Part shown: one piece after another, positions 1 through 64,000 of the stretch | Numbering within the stretch: the first letter of the stretch is position 1 | Layout of the letters: every line of letters starts with the position of its first letter | NCBI GenBank assembly: GCA_009695265.1 | Contig: SIBE01000001.1 | Coordinates: forward strand, 45-64,044 | From: Pedosphaera sp. | Lineage (GTDB): Bacteria > Verrucomicrobiota > Verrucomicrobiia > Limisphaerales > SIBE01 | Length of the DNA stretch: 64,000 nt | Reading direction: 5' to 3' | Notes under the pieces: model-generated | What the model was told of the DNA's origin: nothing | The model's database searches: none | The model's input: only the letters and a program-made list of their open reading frames with translations | Made by a program: the position numbers and the translations under genes

Positions 1-1
1 A

Positions 2-1114
2 GAGAACCATCCGGAGGCACTTTCGTGGCTGGCTCGATCGCTCGAACGGCGTCCGGGAGACGCATTGACTCAGGAGGCCTATGCGACAACGTTGCTGGAA
101 ACCAATCAGATCGATCAGGCAATTCATCATTTCGAAACAGCGCGCCGACTGGGATTGAACTCCCCGGAATGCCTTTGCCGCCTTGGGACGGCGTACCTTT
201 CGAAGGGAAACCTCAAGGAAGGATTCGCTCTCTACGAGCAGCGGTTCAATATCAGCTTTTTCAACTCGAAGCGCGCCTTGCCAGCTTGTCCGATTCCGAT
301 CTGGAAAGGAGAGTCTCTCGCGGGAAAAACCATTCTCATCCTTCCTGAACAAGGCAAAGGAGACAACATCCAGTTCATCCGCTATTCGCAGCTTTTGGCC
401 CGCCAAGGCGCCAAGGTCTGGATGGCAGCAGACGCCTCCCTGCGATCGTTGTTTCAAACTGTTCCAAGCATCGACCGCGTCTTGAGCGCGGGAGACCATG
501 TCGTTACCGATTTCCTTTGTCCTCTCATGAGCCTGCCGAATCGATTTGGTACAACTCTGGATACGATCCCCGCCGCTGTGCCGTATCTTGCTCCACCTCA
601 CAAGGTGACGCTCCCAAGGCGTTCGAAGGGCACTCTCGGCATCGGATTGATTTGGAAGTCGAGCCCTCTGTTCGCTCAAGCTGCGCTTCGGGATATTTCC
701 ATCGACGCTCTGGGGTCGCTCTTCGCGGCACCAGGATGCACGTTCTACAGCCTTCAATATGGTTCGGCAGCCTCGGAGATCGAACCCTTTCTGGGACCCA
801 ACGTCATCGATTTAACGCCAACAATTTCGAGCTTCTCGGATACGGCTGCTTATCTCATGGAGATGGACTTGATCGTAACTGTCGATACGGCCGGCGCACA
901 CCTGGCCGGCGCGCTGGGGCGGACAGTGTGGACGTTCCTTCCGTTTGTCCCCGACTGGCGTTGGATGCTCGATACAACCACGACGCCGTGGTACCCGACC
1001 ATGCGCCTCTATCGCCAAACGGAGCTAGGAAATTGGAACGAGCCAATCACTCGCCTGAAGAAGGACTTCAACGATTTCCTTGCGCTCCGGCACTCATCAT
1101 CGTCGTCATCTTGA
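2..1114 (+). CDS. TPR-repeat / glycosyltransferase family 9-like protein (5' partial, runs off window start)
   Basis: The frame is open from nt 2, with no stop upstream of the listed TTG at 65, so the N-terminus lies outside the window. TPR-like helices (LGTAYLSKGNLKEGFALYEQ) are followed by GKTILILPEQGKGDNIQFIRY ... TVDTAGAHLAGALGRTVWTFLP. This resembles the C-terminal GT9/heptosyltransferase-like fold seen in TPR-GT proteins. Confidence 0.6.
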   Translation, partial: ENHPEALSWLARSLERRPGDALTQEAYATTLLETNQIDQAIHHFETARRLGLNSPECLCRLGTAYLSKGNLKEGFALYEQRFNISFFNSKRALPACPIPIWKGESLAGKTILILPEQGKGDNIQFIRYSQLLARQGAKVWMAADASLRSLFQTVPSIDRVLSAGDHVVTDFLCPLMSLPNRFGTTLDTIPAAVPYLAPPHKVTLPRRSKGTLGIGLIWKSSPLFAQAALRDISIDALGSLFAAPGCTFYSLQYGSAASEIEPFLGPNVIDLTPTISSFSDTAAYLMEMDLIVTVDTAGAHLAGALGRTVWTFLPFVPDWRWMLDTTTTPWYPTMRLYRQTELGNWNEPITRLKKDFNDFLALRHSSSSSS

Positions 1115-1141
1115 AAATAGCGGGCTGTTCCCGGTTTTGGA

Positions 1142-1870
1142 TCATTCCATCTCTCGACTCAGCACAGAATCCGGCTTGAAATCTTTGGCTCGATCGCGCG
1201 TCCCAAAGAGACCTGTTCCAATCCGGACCAGTGTCGCTCCTTCTTCAATGGCTACCTCAAAATCTCCACTCATTCCCATGCTCAATTGGGGGAGGGGAGC
1301 GCCGAGAACTCCCTCGCACTCTTTCTTCAACTCGCGCAGCCGGCGAAACACCGGCCGGACCTTTTCCGGTTCCGGCGTCCAGGGTGCAATCGTCATTAAT
1401 CCGTGAATCTCGATTTTTCGGAGCGTGTTAATCGCGGGGAGATGCGCGAGCAATTCTTCCGGTGAGAAACCGAACTTCGAGGCTTCGCCGACGACATTCA
1501 CCTCCAGCAAAACCGCCATGGTCTTGGCAGCTTTCTCCGCCGATTTGTTGATCTCTTGGGCGATTTCTAAGCTGTCCACGCTTTGGATCATTTCAAAGAA
1601 ATGGACGGCATCCCGGCACTTATTGGATTGCAGATGGCCGATCATGTGCCAGCGCAACTTGCTGGCGCAGCGGCCGATTTTTGCCTTCGCTTCCTGAATC
1701 CGATTTTCTCCAAAAACCATCAGCCCTAGCTCCGCTGCGGCTTGGATTTTTTCTGGAGGCTGGCCTTTGCTGACCGCCAATATCTGGACGGACGCCGCAT
1801 CGCGATGGGCGCGGCCGCAGGCGGCCTGAATACGGGTTTCCAATGCCTTCATGTTCGCGGCTAAATCCAT
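1142..1870 (-). CDS. yggS: YggS-family pyridoxal-phosphate homeostasis protein
   Basis: 242 aa. Has the LAVSKGQP PLP-lysine motif, FGENRIQEA, HMIGHLQSNK and LSMGMSGDFEVAIEEGATLVRIGTGLFG, which together are the canonical YggS/alanine-racemase-N fold signature. Confidence 0.9.
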   Translation of the reverse strand: MDLAANMKALETRIQAACGRAHRDAASVQILAVSKGQPPEKIQAAAELGLMVFGENRIQEAKAKIGRCASKLRWHMIGHLQSNKCRDAVHFFEMIQSVDSLEIAQEINKSAEKAAKTMAVLLEVNVVGEASKFGFSPEELLAHLPAINTLRKIEIHGLMTIAPWTPEPEKVRPVFRRLRELKKECEGVLGAPLPQLSMGMSGDFEVAIEEGATLVRIGTGLFGTRDRAKDFKPDSVLSREME

Positions 1871-1963
1871 GCTCTCTAAAATAGGGAAGAGACAGCGGAT
1901 GACAAGCCCGCGTCCAGCACTGCGGGAGATAATGAGTGGAAACTCATGAAGGTGGAGTGAATC

Positions 1964-3001
1964 TCAAGATTCATCCGCCGCCTGATTTGCCGATTCCAGT
2001 TTGATAGCGGCCCGTAGCCTGGCGAGTCCTTCTGCGATTGAAATCTTCGGGTTATAACCCAGGTCGCGGCGCGCCGCCTCCAGGTTGAACCAATGGGCGG
2101 TGGACATCTCCCGAACTACAAAGCGGGTGAGCCGGGGCTCCGCAGGGTTTTGTGTCAGGCGATGAGCGATTTCAAAACACACTGCGAACGCCATTGCGAG
2201 CCAGGTGGGAACGGACTTTTTGACGAGAGGAGCGTCTGCGGCTTCGAGCAACCGATTCACCATCTCCCACATCGGAACGGGTTCTCCTTGGGAAATGAAG
2301 TAGGCCTTCCCTGCCGGGGGCGACCGAGGTTCGAGGCGGTCCGCCGCGTTCATGTGAGCTTCAGCGGCGTTGTCCACGTACACGGCATCGATGAGGTTGG
2401 GGCGGGAGCCGATCCGGCGCAACTGCCCTGATCTCGCGCGGGACACGAGGCGGGGCAGAAGATGGTTGTCGCCCGGGCCCCAGATCAGATGGGGCCGGAG
2501 GCTTGTGGTGGCGAATCGATCGCCATTGGAGGCGAGCACCAACTGTTCTGCCAGCGCTTTTGTTCGCGGATAATGAGCCTCGTAGTGCGATGGATAGGGC
2601 ACGGATTCATCCACGCCTTCCATATCTTTACCACCGAACACAACGCTTGGAGAGCTGGTGTAGATGAGCCGTGGGACGCCCAGTTGGAGGCAGGCGTCGA
2701 TCAGGTTTTTGGTCCCCACCACGTTCGTCCGATGGTAATCCTCGTAGCGTCCCCACAAGCCTGGTTTGGCGGCCGCGTGGAAAATGAGATCGCAACCTCG
2801 AACGGCGAGTCCGACGGCTTTCGAATCCGCGATGTCGCCCAGGCATTGCTCGACGCCCAGCTCCTTCAACGCGGCGTGCTCTGTCCGTGAGAAACTGCGG
2901 GTCTCGATTCCACGTTGCAACAAACGGCGCACGATCGCCTGGCCCAGGAACCCGCCTCCGCCTGTCACGAGAGCGATCATTTCATTTTCCTGGCAGCCCA
3001 A
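1964..3001 (-). CDS. oleD: OleD: NAD(P)H-dependent 2-alkyl-3-ketoalkanoate reductase (3-beta-HSD/SDR extended family)
   Basis: 345 aa. Rossmann motif ALVTGGGGFLGQAIV, catalytic YPRTKALAE (YxxxK), 3-beta-hydroxysteroid-dehydrogenase-like. It is the last gene of an oleA-B-C-D order, and its start overlaps the oleC stop by 25 nt. Confidence 0.85.
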   Translation of the reverse strand: MGCQENEMIALVTGGGGFLGQAIVRRLLQRGIETRSFSRTEHAALKELGVEQCLGDIADSKAVGLAVRGCDLIFHAAAKPGLWGRYEDYHRTNVVGTKNLIDACLQLGVPRLIYTSSPSVVFGGKDMEGVDESVPYPSHYEAHYPRTKALAEQLVLASNGDRFATTSLRPHLIWGPGDNHLLPRLVSRARSGQLRRIGSRPNLIDAVYVDNAAEAHMNAADRLEPRSPPAGKAYFISQGEPVPMWEMVNRLLEAADAPLVKKSVPTWLAMAFAVCFEIAHRLTQNPAEPRLTRFVVREMSTAHWFNLEAARRDLGYNPKISIAEGLARLRAAIKLESANQAADES

Positions 3002-4656
3002 ACCGCAAGCTTTTCCCTGAAGATTTTTGCATTGTGTCGGATGTCCACAGGGAAGGCACCGTGAAACAGAAAAGTTTTGATATTCTCTGTGTGCGGGTAG
3101 GCTACAGCGATCCTCTGGAGCTCCTCAATGATTTTTCCCTTGGGACTTTTCTCTGCGGATAGTTCCAGTTCAACACAAATCACGGGGATGGTTTCACCGC
3201 TTCGACAAACACCGACCAAGGCGGTCCTGAATACTTGGGGATGAGTGTTAAAAACTGCTTCGCACGGAATGCTAAACAGAGTGCCATGGCTCGTGAGCAG
3301 ACGATGGGACTTGCGGCCGCAAAACCAGAGACGGCCTGCCGCGTCATAATAACCTAGATCGCCCATGCGGTGGTAGAACCCGCCATTCACCCGGTCTTGG
3401 ATTTTTGCGAGGTCTGTCGATCCTGCCATGTCGAAGTAGGAACGGGAGGCATGAAGGGCTTTGACCGCAATCTCCCCGATCTCCCCGATCCCGACCTCGA
3501 GCGTGTCGCTCCAATCGGGAATGGCTTCGTCTCGGATTTGGATGATACGGGCCTGCAAGCCTGCAACGGGTTTGCCGACGCAGACGCCCGATCCGCAGTC
3601 GGTCATCTCGGCGGTCTGGGAGAGTATTTCGTCACTGCCGATTGAAGCGACAGGAAGGCATTCAGTAGCACCGTAGGGCGTGAAAACCTGAGCGCTTTTA
3701 TCGAGCATTCTGGTGAATCGCGCGATCGTTCTGGCGGGGACCGGAGCTCCTGCTGAGATGACCCGGCGGAGGCTAGGGAGCCGGACCCCGTGCGCCTCTC
3801 CGTGGCGTCCGACGCGATTGACCAAGGCTGGGGAGCCAAACATGTTTGTGACTCGGAACTTTTGGATCGCGCTGATGATTTTAGTGGGGTCAACGTTTGC
3901 CGGCCTTGTGGGATCCATTTCAGGCACGACGGCTGTCATGCCCAGAGCGGGACCAAAGAGGGCAAACAATGGGAACGTCGCGAGATCGATCTCTCCTGGC
4001 TGGATTCCGTAGAGCGTCCGGATGTGGTGGACCTGGGCACCGAACATCTCGTGTGTGTAAACGGCCCCTTTCGGAATGCCGGTGCTGCCGCTGGTAAACA
4101 GGATGGCGGCCGTCTCTTGGGGGTGAGGTTGGACTGCGACGTGAAAGAGTTTAGCGGCTGGGACTGGTCTCATTAACTCGCGGAGCGTGTGGCCTCCCCA
4201 GAACCATCGGGCGCCTGCGGTTACCGTCACGCGCAGGGACTTTCGAGCCCACCCGAACAGCACCCTGGCCGTGTGTGCTTTGGGAATGCCGACAAAAGCT
4301 TCCGGCCGGGCTTGAGCGAGGCATCGGCCCAAGTTGCGAACACCGATGCCGGGATCAATCAGGACTGGCACGGCCCCCACCTTGAACAACGCGAAGGTGA
4401 GAGAAAAAAAATCCAAACTCGGCGGGACCATTAATGCCGTGTGAACTCCGCGGCGGATCCCGATTGCATCGAGCCCCGATGCGAGCTGGTTACTTAGGGT
4501 GTCCAGTTGCTTGAAGCTGAGCTGTTCATAGGCGGGTTCACCGTGCGGGCCCTTTCCTCTCGCGCAAATGACGGCGGCGCGATCCGGTTGAAGCGCCGCC
4601 ATCTCCGACAGGTGTTGGGCGATGTTTACGGGAATTCCACGACTTGCTTCAGGCAT
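2977..4656 (-). CDS. oleC: OleC: AMP-dependent synthetase/ligase family beta-lactone synthetase
   Basis: 559 aa. AMP-binding core ILFTSGSTGIPKGAVYTH, plus GYYDAAGRLWFCGRKSH in the C-terminal subdomain. Flanked by oleB and oleD with overlapping stop/start codons. Confidence 0.85.
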   Translation of the reverse strand: MPEASRGIPVNIAQHLSEMAALQPDRAAVICARGKGPHGEPAYEQLSFKQLDTLSNQLASGLDAIGIRRGVHTALMVPPSLDFFSLTFALFKVGAVPVLIDPGIGVRNLGRCLAQARPEAFVGIPKAHTARVLFGWARKSLRVTVTAGARWFWGGHTLRELMRPVPAAKLFHVAVQPHPQETAAILFTSGSTGIPKGAVYTHEMFGAQVHHIRTLYGIQPGEIDLATFPLFALFGPALGMTAVVPEMDPTRPANVDPTKIISAIQKFRVTNMFGSPALVNRVGRHGEAHGVRLPSLRRVISAGAPVPARTIARFTRMLDKSAQVFTPYGATECLPVASIGSDEILSQTAEMTDCGSGVCVGKPVAGLQARIIQIRDEAIPDWSDTLEVGIGEIGEIAVKALHASRSYFDMAGSTDLAKIQDRVNGGFYHRMGDLGYYDAAGRLWFCGRKSHRLLTSHGTLFSIPCEAVFNTHPQVFRTALVGVCRSGETIPVICVELELSAEKSPKGKIIEELQRIAVAYPHTENIKTFLFHGAFPVDIRHNAKIFREKLAVWAARKMK

Positions 4657-5542
4657 GGCTTGGATGTCGGACGAGGAACGATCTTATGAGGTCTAAGATC
4701 TCGACGCCCGCGTCTTCGAGAACATAATGGCCCGCGTTCGGGAAACGATGCACCTCAGCGTTGGGGAGCAGCCTCTCCCATTCCTCGAGGAAATGGTGAT
4801 CAAATACAAAATCCTTTTCCCCCCACAGAATGAGAGTGGGTGTGTTGCGGAAGCTCGGCAGTTTCGCTTGGATCTCGCTCACCAGATCGTAGCCGGGGTC
4901 CTCTGGCAGAAGAGGGATGTCTTTCACGAACCGCCAGATGCCGGTGCGGCTGCCAGCCGTTTTGTAAGGGGAAAGGTAACCTTCCCGAACGTGCGGTTCC
5001 ATTGGTTTGCACACGCACCAACGAGCCAAGACGCGCGGAAAGAGCGCTGTCTGCCGGATGATGAAATCGCCCAAAGGCGTGTTCCTGCAGAGCCACAGCG
5101 ACGCGGGGAGAGTCTTGGATTTTGGCAGATGAAATGCGGCGGTGTTCAGCAGAATGAGTTTTCCGATTTTCTCAGGGAAACGCGTGGCGTAGGCCATGCC
5201 GATCATGCCGCCCCAGTCGTGCATCACCAGCGTTATCCGGCCCTCGATCTCAAGCTGACTCAGAAGCTGAGCGATGTCGTCCACCCGCTGCCGCAGGGTG
5301 TAATCATATCTGTCCAGCGACGGTTTGTCCGAAAGGCCGCACCCGATATGGTCCGGGGCGATGACGCGGTAGTCGGCGCGCAAGCCTAGAACGAGGTTGC
5401 GATAGTAGAACGACCAGGTGGGGTTCCCATGAAGCAGCACCACCGACTCGCCCTTGCCTTCGTCGAGCAGGTGGATGTTGAATCCGTTGAGTTGCCGATG
5501 GATCCCGGTGAAGGGATAGAGGTCGTTTTGAAAATTTACCAT
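4649..5542 (-). CDS. oleB: OleB: alpha/beta-hydrolase (haloalkane-dehalogenase-like) beta-lactone decarboxylase
   Basis: 297 aa. VLLHGNPTWSFYYRNL, nucleophile-elbow LVMHDWGGMIGMAY (Asp nucleophile type) and a C-terminal GHYVLED His motif. Positioned between oleA and oleC. Confidence 0.85.
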   Translation of the reverse strand: MVNFQNDLYPFTGIHRQLNGFNIHLLDEGKGESVVLLHGNPTWSFYYRNLVLGLRADYRVIAPDHIGCGLSDKPSLDRYDYTLRQRVDDIAQLLSQLEIEGRITLVMHDWGGMIGMAYATRFPEKIGKLILLNTAAFHLPKSKTLPASLWLCRNTPLGDFIIRQTALFPRVLARWCVCKPMEPHVREGYLSPYKTAGSRTGIWRFVKDIPLLPEDPGYDLVSEIQAKLPSFRNTPTLILWGEKDFVFDHHFLEEWERLLPNAEVHRFPNAGHYVLEDAGVEILDLIRSFLVRHPSHA

Positions 5543-6585
5543 TCAAGTCCCACCATCAGGCACGTTAACCCGCTGCCGATTCCAAGGAAAGCGACCTTTT
5601 GTCCGTGTCGAAGAACACCGCGTTCCTCGGCAATCGCGGCTGTGGCTGGCAGCGCGGCAGTCCCCATATTGCCGAGGTACCGATAGGTCGTGTAGTCCTT
5701 TTCCTTGGGGATTCCGAGGGTCTTGAGGATTGCCTCCTGATGGCCGTGGCCGACTTGATGGCAGATGACGCGGTCGATATCGGCGGCAGTCCATCCCAAT
5801 TCCTTGAGAAAAACGTCCCAGGTTTGCTGTCCGAGTTTCACTCCGTTTTTCAGTACCGCAACCGAATCCGTGGCCATGAACTGGGTTTGGTTGCCATCGG
5901 GCAGGGTCTCGAGGCCCCATCGGCAGAGAGCGTGGTGTTCTGGAGCCACACGCGAGACGGCGCCGATAAGGCGGCTATTGAGCGGGTTTTCGTAAGAGCC
6001 GTCCGTCAACAGCATGGCCACGGCGCCCGAGCCTCCCGTGAAGGTGGCCAGACCTTCGACAAATGCCTCCATGCCATTTCCTGCGAGAAGGCGCGCGAGC
6101 ATCAATTCATTGATCTCCCGAGCGGTTTCGCAGGACACCACCAGACCCGCGCGGATCTGGCCAAGCTCGATGCGATTTGCTATATCGAGCATCGCGTTCA
6201 GGACTCCGAGGCACGCGTTGCTCAAGTCGTAAACTAACGCATTGCCCCTGACGCCGAGGGCGTCGGCGACGGCGCAGGCGGTTGCGGGCTCAAAATTCTC
6301 ACGGCAGACGCCGGCGTAGATCAGAACCCCCAGATCCGATGGATGAACCGTGGATTTTGAAAGCGCTTTGCGCGCCGCAGCCACGGCACCGACGGAGAGC
6401 CGCGCGTCGGGTTGCCACCATCGGCGCTCTTGGATTCCGGTCCACGCCTCGAGCTGGCCGTGTTGGAGGTTCAGCCTCGTGTAAACCGGACTTAGACGCT
6501 CCTCCAATTCCCGGGAGGTCACGACGACTGGGCCTAGCTCGTAGCCCATGGCGCTTAGATAAACGCGACTGTATTGAGTTGTCAT
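5536..6585 (-). CDS. oleA: OleA: FabH-like thiolase catalysing head-to-head Claisen condensation
   Basis: 349 aa KAS-III fold. Active-site Cys in YDLSNACLGVLNAM, a later HQVGHGH and NMGTAALP (His/Asn of the triad). It is the first gene of the oleABCD order and starts 7 nt after the stop of the pfaC-like gene. Confidence 0.85.
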   Translation of the reverse strand: MTTQYSRVYLSAMGYELGPVVVTSRELEERLSPVYTRLNLQHGQLEAWTGIQERRWWQPDARLSVGAVAAARKALSKSTVHPSDLGVLIYAGVCRENFEPATACAVADALGVRGNALVYDLSNACLGVLNAMLDIANRIELGQIRAGLVVSCETAREINELMLARLLAGNGMEAFVEGLATFTGGSGAVAMLLTDGSYENPLNSRLIGAVSRVAPEHHALCRWGLETLPDGNQTQFMATDSVAVLKNGVKLGQQTWDVFLKELGWTAADIDRVICHQVGHGHQEAILKTLGIPKEKDYTTYRYLGNMGTAALPATAAIAEERGVLRHGQKVAFLGIGSGLTCLMVGLEW

Positions 6586-6592
6586 TTTGTCA

Positions 6593-9500
6593 TCAACAAC
6601 AGCGCATTCGCAAGGTGAAGTCTTTCATTCCATAAATCAACCGTCCGTCCACTGAAAGGTAACCATCGGCGCGAAGCAAGCGTTGGTTGTCGTCCACTTC
6701 GGTAACGATCGCCTCAACAGTCACCAATTTGTTGCTCGGAACGACCTGCCCTCGGTAAACCCATTCGTGCCGTTTTGCAAGCGCGACAGCCTCGAATCTT
6801 TGGCTTGCGTCGCCTCCCCATCTTTCCTTGGCCGCAAACTTGAGCAGTTGCAGGAACGACTCCAGACCCAGCGAGCCCGGGACCACGGGATCCTGATAAA
6901 AATGTGCCTTGAAAAACCACTCCTCAGGACGGACCAGGCGCGTGGCGCGGATATAGCCCAACCCTTTCGGCCCCCCTTTCTCCACCCAGCATTCGATCCG
7001 GTCCAATAAACGCAGGCGTTTCCCAGGAAAAGGGGATGCCGCCGGAAAATTGAGCATCTTTCCTCCGCTCTGTTCCTCGGCGGAGGGAACATACCTGGTG
7101 GCGTCTTTGAGGCCCTCCTGTTTCTGGAGCGCGGTTTTTGGGAAAAACCCGAAATAGGTATCTCCTTTGTAAACCATCCCCTGCCTGGACGTGACCGAGT
7201 AGTCGAAGAATTGAATGATCATCCCAGCTGAGCTCGAGGCGCGCGTGAGTTTGACCCGCACGGTAAGTGTGCCGGTTTCAGCCGTGATGTTCTCAAACTG
7301 AGTCGCTGTTCCACCGAGATTCCGGAATGAAAGATCCTCCTCGCTGGTTAGAGCCGAGCCCATATAGCCCGCAAGCCAACCGCAGGGCTGCAAGGCGATT
7401 TCCAGCAGAACCGCGAACGGCATGTCGCGCTGACGGTTCTCCTCGAAATACCACGCGTCTGCCGGAATGTCATATTGAGTTTCAATTTCCGCGCCCGGCT
7501 CGATCTTCCACGGTTCGGCGCGAATCTCGGTCACCCTGTCGAGGAACTGATACGGCGGGCCCGGTAGCCGCGCAATCACCCGGTCGTTGTCGAAGATCCG
7601 GTAGTTCTCCCCAAATGCCTCGGAGGGCTTTCCGATTGCGAACGCGAGGATTCGATCGGAGTCGAAGATGGCTCGTTTCCGCGGCGGTTGCGCCGCCGTG
7701 GCCCAAAGACTTCTGAACGTCTCGATGGTTGCGCCCACGTAGCGCAAACTCATGTTGCTGATTTCAACGATCGGTTTGCCGTCCGCATACATCAGGGCGT
7801 CCGCGATCACAAACGGCTCGGGCCGGTAACCGATTTCCTTTATGGAAACCTCGTAGGTGACAGTTCGTGATGCGGCTGTGACCTGCCCGCGGCATTTCAA
7901 CTGGCTGGCGATTCCCGGGACGGGCTCGAGCGTGATCTGCCCTTCCTCAGAGACCCATCCGAGTCGCAACAGAAAAACACGCAGGGTATGCAGGCAACAC
8001 TCGAACATCAAGGTGCCCGGCATCACCTGATCGTCCACAAAATGGCACTTCAAGAACCAGTCGTCGGGTCGGATGACTGCTTCACCGCGAATAAGCCCGA
8101 GTCCGAAGCGTCCGCCCTTTGGGTCCAAGCGCGAAATGCTTTGGATCAGAGTCATGAGCCCCGATGGAATCGTGATCGGTTTCTTCAACGTGAGTCGATC
8201 GAACGGGGCTCCAAAACAGCCTGCGAGATCGCCTTGTCGCAAGAGGTCCAGTTGGTTGCTTGAATAGTGTTCGGACTTGATCTCGACAAATTCTTCCCAG
8301 TCGGATGCACGCTTTCCGGCGATGGGCTTGAGGTCCAGCGATGTTCGCACGATGCCTCGCCCTCCGGCCAGTTCCGCTGCTGAGAAAAATCCAGCGCAGC
8401 CCTCAGTCATGGACAGGAAGGGCATTCCGTCCACGGTGGCTTCAAAGCTAAACTTGAAGAGCCAGGTATCACTCTGGCGGAAAAATCGTTCGATGCGGAT
8501 GTCGTATCGGATGACATTGCCCGGTCCGGGCAAGTTGCGATGGAAACAAACTCTGGCGTCCAGCAACCGATAGACAGACCGCCCCCGCGTTTGGAAGTCG
8601 ATCCCGAGGTAGCCGGATAGAAAGAGGTCGGCCTGTCCTGCTTCGACCGCGATGCAGGTCGGAATCCGGTCGCAGTCCAGATACCAGGCTCCAGCATGAA
8701 TGTCGTGCTCCGTAACCACCCTTCCGTGAGTCATGGAGAGGGGGGTTCCGTGGATTTCGAGGATTCGATCCACAAGCATGAGTGGTTCGTCAGGGAGCCT
8801 GACGCGGGTCGGAAACGAATCGGCTTCCGCAAACGCCTGGCCCAGGACGTCTCCCACTCGACCGCGGCCAAACTCGAGACAGGCTGTTCTGTCGAGGGAT
8901 CGAGGTGCCTTGGGAGCGGACTCTGCGGTGGTGCGAAGCTCTTCTTGAACATGGACTGCAACGGGCTGTTCCTGTTCCTCTCTGAGTTTCTCGTTTGCGA
9001 GCGAACCGCCGAACTGTGGTTTCTCCAGCGGAAAAGTCCCCGAGAGCGCAGAAACCACGACCCCGGACTCGGACGCGATTTTCTCCAATTCGATCTGTCT
9101 TGTCAGGGCCTGAGCCAGTGAATCTGAGAGGTTGCTCGAGAATTCAAGGAACGCCGCGTGGGCCTGTGCGGTGGCTGTCTCAGCGTCCGAAAAGCGCCCG
9201 ATCATTGCCGTTCGGAACGCTTCCATGGAGGCGGGCGAAGGGTCGGTGAAGCTCGATAGCGGCGGCCTCACGGGCACGTCAAGCCCGTTCTGTTCGATCG
9301 GTATCGAGAGTCTGCCTTCCACACGGCGGTGTCGCGCGAGGGAGTTCGCAGGGACCACAAACGGCGCTCCCGACAGGGAAACCGTCACGGTTTTCACTGG
9401 CTTGACAGACTCGATATCGGCCGTTCCTCCAATAGCCGGAATGCCTGGATACAGAAAGTCCAGATCCAGCGGAGAACCCTCGACAAACGCGCCCGCGAGC

Positions 9501-12500
9501 GTTCGAAGGAAGTGAGCGATGGGTTCGGGCGTCTGGACGGCAAGCGATTTTGCGAAGTGAGGACGGTCAGCTAATATTTTTCCGATCATCCGGCTGCACG
9601 AATTGCCTGGCCCAATCTCGATAAAGGAACGGATCCCGGAGTTGTGGGCCGCACGGATGAGGCGCGGAAAATCAATCGTCTCCAGAGCCTGCGCCTCGAT
9701 GGCATCGGCGGCTGTTTCCTGATCGAGAGGATAAACGCGCCCCCATGCTCCGCTGTAGAAATCAATCCCCGCGGGCGGGATGGTTTTGAACCGGTGCATT
9801 TCGCGATAGGGACCGCGGACACTTCGGGCCAGTTCGCAATGGACGGTGCTTACACCTCTCAGAGGGAACCAGTGGCCACCCAACCGTTTGACGACAGATT
9901 CGACGACCGTCCGGTTCCCTCCGAGAACGCACTCATCAGGCGTGTTTACAATCAAAATATAGACTTGGCTTTGGGTTCCGATCGCGGCGCGCGCCTCCTC
10001 CGCAGAACGATCGATGACCCCGGCGGTCCATTCCGCGAGGGCATCTTCAGCCAGTCCCCATACCGCTCTGAGCACGGACGGGTGTCCGGCAAGGTCGCGA
10101 GAAAAAAGCGGCGACTTTTGCAGCCGCGCCCACATTTCGTCGCGTTGTCGCCAGGCACGAAAGGCGAAAAGCGCGGTGGATTCTCCGAGGCTGTAACCGA
10201 TCGAGGCGCGGGGTTTCAACCCAAAGGAGAGGGCTAGGTCGCTCATCATTGTGCCAAACGAGACCTGCCCGCAGATCATTGCGCGATAGTCCGAAGCGAG
10301 CGCGTCCGAGAGGGACGGCCTCCAGAAGCAGTCTGTGAACATCTGGCTCGCGAGCCGCTCATTTTCGGCGTCCTGAACTTGGAGGATTCGTGGCCACTCG
10401 AGCGCGAACTCTCTCCCCATGTCTGGAAACTGATTCCCTGAGCCGGGAAACACGAATGCGAGTCCACCTAGATCCTGGTTGGCCGACGGCTTTGAAACAA
10501 AAACCCGTTGACGTTCCTCGGATTCCACGCCGCCTTGGGTGCCGCGTTGAATTGCCGCGCCCACCATTCCGGCCAAACGAGGGAGATCATAAGTGTCCCG
10601 CGCCAGCAACGCCGTTCGCCACGGACCTTTCCCCCGAGAGAACGGTGAATGCCACCAACGGTGTGCCAGCTCTGCGATCGGCATGTTCCTGGCCGGGGAG
10701 GCCATCGAGACCAGCGCCGTGAGCGTATCTCGGAGGGAATCGTGATCCGCTGCCGAGGCCAGAAACAAAGCCTCTGATCCTGGTCGAGTTCGTGTGATGG
10801 GACGAGTCTGCGCCTCGCGAGAGTCGGGCTTCTCGCACGCTTCCAACACCAGATGAACACAGTTCCCATCTATCCCCATACTGCTGACGCCGGCGCGGCG
10901 CGGGCCGAGGATTCGATCTCGAACCCAATGCTTCGACGCGTGCGGGATCTGGATATTTTCGAATTGTGCCAGCAGAGCCAATGGTTCCCTGCAGCCTCGC
11001 AAACCGGGAATTGTTTCATGATGCAGGCAGAGGCTTGCTTTGATGAGTGAAGCAAGTCCGGAAACGGCACCGGTGTGGCCCACGTCGGCCTTGGCGCTTC
11101 CGAGTTGCAGAAAAGTTCTCCGGTTTCCACCCCCAAAAAACTCCACGATAGCTGCAGCCTCGGAGCGGTCTTCGTTTGGAGAACCGCTCCCGTGGGTTTC
11201 GAGGTAGCTCACGGTTTCTGGAGAGACGCCTGCCTCGTTGTAAGCGCGGCTGAATGCCAGTTGAACTGTGGCTGGCGCGGGACAGGATGTGCCCGCGTTC
11301 GGATCACTCGCTGCGCCGACTCCCCGGACAACGGCATAAACGCGATCTCCATCGCGCTCAGCGTCACTCAATCGTTTCAGGACCACGCAGGCAGCGCCTT
11401 CTCCGGGGATAGTTCCATCCGCTGCGTGGTCGAACGGGCGCGCGAACCCGCTTTTCGAATACGGGTTCACCAAGTCGGTCGCCAGTAGAGTTCTTACGTC
11501 TCCAGCTAGATCGACCGCGCCAGCAAGGGCTAGGTCGAGTTCTCTATTTTGAAGCGCTCGCACAGCGACTTCCACCGCGCGCAGGCCGGATGTGTCTTCG
11601 CTGCAGAGGGTGTGGGCGGGGCCTCCGATCCCAAATTCCCGCGCCACTCTGCTAGCTACCACACCTCCCAATGCTCCCAATGTTCTGTCCGCGGTCAACG
11701 GTGGGCCTGAACCTTCTCGAACCTCACTGAGCCATGCTGAACTTGTTTCATCCCCCTTCTGGAGCAGCCCGTCCTGTTGCCGCTCCCGTTCCCTTCGGAT
11801 CGTGGCCCAACGGAAATGGAAGTCCGTGGTTCGCATGTCCAGGCCAAGACCAATGAAGACTCCCGTCCGAGACGAATCCACCTTTTCAATCTGAGCATCG
11901 GCTATGGCCGACTTGGCGGCATCGAGCATGAGCAGTTGTTGAGGCAGCATCTCGGACAGCTCGCGGGGTGAGATGTGAAAACGATCGATGGGGACTGAGA
12001 AGTCTTCCACGTAAAAGCCCGGGAACAAAGGGGCGCCGCCTTTCCAGGCTTGGCTGATTTCAGGACCGCTCAAGCCGCGCCAGAGGTCGCGTGGTGACGG
12101 GACATTGCTGTCTCCTCGCAGGACCCTTTCCTGGAAGGTCTGTAGGCTGGTCCAAGGTCCAATCCGGGTGGCCAATCCTACGATCGCCACCGGTTCTGTT
12201 GGTAATCCCGCCTCAGGAACCCTCTGTCTCGCGGAGCGCGCGGGCTGTCTATCCGGGAGCCATTCCTCGATGAGCAGGTGCGCGTTGATTCCGCCAAATC
12301 CAAACCCGCTTATCGCGGCGCGGCGGGGAATATCGCCGACGCGGCGGTTCCAGGCCTCGCTTCGGGAGAGAATGGTAAAGGGGCTCCCAGCGAGCTTCAC
12401 GGCGGTCGATGGTCGCTCAAAGTTCGCGACGGGGGGGAAGATTCCTCGGTTCATCGCGAGGATCGTTCTGATCAACCCAGCACTGCCGGCCGCTGTCAAG

Positions 12501-13642
12501 AGATGGCCGATATTCGATTTCACCGCGCTCAAAACGCAGCGGCCTCGACGGTCTTCCCACAGTCGGCACAGGCTTTCAAATTCGACGGCGTCGCCGACCG
12601 GTGTCCCCGTGGCGTGGCACTCGATCAGGTCCACCATGTCAGGAGTCCATCGGGCTTGTGAATAGGCTCCCCGGAGGGCTCGCAACTGACCTTCCGAGCT
12701 CGGGGAGAGCAGATTGCCTTCTATGTCGTTGGACAACCCGACCCCTCGGATCACAGCGGCAATGGAATCGCCATGCTCCCGCGCAGTCTCCAGTCTTTTG
12801 AGCATCACGACACCGGATCCTTCACCGACAATCAGCCCGTCTCCCTTTTGATCAAAAGGGGAGCATCGACCGCTTGGGGACAGCGCGCGGAGTTGTGAGA
12901 ATCCCATGTGTGTGTAGAGAGAGTCAGGTCTCGACAGGCCACCCGCGAGCATGGCGTCGGCGCGATTCGACAGGAGTTCATCACACGCCAGCTTGATGGC
13001 GTAGAGGGACGAAGCGCACGCGGCGTCCAGTGTGAAAGCGCCTCCGCCCAGCCCGAGCGCCCTGGCGAGAATGCCGGCGGGAAGTCCCGTGACATACCGG
13101 TCAAGTGGGCTGGAGATCGCGCGAGGACGTTCATCGCCCCTGCCCATAAGGCGGGCTTCGAACAGCGGGGAAAGAATTTCGTCCGCGAGCTTGGAGGCAC
13201 CGGAGGTCGGCAGGGCGATGTTCCCAACAATGACACCGATCCGGCTGCGGTCGAGATGTGTGGTCTTGGCGCTTGCGAACGCGCTTTTGCCCGCATGGAT
13301 CAGCATGTGAAACATCGGATCCAGCGCCCGGGACAGGTGGGGTGGAAGCGTTGACGCGGAAAAGTCGGGGACAAAATCCTCGCAAAAACCTCCGCGCGTC
13401 GTGAACACAGAATCCATCAACCCCGGAGTGGCGCTGCGGACGCTCGCAGGATCGAGGATCCAACGGCCTGGGGTTACCGTGCGGCACATGTCTCGACCCT
13501 GCTCGACAAGAAGCCAGAAATCTTCAAGCGATTGGGCCCCGGGAAAAACGCCGCTCATGCCAACAATGGCGATCGGCTCTGAGAATCTGGCGTCCGGCAC
13601 GCTCCCCCCGCTTGCTGAATTACTTTTCAAGCTCGAGGCCAT
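6593..13642 (-). CDS. pfaC: PUFA-synthase subunit, PfaC-like with fused acyltransferase: KS - CLF - AT - 2x FabA-type DH
   Basis: 2349 aa.
- KS: DAACASS (Cys209, nt 13016-13018), CHATGTPVGD and SNIGHLL.
- Second KS-like domain from about aa 483. Its active-site stretch reads HTLCSEDTSGL, with no DxAC motif, so it is of chain-length-factor type.
- AT: GYSLGES (about nt 10190).
- Two FabA-like dehydratase modules: CHFVDDQVMPG (about nt 8010-8040) and AHFYQDPVVPG (about nt 6880-6910). Confidence 0.9.
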   Translation of the reverse strand: MASSLKSNSASGGSVPDARFSEPIAIVGMSGVFPGAQSLEDFWLLVEQGRDMCRTVTPGRWILDPASVRSATPGLMDSVFTTRGGFCEDFVPDFSASTLPPHLSRALDPMFHMLIHAGKSAFASAKTTHLDRSRIGVIVGNIALPTSGASKLADEILSPLFEARLMGRGDERPRAISSPLDRYVTGLPAGILARALGLGGGAFTLDAACASSLYAIKLACDELLSNRADAMLAGGLSRPDSLYTHMGFSQLRALSPSGRCSPFDQKGDGLIVGEGSGVVMLKRLETAREHGDSIAAVIRGVGLSNDIEGNLLSPSSEGQLRALRGAYSQARWTPDMVDLIECHATGTPVGDAVEFESLCRLWEDRRGRCVLSAVKSNIGHLLTAAGSAGLIRTILAMNRGIFPPVANFERPSTAVKLAGSPFTILSRSEAWNRRVGDIPRRAAISGFGFGGINAHLLIEEWLPDRQPARSARQRVPEAGLPTEPVAIVGLATRIGPWTSLQTFQERVLRGDSNVPSPRDLWRGLSGPEISQAWKGGAPLFPGFYVEDFSVPIDRFHISPRELSEMLPQQLLMLDAAKSAIADAQIEKVDSSRTGVFIGLGLDMRTTDFHFRWATIRRERERQQDGLLQKGDETSSAWLSEVREGSGPPLTADRTLGALGGVVASRVAREFGIGGPAHTLCSEDTSGLRAVEVAVRALQNRELDLALAGAVDLAGDVRTLLATDLVNPYSKSGFARPFDHAADGTIPGEGAACVVLKRLSDAERDGDRVYAVVRGVGAASDPNAGTSCPAPATVQLAFSRAYNEAGVSPETVSYLETHGSGSPNEDRSEAAAIVEFFGGGNRRTFLQLGSAKADVGHTGAVSGLASLIKASLCLHHETIPGLRGCREPLALLAQFENIQIPHASKHWVRDRILGPRRAGVSSMGIDGNCVHLVLEACEKPDSREAQTRPITRTRPGSEALFLASAADHDSLRDTLTALVSMASPARNMPIAELAHRWWHSPFSRGKGPWRTALLARDTYDLPRLAGMVGAAIQRGTQGGVESEERQRVFVSKPSANQDLGGLAFVFPGSGNQFPDMGREFALEWPRILQVQDAENERLASQMFTDCFWRPSLSDALASDYRAMICGQVSFGTMMSDLALSFGLKPRASIGYSLGESTALFAFRAWRQRDEMWARLQKSPLFSRDLAGHPSVLRAVWGLAEDALAEWTAGVIDRSAEEARAAIGTQSQVYILIVNTPDECVLGGNRTVVESVVKRLGGHWFPLRGVSTVHCELARSVRGPYREMHRFKTIPPAGIDFYSGAWGRVYPLDQETAADAIEAQALETIDFPRLIRAAHNSGIRSFIEIGPGNSCSRMIGKILADRPHFAKSLAVQTPEPIAHFLRTLAGAFVEGSPLDLDFLYPGIPAIGGTADIESVKPVKTVTVSLSGAPFVVPANSLARHRRVEGRLSIPIEQNGLDVPVRPPLSSFTDPSPASMEAFRTAMIGRFSDAETATAQAHAAFLEFSSNLSDSLAQALTRQIELEKIASESGVVVSALSGTFPLEKPQFGGSLANEKLREEQEQPVAVHVQEELRTTAESAPKAPRSLDRTACLEFGRGRVGDVLGQAFAEADSFPTRVRLPDEPLMLVDRILEIHGTPLSMTHGRVVTEHDIHAGAWYLDCDRIPTCIAVEAGQADLFLSGYLGIDFQTRGRSVYRLLDARVCFHRNLPGPGNVIRYDIRIERFFRQSDTWLFKFSFEATVDGMPFLSMTEGCAGFFSAAELAGGRGIVRTSLDLKPIAGKRASDWEEFVEIKSEHYSSNQLDLLRQGDLAGCFGAPFDRLTLKKPITIPSGLMTLIQSISRLDPKGGRFGLGLIRGEAVIRPDDWFLKCHFVDDQVMPGTLMFECCLHTLRVFLLRLGWVSEEGQITLEPVPGIASQLKCRGQVTAASRTVTYEVSIKEIGYRPEPFVIADALMYADGKPIVEISNMSLRYVGATIETFRSLWATAAQPPRKRAIFDSDRILAFAIGKPSEAFGENYRIFDNDRVIARLPGPPYQFLDRVTEIRAEPWKIEPGAEIETQYDIPADAWYFEENRQRDMPFAVLLEIALQPCGWLAGYMGSALTSEEDLSFRNLGGTATQFENITAETGTLTVRVKLTRASSSAGMIIQFFDYSVTSRQGMVYKGDTYFGFFPKTALQKQEGLKDATRYVPSAEEQSGGKMLNFPAASPFPGKRLRLLDRIECWVEKGGPKGLGYIRATRLVRPEEWFFKAHFYQDPVVPGSLGLESFLQLLKFAAKERWGGDASQRFEAVALAKRHEWVYRGQVVPSNKLVTVEAIVTEVDDNQRLLRADGYLSVDGRLIYGMKDFTLRMRCC

Positions 13643-16600
13643 TCGATCGGAACGCGTCCCTGAGCGCCGCGTCCACTACGCACTCGCAGCCCTCCATGGA
13701 GGCGATCAAGTTGCCCTGGGGGTCGATGATCTCGACTGCCGCGCTGGCGATCGGGCCGTTGCCGCGGGAAGTTGCGATGCGTATCTGGATGCCGTCCTTG
13801 GGAAATGCGCCAACATATTGACGGTATCGGTCAATGGCGCAGGGCAGGGAAGGGGCTCCGCGGTGTGCTGAACTCCACAGAATCAGCAATTGGAACGTGC
13901 TGTCCAAGACAAGGGGGTCGGCAACCCACGCGCTTCGCAACGGATGCTGAATCCAGGCGCTGGGAGCAGGGGCGGATTTCACGACAGCCGAGATACCAGA
14001 CTCGGCGCAGGCTTCGACTTTCTCGATTCCGTGGAACGCGTCCCCGTGAAACAGGATCCCTCGGGCGTAAGGGTTCGAGAACCCGGCGCCAGCCTCCATG
14101 ACGAGCCTGGGCCTGGGCGGGGTGGGCAGGCCGTTGGGAGCCAGCAGAACCTCAGCCTGCGCGTGCAATGTCACGCGACCTTCGCGCTCGCTCGTGATAC
14201 GGACTGGCACCACGAAGCAATCGTTTCGCCATGCGCCTGCGGATGTTTTTAGGCTGATCAAGACAGACTGGTTTGCCTCGACGACAACCCCTTTGAGCAC
14301 CTTGAACCCATCGAACCCATGGAACGTCATGCCTGGGTTGTGATGGAGCGCCGCTTGGGCAATCCATTCGATCATCAGCGCGGCGGGCAGCACAGCGCGT
14401 CCATTGAACGCGTGCGAAGTCAGACACGGCAGCGAAGTTATCCCAACCCTTTGGTCGAACGCAACAGACTGCTCCGCTGGGAGCGTGGTCGGGGAATTTG
14501 TGGTGTGAACATTCGGCGAAGGGGCGATCGCAAGAACCTCCACGGCGCGATTTTCCGAGGAACAGATTTCTCGCAGCAGAAATGCTGCGCCCGCCTCGGG
14601 TTCGATGAGGCCCACGCCCTCTTGCTCAAATACCTTCCGAAGTCCAGGGGTGACCATGCCTCCGTTCCACGGTCCCCAATTCACAGACACAACTCGGCTG
14701 TCTGGCCTGCGGCGCGACTCGGCTTGGGCGAGCTTGTTGAGGACCTCGTTCGCCGCGGCATAATCGATTTGTCCGATCCGCCCGTACCGGCCTGTGTAGG
14801 ATGAGAACAGGGCGATGACACGAAGATTGTCCAAGGAAAGAGCGGCGAGAAGATTTCTTAGCCCCGAGACTTTGGTGCCATAGACGAGGTCGAATTGTTC
14901 GTCCGTCTTGTCTTCGATTAAACGGTCGGCGAGCACTCCAGCACCATGGACAAGGCCTTTGATTGGGCCGAACTCCTCCCGGACATCGCATATCACGCGG
15001 CTGACCTCGACCGATTCGCGAACGTCCACAGATTTGTAGATCGCTCGGGCTCCCACGGCTTCAAGGCGTCTGAGCTGCGCGCGGATTTCGCGTTGGGCCA
15101 TTAGATCGCGGTAGCGAGATTCCAGATCTTTCGGCTGGGTTTTGCCGTTCTGGTTTTTGAACAGCGACTTCTTGATCTCCTCCGGCGAGCTGAGGCCGTT
15201 CAGCCAGGCGGGTTCATTCTCGGCCAGCTGGCTTCGTCCCAGCAACACCATGATGGGGCGGAATGCGCGTGCGATCGCGAGCGCTGCCTCCCCGGTGACA
15301 CCCCGCGCGCCTCCCGAGACAATGAGCACATCCCCCAGTGCCAGAGGGGCGATCTCGGTCCCGTTACCCGCTGGAGCGAGCGTGACTTCCAGGGAGACTC
15401 GGCATTTGTCCGACAATCCCACTTCCACTGGGCCTTCGAGAAAGAGTTCGCTGACGATCTGCTCTGCCGCCGTTTGAGGGAGAAAGTTTTCCGGGTTGAT
15501 ATCGAGCGCTTTGCAATGGACCTCAGGCCACTCACGTCGTGCCGTTTTAACAAGGCCAGCCAGTCCGCCGCTGATGGGGTCACTCTTCCCATTCAAGCTG
15601 CCGAAACCGAATGCTCCGTCGAGGCGCGACACCGTGAGCAGGAGCGCTCCGGTTCGGTTGCCGGACTCGCGCAGCGCCGGCCCGGCGCGTTGGATGAGTC
15701 GAAAAGCGTCTTTGAGAAAGGTCTCGTGGCTCCCCTTTGACGGTGTGAGAATGACGAGCGCTTCCGGGGCGGCTAGATCCGGGCGGTTGAACCCGGTTTG
15801 TAAGTCACCTCGGTGAACTGAAAACCCAAGTGCCTGCAACCGATCCACGGTTATCGCCGCAAGTTCAGAACCATCGTCGGTCAGCCAGACGGAGGCCCCT
15901 GCCCGGATGCTGATGGCCTTGCGCTGGGATCTTCCGGCCAGATCAACTGGACGGACTACCTGGCGCAGGATTCCTGGTATAAGGCGTGCGGATTCTTTTT
16001 CTGCAACGGCCGGGGCAGCAATCGGTGCTTCTCCCCCAGACGGGCTGTGCAAGAAGTCAACAATTTGCTGCAATGTTTGCAGGCTTCCAAGGTGTTCGGG
16101 TTTGATTTCTGGTGACCGGGGAAGCTGGCTTCTCAGAGACGCCATAATCTCGACGCGTTTGATCGAATCGATCCCCAGATCTGTGTCCAATCCCATTCCC
16201 AGGTTCAACATCTCAACTGGGTAACCAGTTTTCTCCGCCACCACAGCCAGCAAAATCCGTGGAACGTCGTCGTGCTTGATCGGTTCATGGGTCTCGATTT
16301 CGGGTTCCTCTTGAGGGGAAGCCGGGGCGCCGTTTTCAAGGAAAAGAACCACTTCCCCGAGTGTTTGCAGGGTTCCGAGATGCTCTGGCTTGATCTCGGG
16401 CGATCCCGGGAGTTTGGACCTCAAGGCCGCCATGATCTCGACACGTTTAATCGAATCGATGCCAAGATCGGCATCCATCCCCATATCGAGACTCAACATC
16501 TCGACGGGATAGCCGGTCTTTTCCGCGACCACTTCGAGGACAGCCTTGTCGTAGGAGGATCGGTCGGCGGGCTTTGATCCGGGCTGATGAGCGGGGGATT

Positions 16601-19600
16601 TGGCAGCAGGCAATGGTTGCGATGAGGCGTCGTCCGCGCGTGCCGCGTTTTGGTTTGGAATGGCTTGAGCGGACGCTGTGCTCGTTTCGAGGGCCGGGGC
16701 TCGAACTGTCTGCGAACGATTTCCTTCGCGCTGCGGCCCCCATGCTGTGGCTGTCCCAGGGTCGGCAGCCACGGAGGGACTTGCCACGACTTGGGATCCA
16801 AGCATCGCCTGAACGGCGCGCCGCGCGGAATCCTGACCCTCAAGGAATTGCTTGTGAAGCTGAGCTGTGTGTTCGTGCAAGCGCTGAAGGGCGAGGATTC
16901 CTTCCTGGGTCGTGCGTAGGGCTCCTGCAACGTCCGCCGGGGGCATCGAAGTGGGCGAGGGGACGGCGCGGTTGGCAGAGTGATCTGAAACCTTCGCTGT
17001 TCCCGTGGCGATCGCGCCGGGAGAAACCGCGTATTTTGGAGAGTGCCGAGGGGACTCTGAGAGCACTCGCTCCACCGGCGCAGACGCGCGCGAGACGGGA
17101 GGTCTTGGGGTTGCCGGAGAGCGGTAGTTGGCACCCGTGAGCTGGATTGTCAAGGCGGGTTTACCGAGGGCGGATTCCGCTGATTCGGGAGGGTTTTCCC
17201 AACGGTCCAAGGTTACTTCGTGGCCCAGGGAAGCCAGGCGGCTGAGCGCGAATGCCAGGTCGAAAGTTCCGGAGCGATTGCCCTTCGACGCATCGATGGC
17301 GATGGTTTCGACATCGCGGCTGAACAGGATCGATTGAACCAGGTCGATCAACACATGCCCTGGGCCGACCTCGATAAACGTCCGCACTCCGTCGGCGTGC
17401 ATTGCCCGGACCTGTTCCATGAAGTTGACAGGGCGCACTATCTGATTAGCGAGCAGTTCGCGGGCTTGTTTGGCTGTCTTCGGATATTCGCGTCCAGTGG
17501 TGTTCGCGTACACCGGGATTCGGCCCTTGCTGAAAGAGACGTTTTCGAGAGCTGCCGCGAAGGGGCCCAGGGCATCGGCGACGAGAGGGCTATGAAAGGC
17601 CGCGGAGACTTGGAGCACGCGTGTGCGAATGGAGCGCTTTGTCAATTCGCCCGCGGCTTTCTCGATATGTTCGACTGACCCCGCCAGAACAAACTGCTTG
17701 GGCGAGTTTCGATTGGCAACGACGAGGTGACCGTTTTCTTCCGCGAGAAACTGCCTGACGGCTTCTTCGTCTGCCTGCACCGCGAGCATGGCGCCGCGGT
17801 CTCCGTTGCCGTTGCCATTTGTTCTGGCCATCAGACGTCCGCGCAGATTAGAGAGGTGGTGCAATGCCTCGGGCTTGATGCGCCCGGCACCGCACAGAGC
17901 CAGTAGCTCTCCATAGCTATGCCCGCATGCTGCTTCCGGGGCAACTCCGAAATATGCTAGAACGCTGAAAGCTCCGATGCTGACCGCGCCAAGGGCGGGT
18001 TGAGCTATGTCCGTGGCTTTGAGTGATTCTTCCTGCTGGCGCCGCGCTTCGTCTGAGAACGCCGGATGCGGGTAAATGAAATCGCTCAGCTTTTTGCACT
18101 TCGCATGATCCGGGTCGTCGGCGAACACAGCGTCCGCCTCCGCCAGAGCGTCGAGCATCCCCGGGAACTGGCAGGCCAGGTCGCGCAGCATGCCGACATA
18201 TTGGGAACCTTGACCTGGGAACAGGGCACCCAGCATGCCGTGGGCTTTGCCGGAACCAAACGCGATGCCCACGGGAGCTGCCCAGGAGGATTTTTCCTGG
18301 TTTTTCTCCAGCATCTTGAGCGCGGTTTCCTTGAGGCTCGCGCGATCGGAATCGTTTGTAACGACGATCAAAAGCCGGTATTGAGAACTCCGATCGAATT
18401 GTTCGCGTGACTTCCGTGCGGCCCTTCTGAAATCCTGCCATCGCATGTCGGTTGGGTGCGCTGAGATCTGGGCGCGCAATGCCTCTAAACGGTCGCTCTG
18501 GAAAGCCAGGATTTCGACATCGCCATCCCAATCCACGCAGGGTTTGGCTTTCCCATGCTCCTCGAGGATACAATGAAAATTGGTGCCGCCGAAGCCCAAG
18601 GCGCTCACGCCCGCGCGGCGGGGATGAGATTTTACAGGGAGCCAGGGGCGTTTCCGGGTGTTCACATAGAACGGTGATTTCCCGGGAGCGGCTTCTTCGA
18701 TCGGCTGGCTGACTTTGATGGTGGGCGGCAGGATTTTCTGGTGCAGCGCCATGGCTGCCTTGATGAACCCGGCAACACCCGCCGCTGCCTTCGTGTGGCC
18801 GATCTGTGATTTGACGGACCCGAGGGCGCACCAAGGTTCCTGATGGAGTGGTGCCTGGAAAATCTCGGTCAAGGAGGAGAGCTCGGTTGCATCCCCCACT
18901 TTGGTGCCTGTTCCATGGGCTTCGATCAGGCCCATGGTTTGCGGGCTGGCTCCTGCGTTCTTGTAGGCTCGTTGGAGGGCCAGTTTCTGGCCGTCGGCCC
19001 GAGGGGCGTAGATTGCGTTGCCCCGGCCGTCGCTCGAAGAGCCCATGCCTTTCAACACCGCGTAAACCCGATCGCCATCTTTCTCCGCGTCTGCCAGCCG
19101 TTTCAGCACAAGGATGCCGAGGCCCTCTCCGAGGATCGTGCCGTCACAGTCTTTATCGAATGGTTTGGCGTCACCGGTGGGGGAAAGCGCCGGCGTTTTG
19201 CTAAAGCAGAGGTACATGAAGATGTCGTTGAACGTGTCCACGCCCCCCGTGATCACCATGTCTGAAAGACCCGCTGAAAGCTCGAGACTTGCCAGGTGGA
19301 TCGCCGCGAGCGAACTCGCACATGCTGCGTCCACGACACAGTTCGTCCCTCCCAGATCGAGCCGGCTCGCGATTCTGCCCGCGGCCACATTGCCGAGCAG
19401 GCCCGGAAACGAGTTCTCCTGCCAGCCTACATAAGAATCCGAGATGCGCTGAACGACGTCTTCCGCTACCTCCCCTTCGACCCCAGCGTCTCTGAGCGCT
19501 TTCCGCCAGATGGGATGCCCGAGGCGGGCACCCAGCGGGATCACGAGTTCGAGGGCGCCCGTCACGCCCAGGATGACGCTCGTGCGCTCTCGATTGAATG

Positions 19601-19943
19601 GCCGGCCGTCACCGTAGCCTGCATCTGCAAGGGCTTGCTTCGCCGCGACAAGGCTGAGGAGTTGGGTGGTGTCCGTGGCTTCGACATCTTTTGGCGAGAT
19701 CCCGAACTCCATGGGGTTGAACGTGACGGGCGACAGGAAGCCGCCGCGCATGGCATATGTGCGATCCGGTGACTTTGGGTCCTTGTCAAAATAATCCGCG
19801 ATGTTCCAGTGGGAACCCACCGGGACAGGAGTGATGGCGTCCACGCCGTTCTTGATGTTCGCCCAATAAGCGCGGAGGTTTTCCGCCTTCGGGAAGAGAC
19901 AGCTGATGCCAACTATGGCGATGGGACAGGGCTCGCTGGTCAT
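13620..19943 (-). CDS. pfaA: PUFA-synthase subunit PfaA-like: KS - AT - ACP - ACP - KR - PKS-type DH
   Basis: 2107 aa.
- KS: DAACASS (Cys208, nt 19320-19322), HGTGTKVGD and GHTKAAAG.
- AT: GHSYGE (Ser676, nt 17916-17918).
- A long Ala/Pro/Ser-rich linker.
- Two ACPs with LGIDSIKRVE (Ser1164 nt 16452-16454; Ser1260 nt 16164-16166).
- KR: SGGARGVTG (about nt 15290-15325).
- DH: HAFNGRAVLP (His1844, nt 14412-14414). Confidence 0.92.
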   Translation of the reverse strand: MTSEPCPIAIVGISCLFPKAENLRAYWANIKNGVDAITPVPVGSHWNIADYFDKDPKSPDRTYAMRGGFLSPVTFNPMEFGISPKDVEATDTTQLLSLVAAKQALADAGYGDGRPFNRERTSVILGVTGALELVIPLGARLGHPIWRKALRDAGVEGEVAEDVVQRISDSYVGWQENSFPGLLGNVAAGRIASRLDLGGTNCVVDAACASSLAAIHLASLELSAGLSDMVITGGVDTFNDIFMYLCFSKTPALSPTGDAKPFDKDCDGTILGEGLGILVLKRLADAEKDGDRVYAVLKGMGSSSDGRGNAIYAPRADGQKLALQRAYKNAGASPQTMGLIEAHGTGTKVGDATELSSLTEIFQAPLHQEPWCALGSVKSQIGHTKAAAGVAGFIKAAMALHQKILPPTIKVSQPIEEAAPGKSPFYVNTRKRPWLPVKSHPRRAGVSALGFGGTNFHCILEEHGKAKPCVDWDGDVEILAFQSDRLEALRAQISAHPTDMRWQDFRRAARKSREQFDRSSQYRLLIVVTNDSDRASLKETALKMLEKNQEKSSWAAPVGIAFGSGKAHGMLGALFPGQGSQYVGMLRDLACQFPGMLDALAEADAVFADDPDHAKCKKLSDFIYPHPAFSDEARRQQEESLKATDIAQPALGAVSIGAFSVLAYFGVAPEAACGHSYGELLALCGAGRIKPEALHHLSNLRGRLMARTNGNGNGDRGAMLAVQADEEAVRQFLAEENGHLVVANRNSPKQFVLAGSVEHIEKAAGELTKRSIRTRVLQVSAAFHSPLVADALGPFAAALENVSFSKGRIPVYANTTGREYPKTAKQARELLANQIVRPVNFMEQVRAMHADGVRTFIEVGPGHVLIDLVQSILFSRDVETIAIDASKGNRSGTFDLAFALSRLASLGHEVTLDRWENPPESAESALGKPALTIQLTGANYRSPATPRPPVSRASAPVERVLSESPRHSPKYAVSPGAIATGTAKVSDHSANRAVPSPTSMPPADVAGALRTTQEGILALQRLHEHTAQLHKQFLEGQDSARRAVQAMLGSQVVASPSVAADPGTATAWGPQREGNRSQTVRAPALETSTASAQAIPNQNAARADDASSQPLPAAKSPAHQPGSKPADRSSYDKAVLEVVAEKTGYPVEMLSLDMGMDADLGIDSIKRVEIMAALRSKLPGSPEIKPEHLGTLQTLGEVVLFLENGAPASPQEEPEIETHEPIKHDDVPRILLAVVAEKTGYPVEMLNLGMGLDTDLGIDSIKRVEIMASLRSQLPRSPEIKPEHLGSLQTLQQIVDFLHSPSGGEAPIAAPAVAEKESARLIPGILRQVVRPVDLAGRSQRKAISIRAGASVWLTDDGSELAAITVDRLQALGFSVHRGDLQTGFNRPDLAAPEALVILTPSKGSHETFLKDAFRLIQRAGPALRESGNRTGALLLTVSRLDGAFGFGSLNGKSDPISGGLAGLVKTARREWPEVHCKALDINPENFLPQTAAEQIVSELFLEGPVEVGLSDKCRVSLEVTLAPAGNGTEIAPLALGDVLIVSGGARGVTGEAALAIARAFRPIMVLLGRSQLAENEPAWLNGLSSPEEIKKSLFKNQNGKTQPKDLESRYRDLMAQREIRAQLRRLEAVGARAIYKSVDVRESVEVSRVICDVREEFGPIKGLVHGAGVLADRLIEDKTDEQFDLVYGTKVSGLRNLLAALSLDNLRVIALFSSYTGRYGRIGQIDYAAANEVLNKLAQAESRRRPDSRVVSVNWGPWNGGMVTPGLRKVFEQEGVGLIEPEAGAAFLLREICSSENRAVEVLAIAPSPNVHTTNSPTTLPAEQSVAFDQRVGITSLPCLTSHAFNGRAVLPAALMIEWIAQAALHHNPGMTFHGFDGFKVLKGVVVEANQSVLISLKTSAGAWRNDCFVVPVRITSEREGRVTLHAQAEVLLAPNGLPTPPRPRLVMEAGAGFSNPYARGILFHGDAFHGIEKVEACAESGISAVVKSAPAPSAWIQHPLRSAWVADPLVLDSTFQLLILWSSAHRGAPSLPCAIDRYRQYVGAFPKDGIQIRIATSRGNGPIASAAVEIIDPQGNLIASMEGCECVVDAALRDAFRSNGLELEK
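16044..16556 (-). repeat. Tandem duplication encoding the two ACP domains of PfaA (period 288 nt / 96 aa)
   Basis: ACP1 is aa 1130-1204 (nt 16332-16556) and ACP2 is aa 1227-1300 (nt 16044-16265). They share VVAEKTGYPVEML.L.MG.D.DLGIDSIKRVEIMA.LRS.LP.SPEIKPEHLG.LQTL. The DNA copies are clearly alignable by eye. Confidence 0.85.
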
Positions 19944-21610
19944 GTGTTCATTGCTTCGCGCATTGTTGCTGGCTCCAGAGGATGCACGCTCGCCAAGCCC
20001 GCTGGCAAGCGAATCCCTTGAAGGCTTAGGAAATGCTGGCGTAGCAGCGCCGCAGCGCCGTGCAACAGGTTATGCGCTACCACCACCACTTTGCGGTTCT
20101 CAGGTTTCTCAAGAAACGTGCCTCGTGTCCATTCGTTAAAGGCACCCATCGCAGGACCACACCAGATCTGATAGTCCATCGTCCGAGAAGGCTCACCGCT
20201 GTTTGCCCACCTCGAACTTAAGCCTAGATAGGATCGAAATACGAGCGCCATTTTGTGCTTCGGATCTCGCTCAGCGCGCTCGACTTGTCGCGGCTCCCGT
20301 TTCAAAAAGAACTCGCGCGTCCCCCGCCATGCCTCCTCCAGAGGAACTCGAAGCAACTGTTTCTCAACAAAAGCCCGGTCCGGTTCGGGCAGGGAATCAA
20401 GGCTGGGATAGGTGCGATACAACTCGTAAAGCCGGCTTGCGCGCATAGGAAACATGGTTCCTCGCTTGAGCACCTGCACTTTGACCCCCATTTCGAACAT
20501 GTCGGCCGCTGGAGCCATGGCAACATCCGCCTGTTCAGCCTGGGCGAGCATTTGGCGAACAGCATCACAACTTCCGGACTCCACGCAAGCTTGATTTATC
20601 GAGCCGGTGACAACATACGCGGCTCCCATCGCAAACGCACCAGCCACCGACGACGGCGTCGATAACCCACCCGCCGCACCGATGCGTGGTGTGCGCTCGT
20701 AACGGTATCGGGCTTGGATCCTATCTCGGAGCGCTAAAAGAGTGGGGAGCAGAGTCACAAGAGGGCGGTTGTCAGTGTGGCCCGCCGAATCAGCCTCCGC
20801 CGTCACATCACCCGCCATAGGTATTTCCGACGCCATTGCAGCTTGGTCGAGCGTGAGTTCGTTCTTCCGAACGAGTTCGCTCAGTAACTCATGAGGAGGA
20901 GGTGACAAAAACTGAGTTGCTACTTCAACTCTGGAAACTTTAGCGATAACGGAGTTTGGTAATCGAATATTTCCTACCTGATCTCGGTGAATTCCGGCGA
21001 CTCGGTATCGGACGATTGGAAGCGTGAGTCGGAGATAAGCAGAAGCTTCGACGAACCGCACGGCGCGCTGCACGTAGAGTGTTGAAACGGCGGATTCCAA
21101 TTCGGGTTCGTTGGGACTGTGGATGAGATTGAAGCCGTGCGGAGCATTTGGGATCGCCTCCGCCAGATGGACGATTGCTTCTTCAACTCGCGCTAGGCTG
21201 AGTCCTGCGGCCCCGAAAATCGCCAGCATGCTGGCCCGGGCCATTTCCTCCACTAAACGCGTGGACCCGATTCCATTGGCCATGGCGCCCGCGACGTAGG
21301 CGTAACGGACGGCATGGTTTCTGATGAACCCAGGGTCTCCCAAGCACTCGGGGCCGATGGCGGGAATATACGCGTTGAGGGTTCCAGGGCTCTCCTTTGG
21401 ATGACAACCGCAAAAGGTGAGAGTGTCTGCCTCCCCGTTCGCCAGCCGTAGAACGCCGTTGTCGCGATTCTTTAGTAGAAAGAGGGGAGATCGCAGGCGT
21501 CCGATGGCGCGAGCCAATTCGGATTCGTCCGCAACAGAGGATGAACTCTTGCATTCGAGCCGCCTCAAAGACCCGGGATCCGAGGTTTCAGTTGCTGTTC
21601 GTTTTGCCAT
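19940..21610 (-). CDS. pfaD: PfaD-family enoyl reductase (2-nitropropane-dioxygenase-like, FMN) of PUFA/polyketide synthase
   Basis: 556 aa. YAYVAGAMANGIGSTRLVEEMARASMLAIFGAAGL and the later GAAGGLSTPSSVAGAFAMGAAYVVTGS are typical PfaD motifs. Its TGA stop overlaps the pfaA ATG (ATGA at 19940-19943). Confidence 0.9.
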   Translation of the reverse strand: MAKRTATETSDPGSLRRLECKSSSSVADESELARAIGRLRSPLFLLKNRDNGVLRLANGEADTLTFCGCHPKESPGTLNAYIPAIGPECLGDPGFIRNHAVRYAYVAGAMANGIGSTRLVEEMARASMLAIFGAAGLSLARVEEAIVHLAEAIPNAPHGFNLIHSPNEPELESAVSTLYVQRAVRFVEASAYLRLTLPIVRYRVAGIHRDQVGNIRLPNSVIAKVSRVEVATQFLSPPPHELLSELVRKNELTLDQAAMASEIPMAGDVTAEADSAGHTDNRPLVTLLPTLLALRDRIQARYRYERTPRIGAAGGLSTPSSVAGAFAMGAAYVVTGSINQACVESGSCDAVRQMLAQAEQADVAMAPAADMFEMGVKVQVLKRGTMFPMRASRLYELYRTYPSLDSLPEPDRAFVEKQLLRVPLEEAWRGTREFFLKREPRQVERAERDPKHKMALVFRSYLGLSSRWANSGEPSRTMDYQIWCGPAMGAFNEWTRGTFLEKPENRKVVVVAHNLLHGAAALLRQHFLSLQGIRLPAGLASVHPLEPATMREAMNT

Positions 21611-22111
21611 TCGTGCCGGCCATCACAACAGGTTTTGGCCCGCAACAGTAGGCTTCCTGTTCTCTGTTGTCCGAAACCAAAGCCTCTTCATGAGGAAGGG
21701 CGGCCGCGATTCCACAGGAAAATGATTCGTTTTACAATCCTTGATCTGCGACGACCACTTCCGGCGATGCGCCGGAGGATGCCAACGACACGGTGGCGTT
21801 TTGTGACATATGCGTGTTCGACTTGAAAGAAACTTGGAATTCGGTCGGTGAAAATGACTGAGGAAAATGTTTGTCGGTCGGCTCCGAAAGCATAAGCTCG
21901 TTGCCAATGAACCCGGCGCACGAGGAATTCTCCATGGACCACAGCGCGTCGAAGAAGCATTTTCCTGTCAGCTCTACACTCAACAAACCGAACGATTTCT
22001 CATCTTTCACAAGATAGAACGAACCAGTGTTCGTGAAGCGTTTAGTCACCAGCACGCATTAGAAAATCAGATCGACAACCCCTATTTCAAGACCCTTAAT
22101 TCTGTTGACGC

Positions 22112-24271
22112 ATGAACCTTAGTAAGCCTTTACGTCTCATTGGACTTCAATTCGTCCTGACCGGCCTCTCGGTTTTTTCACTGACCAGCTTCGCCGCCAG
22201 CCCGGGAGGCTCGATTGCGTCTCGGACTGCCCGGCCGCAGGCGGACGCAGATTGGTCCACTTACCTGGGCGATAAGGGTCGGAGCCATTACTCGCCCCTC
22301 CGACAGATCAACCGGAGGAACGTCACTCAACTCAAGGTCGCGTGGACTTACGATACTGGGGATAAGGGCGAGTATCAGGCGAATAACCTCATAATCAATG
22401 GCGTGCTCTACACGCCCTCACCGACCCGCAAGGTCATCGCGTTGGACGCCGCCACAGGGCGCGAACTCTGGAAGTGGCATCCCGCGACCGAGCGTTCTGG
22501 AGCGGGCGGTGGACGGCAACGTGGCCTCGTTTACTGGCGAAGCAAAGCTGGCGATGAACAGTATCTATTCACCGCTGTTGGTAACTATCTATTCGCGCTG
22601 GACGCGAAAACCGGCGTCTCCATCCGCACCTTTGGAGAGAACGGCTCTCTCCATCTCGGCACCGGACTGGATACCGCAGGCACTCCCAACGTCGGCCTCA
22701 ATACGCCCGGCATCATCTACAAAGACCTTTTGATCGTTGGTGGAATCGGCGGACCCGGTGCGCTCCGGGCTTTGGATGTCCGGACTGGCAAGCGTCGGTG
22801 GATCTTCCATCTGATTCCACGGCCCGGCGAAGTCGGCTACGAAACCTGGCCCCAGGATGCCTACAAAACCGCCACTGGGCTGATGCCTTGGTGTGGCCAG
22901 TCTCTCGATGAAAAACGCGGAATCGTTTACGTCGCAACCAAAACTGCGGAGCCCGATTTTTTTGGCGGCGACCGTCACGGGATGAACCTGTTCGCCAATA
23001 GTCTTGTGGCTCTGGATGCGGCAACCGGAAAGCGCCTGTGGCATTTCCAGATCGTCCATCACGATCTGCTGGACAAGGATCTGCCCTGTCCACCAGTCCT
23101 CTTGAGAGTGAAACACGGCGGGAAGATGGTGGACGCTGTTGCTCAAGGGACGAAGCACGGTCTGCTTTTTGTGTTCGATCGTGTGACCGGAACTCCTCTC
23201 TGGCCGATCGAAGAGAAGCCCGTTCCCCAGTCGGATCTCAGCCGAGAACAGGCCTGGCCCACTCAGCCTTTTCCGACTAAACCCGCGCCGCTCATGCGGC
23301 AGCATTATGGCGAAGAGGATGCTTCGACGATATCACCCGAAAGCAAGGCGATGACCTTGGATCGAATCCGCGTCTCACCCAACTTCGGACCATTTCCCGC
23401 CCCGAGCCTCAAGGAAACCATCATGTTCCCTGGGTTCGATGGCGGCATGGAATGGGGTGGCGGCGCGGCCGATCCTGACGGGGTGTACTACGTCAATGTG
23501 AACGAGATCCCCTGGGTTATGCAGATGGTTGAAACCCGCCACGCCGACGGCTCTCCCTTGGTGCGGGGCGAGCGCGAATACATGCTCTACTGCGCTCCTT
23601 GCCACGGACTCGACAAGACCGGAAATATCCTCGGTGGTTTTCCATCGCTCATTGATGTGATCAAGCGACGTCCGCGCGATCAGATTTCACAGATCACCAA
23701 GCAAGGAGCCGGGCGCATGCCCGCGTTTGATCAGATTCCAGATGCACTGCGCGAAGCCATCCTTGAATTCGTTCTGAATCCCACGCCGCCTTCCGCCTCC
23801 CGCCACGAAGAGGGCGCCAGTGCTCCGGCGACCTCGAGCAAACCTCCGTCGTACGCTTTCGGTGGTTTCCGCCGCTGGATAGACAACGAAGGTTACCCCG
23901 CGATCAAGCCCCCGTGGGGCACCTTGAACGCCGTGGACTTGAATACAGGTGAAATCAAATGGAAGGTGCCGCTCGGCGAATATAGCAAGTTGAAGGCTCG
24001 CGGCATCCCGCCCACTGGCACCGAGAATTACGGCGGTCCCGTAGTGACTGCTGGAGGACTCATCTTCATCGCAGCCACCGCCGACGAAACCATTAGGGCT
24101 TTCGACAAGAATACGGGCTCTGTTCTCTGGCAGGCGCCTCTCCCCTTCGGTGGCAATGCCACGCCAAGCGTTTACATGGTCAATGGCCGGCAATACGTTG
24201 TCATTTCTGCGGGTGGAGGAAAGTCCGGCCGTCCAGCCGGTGGCAGTCTGGTGGCTTTCGCCCTGCCTTAA
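22112..24271 (+). CDS. Secreted PQQ-dependent dehydrogenase (glucose/quinate/alcohol family beta-propeller) with embedded c-type cytochrome module
   Basis: 719 aa. Signal peptide (LTGLSVFSLTSFAASP). PQQ-dehydrogenase N-terminal signature DWSTYLGDKGRSHYSPLRQINRRNVTQLKVAWTY, with repeated propeller blades. Internal heme-c site CAPCH (nt 23591-23605) with a downstream GRMPAF Met ligand. The propeller resumes after it (LNAVDLNTGEIKWKVPLG ... IRAFDKNTGSVLWQ). Confidence 0.85.
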   Translation: MNLSKPLRLIGLQFVLTGLSVFSLTSFAASPGGSIASRTARPQADADWSTYLGDKGRSHYSPLRQINRRNVTQLKVAWTYDTGDKGEYQANNLIINGVLYTPSPTRKVIALDAATGRELWKWHPATERSGAGGGRQRGLVYWRSKAGDEQYLFTAVGNYLFALDAKTGVSIRTFGENGSLHLGTGLDTAGTPNVGLNTPGIIYKDLLIVGGIGGPGALRALDVRTGKRRWIFHLIPRPGEVGYETWPQDAYKTATGLMPWCGQSLDEKRGIVYVATKTAEPDFFGGDRHGMNLFANSLVALDAATGKRLWHFQIVHHDLLDKDLPCPPVLLRVKHGGKMVDAVAQGTKHGLLFVFDRVTGTPLWPIEEKPVPQSDLSREQAWPTQPFPTKPAPLMRQHYGEEDASTISPESKAMTLDRIRVSPNFGPFPAPSLKETIMFPGFDGGMEWGGGAADPDGVYYVNVNEIPWVMQMVETRHADGSPLVRGEREYMLYCAPCHGLDKTGNILGGFPSLIDVIKRRPRDQISQITKQGAGRMPAFDQIPDALREAILEFVLNPTPPSASRHEEGASAPATSSKPPSYAFGGFRRWIDNEGYPAIKPPWGTLNAVDLNTGEIKWKVPLGEYSKLKARGIPPTGTENYGGPVVTAGGLIFIAATADETIRAFDKNTGSVLWQAPLPFGGNATPSVYMVNGRQYVVISAGGGKSGRPAGGSLVAFALP

Positions 24272-24417
24272 ACACGAGCAATTCTCTCTTTGGTCTCTGG
24301 CGATACGAGCAGCCCTTTGAAGTTATGAAGTTCGGGGTTTGTTCCCTTGTGTTCTCGGAAGCAAATTCCTTGGATCAGTCTTGGCAAACCGGTTGGGTCC
24401 TGAGATAACCCGCACGC

Positions 24418-25365
24418 ATGGGTTCCGTTTACATTCAGGCCAACACCGACGGTAAGCTTCATTCGGCCGAGAAGCCGAGCATCTCCCCGCTCAATCGCGG
24501 TTTTCTCTACGGTGATGCCATCTACGAAGTGTGGCGCACTTACGACGGCATTCTCTTCGCGTGGGATGAGCATTGGCACCGGCTTCAACGATCCGCGCAG
24601 GCGCTCGGCTTCTTGTTGGCGTTCACGCAGGCGGATCTGCTCAACCAAATCAAGAGGACTGTCTCGGCGTTCCGCCGCAAGTCCGGTGCGACCGCGGACC
24701 TTTACATTCGACTGCAAGTCACGCGTGGCGCGGGTGTCATCGGACTGAACACCGTGCTCGCGGATAAACTCAGCTATGTGCTTTTGATTCAGACATTGAA
24801 ACCGCCCGCTCTTGAGCAGGTCGCCCGTGGCATCAAGTTAGGCGTTGCGAAATCGCTGCATCGCAATCATCCCTCCACGCTCAACCCGTCGTGGAAGACC
24901 GGCAATTACCTCAACAACATCCTCTGCCTGCGCGAAGCCCTCGCCGCCGGGGCCGAGGAAGTGGTGATGACCAACCTCGCCGGAGAGATCACCGAGTCCG
25001 CCGTGGCCAACATCGCCTTCGTGCGCGATGGCGCTCTGCATACGCCGCCGCTGAGCGTGGGCATTCTCGAAGGCATCACGCGCGCGGTGTTGGTTGGCCC
25101 AGTGGCGCGCGCGGCAGGGGTGGCTGTCCACGAAACAGCCATCCGACCGGAGGATCTGGCGTCGTTCACGGAATGTTTCCTGACCGGCACGACTCGCGAA
25201 ATTCATTCGGTTAGCTCAATTGACGACACGCGATTCACCGTGGGCCCGGACACCGTGACGGCGAAATTGCAGCGAGCCTTCGCGGACTACACCCGTGCTT
25301 ATATCTCGAAACATCGCCGCCTCCGAGTGTTGCCGAGAGCGCCAAAGCCGTTGAGCCCAAGCTGA
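24418..25365 (+). CDS. Class IV (fold type IV) PLP aminotransferase (branched-chain/D-amino-acid aminotransferase or aminodeoxychorismate-lyase-like)
   Basis: 315 aa. ISPLNRGFLYGDAIYEVWRTYDG, ...YIRLQVTRG..., WKTGNYLNNILCLREA, EVVMTNLAGEITESAVANIAFV and GILEGITR are the typical class IV motifs. Confidence 0.85.
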   Translation: MGSVYIQANTDGKLHSAEKPSISPLNRGFLYGDAIYEVWRTYDGILFAWDEHWHRLQRSAQALGFLLAFTQADLLNQIKRTVSAFRRKSGATADLYIRLQVTRGAGVIGLNTVLADKLSYVLLIQTLKPPALEQVARGIKLGVAKSLHRNHPSTLNPSWKTGNYLNNILCLREALAAGAEEVVMTNLAGEITESAVANIAFVRDGALHTPPLSVGILEGITRAVLVGPVARAAGVAVHETAIRPEDLASFTECFLTGTTREIHSVSSIDDTRFTVGPDTVTAKLQRAFADYTRAYISKHRRLRVLPRAPKPLSPS

Positions 25366-25419
25366 GAGTGGTCGAAGCTTCGGAGCACCACCGCCGCCGT
25401 CCAAACCAGTAACCGCATC

Positions 25420-26241
25420 ATGACAGTCATCCCCTCTCAGGATAATAAAAACAGCATGAACGCCACCGCATTCAACCTCACCTCCAAAACCGCCGTCATC
25501 ACCGGAGGAGCCTCCGGGATCGGGCTTGCCATTGCGAAACGCTTCGCTGAGCACGGAGCCGCCATCGAGATCATCGACCTGCAACAAACCGCGCTCGACG
25601 CCACCGTGACCGAACTCCGCAGTGCCGGCCACAGCGCGCATGGCGAGATATGCGATGTGAGCGATCCCGCTTGCGTGGATGCTGCTTTCGCCCGCATCGT
25701 CGCGCGTCACGAGCGCCTTCACGTCCTCGTGAACAACGCCGGCATCGCGCACGTCGGCAACGCGCTCACCACCACGGCGGAGGACTTCGCCCGCATCCAG
25801 CGTGTGAACGTGAATGGCGTCGCGTACTGCACGCAAGCCGCGTTGCGGAACATGACGACGAAAGGTGGCGGCGTTATTCTCAACATCGCGTCCACTCTCG
25901 CGCAGATGGCCATTGCGGATCGCTTCGCCTACGCGACCAGCAAAGGAGCAGTGCTCTCCATGACTTACTCGGTCGCGAAGGATTTTCTCAGTGCCGGCAT
26001 TCGCTGCAACGCGATCATGCCCGGCCGCATCCACACGCCTTTCGTCGATGGCTTCATCGCCAAAAACTATCCGGGCCGCGAAGGGGAAATGTTCGAGAAG
26101 CTGTCCAAGGCCCAGCCGATCGGTCGCATGGGCACACCGGATGAAGTAGCCGCTGCCGCGCACTTCCTCTGCAGTGACGAAGCCAGCTTCATCACCGGCT
26201 CCGCCTTTCCAGTGGACGGAGGCACATTGACCCTTCGCTGA
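25420..26241 (+). CDS. Short-chain dehydrogenase/reductase (SDR) family oxidoreductase
   Basis: 273 aa. TGGASGIGLAIAKRF cofactor motif, NNAGI, catalytic YATSKGAV (YxxxK) and a C-terminal ITGSAFPVDGG. Confidence 0.9.
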   Translation: MTVIPSQDNKNSMNATAFNLTSKTAVITGGASGIGLAIAKRFAEHGAAIEIIDLQQTALDATVTELRSAGHSAHGEICDVSDPACVDAAFARIVARHERLHVLVNNAGIAHVGNALTTTAEDFARIQRVNVNGVAYCTQAALRNMTTKGGGVILNIASTLAQMAIADRFAYATSKGAVLSMTYSVAKDFLSAGIRCNAIMPGRIHTPFVDGFIAKNYPGREGEMFEKLSKAQPIGRMGTPDEVAAAAHFLCSDEASFITGSAFPVDGGTLTLR

Positions 26242-26451
26242 GCCACACATCCATTACAAGATCGAGTGAAGCTGATCCTCTGTGACCAATCGAACGGCTC
26301 ACAGGCCAGCCTCATTCCCGGCTGCGTCGCAGGATGACAAAATCCCCCGGCCTCTCTGTCCGCGATAAGGTTAACTGCCTCCTTGCCCTCGCCCATGGGC
26401 GTTCCGTGCCACGCCCGGGCAGACTGGGATTGGGTTGGCGATTCGGCGCCC

Positions 26452-27195
26452 TCATTGGGCCGGGCTCCGAATATAGCCACCAAACTTCCAGTCGTTCCCG
26501 ACACGCTTCATCGAAACCTTCTCAGGCCGGTTCACTCCTTCCACGAAGACGTCCATTGTCACCTCATTGGCCGAAACTGTCTGTTGCCCCAGAATTCGCA
26601 TACCGGTAATAACCGAAACATCCTGCTGATGCTTCGCGGCAATCTCGGCCTCAGACTTGTTCTGCCAGCTCTTGGCCATGCGCAACTGTTCTTCCGGCGA
26701 GAGGCTGTCCAGATAGGTCTTGGGATTACCCTCACGCATTGCCCAGATCGCAGACATGAGCGATGCCTCGGGAGTGCCGTAGCCGGCGAAGGACCAAGCC
26801 TGTTTTGGAAACGATTTGCCAGCGTTTTCAACCTTAGGAGCCGGTGCCGCCACTGGTGGTCTGCTGCCGGCTGTCCGAAGTTGCTGGTTTTCGGATCGAA
26901 GCTGTTGATTTTCGCCCCGGAGCTTCTCCGAGTCCTTAGCGGTCGGTCGTAACTGTGCGACTTCGTTCCGGAGCTTGTGGACTTCCTGTGCGTCGGACCG
27001 TAAGCGCTGCATCTCTTGATCGCGCTTCTTTGATTCGGCTTCAGCCGTCGCGGCATTGTGCTGGTTCGCTTCCTGAAGCTCGACGCGCAGTGCGGTGATT
27101 TCGGCCTGCAATTGCCCGGCCTTTTTCCAGCCCGCCACCGCCGCCGCCAACGCGGCAACGAACACCAGCCCTGTTATCAATCGAATGGGTTTCAT
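26452..27195 (-). CDS. Membrane-anchored coiled-coil protein, function unknown
   Basis: 247 aa. N-terminal TM helix (ITGLVFVAALAAAVAGW), heptad-rich coiled coil (LQAEITALRVELQEANQ ... ENQQLRSENQQLR) and a globular C-terminal domain. Coding support is ORF length and a frame without competition from a better ORF. I recognise no family. Confidence 0.55.
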   Translation of the reverse strand: MKPIRLITGLVFVAALAAAVAGWKKAGQLQAEITALRVELQEANQHNAATAEAESKKRDQEMQRLRSDAQEVHKLRNEVAQLRPTAKDSEKLRGENQQLRSENQQLRTAGSRPPVAAPAPKVENAGKSFPKQAWSFAGYGTPEASLMSAIWAMREGNPKTYLDSLSPEEQLRMAKSWQNKSEAEIAAKHQQDVSVITGMRILGQQTVSANEVTMDVFVEGVNRPEKVSMKRVGNDWKFGGYIRSPAQ

Positions 27196-27249
27196 AACGT
27201 ATGCAGCCTTGTTTTGAGGGGTGTCATCATTGTTTCGGAATGTGTGGCT

Positions 27250-28152
27250 TTAGCCAACCCAGGTGAGAGAAGTCGTTTTGCCGTCATCGGCGCGGTTGCC
27301 GCCGAACGCTCTCAACGTCAACTCCGCTCCTTCTGCCGTGAACTGGCTGTCCAGCCATCCCACCGGTTCCTTGTCCGCAAAATTGTAGCCTATAGCGGGG
27401 ATGTTGATCAGATGCAGTCCATCGCGCTTCTTGTAGGAGTATTCGTGAGAGTGCCCGTAGAAGATCGCCTTCACCTTCTTGTGCTGGCCAATGATTTGGT
27501 AAAGACGCTCGACATCCAGGAGATCGTTGTCGGTCTCGCCCAACGTATGATGGACAAAGATGACGGTGGGCCGTGAGTCGGAGCTTGCGAGGAAGCCCGC
27601 CAGCCATTCGCGCTGTGCCTTGCCCAGAAAACCGGGGACCTTGTTCGGATAAAGCATCGAGTCGAGAAGGATGAAGCGGATGACTGAATGTTCGACCACC
27701 AGCACATGTTTGCCTGCCACCTTTTGGCGCGCTCCCGACGGTTCCTCGAAGATCTTTAGGAAGTTCTCGCGGTTATCGTGATTGCCGAGGGCCATGTAAA
27801 TGGGTGTCTTCTCGGCGAGTGGATTCAACGCCTTTCTTATCGCGACGTACTCTTCCAATTCGCCGGCGGAACGCGCCAGATCACCGTTCAGAATCACTCC
27901 TTGTGGTCGAGCTTCGGCAACTTGGCTCATGACCAGCTTTAAATTCTCAACGGGGAAAAACTTGCGGTTTTGGAATTGTGGATCGGAAGGAAAATGCGTG
28001 TCCGACAGCAAAGCCAAGTGAACAGCCTTCTGAGAAGTGGCGTCAGCCGCCATCGTCACCATTGTTCTGGCCACTGCCAATGAGGCAACTGCTTTGGAGG
28101 AGATGGTGAGAAATCTGCGCCGGTTGATCGGTTGATAAAAAATTCCAGGCAT
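27250..28152 (-). CDS. Tat-exported metallophosphoesterase (calcineurin-like)
   Basis: 300 aa. Twin-arginine leader INRRRFLTISSKAVASLAV. Metallophosphatase motifs LLSDTH, NGDLA, LGNHD and FVHH ... GHSHEY. Confidence 0.8.
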   Translation of the reverse strand: MPGIFYQPINRRRFLTISSKAVASLAVARTMVTMAADATSQKAVHLALLSDTHFPSDPQFQNRKFFPVENLKLVMSQVAEARPQGVILNGDLARSAGELEEYVAIRKALNPLAEKTPIYMALGNHDNRENFLKIFEEPSGARQKVAGKHVLVVEHSVIRFILLDSMLYPNKVPGFLGKAQREWLAGFLASSDSRPTVIFVHHTLGETDNDLLDVERLYQIIGQHKKVKAIFYGHSHEYSYKKRDGLHLINIPAIGYNFADKEPVGWLDSQFTAEGAELTLRAFGGNRADDGKTTSLTWVG

Positions 28153-28342
28153 GATCGTTTGGGGGTTTCAGGTTTCAAAAGACTTAGAGACCAAAGCTTC
28201 CGTGGATCAAGCATAATCTCCTCGCGCATTAAGGCTCCGAGCGTCTGGACACCGGTTATGTTGGCAGGCTCACGGTGAAGGTGGTTCCTCTCGTCGGTTC
28301 GCTTTGCGCGCCGATTCTGCCCCTAGCATCGTGGATCAAACG

Positions 28343-29626
28343 TCACCGTTGGGCTGGTGATCTGTTCGATGCCACATCGTGCGACCAGCGAAATGCTGTG
28401 AGTGCGTTTAGCTCGCGAATGAAGAGTTGATCGCCATCGACCGCAAGGTGCGCCCACGTCTCGGAATCCGTGATCTTGCGCTTGTCGAGCTGCTCAAACT
28501 TCTCCTTGTTAGCGCGGAACTGAAACAATTGTCTGCGCTGGTCGAGCGCGAGGATCCTGTCGCCTTGCGCAACGAGGCTCATGTATTTGCCGAAGGATTG
28601 GTCACTCGTCCATAGCTCGCGACCCGACTCCACTTCGATGGCCATCACGCGCTGGCTCTTGAGATGGTTGTAAGCTACCCCGTCGATGATAACCGGCGTG
28701 CTCATGTATCCTTGCGCTTTGTGCTTCCACGCTTCAGTGACGGTGAACTTACCGTCCGCGTGCGCGACCTTAAAGCCGATCGTCTTCCCGCCGTAGGTGC
28801 TAGAGAAAATCATGTCCTTGTAGGCGACTGGCGTGAGGATATTCATACCGCGAAAGGCTTCGACAGGTTGCTCCCACAGCACTTTGCCGTCTGCCGGGTC
28901 CACGCCTGCAAGCTTCTCCCGAGTCTGCGCCACAAGCTGCCTCCTGCCGGCCAGTTCGGCGAACATCGGCGACGAAAAGACGCTGCCCCACATGCCTCCC
29001 TTGTCGGTAAGAGTGCGCCAAACCAGTTCGCCTGTGCGCTTGTTAAGCTTCACGAAGCTTGCGGCGGCTTGGACATAAACGAATTCGCCGTCAACGAGCG
29101 GCGAGCAGACAAAGCCGAAGTCCGGAAGTGGCGCGTCAAGCCTCTTCACAAAATCGAACCGCCAGCGTTCTTGGCCGGTTTGCACGTCGAGGCACACGAG
29201 CAGATCGCGCATCCCGGCGACAAAGAGACTTTCGCCATCACAAGCCGGCGTGGCGCGAATCCAGTCGCCGTTCGACTTCGCAAAGAAAGGCACAGTCATC
29301 GCCCCTTCCCACTGCGCGGTCCAAAGTTGCTTCCCTGTGTTGCGATCGAATGCAGTTACCACTTCGAATTTCTTGTCCTTCGATTCCGTCGTGAAAACGC
29401 GGTCCGTGGCGACGATAGGTCCTGAGTAGCTCGGCCTCAGATCGACGCGCCAGAGTTGACGCATGTGATTCGTGTCGAGATTCTGCGGCCAGGCTGGTCC
29501 GGTGAATTGGCCGTCCCGATTCGGCCCGCGCCACTGGGACCAGTTCGATTGCGCGGTCGCAGCGGATAGACCGCCAAGTGTGAGTGCTATGAGTAGAAAG
29601 ACCACAGCGGGGTTACGGATTCTCAT
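28343..29626 (-). CDS. Secreted PQQ-like (BamB/YxaL-type) beta-propeller repeat protein
   Basis: 427 aa. Signal peptide (FLLIALTLGGLSAATAQ) followed by NWSQWRGPNRDG. Repeated blades of the type V.A.D..TGK.LW (AFDRNTGKQLW, LDVQTGQERW, LNKRTGELVW, VDPADGKVLW, IEVESGRELW). Confidence 0.8.
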   Translation of the reverse strand: MRIRNPAVVFLLIALTLGGLSAATAQSNWSQWRGPNRDGQFTGPAWPQNLDTNHMRQLWRVDLRPSYSGPIVATDRVFTTESKDKKFEVVTAFDRNTGKQLWTAQWEGAMTVPFFAKSNGDWIRATPACDGESLFVAGMRDLLVCLDVQTGQERWRFDFVKRLDAPLPDFGFVCSPLVDGEFVYVQAAASFVKLNKRTGELVWRTLTDKGGMWGSVFSSPMFAELAGRRQLVAQTREKLAGVDPADGKVLWEQPVEAFRGMNILTPVAYKDMIFSSTYGGKTIGFKVAHADGKFTVTEAWKHKAQGYMSTPVIIDGVAYNHLKSQRVMAIEVESGRELWTSDQSFGKYMSLVAQGDRILALDQRRQLFQFRANKEKFEQLDKRKITDSETWAHLAVDGDQLFIRELNALTAFRWSHDVASNRSPAQR

Positions 29627-29724
29627 GGAGAGTTGCGGTTGGCATCTCGGAATGCTTTGGGTTGGTTGTGCGGTTTCGATGGAGGAGGCGGAGAGCAGGG
29701 TGCTCTCCGCCCTGGCAGGAGCGC

Positions 29725-30219
29725 TCAGTTCGGCAGCACTACGGTGTCGATGACGTGAATGACGCCGTTGCTCGCGGCCACGTCGGTCTTGAGGACCTTG
29801 GCGTTGTCCACGGTGACGGCACCGACGGTGACTTTCACGTCGAGCGACTGACCGTTCACGGTCTTGGCCTTCATCGTCTTGACGTCTGCGGCCATGACCT
29901 TGCCGGCCACGACGTGGTAGGTGAGGATGGCGACGAGCTTGGCCTTGTTCTCAGGCTTGAGCAGGTCTTCCACCGTGCCCTTGGGGAGCTTGGCGAAGGC
30001 TTCGTCGGTCGGCGCGAAGACAGTGAACGGCCCGGGGCCTTGTAGGGTCTCTACGAGTCCGGCGGCTTTCACGGCAGCGACCAGAGTGTTGAAGCTGCCG
30101 TTGCCGGCGGCCACAGCCACGATGTCTTTGCCCGTGACCTTGGTGTCAGCCTGCGCGACTCCCAAGAAGCTGGATGTGGCGAAGATTGCGGTGAGGGTGA
30201 GGATGAGGATGGATTTCAT
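29725..30219 (-). CDS. Secreted fasciclin (FAS1) domain protein
   Basis: Start placed at the internal ATG (30219), which gives the signal peptide [27 protein letters not shown]1 motifs: [36 protein letters not shown] and [11 protein letters not shown]. Confidence 0.88.
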
Positions 30220-30393
30220 GGTTCGTACGGAATGTTTTGGTGTTTGTTTTGGTGTGAACTCGGACGACCACCGCAAAGTGAGTCGGCTTGGCGAACCGGC
30301 ATTCGATGAGCCAGCGCCGGGGGACGTTTGCGTTTGGTTTCCGATGTTCAGGTTTTGTTTTCATGTTCAGCTTGCTGCCAAGCAGCATCGAAC

Positions 30394-30448
30394 TTGTGAA
30401 CATTATGTCTAATTATTGTTTCGATGTCAATATATTGTCTCGAATTGT
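30394..30448. promoter_or_regulatory. Candidate CarH/LitR-type operator: tandem 11-bp repeats matching nTGTnnAnnTn (reverse complement of nAnnTnnACAn)
   Basis: TGT triplets occur at 30395, 30406, 30417, 30425, 30436 and 30446.
- Units 30394-30404 and 30405-30415 fit nTGTnnAnnTn perfectly. Unit 30416-30426 fits partially.
- A near-duplicate 19-mer occurs twice: ATGTCTAATTATTGTTTCG (30405-30423) and ATGTCAATATATTGTCTCG (30424-30442).
- The site lies mid-way in the 362-bp divergent intergenic region between the fasciclin gene and the MerR/B12 regulator.
- A second 11-bp-spaced TGT pair lies at 30560 and 30571, just before the regulator ATG. Confidence 0.4.
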
Positions 30449-30581
30449 TATTGAGGCAGCGATGCTTGGCTTTTTGTGGGCAAAACAAGCCTATTATGTA
30501 GTGGTGTTAGAGCACTTCTCGAATTCCAGTAAATCGCCGCTTGCAAAATGACGCCAACTTGTCACAATCCTGTCTAGTTAT

Positions 30582-31526
30582 ATGGCTGAAGCCCATCAAG
30601 CAATCAAAGTAGTCGCCCGGCGCACCGGGTTGAGCGCGCACGTCATTCGGATTTGGGAGAAACGCTACGGCGCCGTGGAACCGGAGCGCACCGTCACGAA
30701 CCGTCGTCTTTATTCCGACGAGCAAATCGAAAGGTTGAGCCTGCTCCGCGAGATCACGCAGAACGGACACAGTATCGGTCACGTCGCGAAACTGCCGGCG
30801 GAGAGGCTGCGTGAGCTCGCCAAGGAATCCCACGGCACGAACAGCCGCGCTTCTCGCGCACCGACCGCGGCCCCGACAACTCCGACCTTCCTCGATGAAT
30901 GCGTCGTGGCGGTGAAGTCACTCGAGGGCCGCGCGCTGGACGACGCGCTGAAACGAGCCGCGACAGAACTAGGCGCACATGGGCTGCTGCAACGCGTGGT
31001 CGCCCCGCTCGCGCAGAGCATCGGCGAGTTGTGGCGCGACGGCACCATCACAGCCGCGCACGAGCATTTCGCCACCGCAGTCATTCGGATTTTCCTGGGC
31101 CATGCCGCCAAGCCCTTCGTCTCAACGGACAGCGCGCCCGTGCTGGTGGTGACGACCCCAGCGGGACAGATTCACGAACTCGGCGCGCTGCTCGTCGGCG
31201 CGGCGGCGGCGAACCTTGGCTGGCACGTCACCTATCTCGGGGCGAGCCTGCCGGCGGCGGAGATCGCCGGTGCCGCGCGGCAAAATCGCGCGCGCGCCGT
31301 GGCCTTGAGCCTCGTCTATCCTGAAGACGATCCGCGATTGGAGGGCGAACTGACGCGGTTGCGCGAGCTGCTACCGACCGAAGTTGCGCTCCTCGTCGGT
31401 GGACGAGCCATGCCCGCCTACCGCGACGCCTTGGAAAAAACCGGGGCGACCCAGCTGACAGACCTCGCGGACTTATGCGCGACACTCGACGACTTGCGCA
31501 AACCCGCGAAGAAACCCAGACGATGA
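30582..31526 (+). CDS. MerR-family transcriptional regulator with C-terminal cobalamin-binding domain (CarH/LitR-type B12-dependent photoreceptor candidate)
   Basis: 314 aa. MerR HTH: IKVVARRTGLSAHVIRIWEKRYGAV. Exact Wx9EH motif WRDGTITAAHEH (Trp nt 31032-31034, Glu-His nt 31062-31067). B12-binding Rossmann VLVVTTPAGQIHELGALLV (His nt 31173-31175) ... LLVGG. Confidence 0.85.
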   Translation: MAEAHQAIKVVARRTGLSAHVIRIWEKRYGAVEPERTVTNRRLYSDEQIERLSLLREITQNGHSIGHVAKLPAERLRELAKESHGTNSRASRAPTAAPTTPTFLDECVVAVKSLEGRALDDALKRAATELGAHGLLQRVVAPLAQSIGELWRDGTITAAHEHFATAVIRIFLGHAAKPFVSTDSAPVLVVTTPAGQIHELGALLVGAAAANLGWHVTYLGASLPAAEIAGAARQNRARAVALSLVYPEDDPRLEGELTRLRELLPTEVALLVGGRAMPAYRDALEKTGATQLTDLADLCATLDDLRKPAKKPRR

Positions 31527-31732
31527 AACCGTTGCTTTCTCCCAATATAGACAACAAAGGCAGACTCGTTCGCGGGTTCGGTGCCCTCGGGTTGTTTGTC
31601 GGCGCGTGGTTCGTCTTCCAGCGTCTGCCGTGGCTCGGCGTCGTGCTCGGTGCTTCCGGCGGCTTCGTGCTATTTGAAGCTTTGCGTGGCTGGTGCGCGC
31701 TGCGGGCGTGCGGCATCAAGACCAAGCTTTAA
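31523..31732 (+). CDS. DUF2892 (YgaP-like) small membrane protein
   Basis: Start placed at ATG 31523, which overlaps the regulator TGA stop (ATGA). The 69-aa product is MKPLLSPNIDNKGRLVRGFGALGLFVGAWFVF...GGFVLFEALRGWCALRACG, the typical two-helix DUF2892 pattern with a C-terminal WC..R.CG. Confidence 0.75.
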   Translation: MKPLLSPNIDNKGRLVRGFGALGLFVGAWFVFQRLPWLGVVLGASGGFVLFEALRGWCALRACGIKTKL

Positions 31733-31743
31733 GGATTGCCTGC

Positions 31744-32208
31744 GTGCAAGAGTTTGCTTTTCACGCGGAGCTTTGGCTTCCACGCTCGCGCCATGAGGTG
31801 GTCCAGTTTTTCGCCGACGCGCAAAACTTGGAGACTCTTACGCCCTCGTGGCTCAAATTTAATGTCCTTACCCCCGCGCCTATCCAGATGCGCACTGGCA
31901 CGCTGATCGACTTCAAGTTGCGTGTGCATGGCCTTCCTTTCCGCTGGCAAAGTGAGATCACTTTATGGGATCCACCACATCGGTTCATCGATGAACAGCG
32001 GCGTGGACCGTACCGCCTTTGGATTCACGAGCACCGCTTCGAGGAAAGGGATTCTGGCACGCTCTGTGTGGATCACGTCCGCTACGCCGTCTTGGGTGGC
32101 TGGCTCGTTGAAAATTGTTTCGTCCGGCGCGACGTCGAGCGCATCTTTGCTTTCCGGAGGGAAAGGCTGCTCGAACTCTTCGCCGGAAAAGGGGCAAGTG
32201 CGAACTGA
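31744..32208 (+). CDS. SRPBCC (START/polyketide-cyclase-like) superfamily protein
   Basis: Start placed at GTG 31744, 11 nt after the DUF2892 stop; the listed ORF start at 31693 would overlap that gene. FAFHAELWLPRSRHEVVQFFADAQNLETLTPSWLKF ... GPYRLWIHEHRFE matches the conserved SRPBCC family often annotated as cyclase/dehydrase-like. Confidence 0.75.
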   Translation: MQEFAFHAELWLPRSRHEVVQFFADAQNLETLTPSWLKFNVLTPAPIQMRTGTLIDFKLRVHGLPFRWQSEITLWDPPHRFIDEQRRGPYRLWIHEHRFEERDSGTLCVDHVRYAVLGGWLVENCFVRRDVERIFAFRRERLLELFAGKGASAN

Positions 32209-32447
32209 GCCGATCTAACAGCCCTTCGTGCCGTAAGCTGGGCTCATTGAAGCGCGTCGTCTCTGCTCCTTTTCACCCTTTCTCGTAAACCTATTCATCC
32301 TTACCGACGAACTCCTTCGACTTCCCATGTCAGATGCGAGAGCGAATGGCCCGGGAGATGAATGGAGAGCGGGTTCATGTTTTGAAAATCTGTCTGGAGC
32401 CCCGTTCATTCATGCTGCGTTAATGTGGCTTCGCGTAATGTGTTCCG

Positions 32448-34861
32448 ATGAAAACCGATCTTGCGGCCAGGACAAATGATTTCCCTCTCTCTCAGGGTCG
32501 AAGGATGATGAATGCCGTCGCCATCATTATGGGTGCTGCGTTTACTTTGCTGTTCAGCCTCCCGGCCGCTGCGCACGAGTGGCAACGGCATGACGATCCG
32601 CAGCTTGCCAGCGCCCCGTTCTTATCGCCCTACGCCACCGGGCCGAAGCCGGGCGCGGTGAAGTTACTCGCCTCCGCGAAGGGTTTTCCTGCAGCGGGGA
32701 GCGATGTGGGTGCGAAAGCGTCTCTATCGCTCGCACCTTCGTTCGCGCCGATCACCTTGGGCGCGGCCAACCTGTATGCGCAGACGTTCCTGAAGTTTAA
32801 TCCGTCCGTCCGCTTTTGGTGGGACACCACCAGTTTCCACGTCGAGTCCGACAGCATTCCGGCGCACAATTTGATGGAGGGCATCTCTTCGTGGCAGCGG
32901 CAGATTCCAATTCCGATTTATTATTTCGGCACGAACGCCTGGTGCCTGCCGCTCTATCCGGTGCCAGCGAATACGCCTTATCTCATCACGCCGACCACGT
33001 TCACTCGCGGCGCGATAGCGCTGGCGGCCAATGGCATCCCGATCTTCAACCCCTACAACAACACCGGTCGGGCCTCCGCGCTGATCGGTGAACTCGACCA
33101 GTTTGGCGGCCACTGCGGACGCGCGGACGATTACCATTACCACGTGGCGCCGTTGCATCTGACGAACCTGCTCGGGTTCGCGCTGCCGGTCGCCTTCGCG
33201 CTGGATGGATATCCGATTTACGGGCTGACCGAACCCACAGGGCGGCAATTGCAAATCTGGATTCTCTCCACGGTCACACGAATGGCACCGGCAGCTACCA
33301 CTATCATGCGAGCCTCAGCCTACCGTATCTCAACGCCGGCTTTCACGGCACGGTCGCCTACGTCGGTGGCCAGGTGGACCCGCAACCGTCAGCCGGTGGC
33401 ATTCGACCCGCTGGCACGCCTCTCGCCGGCGCGTTCATCCAGATCTTCACGAACCTCGCGCCGGATCAATTCCAGATGTTCTTCAGCGTGCCGTCCAACG
33501 CGCCGCTCGTGACGGTGCAGCCGGCGAACAAGTCGAAGGCGCTGGGCGCAACCGCAACCTTCACGCTGAGCGCGGCGGGTCTTGGCACGCTGGCCTATCA
33601 GTGGTTCAAGGACGGTGTGGAAATGAGCGACGGCGGTGGCATCTCAGGCGTGAACACCACCACGCTCACCATCGCGAATGTGCAGAACTCAGATGTGGCG
33701 AGTTACTCGGCTGTCGTTACGAACGTTATCGGCAACACGTTGAGCGCGTCCGCCGTGCTGACGGTTAGCGGCGCGCGTTCGATCAGTCAGGGACGCGCCA
33801 TCACGGTCACGAGCAATCTTTACCCCGCTGGCCAGCGCGTCAGCGGCGTGGGCAGCATCACGGCTCTCGACGGGACCCTTTGGACCGTTCCGTCGGCGAC
33901 GCCGTTCGCCACCTCGCCGAAGGCTCCGGACCTCTACAACGAAACCGTCGCAGTGACGCCAACGAACATCGCGGCGGTCAATCTCAACGCGGTGCCCATT
34001 GTCGAGATTGATCCCGATGGCGAGGTCATCACGAGTTACCTTTTCGGCGAAAACTATTTTGAACTCTATGTGAACGGCGTTCTCGTTGGCGTGGACCCGG
34101 TGCCCTACACGCCGTTCAATTCGTGCGTCGTAAAATTCAAGGCCAAACGCCCGATCACGTATGTGGTGCGGTTGGTGGACTGGGAGGAAAATCTCGGCCT
34201 CGGCACGGAACTTAATGGCGGCGATCCCAAGCACGCTGGCGACGGCGGCTTCATCGCAAGCTTCAGCGACGGCACAGTCACCGGCCCGAGTTGGAAGGCC
34301 CAGAGCTTCTACATCGCGCCGCTCGACAATCCCAACCTCGTCGTCGAAATGCCGGACGGAAGCCACAATTCGTCGGCGGCTTCCACGACGACGACGCTGG
34401 GCACCAACGCGTATGCCCTCCACTACCTCGTGCCGCCGGACTGGTATTCGAAGTCGTTCAACCACTCCAACTGGCCCGCGGCGACGACTTTCACGGAGGC
34501 GCAGGTCGGCGTGAACAACCAATGGGCCTATCTGAATTTCCCCGCACAGTTCAGCGCCAGCGGCGCGCAGTTCATCTGGTCGCCGAACCTCGTCCTCGAC
34601 AATGAAGTCATTGTCCGCTTCACCGGCCCGGCTTCGAGCAACACCGCGCCGGCGTTCATCGCGCTCGCCACCAACCGCTACGTGATCAACGGCGGTGCCA
34701 CGATCTCCGTCACCAACGCGGCGACCGATGCCGACCTCCCGGCGCAGTCACTCACGTACAGCCTGCTCACCGCTCCCGTCGGCGCGACGATCAATTCCAG
34801 CAACGGCGTGGTGAACTGGATCACGACGACGAACAGCTTCACAGTGTTCTTGGGTCGCTGA
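32448..34861 (+). pseudogene. Secreted YHYH-domain / Ig-like (I-set) / cadherin-like repeat protein, reading frame broken by an apparent 1-nt deletion near 33240
   Basis: Frame 0 (32448-33512) carries a signal peptide (MMNAVAIIMGAAFTLLFSLPAAA) and the first YHYH motif (GHCGRADDYHYHVAP ... LDGYPIYG). The expected continuation LDSLHGHTNGTGSYHYHASLSLPYLNAGFHG is in frame 2, which is open from 33092 and is listed as ORF 33374-34861. An Ig-like domain (FTLSAAGLGTLAYQWFKDG...YSAVVTN) and a cadherin-like repeat follow downstream. The switch point is bracketed to 33225-33257, with a GGG run at 33240-33242. Confidence 0.6.
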
Positions 34862-34869
34862 AGCCGAAC

Positions 34870-37800
34870 GTGTTCGTCATCGTGACGGACGATCAAGGTT
34901 GGGGTGATGTCAGCTCGCATGGCGGCATTGCCCCGACGCCGAACATGGATCGCCTCGGCAGTGACGGCGTTCGGCTCGAAAGATTTTACGCGACGCCGGT
35001 GTGCAGCGTGACGCGATCGGCCCTGCTGACGGGGCGGAGTCCCAACCGGACGTCGGTAGGCAACACCCACGGCCTTGATCTGCGCGAGCACATCATGCCC
35101 CAGACGTTCAAGGCGGCGGGCTACCAGACGTTCATGTGTGGCAAGTGGCACCTCGGCGGGCTTTACAACACCGACGCAAACACGGTCATCAATGGCATCA
35201 CCTATCCAGTCATCCGCGAGAACGTGGACTATCAGCCGCAGAATCGGGGTTGGGATGTTCACTATGGCGAATACACCGGCGCGGTCGGTTACACGAATCA
35301 CATTAGCCGAGAGTTTGGCACGCTCGACTGGTGGCTCAATGGCCAGAGAAACCTCGACCAGGGCTGGTCCACTGATCTGCTCGCCGACAAGGCGATTCAA
35401 CTTTTTCAGCAGCGTGATCCCTCGAAGCCGGCGATCATTTACCTCGCGTTCAACGCGGTCCACGGCCCGGTGAGCGCGCCGACGAACTACCTCGACAAAT
35501 ACACCAACGCCACCGGAAACCGAAAGGTCACCCTCGCGGCGATTGATCAGATGGACGTGGCGATGGGCCGGGTGCTGAACGCGATTGATGCCGAGGGCAT
35601 CACGACCAACACGCTGGTGATCTATTTCAGCGACAACGGCGGCCAGGCAGCTTCGGGCGGATCGAACCTTCCGCTGCGCGGCGACAAGGGTGATCTGTTC
35701 GACGGCGGCATCCACACGCCGGCGGCGGTGCGCTGGCCGGGCGTGACAAACTGTCAGCAATTCATGTGGGCCGGTGATTGGTTCCCGACGCTCTGCGCCG
35801 CGACGGGCGTGACACCGCTTAACACAAAGCCCTTTGATGGCACGAATATGTGGCCGCTGCTGATCAACGCGAGCAACGGGCCATTCAACCCGACGAACTA
35901 TCGAGGCACTCCGCTTGTCTCCGGCAGCAGCGCGGGCAGCGGCATTTTCGATGTCTTCAGCAACGGCACGAATCTCACGATGTTCAAATTGATCCGCGAT
36001 AAGCTGACCGGCAACGCGTTCAGCAATTCCCTCTTCGACATCATCCTCGATCCCTACGAGACCAACGACCTCATCGCCAACCCGGTTTACACCAACATCG
36101 TCACATCCTTGATCAACCACTACAACACGCTCACGGCGGAGCGATACGGCCCCTACATTGGCGTGCATCCGCAGAGCCGGTCCGCGCCCGCTGGAACCAA
36201 CGTTACCCTCTACGCCATGACGACGGTTTACACCACGCCGGTCTCGTTCCAATGGCGCAGGAACGGGACGAACATTCCCGGCGCGACGAGCTATGCCGCG
36301 GTGGACAACAGCGTCTATCTCACCACGCTGAACCTCGCGAACGTGACGGCCGCCGATGCCGCCACCTACGACGTGGTGGTGACGAATGCTGCGACCGGTT
36401 GGCCGAACAACGTCACCAGCCTGCCGGCGGTGCTCACAGTTCTCACCAATGGCGGATCGTTCCTCACTCTCACTGGTGTCAACGCCTCGCACGCCGCGCC
36501 CGCGTCGAACGACGCTGTGCGGGTCACCGTCAACATCGCCAGCAGCACCACGGTCACGCAAGCGTTGGTGAGCTACAGCACGGGTGCGGGTGCGAGCACG
36601 ACGAACACGGTTTTCGCTGAGACGATGGCTCTGACGGCAACCGGTGGCACTGGCGGCTGGGACGGCACCGGGGCCAATAATCCGTGGACGCATCTCACGC
36701 TTGCCGGCGCTGGCAACATCAAGCAGACCATCGGCGCGAATCACGGCAGCGGCAATCCGTGCGGTCTGGAATTGAGCAAAGGCTCATCGGACCCCGCGCA
36801 AACCATGGTCACCACCGCCAGCTCCATCAATGCGACGGGAGCAACAGGCTATGTCGAGTTCTGGGTGGCCACGGTGAATGTCACGAATGGGTTGGGCTGG
36901 ACGTTCCAGCTTTCCACGAACGGCACGACTTTCATCACCCGCCTCAGCGAAACCAACGGCGCCGTTCACGCACACCAGCTCTTTCACTACAACCTGCTCC
37001 CGTCCGAGCGCCTGAGCACCTTGGCGATGCGGTTCCAGTTCATAGGCAACGGCGTTGGGGGGCCGACCGCGCCAAAGGCCCAAATCGATGACATCACCGT
37101 CGTGGCCGCCACCACCGGCGCGGCGACGGTTAACGTTGCGATGGCCGACGACGGCGCGCATCAGGACGGGGCAGCGGGCGATGGCGTTTACGGCGGCGCG
37201 ATCCCCGCGTTCCCGAACGGCACCACGGTGAGCTACTACCTGACCGCGGCTAACAGCGGCGGCCAGAGCGCCACCAATCCCATCGGCGCGCCCGCGAGCC
37301 AGTTCTCCTACACTTTCGCCGCGGCGGTCGTCAGCAATGGCTGGAGCATGTTGACACTGCCCGACACCGGGCAGACGACCAGCTACACGACCACGCCGGG
37401 TGAAGACTCGGATTACGCCATCAACACGCCCTCGTACACCGACAACGGCAACGGCACCACGACCGACAACGTCAAGGGCCTGATGTGGCAAAAAGCCGAC
37501 GGCGGCGAGATGACGATCTCCAACGCACTGATCTTCGCGCAGACCACTCTCAATGCCACCAAGTTCGCGGGCTACAACGACTGGCGCATGCCGACGGTTC
37601 ACGAGTTGATGAGCATCCTGAACCAGGACCGATCGAACCCGGCGCTCGACACGAACTATTTCACTTCGCCGGGAGTAGTCGCTGGCACGTGGAACCAGGT
37701 TTACTGGTGGTCCAGGGACCAGCTACGCAACGGCACCAACCAATGGTGCGCCAATGCCGGTGGCGGTATCGGCCCGAAGCCCATCACTGAGACGATCAGC

Positions 37801-38754
37801 GTCGGCGGCACGTTGAACTATCGCGTTCGCTCCGTGCGCGGCGCACCGGCTCCCGCGACCAACAGTCCGATCCATCACTTGATCAACAACGGCAACGGCA
37901 CGATTACCGACTCCGACACCGGGCTGACGTGGCAACAGGCCGAGATCGGCGCCACGACCGATTGGACCAACGCGCTTAACTACGCCGAGGAGCTCACGCT
38001 CGGCGGCTTCCAAGACTGGCGCCTGCCGAACATCAAGGAACTCGAGTCGCTTAACGACGAGACGCTCGTCAGTCCGTCCATCGACACGAACTATTTCCCC
38101 AACGCCGAGTCCGCGCGCTACTGGTCCTCCACCACGCAGAACAACAGCACCGGCAACGCGTGGTTTAACGAATTCATCGCCGGCATCACCAGCCAGGCCT
38201 CGAAGACATCGAGCTATTGGGTGCGCGCTGTGCGCGGCGGTCTCGCGAACACCGCGCCAGCCCTCGCCACCATTTCCAATCGCACCGTCAACGCCGGCGT
38301 CACCGTCCAGTTCACCAACACCGCCAGCGACGCGGAAACCGCCCCCGGCTTCCTGACCTACAGCCTGCTCACCACGACGACCGGCGCGACGCTCAACGCG
38401 ACCAGCGGCGCCTTCACCTGGCGCTCCGTCGTCGCGCAAGCGGGCACCACGAACCTCTTCAACATCGTCGTCGCCGACACCGGTTCACCGATCCAGACCG
38501 CGGCGCGCTCGTTCATCGTGACGGTCAACCCGTTCACCGAGGCGCGCGTTTCGCCGGCTGGTTTCAGCAACGGGCTGTTCCGATTGTCCATCGCCGGCGA
38601 CCGCGGCCCCGTCTACACCGTGCAAGCCTCGACCAATCTCACGACGTGGACCAACGTCTTCGCTGCCAACTCGCCCGCGCTCCCTCTGAACTGGATCGAT
38701 ACCAACTCGGGCATTTTTCTCCAACGCTTTTACCGCGTGCTGCTGGGGCCATGA
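34870..38754 (+). CDS. Giant multidomain protein: sulfatase core - Ig-like - beta-sandwich region - 2x DUF1566 (Lcl C-terminal-like) - cadherin-like repeat - C-terminal sorting-type beta domain; no signal peptide of its own
   Basis: 1294 aa.
- The sulfatase fold begins at the first residues (NVFVIVTDDQGWGD, CSVTRSALLTGR, ... FSDNGG).
- I-set-like domain: VSFQWRRNGTNIPGA...YDVVVTN.
- Two DUF1566-type units: GLMWQKADGG...YNDWRMPTVHELMSIL and GLTWQQAEIG...FQDWRLPNIKELESL.
- Cadherin-like repeat: NTAPALATISNRTVNAGVTV...LTYSLL.
- PVC-style C-terminal domain ending FYRVLLGP.
- The listed GTG start sits inside the conserved KPNVFVIV strand. Confidence 0.75.
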   Translation: MFVIVTDDQGWGDVSSHGGIAPTPNMDRLGSDGVRLERFYATPVCSVTRSALLTGRSPNRTSVGNTHGLDLREHIMPQTFKAAGYQTFMCGKWHLGGLYNTDANTVINGITYPVIRENVDYQPQNRGWDVHYGEYTGAVGYTNHISREFGTLDWWLNGQRNLDQGWSTDLLADKAIQLFQQRDPSKPAIIYLAFNAVHGPVSAPTNYLDKYTNATGNRKVTLAAIDQMDVAMGRVLNAIDAEGITTNTLVIYFSDNGGQAASGGSNLPLRGDKGDLFDGGIHTPAAVRWPGVTNCQQFMWAGDWFPTLCAATGVTPLNTKPFDGTNMWPLLINASNGPFNPTNYRGTPLVSGSSAGSGIFDVFSNGTNLTMFKLIRDKLTGNAFSNSLFDIILDPYETNDLIANPVYTNIVTSLINHYNTLTAERYGPYIGVHPQSRSAPAGTNVTLYAMTTVYTTPVSFQWRRNGTNIPGATSYAAVDNSVYLTTLNLANVTAADAATYDVVVTNAATGWPNNVTSLPAVLTVLTNGGSFLTLTGVNASHAAPASNDAVRVTVNIASSTTVTQALVSYSTGAGASTTNTVFAETMALTATGGTGGWDGTGANNPWTHLTLAGAGNIKQTIGANHGSGNPCGLELSKGSSDPAQTMVTTASSINATGATGYVEFWVATVNVTNGLGWTFQLSTNGTTFITRLSETNGAVHAHQLFHYNLLPSERLSTLAMRFQFIGNGVGGPTAPKAQIDDITVVAATTGAATVNVAMADDGAHQDGAAGDGVYGGAIPAFPNGTTVSYYLTAANSGGQSATNPIGAPASQFSYTFAAAVVSNGWSMLTLPDTGQTTSYTTTPGEDSDYAINTPSYTDNGNGTTTDNVKGLMWQKADGGEMTISNALIFAQTTLNATKFAGYNDWRMPTVHELMSILNQDRSNPALDTNYFTSPGVVAGTWNQVYWWSRDQLRNGTNQWCANAGGGIGPKPITETISVGGTLNYRVRSVRGAPAPATNSPIHHLINNGNGTITDSDTGLTWQQAEIGATTDWTNALNYAEELTLGGFQDWRLPNIKELESLNDETLVSPSIDTNYFPNAESARYWSSTTQNNSTGNAWFNEFIAGITSQASKTSSYWVRAVRGGLANTAPALATISNRTVNAGVTVQFTNTASDAETAPGFLTYSLLTTTTGATLNATSGAFTWRSVVAQAGTTNLFNIVVADTGSPIQTAARSFIVTVNPFTEARVSPAGFSNGLFRLSIAGDRGPVYTVQASTNLTTWTNVFAANSPALPLNWIDTNSGIFLQRFYRVLLGP

Positions 38755-38908
38755 ATCACTCCATCACAAGAAGCTACCGACAACAGCGCGGCCGAAAAAA
38801 CCACCCTTCTTCATTGATACTTCTAACTTTCCCCACCCTGCGGCTGTAGTGGGAAGGCAGAATGATGAAGGGAGAAAGCGACCTCAAAGACCGCAACATG
38901 AGATTACG

Positions 38909-39529
38909 TTATTTGATGGATATCGCTTTGTTCTTCGTTTTCGCGAGCGATTCTCGAGTAATCAATCCCGCTGCATACAGCTTTTCGGCGTGTGCCAATT
39001 GCCGTCGGCCGACGCGATTGGATTTTTCACGGTTCAGGTGTTGCGGCATCATTTCCAAGTTCGCCAATTCATTGCCGGCTTCGGGTGCCAGGCTGTAAGG
39101 AACGATGTGATCGATTTCCATGTGGGATGCTGCATAACGTCCTCGCGTGATCACCCCCGCTTTTCCATTTCGAAGGCGAACCTCATTTTCTGGGACAAAA
39201 AGGCCGAGCAGATCGGCGATCTTGACGTTGCGGATCAGGGATTCCTTCACCAACGAAGCGCGTGGCTCTTTGGTCCGGTTTATTAACTGGGCGATGCGGA
39301 TGGTGATTTCTGGCGACATGCCTTTGCGGTCAGCTTCGTGTAGCCAGTGAACGATCTTGTTCAGACGCGGGTTAGCTGCGCGTTCTCCGAGCGTGGCTAA
39401 TTTGGTTGGATCACTTAGGTTGGACACTGCGAAGACGGCTTGAAATGGCCCGAACTGATAAACCAGCCATCCAGCGAGAATGACAGTCAGGAAAACGACC
39501 GAGATGGCTTTGTATCGGCGTGTGAGCAC
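38909..39529 (-). CDS. Membrane-anchored HNH endonuclease-domain protein
   Basis: 206 aa. N-terminal TM helix (AISVVFLTVILAGWLVY) and a C-terminal HNH motif, MEIDHIVPYSLAPEAGNELANLEMMPQHLNREKSN. Confidence 0.7.
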   Translation of the reverse strand: MLTRRYKAISVVFLTVILAGWLVYQFGPFQAVFAVSNLSDPTKLATLGERAANPRLNKIVHWLHEADRKGMSPEITIRIAQLINRTKEPRASLVKESLIRNVKIADLLGLFVPENEVRLRNGKAGVITRGRYAASHMEIDHIVPYSLAPEAGNELANLEMMPQHLNREKSNRVGRRQLAHAEKLYAAGLITRESLAKTKNKAISIK

Positions 39530-39634
39530 TCGCGAAGAATTGCTTCGATGGGCTGACTTCGCAAGGAGAAGGTCAATGCGAAAGAATTCGATGAGGGAGA
39601 TCCATCGCCGGGCGTGAAAGCCGCGGACTCAGGT

Positions 39635-40261
39635 TCACCATCTTACTGGATCTATTCCGCTCATTATTACTTCTCCCTCTGGTGTGAGGATGATCTCGGC
39701 GGGAGGCACTGCTTCCAGGTCGGTCCAATGATAGCGTCGGGTGAGGAAGCTCAAGGTCTTATTGGACGAGCCGATTAAACCTTGGGCGACGCGTCGGCTT
39801 TGATCATAGCGCCCGGCAATCAGCACATCCACGTAACAGAGGATGGCTTGATTGACCTGGTTCAATTTGGCAATTTCATCCGTCTGAAAGCCGGTGAAAA
39901 GAATGATGGAGAGAAGCGTGTTCTCTTTGATGAGCCGTAAAAGCTCGATCACCGGACCTGGCTGCTGTAGCGGTTCTCCACCGCTGATAGTGACGCCTTC
40001 GATTAAATTGGTTTCAGCCACAATGCGTTGAAAGAGATCCTCCACGCGGATAATTTCTCCGCGATCAAGCGCATGGGTTTCCGGATTGAAACAGCCAGCG
40101 CAGTTGAGCGAACATCCCTGCACCCAAACCACCGCGCGCGTTCCGGGTCCATTGGCTCGGCTGCGAGCAAGAAATTGACGAATGCGCAGATTCACTTTAA
40201 GCGCTCGGTTAAAGCCTCTGAGACCCGAGGTCCGTCTAGCGGTCTCGCTGCTCCTGCTCAT
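39635..40261 (-). CDS. Radical-SAM glycyl-radical-enzyme activase, NrdG (anaerobic RNR activase)-like
   Basis: 208 aa. NGPGTRAVVWVQGCSLNCAGCFNPETH contains the CxxxCxxC cluster (nt 40091-40114) in the NrdG/PflA-type context. GVTISGGEPL is a SAM-binding motif. There is no NrdD or other glycyl-radical enzyme in the window. Confidence 0.8.
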   Translation of the reverse strand: MSRSSETARRTSGLRGFNRALKVNLRIRQFLARSRANGPGTRAVVWVQGCSLNCAGCFNPETHALDRGEIIRVEDLFQRIVAETNLIEGVTISGGEPLQQPGPVIELLRLIKENTLLSIILFTGFQTDEIAKLNQVNQAILCYVDVLIAGRYDQSRRVAQGLIGSSNKTLSFLTRRYHWTDLEAVPPAEIILTPEGEVIMSGIDPVRW

Positions 40262-40445
40262 CTTCGGCCAGTTCGGTGGGTAACTGAACGGCCTCGGAAG
40301 TCATCTCGCGCGCGGCGATTTGTCCGCCAAGGGCTTTCTCTAAATCTTTCGTGACAGACAAACACGACTCGCCCTTGACACCACGGACCTCGACGCGGAC
40401 CTGTCCATCGGGGTCAATGAAGACGTCGATTTCTTGTAGTTCCAT
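40236..40445 (-). CDS. DUF2997-family small protein
   Basis: 69 aa. EIDVFIDPDGQVRVEVRGVKGESCLSVTKDLEKALGG matches my memory of the DUF2997 pattern, and the family is usually paired with DUF1257. Its 3' end overlaps the activase start by 26 nt. Confidence 0.65.
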   Translation of the reverse strand: MELQEIDVFIDPDGQVRVEVRGVKGESCLSVTKDLEKALGGQIAAREMTSEAVQLPTELAEDEQEQRDR

Positions 40446-40460
40446 AAGTTGGCCTTTGGT

Positions 40461-40844
40461 TTAGGTCATGCGCCGGAGCACTAGATGGATGCGCCCATCC
40501 TTTTGGGTTTCTTCGGAAGTCAGCGCGAAGCCTTGTTCTTCCAATTTTGCACGCGCGGCATGATAAGAATAGCGCTGCGTGATTTGCTCAATGAATTTGG
40601 TCTGATCCATCTCACGCAGACCGAACCAATCGGCGACGCACTGGTAGTTTTCTCCGATTTTGTGAAATCCGATATCATAGTCCGGATTCTGAGTGGCAAT
40701 CTTAACCTCCACGATGGTGCGAATGCCAAGATAACCTCGAACCTCGACGTTTCCATCCTGCGGCGCATGTCCCAAGTCCGCCAACGCCTTCAACAAAAAT
40801 GCCTTCTCAACCATGCGCGTCTTGATGGTGGTGAAATGTGACAT
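40461..40844 (-). CDS. DUF1257 (Ycf35-like) protein
   Basis: 127 aa. MSHFTTIKTRMVEKAFLLKALADLG ... VEVRGYLG ... DIGF...Y.CVADWFG is the characteristic Ycf35/DUF1257 N-terminus. It starts 11 nt after the trpE stop. Confidence 0.7.
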   Translation of the reverse strand: MSHFTTIKTRMVEKAFLLKALADLGHAPQDGNVEVRGYLGIRTIVEVKIATQNPDYDIGFHKIGENYQCVADWFGLREMDQTKFIEQITQRYSYHAARAKLEEQGFALTSEETQKDGRIHLVLRRMT

Positions 40845-40855
40845 GCTGCGTGGTG

Positions 40856-42397
40856 TTAAGGCGAGGCTTGCGGTGGCTGAGTAAAACCCTCTGCCAAGGC
40901 GACTGCTTTCAGCATGGCCTTAGATTTGTTGACGGTTTCTTGAAATTCACCTTCAGGACTCGAATCCGTTACCCAGCCACCGCCAGCCTGGACATAGGCC
41001 TTGCCATCTTTGATCAAAGCGGTGCGAATGGTGATGCAACAATCGAGGTTGCCGTTGAATGAGAAGTAGCCGACGCACCCGCCGTAAGGCCCGCGCGTCG
41101 TCTGCTCGAGCTCGGAAATAATTTGCATCGCCCTGACCTTGGGGGCGCCAGTCAGCGTGCCTGCGGGAAATGTTGCGCGCATTAGATCGTAGGGCGTTTT
41201 CTCAGCCGCGAGATAGCCTTCCACTTCTGAGACGATGTGCATGACGTGGCTGTAGCGTTCGATCACCATCATGTCCTTCACTTGGACAGAACCGTATTCA
41301 CAAACGCGGCCCAAGTCATTGCGCGCTAGATCAACCAACATCACATGTTCGGCGCGCTCTTTCGGGTCGGCCAGTAATTCCTTTTCATTCGCCATGTCTT
41401 GCTCCGGGGTTTTTCCCCGAGGACGCGTCCCGGCAATGGGGCGTATCTCTACTTTGCGGTCTTCACAGCGCACATGAATTTCTGGAGAAGCTCCGACCAG
41501 GCTAAAGCCATTCAGCTCCAGGAGAAACATGTAGGGAGAAGGGTTGATCGACCGGGCAGCGCGATAGATGTCGAGCGGTGCGGATTTCACGGGCGCGGAA
41601 AAGCGCTGTGATCCGACCACTTGGATAATATCTCCGGAGGTGATGTATTCCTTCGCTTTCAAAACGTTCGCCAGAAAGCTTTCTTTCGCGACGTTTGATT
41701 GAAACGGGATCTGAGGCACCTCGTGAGGCAGAGTCACGGGGATGTGCTGAGAGGGTTGCTCGAGCAGCGAGAGGATACGTTCGATCTCTTCGATGGCGTT
41801 CGCGTAAGCTTCGGCAGGTGTCGCGGCATCATCCAGGACAGCGTTGACCAGGATGGTTAAGGTCTGGGCGACTCGATCGAAAATGAGGAGTTCATCGGCG
41901 ATCAGGAAGTACATCGTCGGTGTATTCAGTTCGTCGTGAGGCGGACGGGGAACGATTGGTTCGATATCATGAATGAACTCGTAACCAATGAAACCAACTG
42001 CGCCGCCGGTGAAACGAGGAAGAAAGGGCAACGAAACCGGCCGATATTTTTTCAAAGCCCGCTCCACAACCTCCAGACCATCTCGGACGCAGTGTAAGTC
42101 GTCGGCGCTCGGTTGCCGCGCAATGGAGAACTGCTCCACGACTTTGCCGCTCTCGATGCACTCCACCAGATGTCCGGTTTGACGGATAACAGACCGAGGG
42201 TTGCAACCGACAAAGGAATACCGGCCCAGGTGTTCACCGCCCTCGACGGACTCGAACAGGAACGACTCACCTTGGCCGCGAATCTTCTGATAGGCTGAAA
42301 GAGGGGTTTCAAAATCGGCCAAGAGGCGGCGTGTCACGGGAATTAGGTTTCCGTGCTGGGCCAGTTTCAAAAACTCTTCGTGCGATGGAGAGTACAT
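40856..42397 (-). CDS. trpE: Anthranilate synthase component I
   Basis: 513 aa. LLADFETPLSAYQKIR, ESVEGGEHLGRYSF, and the chorismate-binding C-terminus GTLTGAPKVRAMQIISELE..RGPYGGCVGYFSFNGNLDCCITIRT. Confidence 0.93.
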   Translation of the reverse strand: MYSPSHEEFLKLAQHGNLIPVTRRLLADFETPLSAYQKIRGQGESFLFESVEGGEHLGRYSFVGCNPRSVIRQTGHLVECIESGKVVEQFSIARQPSADDLHCVRDGLEVVERALKKYRPVSLPFLPRFTGGAVGFIGYEFIHDIEPIVPRPPHDELNTPTMYFLIADELLIFDRVAQTLTILVNAVLDDAATPAEAYANAIEEIERILSLLEQPSQHIPVTLPHEVPQIPFQSNVAKESFLANVLKAKEYITSGDIIQVVGSQRFSAPVKSAPLDIYRAARSINPSPYMFLLELNGFSLVGASPEIHVRCEDRKVEIRPIAGTRPRGKTPEQDMANEKELLADPKERAEHVMLVDLARNDLGRVCEYGSVQVKDMMVIERYSHVMHIVSEVEGYLAAEKTPYDLMRATFPAGTLTGAPKVRAMQIISELEQTTRGPYGGCVGYFSFNGNLDCCITIRTALIKDGKAYVQAGGGWVTDSSPEGEFQETVNKSKAMLKAVALAEGFTQPPQASP

Positions 42398-42418
42398 GAG
42401 CGTTTAAAAGGTGATAAT

Positions 42419-42946
42419 TTAACCTGGAGTCCGGCGAATACGCCACACCGAAAGCAGAGTATAAGCAACGACAGTCAAAGCATACGTAATCATTCCCATG
42501 CCGATTGCGAAGGGCACAAGATACAAGTCGCTGAAGGCCATCAAAGCGGCTCCGAGGCTTGCGATTAATGCTGTCTGTGCGAGGAGACAGATGAGGTAAA
42601 GGCCCACGCTGGTTTCACGGATGCGATCGCAAATCCAGATACGGTAGGGCTCTTCGCCGAGCGTGCGCATGAGCCAGGCTGACTGAAAGTTGCGCGCGGC
42701 CACCAGGAGGCTGCTGGTGATGATGACGACGGCGGGCAACGGCCAGATAGAAAACGCGAAGCAAAGAACCAAGTTGAGAATGATCCCAATTTTCCAACCG
42801 ATCTTTCGAGCAATCGGATTCGCTTCCAAAACAAGGTTGGGAGTAGCGATCCAGGTGCTGAGAAAATCCATGCCTCGGGCGATGATGAGCAGGATAAAAA
42901 TCAGGTAAAAGGCCGAGCTGCCAAAAGGAATTAATTCGCCCATCAC
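42419..42946 (-). CDS. Integral membrane protein (DUF5658-like)
   Basis: 175 aa with about 5 predicted TM helices. [28 protein letters not shown] resembles the DUF5658 D..ST....G..E.NP motif. Its start overlaps the hisI stop by 4 nt. Confidence 0.6.
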
Positions 42947-43326
42947 TTTTTCCCGTAGATTTGCTCAGGCGTGGCCAGGGATTCTTCTGTCACTCGATCG
43001 CCACTGCCTTCCACGGAGCGGAAGAAGCAGGATCGATAACCTTCATGACAGGCAGCGCCTATTTGCTCGACCTGGATGAGCAGCGTGTCACCGTCGCAAT
43101 CGAACGAGATATTTTTTACTGTTTGGATATGGCCGCTGCTCTGGCCTTTCATCCAGAATTCTTTGCGGGAACGGCTCCAGAAATAGGTTCTGCCCGTCTC
43201 GAGGGTCTTCTCGAGGGAAACACGGTTCATCCAAGCCATCATCAGCACGCGGCCAGTCGATTGCTCTTGTACAATCGCGGGAATCAGGCCGTCTGAGTTG
43301 AATTTAAGTTTGTCGTAAAAGCTCAT
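42943..43326 (-). CDS. hisI: Phosphoribosyl-AMP cyclohydrolase
   Basis: 127 aa. [38 protein letters not shown]...[29 protein letters not shown] is the canonical HisI pattern. Confidence 0.93.
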
Positions 43327-43332
43327 GCTGGT

Positions 43333-43749
43333 CTATTTCTGTTCAAGCTGCGAATTGGCAACAAAAGGGGAGTCGGAAGGCCGTTCGGCACGTGCGCCTC
43401 CTGGCAGGAAAGTGAACGCAACCGCTGCCAGGAGGCAAACGAAGGCGGCGACATGGTTCCATCGGATACGCTCGCCTAGGTAAGCGATCACAAATCCAGT
43501 AAAGACAGAGAGCGTGATGACTTCCTGGATAATCTTCAGTTCGATGGCGGAGTAACGGCCGTGCCCCCAACGGTTCGCAGGCACCATCAGGCAGTACTCG
43601 AAAAACGCGATTCCCCAACTCATCAAGATAACAATCCAAAGAGGGGACTGTTTGAACTTCAGATGGCCATACCAGGCGAACGTCATAAAGATATTTGAAA
43701 CAGTCAGCAACACCACCGGCAGCCAGCGAGATTGAATCATTTCAGTCAT
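43333..43749 (-). CDS. DMT-superfamily small membrane protein (DUF486 family)
   Basis: 138 aa with 4 TM helices. [15 protein letters not shown] is the hallmark DUF486 motif. Its start overlaps the hisF stop by 4 nt. Confidence 0.75.
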
Positions 43750-44519
43750 AGTCGAACCGGAATATTTTGATGAGCAAGAAACCGTTTCACATCGCTCACG
43801 GTGTAATCGCCAAAATGAAAAATACTTGCCGCCAGCACGGCATCCGCTTTGCCTTCCAACAAAACCTCAGCCATGTGCTCTAATTTTCCTGCGCCGCCGC
43901 TGGCCACGACAGGCACCCCGACAGCCTCGCTGACACTGCGGGTGATAACGAGATCAAAGCCGGCCTTTGTTCCGTCGGCATCGATACTATTCAGGACAAT
44001 CTCGCCAGCTCCGAGTTCAACAGCTCGCTGTGCCCACGCCACGGCCTCCAAGCCCGTCGGCTTCCGTCCGCCATGAGAAAAGACTTCCCAACGGTCGGGT
44101 CCCACTCGTTTGGCATCGATCGAGACAACGATACATTGGCTGCCGAATTTCTCCGCCCCTTCGCGGATGAGATCCGGATGAGCCAGAGCCGCCGAGTTGA
44201 TGCTCACCTTGTCGGCACCCGCTTGGAGCATGATCTGCATGTCGGCCACGGCGCGAATGCCGCCCCCGACGGTCAGCGGCATGAAGCATTGGTTCGCCAC
44301 GCGTTGGATGACATCAACCATCGTTGCGCGGCCGTGGGCGCTGGCGGTGATGTCGAAGAATACCATTTCATCCGCTCCTTGCTCATTGTAGCGAAGCGCC
44401 AATTCAACGGGGTCGCCGACGTTGCGCAATTCACCCGCTTCGGCTTTGCCAAATTGCACGCCGCGGGTCACCTGACCATCATGAACATCCAGACAAGGAA
44501 TGACACGTTTAGCGAGCAT
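43746..44519 (-). CDS. hisF: Imidazole glycerol phosphate synthase cyclase subunit
   Basis: 257 aa. [49 protein letters not shown] and ASGGAG are canonical HisF motifs. Confidence 0.95.
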
Positions 44520-45069
44520 GTCGTCTTAATTCAAAAAGCCAGTGAGGGGGAAAATCCGGAAGAGTGAACCAACGGCTGATCCGACTAATGACGCGAACAA
44601 GCTGCCGGGTAGGACTTCCGAAGAGTTTCAGGCTGCGCAACGTCTTTGATTATCGAGTCCATTCTCATCCGAGCCAGAGTAAGGCTCGCCTTCACTCCTG
44701 ACAAGTAAGATCAATATTTGGTCCGACTCGCGGTCCGCTGGACGGAAGATAGGCTCCTCTTGGATCGTATTTATTATGTCTTCACTGAGTGGAGGTATCG
44801 TTGAACGAATCCGGGTGAGGAGAAGTCTCGCGAGGGGGGCGACGGAAAGAGGCTTAAATTATCCGTCGTGGCCGTCGCGCTCGTCGCGAGATTCAGTCTG
44901 GGAAGGCTGAAAGTGTTGTGATCTCCACATCGGCGTATCAAATCGGACCACGAATGATGGACGAGGTATCCTTGCTGAAGCGACACGGAGTTTACTTGCC
45001 AATTTCGCGGCGCTACGGTGTATCTGAATAGGATTTGGGCTCAGTCGTCCAATCCATCGACTGCGACAC

Positions 45070-45666
45070 ATGAAAAAAATATTTGCTTTAGTGATGCTAG
45101 CGGCCACGCTTTTGTCGGCAGAGGCCCAACTGTTCTCCCGCGAATCATTAGGCGGAGCTGCATTAGGCGGTTTGGCTGGCGGAATCATTGGCCACAACAG
45201 CGGTCGCAAGACGGCTGAGGGTGTTGCTATTGGCGCGGGAGCGGGCCTTTTGCTTGGGGCCATCACACATAATGCCCGCCGAGACTATTATTATGGTGGT
45301 CCTGGGCCTGGAGTTGCCGCGCCATATTATTACTACGAGCCGGTTCGACCGAATTACGCGATCACTGGCGTTGCCTTGGGTGGACTAGCTGGAGGGATCA
45401 TTGGACACAATAATGGGCGGAGGACGGCGGAGGGCATCGCCATCGGCGTGGGGGCGGGTTTGGTGTTGGGTGGTTTGGCGGAACACGATGCCCGGCGACA
45501 GGTTCAATATATCGAGGCTGCTCCGACTTACGTGGTAACGCAGCCCCAGCCAGCTCCAACGGTTTCATTGGTGGCACCTCCAATGCCCCAGCAAGTTTCT
45601 GTCATCAACAATCATTATGGCGCGTCTAGCCGGATGAGCAGCGCCAACAGTTTATTTGGGCGATAA
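45070..45666 (+). CDS. Secreted glycine-zipper protein with internal duplication
   Basis: 198 aa. Signal peptide MKKIFALVMLAATLLSAEA. Two copies of LGGLAGGIIGHN.GR.TAEG.AIG.GAGL.LG (aa ~30-63 and ~103-136), which are glycine-zipper-type motifs. Tyr-rich and Pro/Gln-rich linkers. Confidence 0.7.
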   Translation: MKKIFALVMLAATLLSAEAQLFSRESLGGAALGGLAGGIIGHNSGRKTAEGVAIGAGAGLLLGAITHNARRDYYYGGPGPGVAAPYYYYEPVRPNYAITGVALGGLAGGIIGHNNGRRTAEGIAIGVGAGLVLGGLAEHDARRQVQYIEAAPTYVVTQPQPAPTVSLVAPPMPQQVSVINNHYGASSRMSSANSLFGR

Positions 45667-45715
45667 TCATTTTCTCCTTGTTTCTTCGGTCGAACAAGCT
45701 GTCAACTCTATCAAT

Positions 45716-46351
45716 ATGAACTTGAATCTACGGAAGTGTTTTGCACCTTTTGAGCTCGCAATCGCGGGCACTCTCCTGGTTGGTTGTGCCTCGACAGGGG
45801 TGAAAAATCCCTCGGGCGTCCCGGTTACAGAGATGAGGGCCGATGAAAGAGGCTTCGTCGCTGGCACAGGAGTCGAATCACAGGATCTCGTCGCAGTGAC
45901 CGATAAAATGGCGCGCAGTATTTTGGGGATTCCGGAAATTGCGAGTGCCCAAGGCATTCCTCGGATTGTGCTGGAACCTGTTGTGAACGAAACGCGATTT
46001 CCGATTAACAAGGACATGTTCCTCACGAAGATTCGCGGGCAGTTAAATATCAAGGCGCGGAACAAGGTGCGGTTTTTGGCCCGCGAGCAAATGGCAACTC
46101 TCGAGCGAGAGCAGGCGCTTAAGCAATCTGGCCAGGTAACGAGTTCGAGCGATCCCCATGTCGTGGAATTCAAAGGCGCGGACTTTTTCCTTACCGGCAA
46201 ATTGCAGGGCCTCACGACGCGCACGTCGGCGGGAACAAGCGATTACATCCTCTATTCATTTCAGTTAATTGACGCCCGCACCAGCGACATCGTCTGGGAA
46301 GACCAGGCGGATATTAAGAAGCAAGGTTTGGAAGATGCCACTTATCGTTAG
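45716..46351 (+). CDS. LpoB-like (COG3417-type) lipoprotein
   Basis: Start placed at the internal ATG 45716, which gives the lipobox LLVGC|AS. IPRIVLEPVVNETRFPINKDMFLTKIRGQL ... ADFFLTGKLQGL ... YILYSFQLIDARTSDIVWE matches the LpoB/CsgG-like fold pattern. Confidence 0.7.
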   Translation: MNLNLRKCFAPFELAIAGTLLVGCASTGVKNPSGVPVTEMRADERGFVAGTGVESQDLVAVTDKMARSILGIPEIASAQGIPRIVLEPVVNETRFPINKDMFLTKIRGQLNIKARNKVRFLAREQMATLEREQALKQSGQVTSSSDPHVVEFKGADFFLTGKLQGLTTRTSAGTSDYILYSFQLIDARTSDIVWEDQADIKKQGLEDATYR

Positions 46352-46362
46352 AGGTAAGAGCG

Positions 46363-47547
46363 GTGAGTAATTCCATGAAAGTTCTCTCTGTTTGCGGATT
46401 GGCCGCAGTCCTCGTTGCTTGGGCCGGATGCGCTTCCTCGAAGTCATCGTCTTCATGGACTCCGGCCGGCGACGCTCTCGTTGACGGCAGAGCAGCGATC
46501 AGTCAGGGGCCGGCCAAGGACAGGGTGGTTTGGCAATATCGAACTGCCTTGGCTGTTTTGCGCCGAGGCCAATATGCGGAAGCGAAGGCATTGCTTGACG
46601 ATGCCCTTCTGACGATCGGCGGGATCAACGCAAACGACAAGGAAGCAAAGAAATCCCGCAGTTTATTTTCCGAAGAATCCCGAAAGACATTCCGAGGAGA
46701 GCCTTACGAACGGGTCATGGCTTATTATTATCGTGGCATTCTCTACTGGATGGACGGCGAACCGGACAACGCTCGGGCGTGCTTTCGCAGCGCTCAGTTC
46801 CAAGATAGCGACACAGAAAATAAGCAGTATTCCTCGGATTATGTGCTTCTCGATTACCTGGATGGATTGGCGACAGTGAAGTTGGCCGGCGACGGTTCCG
46901 ACGCTTTGAAACGAGCCCAGGCCGTCAGCAAGTCGGGGCCTCTTCCGCCGTACAATCCGAAGGCCAACACTTTGTTCTTCCTGGAGTTTGGAACTGGCCC
47001 TACTAAGCATGCGACTGGAGATTACGCCGAGCAACTTCGCTTTCGGACCTCCCAATCCGTGGTCCGCTCCGCCTTGATCAAGATTGACGGCGTAACCATT
47101 CAAACCAGTCCCTTCGATGACTTAAGTTTCCAGGCCACCACGCGCGGCGGACGAGTCATGGATCATGTCCTTGCAAACAAAGCAGTTTTCAAAACATCCA
47201 CCGATGTCGTCGGGAACGTGGCATTGGTTAGCGGCGCGGTTTTGGCTCAAAACCGGCATACGCAGGAAGCCGGGTTGGGGCTGTTGGCCTTTGGTCTTGT
47301 CAGCAAAATTGTCTCCGCCACGACCACGCCTGCAGCCGATACGCGGTCCTGGAGCAATCTTCCGCAATATCTTAGCTTCGCGGCCCTCGAGCTTCCACCT
47401 GGACCCCATGTTGCCACGGTCGAGTTCCTCGATGTCCGAGGACAAGTGCTTCCGTCTTTAACCAAAACGGCGAACATTAATACCTCTCCGACGCGAGATA
47501 CTGTCGTCTTTGTCAGCGACCAATCACACACCACAAAAACTTTATGA
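46363..47547 (+). CDS. Large lipoprotein with TPR-like N-terminal region, function unknown (resembles the partner lipoprotein of LpoB-like/YcfL-like triads)
   Basis: 394 aa. Lipobox LVAWAGC|AS. GAGGT lies 7 nt upstream of the GTG start. Helical-repeat region (LRRGQYAEAKALLDDAL, YYYRGILYWMDGEPDNARACFRSAQ). Its stop overlaps the next gene start by 4 nt. Confidence 0.6.
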   Translation: MSNSMKVLSVCGLAAVLVAWAGCASSKSSSSWTPAGDALVDGRAAISQGPAKDRVVWQYRTALAVLRRGQYAEAKALLDDALLTIGGINANDKEAKKSRSLFSEESRKTFRGEPYERVMAYYYRGILYWMDGEPDNARACFRSAQFQDSDTENKQYSSDYVLLDYLDGLATVKLAGDGSDALKRAQAVSKSGPLPPYNPKANTLFFLEFGTGPTKHATGDYAEQLRFRTSQSVVRSALIKIDGVTIQTSPFDDLSFQATTRGGRVMDHVLANKAVFKTSTDVVGNVALVSGAVLAQNRHTQEAGLGLLAFGLVSKIVSATTTPAADTRSWSNLPQYLSFAALELPPGPHVATVEFLDVRGQVLPSLTKTANINTSPTRDTVVFVSDQSHTTKTL

Positions 47548-47960
47548 AAAGCTATTATTCGGTTTTGGCAATCCTTGCTCTCAGTGCGGCGCTCGTGACC
47601 GGCTGCCGGTCGAGTGGAGGTGCCTCGCCGCCCGTGAACACAACAAAGTTTGACCTGGAAAACCAAGCCAACTTTGTTCTTCTGGACAAAGCAACGCAGC
47701 GGTCCGTCACAAGCTCCGGCATTCAAGTGCGGCCGCTTGAAGATGGGAGACTGGAAATTGCCGCCAACATTCGCAATCGGGAAAGCCGGCGCATTCAAGT
47801 CCAGGTGAATTGTGAGTTCAAGGATGACCAAGGATTTACCGTCGATGACACTCCTTTTCAAACTCTGATCCTGAGTGAAAACGAACAGAAGACCATCCGA
47901 TTCGTTTCGATGAACAACAAAGCCAAGAAGTTCACTGTTCGGGTGCAACAGGCTCGTTGA
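47544..47960 (+). CDS. YcfL-like (DUF1425) lipoprotein
   Basis: 138 aa. Lipobox ALVTGC|RS. GRLEIAANIRNRESRRIQVQVNCEFKDDQGFTVD...QTLILSENEQKTIRFVS fits the YcfL beta-sandwich pattern. Confidence 0.65.
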   Translation: MKSYYSVLAILALSAALVTGCRSSGGASPPVNTTKFDLENQANFVLLDKATQRSVTSSGIQVRPLEDGRLEIAANIRNRESRRIQVQVNCEFKDDQGFTVDDTPFQTLILSENEQKTIRFVSMNNKAKKFTVRVQQAR

Positions 47961-48003
47961 TCGTCACCTAAATACGACCTCGGCTGATCTGTCCAATTGT
48001 AAT

Positions 48004-48960
48004 ATGAAGACTAACGCTTTTGCTTGGATCATTATGTTGGTTTCGGTCACGTTCGGACACGCGCAAAACGGTCGTCAGCCTAAGCCGGCTCCTCCCGCGC
48101 CGCCTCCGCCTCCGCCTGTTTCTGCCGCGCAGCTGGGGCCCAGCCCTTCGGAGAGATTTGTCTATGATCAAAAGCCGGTGGGCGGTCGGCCCGCTTTGGT
48201 GACGCCAGAGCAGGCTCAGACCATCATCAACCGGTTCAAAGAAGCTTACCCGAAGATGGGTAATCCACGGATATTGATCTATGTGAACCGCGAGTTGGTG
48301 GACGAACAGTCGGGACTAAAGTTATCGGCGCGCAGTCAGCAGACAGAATCGATCCGCACCGATGCCAAGAAAGAATCTCGCTCAATCGGAACAAACGTTG
48401 CGCTCTCGGGTGGTTTAGGAGTGGTTGGGAATGTGACTGTCAACGGCAGCCTTCCGGGGCAAACTGATCGAGCCACTAATAAAAACACTTATAGCATTCG
48501 TGATCCAAAGCCGGCCACCTTGGCTGACAAGCAAACGATCCGCGATGTGGAACGTTTGTTTGGACGTCCGTTGAGGCTCGGTGGCGCAAGCTTGGTCGAT
48601 CAACGTGTCGCCACGCAGTTGATCCCTGGGATGGCCTTGGACAACTTCTCTGTTCGTACGGAAGGCGAGCACGCTCGAAAGGATCGCGAGGCGCTGGCTA
48701 AGGTCGCTGACGTTGTGCTGGAGATATTGGTTTCATCGCGCAATCTCGCGGTCTCCGAGGTTTCCGGCGATAAAGTCTATGCGGTGCCGGATATTCAAGC
48801 TACGGCGATTCGCCTGAGCGATTCAAAGATCTTGGGCCAAGCGACCGCGTCTGATCTGATCGGCCATGACCGGGCTGCTGCGAGGGCGGCTCGGAGTTTC
48901 GGCGTTCGAGACATCACCGAAGCCACAGCTTTGTCGCTGATGGAAGACATGATGCAATAG
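48004..48960 (+). CDS. Secreted protein with polyproline N-terminus and LpoB/CsgG-like repeats, function unknown
   Basis: 318 aa. Signal peptide (FAWIIMLVSVTFGHAQ), PKPAPPAPPPPPPV tract, then RILIYVNRELVD... and ADVVLEILVSS...YAVPDIQATAIRLSDSKILGQA, which are reminiscent of the LpoB-type motif. It is the last gene of the lipoprotein operon. Confidence 0.55.
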   Translation: MKTNAFAWIIMLVSVTFGHAQNGRQPKPAPPAPPPPPPVSAAQLGPSPSERFVYDQKPVGGRPALVTPEQAQTIINRFKEAYPKMGNPRILIYVNRELVDEQSGLKLSARSQQTESIRTDAKKESRSIGTNVALSGGLGVVGNVTVNGSLPGQTDRATNKNTYSIRDPKPATLADKQTIRDVERLFGRPLRLGGASLVDQRVATQLIPGMALDNFSVRTEGEHARKDREALAKVADVVLEILVSSRNLAVSEVSGDKVYAVPDIQATAIRLSDSKILGQATASDLIGHDRAAARAARSFGVRDITEATALSLMEDMMQ

Positions 48961-49015
48961 AATTGAGGGGGCGAACCGCCTCGGGCGGGATTCCCCATCC
49001 CGACAAACCGGATGG

Positions 49016-49732
49016 CTACGGCTTCTTCGGCGTCGCGGGGTTGGCATTGGTGCCTTGTTGTGTAGCCTTGAACTGAGCGGCTTTCTGCTGGCCTTCCTTA
49101 ATTTGCTCCTGCGTCATGGTGGCAGTCATTTGAAAGCGATACTTGATGGCGTTGGTGTATCCTTGGGCTGCTGCGAGGTTGATCCATTTGTAGGCCTCGA
49201 CGTAGTCAATTTTAATCTCATCGCCGCTGAGATGCAGAATCCCCACGTTATATTGCGCTTCTTTGTTACCTTGTTCAGCTGCCATTTGATACCACTTCAA
49301 GCCTTCCTTGAGGTTCCTTTCCACCCCTCTGCCCGTGGCGTGCATCCAGCCCAAGAAAAGTTGGGCCGAGACGAGCCCTTGGTCCGCGGCTTTCTGGTAC
49401 CACTTGGCCGCCTCTTGCAAATTCTCAGGCACGCCGCGTCCGCTAAAATAGAGCCCGCCTAGATTGTTTTGTGCGATGGGCAAGCCTTGATCCGCCGCCA
49501 GGCGAATCCATTTGACGGCTTCCATGAAGTCGTTGGTGACACCTTGGCCTGCGGCGTACATTGCGCCGAGTTGATACTGTGCCACGGCAATTCCCTTTTC
49601 CGCATCTGCCTTGACTGTTTTCAAGCTGGGCGGCCTTTGCGCATAAACGATCAGCGCAAAACAGACGCTCAATGCGAGGAAAACCTTGGTTTGAATAAAA
49701 TAACGGAAAAAACGCTGAAACAAAGTCTTCAT
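49016..49732 (-). CDS. Secreted Sel1-repeat (TPR-like) protein
   Basis: 238 aa. At least five Sel1 units of the form A.KWY.KAA.QG...AQ..LG.MY..G.GV..N (for example EAVKWIRLAADQGLPIAQNNLGGLYFSGRGVPEN). Confidence 0.88.
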   Translation of the reverse strand: MKTLFQRFFRYFIQTKVFLALSVCFALIVYAQRPPSLKTVKADAEKGIAVAQYQLGAMYAAGQGVTNDFMEAVKWIRLAADQGLPIAQNNLGGLYFSGRGVPENLQEAAKWYQKAADQGLVSAQLFLGWMHATGRGVERNLKEGLKWYQMAAEQGNKEAQYNVGILHLSGDEIKIDYVEAYKWINLAAAQGYTNAIKYRFQMTATMTQEQIKEGQQKAAQFKATQQGTNANPATPKKP

Positions 49733-49794
49733 GGTTCAAGATTATTTTTTTGGCGGTGTTGTGACAATGATAAAGTCCGCTGCGGTTCGAAGCT

Positions 49795-50259
49795 TCAAAG
49801 CTCGCCCTTGAAGCCCTGCTGTCGCAATGCTTCGTAAAGAACCAATGCGACACAGTTGGACAGATTCAACGAGCGCGCGTTCGCGTTGAACATAGGGATT
49901 CGCACCCAGCTCCCGCGATGCTGGTTGAGCAAATGATCGGGTAATCCAGCCGTCTCTCTCCCGAAAACCAGATAATCGTCACCGGCGTAATGCACGTCGG
50001 CGTAATGTCGCGGGCCGTTTGACTCGACCATCCAGAGCCTGGCTTTGGGGTCTAGCTGGGCGGCAAAGCTGGCCCAATCTTTCCATCGAGACCATTGCAC
50101 ATGGTGCCAATAATCCATTCCCGCGCGCTTCAGTTGTTTGTCATCCAGTCTGAATCCGAGCGGTTCGATCAAGTGCAAGCGCGAGTCCGTGGCAGCACAC
50201 AAACGCGCGACATTGCCAGTGTTCGGCGGAATCTCGGGCTCAACTAAAACGATGTTCAT
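49795..50259 (-). CDS. trmL: tRNA (cytidine/uridine-2'-O-)-methyltransferase TrmL (SpoU/TrmH family)
   Basis: Start placed at the internal ATG 50259 (MNIVLVEPEIPPNTGNVARLCAAT). Later motifs: LVFGRETAGLP and IPM....RSLNLSN.VA.VLYEALRQ. Confidence 0.88.
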   Translation of the reverse strand: MNIVLVEPEIPPNTGNVARLCAATDSRLHLIEPLGFRLDDKQLKRAGMDYWHHVQWSRWKDWASFAAQLDPKARLWMVESNGPRHYADVHYAGDDYLVFGRETAGLPDHLLNQHRGSWVRIPMFNANARSLNLSNCVALVLYEALRQQGFKGEL

Positions 50260-50345
50260 GGTCTGGGGTCTGAACTCCAAAGTCCAAGAAGAATAATTGA
50301 ACGTTAGCAATCTGGCTTCTTACTTTAAACTCGGGACTTGGAACT

Positions 50346-51119
50346 CTAGCCGTCTTTCGGCTTTCGTTTGTAAAAAACTTTCCATAGGACGAGTCCGTGC
50401 GCGGGAGCAGTCATCCCGGCGTTACGGCGGTCTTTGCTGGCCAGCATGCGCTCGATATCGGTGGGGGCGAACTTCCCTTGCCCGACTTGGATCAACGTCC
50501 CGACCATGCCGCGGCACATTTTGTAAAGGAACCCATCGCCTTCGATTATAAACGTCAAGAGTTGACCGCTCCGTTTCACGTCACAGCGCGTCAATGTGCG
50601 GACCGTCGATGTCATCTTATAATTCCGTGTTCCGGCAAATGACTCGAAATCGCGCTTGCCCAAAAGACATTGCGCAGCCAGGCGCATGGCCGAGAAGTCG
50701 AGCTGCTTTGGAACCAACCAGGCTTGATGGCGGAGCAGGGGATTTAGGGCATGATGATTCCAAACGAAGTAACGGTACTGTTTTCCGGTGGCATCGAAAC
50801 GCGCGTGGAACTCCTTGCGGCAGCGCTTTGCCGCAACGATGCGGATGTCTTCTGGTAAAAAGGCATTCACCGCCAACGGCAATTTTGCCGCCGTCATCTT
50901 GAATTCGTTCCGTGGGATCTCGACATGGGCGGCCATTCCGAGAGCATGCACGCCTGTATCCGTCCGGCTCGAGCTGTGAATTCGTTTCACGCTCGGAAAC
51001 AATTTGCCCAACGCTTCTTCAATCCGTTGTTGAACTCCGATCCCCGTAGTCTGAATTTGCCAGCCGGCGTAATTCGTGCCATCGTAAGCGATGATGAGTT
51101 TGATCTTGATCGGTTCCAC
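50346..51119 (-). CDS. truA: tRNA pseudouridine(38-40) synthase
   Basis: IKLIIAYDGTNYAGWQIQ, catalytic SSRTDTGVHALGM and GDGFLYKMCRGMVG. Start placed at GTG 51119. The listed ORF start at 51239 would overlap ruvX by 92 nt and add a non-conserved N-terminus, so the start remains uncertain. Confidence 0.85.
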   Translation of the reverse strand: MEPIKIKLIIAYDGTNYAGWQIQTTGIGVQQRIEEALGKLFPSVKRIHSSSRTDTGVHALGMAAHVEIPRNEFKMTAAKLPLAVNAFLPEDIRIVAAKRCRKEFHARFDATGKQYRYFVWNHHALNPLLRHQAWLVPKQLDFSAMRLAAQCLLGKRDFESFAGTRNYKMTSTVRTLTRCDVKRSGQLLTFIIEGDGFLYKMCRGMVGTLIQVGQGKFAPTDIERMLASKDRRNAGMTAPAHGLVLWKVFYKRKPKDG

Positions 51120-51147
51120 GATTCGAACCAGGGGCGTTCGGTGCTTC

Positions 51148-51564
51148 TCAGGATTGCACAGAGTTATCCAGATAACTTTGCAGCAAAATTGCGGCTGCTG
51201 CCTTGTCCACCTTTTCTTTCCGCTGCTGACGGCGGACATCCGCCTGGATCAAAAGCCGGTTGGCCTGGGCAGAGGTGAGCCGTTCGTCCCAGGTTTTTAT
51301 TGGAGTAACGAGCGTCTCTTTCAAGACCGCCACGAACTGCTGAACCTTTTGGGCCGCCGGACCGTAACTGCCATCCATGTTCCGAGGCATGCCGACCAAG
51401 ATCAACCCGACTTGTTTCTCCTGGATGATCTGATTCAGACGATCCATAAATCCGGAGAATGGTTCTGCCGGAATAAATTCGAGTGGATGTGCGATCATTC
51501 CCAGCTCATCGCTGAGGGCAATACCCATCCGCTTGGTGCCGTGATCGATTGCCATTACGCGCAT
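51148..51564 (-). CDS. ruvX: Holliday-junction-resolvase-like / pre-16S rRNA nuclease YqgF
   Basis: 138 aa. RVMAIDHGTKRMGIALSD, ...LVGMPRNMDGS.G..A..V..F and DERLTS..A are canonical RuvX motifs. Confidence 0.92.
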   Translation of the reverse strand: MRVMAIDHGTKRMGIALSDELGMIAHPLEFIPAEPFSGFMDRLNQIIQEKQVGLILVGMPRNMDGSYGPAAQKVQQFVAVLKETLVTPIKTWDERLTSAQANRLLIQADVRRQQRKEKVDKAAAAILLQSYLDNSVQS

Positions 51565-51576
51565 TGAAGATGAAAT

Positions 51577-52872
51577 TCAGTTTGCCCGCAACGTCGCCAT
51601 GACCTTGGCTGCCGCCCTGACGGTTCTGTCGATGTCCTCGCCGGTGTGGGCTAGCGACAGAAAGCCGGCTTCAAATTGTGATGGAGCCAAATAAATGCCC
51701 TCGGCTAACATGCCGTGAAAAAACTTGGCGAATAGCGCGCGATCGCAGTGCATTGCATCCGATAAACTGTGCACTGGTTGCTTGGTGAAATAACTGCAGA
51801 ACATCGAGCCAATCCGGTTAAACTGAACAGGAACATTCGCCGCTTTGGCGGCCTCGCGCATTCCGGATTCGAGTTGCTTTCCTGATTCTTCCAATCGGGC
51901 GTAGCCATCGCGCAGAGCCAGTTCTTCCAGGGCGGCAATTCCAGCCGCCATCGCCAGAGGATTTCCGCTGAGTGTGCCAGCCTGATAAACCGGACCAAGC
52001 GGGGCCAAGCAATCCATGATTTCAGCTCGCCCGCCAAAAGCGCCCACGGGCAATCCGCCGCCGATGATTTTGCCAAAACAGCTCAAATCAGGCTTAATGC
52101 CGAACCGTTCCTGCGCTCCTCCCAAAGCGAGCCGAAAGCCGGTCATCACCTCGTCGAAAATCAACAAAGCTCCATCGTCTTTCGTCATCGCTCGCAACGA
52201 CTCCAAGTAGCCCGCCTTTGGCAAATAGACTCCTGCGTTGCCCGGAACAGGTTCGAGAATGATTCCTGCAATGTCGCCGAGGTTGGCTTTCAATGCATTT
52301 CGCACCGCCTCAAGATCATTGAACGGGAGAACGACAGTATGTTGGGTGAAGGCTGCGGGAACGCCCATGCTGTCGGGATGCCCGAACGTCAACGCGCCCG
52401 AGCCCGCTTTCACCAACAGCGAATCGCAATGGCCATGATAGCAGCCTTCAAACTTGATGATCTTGTCTCGTTTGGTGAAACCGCGCGCCAGGCGGATCGC
52501 GGACATTGTGGCTTCCGTTCCGGAATTGCACATTCTGACCTTCTCGACGCTGGGCACCGCTGAGCAAATCAATTTGGCCATCGTAACTTCGAGCGGATTG
52601 GGAATTCCGAAGCTCGTCCCTCGCTCCGCCGTTCGCTGGATCGCCTGAATGATCTTGGGGTGCGCATGCCCAAGAATTGCCGGGCCCCATGTGCCCACAT
52701 AGTCGACATACTCATTGCCATCGACATCGGTGACGCGAGCGCCTTTGGCTTGATCGACAAAAAACGGCTTGCCGCCGACCGCGCGAAACGCCCGGACAGG
52801 CGAGTTAACGCCGCCGGGAATATACTTCAAAGCTTCGGTGAACAGCTCTTCTGATCTGCTATGAGATATCAT
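51577..52872 (-). CDS. hemL: Glutamate-1-semialdehyde 2,1-aminomutase
   Basis: 431 aa. SEELF..A...[44 protein letters not shown] and [16 protein letters not shown] are canonical HemL motifs. Confidence 0.95.
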
Positions 52873-53267
52873 GGTTGATTAATTCTCCCGTTTCCGAAAG
52901 TAAGTTTCAGCCAACGTTCCATCTTCCGCGCTTTCAACTGTTCTGACGCCGATCCTATTCCGCTCGAACCTTCCTTGTCGAGCGGCTAGTTCGGAACTTC
53001 CCACAAAAGGTGGAGCTCGGAATTTCACGGGCTTTTAGCGGCCTGCGATTGAGGTAAAAATCTACTTGAGTTCTAGTTGAATACAGGCAGGCTTTGACGG
53101 TTCCTTCCTGAATTGGCATTGATGGTTGCCGACCGGTGCTGTCCGCCAGTTGAGCGAGAAACCTGTCGATGGTTTCGGATGCTTGTCAGAGGAATTGAAG
53201 ATTTCGGGTTTTGGGGTCAGAGGCCAGAGCGTCGAGACTGAATACGCGGTTTCTGTGTGTAAAGAGT

Positions 53268-55256
53268 ATGCATTACGAACATTCATCAGAACCGCTGCGT
53301 ATTCTTCATTTGGAGGATGATCAACGCGACGCGGACCTGCTCTATGAGCGGCTTGCTCATGACGGGATTCCCCATATTCCTGACAGGGTTCACACAAAAG
53401 AGGCTTTTCAAAGTGCGCTTGAGCATGGTTCTCACGATCTGATTCTTGCTGAGATCGAGTTGGTTCAGTTCGATGGTCTGTCTGCGCTGAAGCTGGCCAA
53501 GGACTTGCGGCCCGAGTTGCCATTCATCTTTGTCACACGCGTTCCTGATGAGAAAAAGGAGATTGAGGCGTTGACGAATGGTGCCACCGATTACCTGCTC
53601 AAGAACCGACTTAACCGACTAAGCTTCACCATCCGTCGGGCTGTCGCTGAGGCGCGAGAACCAAGTCTGCGAACACTCGGTCACGACATGGAAGGTTTGG
53701 TGGAATTGGTGGAATCTTTTGAGAGTGCTCATGATGCGGTTGTTTTGCAGGACTTGGAGGACCGGATACTCTTCTGGAATACGGGGGCGGAACGATTGTA
53801 TGGCTGGCAAAGATCAGAGGTCTTGGGAAAGAGGATGCCTGAGATTTTTCAGAAAAACGAGGGGCTGTATCTGAGCGCTAAGCAAGAAGTCATGCAACGG
53901 GGGGAATGGAAAAGCGAATTGCATCAAGCAACAAAGAGTGGCCGAGAGGTTATCACCGATGCTTGCTGGACCTTGCTAAGGAATAAAGGGGGAAAGCCGA
54001 GGTCGATCTTGGCCAAGAATTCCGACATCACTGACAAGCGGAAGACGGAGAGCCGGTCCTTGCGGAATCAAAGGATGGAGGCTATCGGGATTTTGACCGG
54101 TGGGATCGCGCATAACTTGAACAATATTTTAGCGCCAGTGATGTTGTCCGCTTCACTGCTCCGATCGTCCGATCAGGGGAGTACAGAATTTGAGGATTTG
54201 CTCAAGACTATCGAGGATAACATTCAGCGCGGGGCGGATTTGATTAAGCAGCTTCTGGCCTTTTGCCGCGGAGCTGAAGGAAAGCATTCGGTCATCCGAT
54301 TAAATCATTTGATCGGCAAAATAGGCGGCTTGGCCCAGCAGACGTTCCCAAGGAACATCAACATTATCACTGAGATTTCAGATGACCTTTGGGCTATCAA
54401 AGGTGAAGCGACTCAGATCGACCAGGTCCTGCTCAACTTATGCTTGAACGCGCGGGACGCCATGCCTGAAGGAGGCTACCTGTCGATTAGGGCTGAGAAT
54501 ATAAAGCTCGACCCATCCAATGCCGAATTGGATGCCGAGGCAAAGCCTGGCCCTTATGTTCATGTGGTGGTCACAGATACCGGGTGCGGAATACCGAAAG
54601 ACATCGTTGATAAGATCTTTGAGCCGTTCTTCACGACCAAAGAGCCGGGGAAAGGAACCGGGCTCGGTTTATCCACGACGCTAGGGATTGTCCGAGCGCA
54701 TCAAGGCCTGTTGCATGTGCATAGCGAAGAGGAGAAAGGGAGCACCTTCGAAATCTATTTCCCAGGCTTGCCTGACGCGCCCAACGGAAGAGAAAAAGAA
54801 ACCGCAGGCGCAAGTCCGGTGGGACGAGGGCAAACTATTCTTTTGGTCGATGACGAACCAGGTATCTTGAACATGGCGCAAAAGATCCTGAGAATGAGCG
54901 GGTACGTTACCTTGACGGCTAGGGACGGAAGCGAAGCGATCAGTCTGTTTGTCCAAAGCCGCGGAAGCATCGATCTCGTGATCAGCGATATCGTAATGCC
55001 CTCCATGGATGGTGTCACTCTCCTGGGACTGATCAGAAAGATAGATTCCGGCGTCAGGTTGATCGCGTCGAGTGGCTTCAAAGAGGGGGTCGGTGCCGAT
55101 AAACTCGCTCAATTGGATCGGTTGGGAGTCAGTTGCATGTTGGAGAAGCCTTACACACTCGACAGGCTATTGACGACGATCGTTAAAGCGCTTGACGAAC
55201 ACCAGTCGCTCAGTGGCTCGGTGGGCAAGAGGGACACCTCAAAAATCAAGACCTAA
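53268..55256 (+). CDS. Hybrid sensor histidine kinase: pseudo-receiver - PAS - HisKA - HATPase_c - receiver
   Basis: Start placed at ATG 53268 ([18 protein letters not shown]).
- N-terminal REC-like domain with Glu at the phospho-acceptor position ([12 protein letters not shown] 53451-53453).
- PAS region: [14 protein letters not shown].
- H-box: [11 protein letters not shown].
- ATPase boxes: [26 protein letters not shown].
- C-terminal canonical REC: LLVDDEP ... [14 protein letters not shown] ... LEKPY. Confidence 0.88.
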
Positions 55257-55320
55257 TCGCGCGTGTGGGCCGAGAAGTCTCTGAAAATTCAATACCATAT
55301 TATTCTATCCTAGGCGGTGC

Positions 55321-56241
55321 ATGGACAACATCTTGAGCATATCTGTTGAATCGGACAACTCGGCGCATCGGTCATGTGTCGATCGTGTGAATGAACTGCT
55401 GAAAAACAAATCGGCCATCCCGACTTTCTCTCAGGCGGCGGTAAAGCTATGTGCCCTGGCGCAGAAGGAGGACGCCAGCATTGATGAGTTTACTCACGTG
55501 GTGTCGCTCGATCCGGGTTTAGCGGCTCGTTGTCTGTACGTGGCAAGTTCCATAGGATTTGCGGCCCGTCCCATTGAGAACATTCAGCAAGCATTGATGC
55601 TGGTGGGCGTCCGGCAAATCCGGCGTATCGCTTTCACTGTGGCTGTCATCGGCGCTTTTTCGGGTTTCAGCGCAAGAATCGATTGGAAGAAATTCTGGTT
55701 CCACAATGTCTTGGTGGCGCGCTTAACCGAAGATATTGCGAAGCGTTATCGCGAGGTTACTGGAATGGAGTACTTAGCGGGCCTCCTACATGACATCGGC
55801 AAAGTGATTGTGGAACATTATTTCCCCAAAGAATTTGAGCACGTCATCGTGGGCGCTATTGAGAAGCAATGCAATCACGCGCAGATGGAAAAATCCATCT
55901 TGGGCGTGGACCACGCGCAGATCGGCGCAGCGATGTGCCAGTCGATGCAAATCCACCCGCACATCCAGCGAGCGGTTCGCTTTCACCATGAACCGATGAG
56001 CCCGGCTCACGCTTCGGATCCGGATGGAGATCTCGGGTTCTTAGCGACGTGCGTTTGCGCTGCTGATCAAGTGGCAAACAAGGTGATCATGCGGCGGAAG
56101 GAACCTATCCAGCCGGTTTCCCTGGCTGAATTCGCCCCGAAAGGGAGCTTCATGCATCAGCAACAAAATGCTCTTTCTCTCCCCTTGGACGTGCAAAAGG
56201 AAGTCGCAAAAACCGAAGGAGATCTAGCAGGATTGCTGTAG
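55321..56241 (+). CDS. HDOD-domain signalling protein
   Basis: 306 aa. PTFSQAAVKLCALAQKEDASIDEFTHVVSLDPGLAARCL... and GLLHDIGKVIVEHYFP...DHAQIGAAM are typical of the HDOD (HD-related output) domain. Confidence 0.85.
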   Translation: MDNILSISVESDNSAHRSCVDRVNELLKNKSAIPTFSQAAVKLCALAQKEDASIDEFTHVVSLDPGLAARCLYVASSIGFAARPIENIQQALMLVGVRQIRRIAFTVAVIGAFSGFSARIDWKKFWFHNVLVARLTEDIAKRYREVTGMEYLAGLLHDIGKVIVEHYFPKEFEHVIVGAIEKQCNHAQMEKSILGVDHAQIGAAMCQSMQIHPHIQRAVRFHHEPMSPAHASDPDGDLGFLATCVCAADQVANKVIMRRKEPIQPVSLAEFAPKGSFMHQQQNALSLPLDVQKEVAKTEGDLAGLL

Positions 56242-56261
56242 TGGAGCATTGACGCACTCAC

Positions 56262-57413
56262 ATGGCGCGGGTCGTTATCGAAAATCTTTCCAAGGTCTTC
56301 AAGACCTCGACGAAGGGAGATATTTGGGCAGTCAAAGAGGTTGATCTTGTGGTTGAAGATCAAGAGTTTCTTGTCCTGGTAGGTCCGTCCGGCTGCGGGA
56401 AATCAACTTTGTTGCGAATGATCGCTGGTCTGGAGGATGTTTCTCAGGGCGCGATTTCTGTTGATGGCGTTCGTATGAACGAGGTTCCTCCCGGGGACCG
56501 TGATGTCGCCATGGTTTTCCAGAACTACGCTCTTTATCCGCACATGACCACGTATGAGAACATTGCTTTTGGACTCAAGCTGCGAAGGTTCTCCAAGCCG
56601 GAAATTGACACGCGTGTTCGGGAGACTGCGGAACTCCTGAGTCTTAGTTCGGTTCTGGACCGTTTGCCAAACACGCTTTCGGGCGGTCAACGTCAGCGGG
56701 TCGCAGTAGGTCGCGCGATCGTTCGCAAGCCCAAAGTATTTCTATTCGATGAGCCGCTTTCGAACCTCGATGCCCCGATGCGTGCTCAGATGCGCCGGGA
56801 ACTCTCGAAGCTGCACGCCCGCTTGGCATCCACGATGATTCTGGTGACGCACGATCAGGTCGAAGCGATGACGATGGGAGATCGAGTTGCCGTCATGAAG
56901 GAAGGTGTCGTTCAGCAAGTCGCTGCCCCGATTACTCTCTACAATAAGCCCGTGAATAGGTTTGTAGCTGAGTTCATCGGTTCGCCACCGATGAATCTTT
57001 TCCGAGGAGTGCTGCGTTCAGAAGGGTCCACGGTTTATTTTCATGAGCAATCCGAGCACGACCACTTGCCGCCTGGGCGTTTGAGCGTTCGGTTGGACGA
57101 TCGGATGTCATCCTCACTGACGGGTTACGACGGGAGTCTGATCGTGTTTGGGATTCGCTCTGAAGATATCTTAGTCAACCAGCCGACAGCGAGTGGTGCG
57201 GCTATCCAAAGAACCGCAGAATGTGTCGTCGAGTCAATTGAGCCGATGGGCTCGGAAACTTATTTGTCGGTCACGACCGGTGTGCATTCTTTCATCGTCC
57301 GTGTCTCGGCGAATTTTCGGACGGCATTGCAGCAAAGAATTTCTCTCACGTTCGATATGACCAAGGCGCACTTTTTCGATCCGGCAACCGAGGGAGCATT
57401 GAATCCCAGTTGA
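56262..57413 (+). CDS. ABC transporter ATP-binding protein, MalK/UgpC (carbohydrate-uptake) type
   Basis: 383 aa. Walker A GPSGCGKST, Q-loop, signature LSGGQRQRVAVGRA, Walker B VFLFDEPLSNLD, H-loop VTHDQ, plus a MalK-like C-terminal regulatory/TOBE domain. There are no permease or binding-protein genes adjacent. Confidence 0.88.
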   Translation: MARVVIENLSKVFKTSTKGDIWAVKEVDLVVEDQEFLVLVGPSGCGKSTLLRMIAGLEDVSQGAISVDGVRMNEVPPGDRDVAMVFQNYALYPHMTTYENIAFGLKLRRFSKPEIDTRVRETAELLSLSSVLDRLPNTLSGGQRQRVAVGRAIVRKPKVFLFDEPLSNLDAPMRAQMRRELSKLHARLASTMILVTHDQVEAMTMGDRVAVMKEGVVQQVAAPITLYNKPVNRFVAEFIGSPPMNLFRGVLRSEGSTVYFHEQSEHDHLPPGRLSVRLDDRMSSSLTGYDGSLIVFGIRSEDILVNQPTASGAAIQRTAECVVESIEPMGSETYLSVTTGVHSFIVRVSANFRTALQQRISLTFDMTKAHFFDPATEGALNPS

Positions 57414-57444
57414 GTTCCAGGCTTTTGATAGCGAGGATGAATTC

Positions 57445-58545
57445 ATGACTTCACTTGCGTTACGCGAATTTCACAGCGTTTTCGGTGCTCAATTTACGGA
57501 GTTAAACGGCCAGGAAGCTGTCGCGCAGTACGGCGACACACTCAACGAGCACGCTGTTTTGAAACAAGCGGCTGGCGTGATGGACCTGAGCTGTCGCGGG
57601 CGGCTTTGTCTCACCGGATCAGATCGCAAGCGGTTTCTCAATGGGCAGGTCACGAACAATGTCCACGACTTGAAGGCGGGCGAAGGCTGTTACGCGGCGC
57701 TTGTCACGGCGAAAGGGAAGATGCTCAGCGATTTGAACATTTATCTCCTCGAAGACGAAATCCTCCTGGACTTCGAGCCAGGCTATGGAGAGGCCATTGC
57801 ACGCCGCCTGGAAAAATACATCATCGCCGATGACGTCCAGATCATTGATGTCGCCTCGCATTACGGGTTGCTCAGTGTTCAAGGGCCGAGGGCAGGGGAG
57901 ATCATTCGCCACTTGGACTGGGGAGTCGAGGTTCCGCCAAGCCTAATGAGCTTTGCCATCAAGAAAGATGCGGTTCTCGGTGAGATCTACTTGATGAACC
58001 AGCGGCGCACTGGAACAAGTGGCTACGATGTGTTCGCGCCGGTCAGTGCGGTTCGAGCCGTTGCGGATCAGTTGATGACAGCGGCAAAATCTGTGGGAGG
58101 AATTCTGTGTGGCTGGCAAGCGCTCGAGATGGCCAGAATTGAGGCGGGGATTCCCCGGTTTGGCGTGGACATGGATGAATCCAACTTGCCTCCTGAAACC
58201 GGATTGGAAGCGCGGGCCATCAGCTATAGCAAAGGCTGCTACATCGGCCAGGAAGTTATCGCCCGCATTCGCACTTATGGGCAAGTTGCCAAAGCCCTGC
58301 GTGGTTTGCGTTTAGCAGATGATCTAAAACAGTTGCCACTCAATGGCGACAAGCTTTTCAAAGATGGCAAGGAAGTCGGCTATATCACAAGCGCTCTGGC
58401 TTCACCCACAGTTCACGCTAATATCGCTTTGGGATATGTTCGGCGTGGGGCAAATCAGATTGGAACCGAGTTGAGATTACATGCCGCAGATGGCGAAACT
58501 GTGGTCAGGGTGGCACCGTTGCCTTTCACCGCTGACCCACAGTAA
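57445..58545 (+). CDS. Folate-binding GcvT/YgfZ-family protein (aminomethyltransferase-like)
   Basis: 366 aa. AAGVMDLSCRGRLCLTGSDRKRFLNGQVTNNV, WQALEMARIEAGIPRFGVDMDE..LP.E and SYSKGCYIGQEVIARI (the KGCYxGQE motif typical of YgfZ/CAF17). Confidence 0.8.
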   Translation: MTSLALREFHSVFGAQFTELNGQEAVAQYGDTLNEHAVLKQAAGVMDLSCRGRLCLTGSDRKRFLNGQVTNNVHDLKAGEGCYAALVTAKGKMLSDLNIYLLEDEILLDFEPGYGEAIARRLEKYIIADDVQIIDVASHYGLLSVQGPRAGEIIRHLDWGVEVPPSLMSFAIKKDAVLGEIYLMNQRRTGTSGYDVFAPVSAVRAVADQLMTAAKSVGGILCGWQALEMARIEAGIPRFGVDMDESNLPPETGLEARAISYSKGCYIGQEVIARIRTYGQVAKALRGLRLADDLKQLPLNGDKLFKDGKEVGYITSALASPTVHANIALGYVRRGANQIGTELRLHAADGETVVRVAPLPFTADPQ

Positions 58546-58577
58546 ACTTAGAGAGGTGCCGTTGGGCCACGCGATGC

Positions 58578-59222
58578 TCAATTCTTTTTGGAGAGTTTTT
58601 CGAAATCGGTTTGGTCACCTTTGAAGGCTTTCGCTTTCTCGCCAATTCGAAGAATTTTGACGGCTTTAATGGAGTCGTCTTTTTCTATCCTGTTCACCAC
58701 ATCCTGGCCCTGCACGACGTGACCGAAGACGCTGTGCTTGCCATCCAACCAAGGCGTCTCCTTGTGAGTGATGAAGAATTGGCTGCCATTGCTGCCGGGG
58801 CCTGAGTTGGCCATGGAAAAAATTCCCGGCCGATCGTGTTTCAATGTTGGGTGAAATTCATCGCGGAATTTGTAGCCAGGATCCCCTCGGCCCGAACCCT
58901 GAGGGCAACCGCCCTGGATCATGAAATTGGGGATTACTCGATGGAAGATCAGTCCATCGTAGAACGGTTTGCCTTGTGACTTGGGCGGTTCGCCGGAAGT
59001 TTTGGAATAATTTTTTGTCCCTTCAGCCAGTCCGACAAAATTCGCGACGGTCAGAGGTGTCTTTTCAAATTCCAACTCGAGAACGATCTTTCCTTTGGAT
59101 GTGTCGAATTCAGCATACACGCCATCTTTCAATTTCGTTTCTGCATCGGCGGCCAGCACGGCCCACGGAGACGAGGCAAGCAACCCAAGAACCAACGTTG
59201 TGAGAAAATGTTTTCTTAACAT
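58578..59222 (-). CDS. Periplasmic cyclophilin-type peptidyl-prolyl cis-trans isomerase
   Basis: Start placed at the internal ATG 59222 (MLRKHFLTTLVLGLLASSPWAVLAA signal peptide). FHRVIPNFMIQGGCP and MANSGPGSNGSQFFI..K..PWLDGKH.VFG.V are cyclophilin motifs. Confidence 0.9.
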   Translation of the reverse strand: MLRKHFLTTLVLGLLASSPWAVLAADAETKLKDGVYAEFDTSKGKIVLELEFEKTPLTVANFVGLAEGTKNYSKTSGEPPKSQGKPFYDGLIFHRVIPNFMIQGGCPQGSGRGDPGYKFRDEFHPTLKHDRPGIFSMANSGPGSNGSQFFITHKETPWLDGKHSVFGHVVQGQDVVNRIEKDDSIKAVKILRIGEKAKAFKGDQTDFEKLSKKN

Positions 59223-59415
59223 AGTTCGAGTATGAAACTGGATTTTTGTCCGGAGCAAAAGAACTTTTTTTCACGCTTGCGATAACTCGGCGTCGCTATT
59301 AACTTGCCCGCGCCTGTGAGCTTGTTATTAAAGCCTGCTGCCAGGAATGATTTGCCAATTGCCGGTGCGAGATCGTTTGTAATACCAAGGCTCGAGCCTG
59401 ATTGGCGATCAGCCT

Positions 59416-59964
59416 TTGATAACCTTAACCTTTGAACGAGTGAACGATATTGATACTAACGAAGTTGGGGTCATTAAAACCACTCAGGGGGAGATGGTTG
59501 TCGAATTTTGGCCGGATGTAGCTCCAAAAACAGTCGAGAACTTTAAGAAGTTGGCTCAAGAGGGATTTTACGATGGGACAGCTTTCCACCGAATTGTGAA
59601 GGGTTTCATGATTCAAGGCGGTGATCCACTCAGCAAGAAAGATGACTCAATGGTCGGCACGGGCGGCCCCGGCTATAAACTCAAAGCCGAGTTTAATAGC
59701 AAATCTCACGTGCGAGGTGTTCTCTCCATGGCCCGGTCTCAAGATCCGGATTCCGCCGGAAGCCAGTTTTTTATTTGTCTCGGGGATGCTAAATTTCTCG
59801 ATCGCCAGTACACGGCATTCGCCCAAGTAATCAAGGGAGATGGTGTCTTGGGAAAAATCGGCGACACAACGACGACCTCCGGTTCGGGTGGGGAAAAGAG
59901 CCAGCCGACGGTTCGAGTGGGTGTTGAGAGCGTCAAAATCGTCCCTGCTGATTCCGTAAAATAG
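59416..59964 (+). CDS. Cytoplasmic cyclophilin-type peptidyl-prolyl cis-trans isomerase
   Basis: FYDGTAFHRIVKGFMIQGGDP and MARSQDPDSAGSQFFICLGDAKFLDRQYTAFA. The listed start is TTG 59416. An alternative GTG lies at 59440, so the start is uncertain. Confidence 0.88.
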   Translation: MITLTFERVNDIDTNEVGVIKTTQGEMVVEFWPDVAPKTVENFKKLAQEGFYDGTAFHRIVKGFMIQGGDPLSKKDDSMVGTGGPGYKLKAEFNSKSHVRGVLSMARSQDPDSAGSQFFICLGDAKFLDRQYTAFAQVIKGDGVLGKIGDTTTTSGSGGEKSQPTVRVGVESVKIVPADSVK

Positions 59965-60027
59965 TAGAGCATGTCTGCGGCTTCGAACGCCGCGAGAGAT
60001 TCAGCCGAGAGTCAGGGGGCTCTAAGC

Positions 60028-60732
60028 TCACTTCTTTTTTACAGGCTTGGCTGGAGCGGTTACGGGCTTTTCGTCTTTCTGAGGCGCTTTTGGCGGCGCG
60101 ATGGAGGTTTTGTCCTCCTTCGGTTCGGATGTGAAGAATCCAGCCGGTGCGGTGATGTTAAGTTGTGCTAAGACTTCGTCCGTAAGATCGTTCTGCCCGG
60201 CGGAGTAGAGGATGACTGGTGTCTGAAAAAAGGCGAGCGCCGAAGAATCGAACACAAATGTGTAGCTGCCCCCTTTGGCTTTGGTGTTGATCACGTCTTG
60301 AATTTCTTTAAGGATGTTCTCACGCATTCGTGCCTTTTGCTCCAGAATGTTGGTTTCGGCTTGCTTCCTATACTGAGTCACGCTTTGTTCGATTTCTTTC
60401 AGTTCGGATACTTTACTCTCGGCGGTTTTTCGCCGTTTCTCGCGTTCATCCGCAGAAACTGCCTGATCATTCGCGCTCTCGATCAGTTTGTTATATTCCT
60501 GCTGTTTTTTCCTGTACTCATCGACATAGCCGGCGAGGACTTTATCTGCGTCGGCACCGCTGCCTTGCAGGAGTGTGTCCGCCTGTTTGGTTTTATAATA
60601 GCCGTCGAAAACTTTCTTAAGATCGATCGTGGCAATTTTTGGCTGAGCTTGCAGCGAAGCGGCTAATGCGCACAAGGCAAACAGGGCTGTGGCAGCTCCG
60701 GAGATTCTCTTAGAAAAGGAAAATATTCTCAT
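60028..60732 (-). CDS. skp: OmpH/Skp-family periplasmic chaperone with Lys/Pro-rich C-terminal tail
   Basis: 234 aa. Signal peptide, KIATIDLKKVFDGYYKTKQA, a long helical arm region, and its position immediately downstream of bamA (13-nt gap). Confidence 0.85.
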   Translation of the reverse strand: MRIFSFSKRISGAATALFALCALAASLQAQPKIATIDLKKVFDGYYKTKQADTLLQGSGADADKVLAGYVDEYRKKQQEYNKLIESANDQAVSADEREKRRKTAESKVSELKEIEQSVTQYRKQAETNILEQKARMRENILKEIQDVINTKAKGGSYTFVFDSSALAFFQTPVILYSAGQNDLTDEVLAQLNITAPAGFFTSEPKEDKTSIAPPKAPQKDEKPVTAPAKPVKKK

Positions 60733-60745
60733 TTGTTATTAAAAT

Positions 60746-63100
60746 TTAATAGTCGGCTGTGTAACTGACGCTGAATTGGAAGCGGCCGCGGCCACTGATA
60801 AAGTCATCATGTGAAATCGGAATGCCATAGTCCAGCCGCAATGGCCCCAACCTTGGGATGTTAAGCCGGAATCCCAAGCCCCAGTTATCACTGTAAAACT
60901 TCTGACCACTGGTGCGGCCGAAGCTAAAGGAGTTTTCATACACATTACCGATGTCATAGAACAGCGCAAAGCGCAACCGCTCAACGATCGGTAGGCTATA
61001 TTCAACAGAGCCGAACCAATACGTTTCGCCGCCTACCGGCTCGTTATCTCCCTGGGGTCCCACTTCCCTAGGCCCAATATCACGGTACTTGTAACCGCGA
61101 AGTGAACCAACGCCACCCAGAAAAAAGCGGTCGAAAAGCGGCACGCGATCTGAGCCGCTGTATGTTTCGACAACACCAACTCGTCCGCGCATCTCCCAGA
61201 CATGGTTCTCGAAGAAACCAGGGAAATACCAGGACGACCTGAGTTCAAATTTATAGAAATCCGTTTCGCCACCGAACGGACCGCCAGCGAGTTCGCTGAG
61301 CACTTCTGAACGCTGACCTCTGTTGGGCAGTTGAACATTGTTTCGAGTGTCGTATGCGAGAGAGGCTCCTACCTTTGATACTAATCGATTGGCCGGTTCC
61401 TTCTGAATGACTAACGGCGCTCGCCCATCCACATTATCTATGCCGATGTTCTCAATTGTATAACTGACGCTGCCGATCAAGAACTCGCTGCCTAAAGCCT
61501 TCCGCAGCCCGAGACGCACACCGGTTTGTCGGATGTCGTACAAGTCGCTGTAAAAGTTCAGCTCGCGGTGGTACAAATCAGTCTCGAAGGCCAATCTGCG
61601 TCCTAAAAACCACGGCTCGATGAAGGAGATTTGGAAATCTTTTCGTCGAGTTCCCAGTTGCACATGAATCCGAAATTTTTGCCCGCCGCCTCTGAATGTT
61701 GGCGGATTAAAGAGATCGAAGTTCCCTTCGCGGAATCCGACAAACCCTACCAGGTTGTCCACCGAACTGAATCCCGCCCCAAGCTCGATATTGCCAGTGC
61801 TCGCCTCCTCCACATCAACAACCAGGTTCTTGCGATTGGGGATGTCAGTGGGATCCACTTCGGTTTCCACTTTTTCGAAGAAACCCATCTGCTCCAAACG
61901 GCTTTTGCTCCGCTTCACTCGGACCATGTCGAAAACCTCGCCGGGTGCCACGGCTAATTCGCGGCGGATGACCTTGTCTTTTGTTTTTGTGTTGCCCTTG
62001 ATTTCAATCTTCTCGATGAAGGATTTCCCTTTGTCTTCGTCCCGGATTTCGTAAACGAGATCCATCGTTCCGCTTTCCGTGTTCGGATTCTTGATGGCTC
62101 GGACCCACGTGTCAATATAGCCTCGGCTGCCGTAAAAATCCCGAATCGCCTCGATATCAGCTTCAAGCCCTTTCGGGGTAAACACCTTCCCGACTCCCAT
62201 TCTCACACCCTTGCTGTTCTTGTCGCCTTTCATGATATCTTCGTCAGGGAAGAGGGAATTTTCTTTGATGTCCACCGCCCCCACTTTGTACTGGTGCCCT
62301 TCGGAGATTTGAAAGCGAATCGTCAGGTGTTTAGGGTCGCTGTAGTCGAACTGAACATCTTTGATTTCAAAGTCGATATACCCTTCGTTCCGATAAAAGC
62401 TGGCGAGCTTCTCCTTATCGTCCTCAAATTGTTCATCCTTCAGAACTCCACTGCCGGTGATCCACGAGAACATCCAGTGTCGGCGGGTCTTAATGACTTT
62501 CCGGAGTTTCTTTTGCGGAAAGGCTTTTGCTCCCACAAACTCCACGCCCTCGATCCTCACCTTGGGACTCTCAGTGATTTCGAAGGTGACCGTCCCACGG
62601 CCGGACGCTTCGACGATGTTCGGCTTGGCTTCAACCTTGGTCCGTTGATACCCAGCTTTCTGATACAGTTTCTGGATCTCCTGGGAATCAGAAAATAGTT
62701 TGCGGTCATCCAGCGGCTCGCCAGTCTTCGAAGTCACCTTCTTAAGCAATTTGGAGCTCTTATATTTCTTGTTTCCCTCGAAGCGGATGTCGGCGAGGAT
62801 TGGTTTCCCTTGCACGAAGTAAATCAGGTTAATGCCTGTTGCCGTCCTATCCATCGCAAACCGGATGTTATAAAATAGCCCCGTCGAATAGAGGATTTTG
62901 ACGTCGTCTTCGACGCTATTGGGAGTGTAGGTGTCGCCGACTTTTACCCGGAGATTGGCTCTAATCAGCTCATCGCTCGCAGCGGGAGGGCCCACGTGAC
63001 GGATCTCGACAGTCTGAACTGTTTCCGCAGAGATATTTGGCAGCCAACAAAGAAAAAGAGCCCAAACAGGCCAGCACCGGCGAAGCAAGGATGTGATCAT
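60746..63100 (-). CDS. bamA: Outer-membrane protein assembly factor BamA (Omp85)
   Basis: 784 aa. Signal peptide and five POTRA-like units (IEGVEFVGAKAF..KKLRKVI, IEIKGNTKTKDKVIRREL). C-terminal 16-strand barrel ending with GRFQFSVSYTADY, which has the terminal aromatic residue. Confidence 0.93.
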   Translation of the reverse strand: MITSLLRRCWPVWALFLCWLPNISAETVQTVEIRHVGPPAASDELIRANLRVKVGDTYTPNSVEDDVKILYSTGLFYNIRFAMDRTATGINLIYFVQGKPILADIRFEGNKKYKSSKLLKKVTSKTGEPLDDRKLFSDSQEIQKLYQKAGYQRTKVEAKPNIVEASGRGTVTFEITESPKVRIEGVEFVGAKAFPQKKLRKVIKTRRHWMFSWITGSGVLKDEQFEDDKEKLASFYRNEGYIDFEIKDVQFDYSDPKHLTIRFQISEGHQYKVGAVDIKENSLFPDEDIMKGDKNSKGVRMGVGKVFTPKGLEADIEAIRDFYGSRGYIDTWVRAIKNPNTESGTMDLVYEIRDEDKGKSFIEKIEIKGNTKTKDKVIRRELAVAPGEVFDMVRVKRSKSRLEQMGFFEKVETEVDPTDIPNRKNLVVDVEEASTGNIELGAGFSSVDNLVGFVGFREGNFDLFNPPTFRGGGQKFRIHVQLGTRRKDFQISFIEPWFLGRRLAFETDLYHRELNFYSDLYDIRQTGVRLGLRKALGSEFLIGSVSYTIENIGIDNVDGRAPLVIQKEPANRLVSKVGASLAYDTRNNVQLPNRGQRSEVLSELAGGPFGGETDFYKFELRSSWYFPGFFENHVWEMRGRVGVVETYSGSDRVPLFDRFFLGGVGSLRGYKYRDIGPREVGPQGDNEPVGGETYWFGSVEYSLPIVERLRFALFYDIGNVYENSFSFGRTSGQKFYSDNWGLGFRLNIPRLGPLRLDYGIPISHDDFISGRGRFQFSVSYTADY

Positions 63101-64000
63101 TTAATTTTCCCGAGGCAGATCGTCGGCGCTGATTTTTGCCGCGCTTTCAAAACGAGTATAGGCTTTCAAAAACGTCAAATTCACATCTCCGGTTGGCCCG
63201 TTTCGCTGTTTGGCAATGTATAAATTGACGGGCACGGCTTCCTGTTCCTGCGTGCCCCCATCTTCTTCATCGCCGCTCTGGGCCTTGTAAAGGAGACCCA
63301 CGAGATCGGCATCTTGTTCAATCGCGCCGGACTCGCGCAAGTCCGACAAGCGCGGCTTCCGGTTTTTATCCTTTTCCAATTCGCGGTTCAACTGACTCAG
63401 CACGATCACGGGAACATTGAGTTCTTTAGCCAACGCTTTGATGCCGTTGGAAATATCCGCAATTTCCTGCTGCCTATTTTCGGCTCGCCGCGAAGTAGAA
63501 TTGAGCAGTTGTAAGTAGTCAATCACAAAGAGCTTAATCCCGTATTGCTGGAACATCCGTCGAGCTTTGGCTCGGAGCTGCAAGATCGATAGGCCTGAGC
63601 TGTCATCGATGAAAAGCGCGGCGTTGGCGAGCTTTCCGGCGGAACCGGTCAGCTTGGGGAAATCTCTTTCAGCTAAGAAGCCGTCGCGGATATTCCGGAG
63701 GTTCACTCGTGAACGAGAACAGAGCATCCGCAACACAAGGGCTTCGGCTGTCATTTCCAGGCTGAACACTCCGACAGGCAACTTAGCTTCGAGCGACACG
63801 TGCTCGGCGATGTTCATGGCCAAGCTCGTTTTTCCCATGCTCGGCCGAGCAGCGATGACGATCATTTCACCCCCGTGCAGACCGCTGGTCATCTTGTCGA
63901 AGTCTGGAAAGCCTGTGGCAATTCCCGTGAGCATCCCTTGCCGCTGGTGAAACTCCTCGATGGTATTGATCGCTTTGTGGACGAGATCTTTGATCGTTCT
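63101..64000 (-). CDS. dnaB: Replicative DNA helicase DnaB (C-terminal part; N-terminus beyond window end)
   Basis: The frame is open to nt 64000. Walker A AARPSMGKTSLAMNIA, Walker B LFVIDYLQL and SQLNRELE...R.P..SDLRESGAIEQDADLV are RecA-like DnaB motifs. Its TAA stop (63101-63103) directly abuts the bamA ATG (63098-63100). Confidence 0.92.
   Translation of the reverse strand, partial: RTIKDLVHKAINTIEEFHQRQGMLTGIATGFPDFDKMTSGLHGGEMIVIAARPSMGKTSLAMNIAEHVSLEAKLPVGVFSLEMTAEALVLRMLCSRSRVNLRNIRDGFLAERDFPKLTGSAGKLANAALFIDDSSGLSILQLRAKARRMFQQYGIKLFVIDYLQLLNSTSRRAENRQQEIADISNGIKALAKELNVPVIVLSQLNRELEKDKNRKPRLSDLRESGAIEQDADLVGLLYKAQSGDEEDGGTQEQEAVPVNLYIAKQRNGPTGDVNLTFLKAYTRFESAAKISADDLPREN

Follow-up and report, generated by a model that had tools for sequence, protein, structure and literature searches.

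A pfa-ole gene cluster with a predicted polyunsaturated hydrocarbon pathway in a freshwater Verrucomicrobiota genome

Seven tightly packed genes and their products

The minus strand of the DNA analysed here, a stretch of 64,000 nt that we call the window, carries seven consecutive, tightly packed ORFs between positions 1964 and 21610, as claimed in the initial annotation and with coordinates that match the ORF listing. Read in the direction of the genes, these are pfaD (19940-21610, 556 aa), encoding the trans-acting enoyl reductase of a Pfa synthase; a pfaA-like megasynthase gene (13620-19943, 2107 aa), recognised by TIGR02813, Pfam domains and motifs; a pfaBC-fusion-like megasynthase gene, here called pfaC (6593-13642, 2349 aa), recognised by Pfam domains, TIGR02816 and motifs; oleA (5536-6585, 349 aa), which according to PDB matches and NF006720 is predicted to encode a head-to-head (non-decarboxylative) Claisen-condensing thiolase; oleB (4649-5542, 297 aa), encoding a haloalkane-dehalogenase-like alpha/beta hydrolase and predicted beta-lactone decarboxylase; oleC (2977-4656, 559 aa), for a predicted AMP-dependent olefin beta-lactone synthetase; and oleD (1964-2980, 338 aa; as the long ORF 1964-3001, 345 aa), for a predicted NAD(P)H-dependent 2-alkyl-3-oxoalkanoate reductase. 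ORFs of 2107 aa and 2349 aa cannot be explained by chance.

The tight spacing noted earlier was confirmed, neighbouring genes overlapping by up to 25 nt or lying at most 7 nt apart. The pfaD stop and the pfaA start share a 4-nt ATGA overlap. pfaA and pfaC overlap by 23 nt; with a GTG at 13600 as the pfaC start, a gap of 19 nt would result instead, and this start fits the 2335-aa pfaC product in independent gene calls on identical contigs. The pfaC stop is followed by oleA after 7 nt, oleA and oleB overlap by 7 nt, and oleB and oleC by 8 nt. For oleC and oleD, the overlap is 25 nt if oleD begins at the TTG (3001) that had originally been chosen. This start is probably too early, and the ATG at 2980, which would leave a 4-nt ATGA overlap, is the most likely one, because the alignment to the OleD model NF042422 covers the long ORF only from residue 8 on and an independent gene call gives 338 aa.

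The identities claimed for PfaD and the PfaA-like protein hold, since both lie above curated cutoffs: PfaD reaches 626.6 bits with TIGR02814 (pfaD_fam, cutoff 449), with Pfam also matching NMO and the FabD helical insert, and the PfaA-like protein reaches 1509.9 bits with TIGR02813 (omega_3_PfaA, cutoff 1010). The proposed domain orders, KS-AT-ACP-ACP-KR-DH for the PfaA-like and KS-CLF-AT-DH-DH for the PfaC-like protein, were likewise found with Pfam, NCBIfam and motifs. In the PfaA-like protein, the KS (18711-19925, minus strand, as for all domains that follow) carries the motifs DAACASS, EAHGTGT and KSQIGH, and the AT (17322-18224) has GHSYG. There are only two ACPs (16344-16544 and 16056-16256), in tandem in one polypeptide, with the LGIDS serines at S1163 and S1259, 96 residues apart. 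The KR (14664-15323) was identified by Pfam, and the PS-type DH (13680-14489) has the HxxxGxxxxP motif in the form HAFNGRAVLP. In the PfaC-like protein, Pfam detects two ketoacyl-synt/Ketoacyl-synt_C pairs, four FabA stretches and a weak Acyl_transf_1 match. DAACASS is found in the first KS only (12416-13579), and the second KS-like domain, which is without the active-site Cys motif, is the CLF. The PfaB-like AT (9554-10477) has a GYSLG motif; it is weak in Pfam and scores 76 bits with TIGR02816 (pfaB_fam; residues 1056-1357), which is below the cutoff. An active-site His is present in two of the four FabA-like stretches (CHFVDDQVMPG and AHFYQDPVVPG), and the catalytic halves of the two FabA-like DH pairs lie at 7748-8185 and 6626-7027.

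With respect to OleA, it had to be decided whether the protein belongs with OleA or with FabH. Its best PDB matches are the Xanthomonas campestris OleA structures (3ROW and others, 197 bits; 37% identity to X. campestris OleA), as compared to 88.6 bits for the best FabH-type PDB match. It scores 469 bits with NF006720 (cutoff 285), on which authentic X. campestris OleA itself scores 472 bits, and 86 bits with TIGR00747 (fabH), below the cutoff of 292. In a gap-resolved alignment, C125, E99, H276 and N306 correspond to C143, E117, H285 and N315 of the X. campestris enzyme; the roles of Cys143, His285, Asn315 and the OleA-specific Glu117 were reportedly worked out by Goblirsch et al. The protein thus groups with the biochemically characterised Xanthomonas OleA and keeps its four catalytic residues, and the scores together with the conserved Glu117 equivalent rule out an ordinary FabH.

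The motifs quoted previously for OleA (SNACLG), OleB (HDWGG) and OleC (TSGSTGIPKG) are all present. Comparison of OleB, OleC and OleD with Ole family models gave a more mixed picture, in that Ole models are among the best matches of OleC and OleD at scores below their cutoffs, and OleB has no dedicated model. OleC is matched over its full length by the olefin beta-lactone synthetase models NF045785 (684 bits) and NF045786 (682 bits), whose genus-level cutoffs of 850 and 900 it does not reach, and it exceeds the cutoff of 478 for NF006754 with 752 bits; other ligase models are far below NF045785 and NF045786, and a YGATE motif is also present. For OleD, NF042422 (oxyalk_red_OleD) ranks top with 421 bits, followed by NF042423 with 393 bits, both below cutoffs of 580 bits, and the next-best model is HpnA with 150 bits. 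OleD also matches 3Beta_HSD in Pfam (195.7 bits) and carries the motifs TGGGGFLG and YPRTK. OleB, finally, matches Abhydrolase_1 (115.7 bits, Pfam), and no OleB-specific model was among its NCBIfam or Pfam matches. Its best curated (NCBIfam) and PDB matches are haloalkane dehalogenases, with all NCBIfam models below cutoff. The nucleophile D109 lies in the HDWGG motif, and there is a C-terminal GHY histidine. Among homologues in JGI with 66-69% identity, a minority are automatically named cis-3-alkyl-4-acyloxetan-2-one decarboxylase and others haloalkane dehalogenase. The presence of oleB rules out an oleACD-only cluster for a beta-lactone natural product.

Flanking regions and the missing phosphopantetheinyl transferase

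It had been suggested that pfaC and oleA belong to a single transcription unit. Accordingly, no promoter-like or terminator-like site separating the two genes was found at their junction (6585-6593) in a scan with a sigma-70 consensus, which is crude and perhaps not valid for Verrucomicrobiota. Counts of promoter-like and terminator-like sites were at the level of shuffled sequence, i.e., of chance. Apart from the divergent intergenic region of 500 nt upstream of pfaD (21611-22111), the seven genes are flanked by no non-coding gap of appreciable size. By its position alone, this region is likely the promoter region of the operon; a consensus scan detected no convincing minus-strand sigma-70 site there. 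Co-transcription of the seven genes is what we infer from this arrangement. After oleD, there is a weak hairpin (1911-1895) that is indistinguishable from chance. Searches for tRNAs and Rfam families found none in the window, which therefore offers neither an RNA marker for taxonomy nor a riboswitch.

The description of the pathway as complete was slightly generous. While oleA, oleB, oleC and oleD are all there, the pfaE phosphopantetheinyl transferase (PPTase) is missing from the cluster and from the 64-kb window. Pfam identified no ACPS-family ORF among the approximately 40 ORFs of the window that were scanned, only unrelated genes, and neither a custom HMM, built from the PPTases that follow oleD in related loci and run against all six frames of the window, nor tblastn detected a PPTase there. 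No pfaT-type thioesterase was found in the window either. The ORF after oleD (1142-1870) was considered as pfaE and rejected, because it encodes a YggS-type PLP protein.

A PPTase directly follows oleD in 17 of 37 related loci, and the YggS-type gene occupies its place here, which might mean that the dedicated PPTase was lost and that the cluster is silent or decaying and makes no product. We regard this as highly improbable. All seven ORFs are intact, and the catalytic motifs of the KS, AT, ACP, KR and DH domains and of OleB, OleC and OleD are preserved. Furthermore, a locus with approximately 95% nucleotide identity (L001), as well as contigs encoding an identical OleA, carry the same genes in intact form next to the same yggS neighbour, which indicates purifying selection. 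Also, not all producers have pfaE linked to the cluster, the gene being unlinked for instance in Photobacterium profundum, such that its absence here is compatible with membership in the Pfa-type synthases; moreover, the window covers only 64 kb of the genome.

Gene order in related genomes

The survey of pfa-ole adjacency that had been suggested was carried out on species-representative genomes and used the best 80 loci, 71 of which belong to this OleA clade and have enough upstream sequence. The order pfaC-oleABCD is kept in most of them. In 63 of the 71 loci, oleA is immediately preceded on its own strand by the C-terminal end of pfaC, at a median distance of 35 nt, and among the best 80 loci oleB, oleC and oleD follow oleA colinearly in 52 of 56 related loci, with oleB between oleA and oleC. 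Genomes with the pfaC-oleA junction are from Verrucomicrobiota, Betaproteobacteria, Desulfobacterota, Planctomycetota, Elusimicrobia and others, amounting to at least six phylum-level groups. On present genome collections, an oleA of this clade is thus normally fused directly to pfaC, and this holds for many phyla.

One may ask whether the two gene sets, though adjacent, work independently, with Pfa supplying phospholipids with a PUFA or some other secondary lipid and OleABCD making mono- to tri-unsaturated olefins from FAS II acyl-CoAs, as in Xanthomonas. In the same set of best 80 loci, eight of the 71 (L048, L052, L054, L055, L069, L071, L072, L075) have no pfaC within 10 kb upstream, showing that an OleA of this clade can exist unlinked, and Shulse and Allen suggest that pfa homologues may keep a stand-alone product (PMC3098273). 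However, pfaC and oleA are 7 nt apart here and have kept this junction in 63 of 71 genomes, which represent at least six phylum-level groups, and both facts speak for functional coupling. In Shewanella, moreover, OleA uses no chain other than the Pfa-derived one although FAS II is active (PMC6463001). We therefore consider independent action quite improbable, and prefer a Pfa synthase coupled to OleABCD.

The proposal that the DNA comes from a PVC-type genome is supported, in that the closest genome among the matches listed is a lake Verrucomicrobiota MAG. In neighbour-joining trees of both OleA and OleC, the Betaproteobacteria form a coherent clade among Verrucomicrobiota groups. Tentatively, pfa-ole could be a self-contained module that is mobile and has crossed between phyla in freshwater habitats and that here, with two ACPs and no linked pfaE, may make a polyolefin other than C31:9.

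Proposed pathway and known systems

Based on homology and gene arrangement, we are rather confident that the seven genes are co-translated as one operon whose end product would be a polyunsaturated very-long-chain hydrocarbon. That a Pfa synthase would feed OleABCD for synthesis of such a polyolefin, as originally proposed, is well supported by homology and context. Points that count against it are the PfaA with only two ACPs, the lack of a linked pfaE or pfaT, the scores of OleC and OleD below the equivalog cutoffs, and the lack of a dedicated model for OleB.

In the proposed pathway, the ACPs would have to be primed by a phosphopantetheinyl transferase whose gene lies at another place in the genome. 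The PfaA-like and PfaBC-like proteins and the trans enoyl reductase PfaD would then, in repeated cycles on the two ACPs, assemble an acyl chain that is polyunsaturated and methylene-interrupted and that by analogy with Shewanella may be 16:4n-3. OleA would then join two chains head-to-head by non-decarboxylative Claisen condensation to a 2-alkyl-3-ketoacid, a hand-over from Pfa to OleA that we infer along with the identity of the product. OleD would reduce the ketoacid to the 3-hydroxy acid, OleC would convert this with ATP to a beta-lactone, and OleB would decarboxylate the lactone to a cis-olefin. The most probable product would be 3,6,9,12,15,19,22,25,28-hentriacontanonaene (C31:9), a neutral membrane lipid.

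It is conceivable, though on balance unlikely, that the same pathway logic leads to another product here, i.e., that the two-ACP synthase with its pfaBC fusion releases an acyl chain other than 16:4n-3 and that the olefin is not C31:9, the olefin having another length or degree of unsaturation or arising by mixed condensation with FAS II acyl chains. OleA is only 37% identical to the characterised enzyme, OleC (684 and 682 bits) and OleD (393 and 421 bits) are about equidistant from the Shewanella-type and the Xanthomonas-type models, and there are only two ACPs. Against this, Sukovich et al. reportedly found in 2010 that most of the Gram-negative ole carriers tested, a verrucomicrobium and a planctomycete included, make the C31:9 nonaene alone. 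Also, Geobacter bemidjiensis, which has the same gene order, makes C31:9 (PMC4882568, PMC3098273), and a further paper summarises Gram-negative olefins as "especially nonaenes" (PMC7158056). C31:9 thus is the product that we favour.

The fused pfa-ole arrangement is not new, contrary to what the initial annotation implied by contrasting this locus with the separate loci of Shewanella. A tandem pfaD-A-B-C-oleA-B-C-D-pfaE has been described in G. bemidjiensis (PMC4882568), a "Type I" cluster with a pfaBC fusion was defined in Deltaproteobacteria and Gemmata by authors who also note frequent linkage of ole genes to pfa clusters (PMC3098273), and oleABCD is documented in Verrucomicrobia and Planctomycetes in three papers (PMC5673642, PMC10176705, PMC7158056). 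The 2349-aa ORF found here has KS-CLF-AT-DH-DH and is followed by oleA after 7 nt, which corresponds to "Type I" by architecture, the authors' own scheme having used KS phylogeny. The locus is therefore an ordinary further member of a described cluster type. With it, a further uncultured freshwater lineage of Verrucomicrobiota joins those known to carry the pfa-ole polyolefin pathway. It is of use for annotation, since these OleA, OleB, OleC and OleD proteins regularly receive the erroneous names FabH, haloalkane dehalogenase or acyl-CoA ligase, as well as for estimates of how much hydrocarbon lakes produce from non-cyanobacterial sources. It opens no new mechanism.

By published gene order, the locus resembles that of Geobacter bemidjiensis Bem ("Type I"; Shulse & Allen 2011; Yoshida et al. 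2016), in which pfaD comes first and is followed on one strand by pfaA, the AT-carrying pfaB/C and oleA-B-C-D. It differs in its freshwater Verrucomicrobiota host, in the absence of pfaE after oleD and in the two-ACP PfaA. Two surveyed loci from Desulfuromonadales and Gemmataceae (L057, L061) are colinear with this cluster at approximately 40-61% protein identity. In Shewanella oneidensis MR-1 (pfaEABCD and oleABCD, C31:9), the enzyme families agree with those here, as does the proposed chemistry. Genetics has shown that in this organism the ole-dependent hydrocarbon requires pfa and that the link is made by OleA, which probably draws acyl chains from the PfaA ACPs (PMC6463001). Unlike here, Shewanella has pfa and ole at unlinked loci, PfaB and PfaC as two proteins, pfaD in last place, more ACPs and a contribution from pfaT; the Shewanella-type OleC and OleD models give 684 and 393 bits with the proteins here, below the equivalog cutoffs. 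In Photobacterium profundum SS9, pfa and ole are also neighbours (PMC6463001), but they form two operons with pfaT between them, whereas the genes here form an uninterrupted string in which 7 nt separate pfaC from oleA, and a thioesterase was not seen. Xanthomonas campestris OleA shares fold and family with the OleA found here, with Cys, Glu, His and Asn conserved, and the Xanthomonas-type OleC and OleD models give 682 and 421 bits; unlike here, however, Xanthomonas has no pfa genes and uses FAS II acyl-CoA substrates to make mixtures of C28-C31 olefins with one to three double bonds (PMC7064751).

Layout of the cluster and its surroundings

The seven consecutive minus-strand ORFs described in the initial annotation recur, with the same coordinates, in our ORF table: pfaD (19940-21610), a pfaA-like gene (13620-19943), a pfaC-like gene (6593-13642), oleA (5536-6585), oleB (4649-5542), oleC (2977-4656) and oleD (1964-3001 as an ORF). 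With 2107 and 2349 codons, respectively, the pfaA-like and pfaC-like frames are too long to be chance ORFs. As read from the sequence, pfaD and pfaA share an ATGA overlap, pfaA and pfaC overlap by 23 nt, pfaC and oleA are separated by a gap of 7 nt, and the overlaps further downstream measure 7 nt (oleA/oleB), 8 nt (oleB/oleC) and, with the ORF start at 3001, 25 nt (oleC/oleD). For oleD, the most likely start is ATG 2980, which would give a protein of 338 aa and an ATGA overlap with oleC, because the alignment to the OleD model opens at residue 8 of the long ORF and because an independent gene call, on contigs with an identical OleA, also has 338 aa. That independent call also moves the pfaC start 14 codons inward, to GTG 13600 (2335 aa), turning the 23-nt overlap into a 19-nt gap. 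With either pfaC start, the packing of the genes suits translational coupling.

A crude consensus scan of positions 1000-22400, tuned to sigma-70, returned promoter- and terminator-like sites no more often than shuffled sequence does. None lies at the pfaC/oleA junction, where such a site would have spoken against the fused operon first proposed, though this is absence of evidence and no proof. Together with the gene overlaps, it supports a single transcription unit, with its promoter expected in the 500-nt gap (21611-22111) between pfaD and a divergent gene, the product of which is a PQQ-dependent dehydrogenase that includes a cytochrome c domain. On the other side, oleD is followed after 93 nt by a YggS-type PLP protein (1142-1870, minus strand). 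The remaining scanned ORFs of the window have no relation to lipid synthesis (anthranilate synthase, HisF, TruA, BamA, DnaB and others), neither Pfam nor a custom HMM detected a phosphopantetheinyl transferase (PPTase) within the 64 kb, and neither a tRNA nor an Rfam family occurs in the window.

A regulator of the MerR family that carries two B12-binding domains (30582-31526, plus strand) lies about 9 kb from the cluster; its architecture is CarH-like, of the light- or B12-responsive type. The region 33374-38754 (plus strand) encodes a 1294-aa protein that combines an N-terminal sulfatase domain with one Ig and two Lcl C-terminal domains. An Ig-domain protein of 495 aa comes before it, and the ORF of this smaller protein overlaps a YHYH-domain ORF by about 140 nt; this region has the highest GC content of the window (0.61-0.63). 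GC content is 0.593 in the cluster and 0.591 from 21.6 to 40 kb, and falls to 0.53 in 40001-64000, where housekeeping genes are found (trpE-like, hisF, truA, bamA, dnaB). In GC content, the cluster and its neighbours thus exceed this apparent core region.

Identity of the Pfa and Ole proteins

In Pfam and NCBIfam searches, the pfaD product falls in the PfaD family (627 bits on TIGR02814, against a cutoff of 449) and the second protein in the PfaA family (1510 bits on TIGR02813, against a cutoff of 1010). The PfaA-like protein combines a KS domain with DAACASS, EAHGTGT and KSQIGH all intact, an AT domain with GHSYG, two PP-binding domains that both carry the LGIDS serine, a KR domain, and a PS-type DH domain with HxxxGxxxxP. 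In the third protein, a first KS with DAACASS is followed by a second KS-like domain lacking the cysteine motif, i.e., a chain-length factor, then by a PfaB-like acyltransferase (GYSLG; a weak Pfam match, 76 bits on TIGR02816) and by four FabA-like hot-dog stretches, two of which have the catalytic histidine (HF..D.V.PG). Domain and motif searches thus return the order KS-CLF-AT-DH-DH given in the initial annotation, and by this order the protein corresponds to what the literature calls a pfaBC fusion.

The initial annotation would chiefly have been refuted by an OleA-like protein that groups with FabH, which is not the case by its scores against PDB sequences and family models. Its twelve best matches among all PDB sequences are Xanthomonas campestris OleA (3ROW, 3S21, 4KU5 and others), at 190-197 bits; after them the scores fall to 89 bits, and to about 45 bits for E. 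coli FabH. On NF006720 it scores 469 bits; X. campestris OleA, rebuilt from the PDB alignment and run on the same NCBIfam library, scores 472 bits, and both proteins alike fail the fabH model. The two are 37% identical, and C125, E99, H276 and N306 of the window protein align with C143, E117, H285 and N315 of X. campestris OleA, where Glu117 is the OleA-specific base reported in the structural papers.

OleC aligns over its full length with two curated models for olefin beta-lactone synthetase (684 and 682 bits), and the top matches of OleD are two 2-alkyl-3-oxoalkanoate reductase models (421 and 393 bits), far ahead of the next family (150 bits). None of these four scores reaches the narrow genus-level equivalog cutoffs, of Shewanella and Xanthomonas type, and these proteins therefore represent a third lineage about equally distant from both. 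OleB has no dedicated model among the Pfam and NCBIfam matches; profile, PDB and motif checks place it among the haloalkane-dehalogenase-like alpha/beta hydrolases, with HDWGG as its nucleophile motif, and a minority of its homologues at 66-69% identity are auto-named cis-3-alkyl-4-acyloxetan-2-one decarboxylase. Its assignment rests mostly on its position between oleA and oleC. The best PDB matches of OleB (4649-5542, minus strand) are 8CKP and 8OOH, both titled "alpha/beta fold hydrolase" (about 131 bits), ahead of all named haloalkane dehalogenases.

Relatives of the cluster

Searching a collection of 5.8 billion proteins with OleA gave more than 6000 matches at E < 1e-20, the best 120 of which are all at least 74% identical, some of them auto-named acyl-CoA:acyl-CoA alkyltransferase. 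A scan in which each GTDB species was represented by one genome brought up 264 relatives, and the best 80 of these 264 loci (L001-L080) were examined. The closest among them is a lake MAG (L001, CAMAWP010000004.1) with an OleA 99% identical to that of the window; its other cluster proteins are 93-96% and its DNA about 94-95% identical, and it has the same yggS neighbour. The most likely origin of the window is therefore an uncultured lineage of freshwater Verrucomicrobiota, in agreement with the initial annotation, where the genome had been called PVC-like. Ten MAG records (L001, L002, L003, L008, L025, L030, L034, L035, L039 and L050) have implausible species names for lake or environmental MAGs, such as Akkermansia muciniphila (L001), Bordetella parapertussis, Klebsiella pneumoniae or Enterobacteriaceae. 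These names look like placeholders, because the pfa-ole sequences of these records cluster with MAGs of Verrucomicrobiota or Burkholderiales/Betaproteobacteria.

When the seven window proteins were mapped by tblastn onto the best 80 of the 264 loci, the adjacency that the initial annotation had proposed to survey proved common: of the 71 loci for which 2.5 kb or more of upstream sequence is available, 63 have the C-terminus of a PfaC homologue immediately before oleA, in the same orientation and at a median distance of 35 nt. Within the same best 80, oleB, oleC and oleD follow in order in 52 of the 56 loci with enough downstream sequence, and where the sequence beyond oleD is readable, the next gene encodes an Sfp-type PPTase (PF01648), in the position of pfaE, in 17 of 37 loci (listed for L017, L018, L019, L021, L023, L024, L031, L034, L035, L037, L040 and L043). 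By their labels, the surveyed loci come from Verrucomicrobiota, Betaproteobacteria (Burkholderiales, Nitrosomonadales), Desulfuromonadales, Desulfobacterales, Planctomycetota (Schlesneria, Gemmataceae, Phycisphaeraceae), Elusimicrobia, Lentisphaerales and an acidobacterial-type MAG. A fused pfa-ole string, frequently with pfaE at its end, is thus the normal arrangement for this OleA clade. In the window and its closest relatives, the YggS-type PLP protein takes the place of the PPTase in the pfaE position, and judged by gene order, the window cluster is this standard layout without its terminal pfaE.

In eight loci (L048, L052, L054, L055, L069, L071, L072 and L075), the OleA belongs to this clade too, but the 10 kb upstream of it contain no pfaC. 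In L069, from the complete genome of Schlesneria sp. T3-172, oleB, oleC and oleD are also absent within 10 kb, which makes its OleA-like gene an orphan. Between the window and L003-L047, OleA is 74-79% identical where PfaA and PfaC of the same loci are 53-67% identical, which hints at an unusually tight constraint on OleA, perhaps from docking to Pfa ACPs.

A putative polyolefin pathway and its known counterparts

The cluster holds the parts list of both machineries with intact catalytic motifs, and their coupling is conserved. In the best-supported pathway, which we consider probable, the Pfa synthase would make a polyunsaturated acyl chain and hand it to OleA, which would join two such chains head-to-head; OleD would then reduce the product, OleC lactonise it, and OleB decarboxylate the lactone to a polyolefin. 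Rivals to this general model are a different chain length, pathways that work independently of each other despite their adjacency, and a silent cluster. That the product is specifically hentriacontanonaene (C31:9) is about an even bet. Sukovich et al. are said to have found, in 2010, long-chain olefins in the verrucomicrobium Opitutaceae TAV2 and in Planctomyces maris, and C31:9 was reportedly the commonest product.

The initial annotation derived its novelty from a contrast with the physically separate pfa and ole loci of Shewanella. Type I pfa-like clusters, in which PfaB and PfaC are fused and ole genes are linked, have been described for the genera Geobacter, Pelobacter and Desulfuromonas and for Gemmata, a planctomycete (Shulse & Allen 2011, PMC3098273). 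For Geobacter bemidjiensis, which makes C31:9, a tandem pfaD-A-B-C-oleA-B-C-D-pfaE cluster has been published (Yoshida et al. 2016, PMC4882568). Moreover, pfa and ole operons are adjacent in Photobacterium profundum (PMC6463001), and oleABCD has been reported in Verrucomicrobia and Planctomycetes (PMC5673642, PMC10176705, PMC7158056). In Shewanella, the link between Pfa and Ole is mediated by OleA, which probably takes acyl chains off the ACPs of PfaA (Allemann et al. 2019, PMC6463001). The contrast therefore overstates the novelty; the observation of the fused cluster is confirmed and its interpretation supported, and the locus adds to a known pfa-ole cluster type.

In neighbour-joining trees of OleA and OleC from L001-L080, calculated without support values and with taxonomy as labelled on the contigs, a coherent betaproteobacterial clade (Burkholderiales/Nitrosomonadales) falls between two Verrucomicrobiota groups, and other sequences from Verrucomicrobiota join Desulfobacterota or Planctomycetota types. 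This placement suggests that the whole pfa-ole module may move between phyla, which would fit the argument of Shulse & Allen for horizontal transfer, in contrast to the conclusion of PMC7158056 that there was "only rare lateral transfer".
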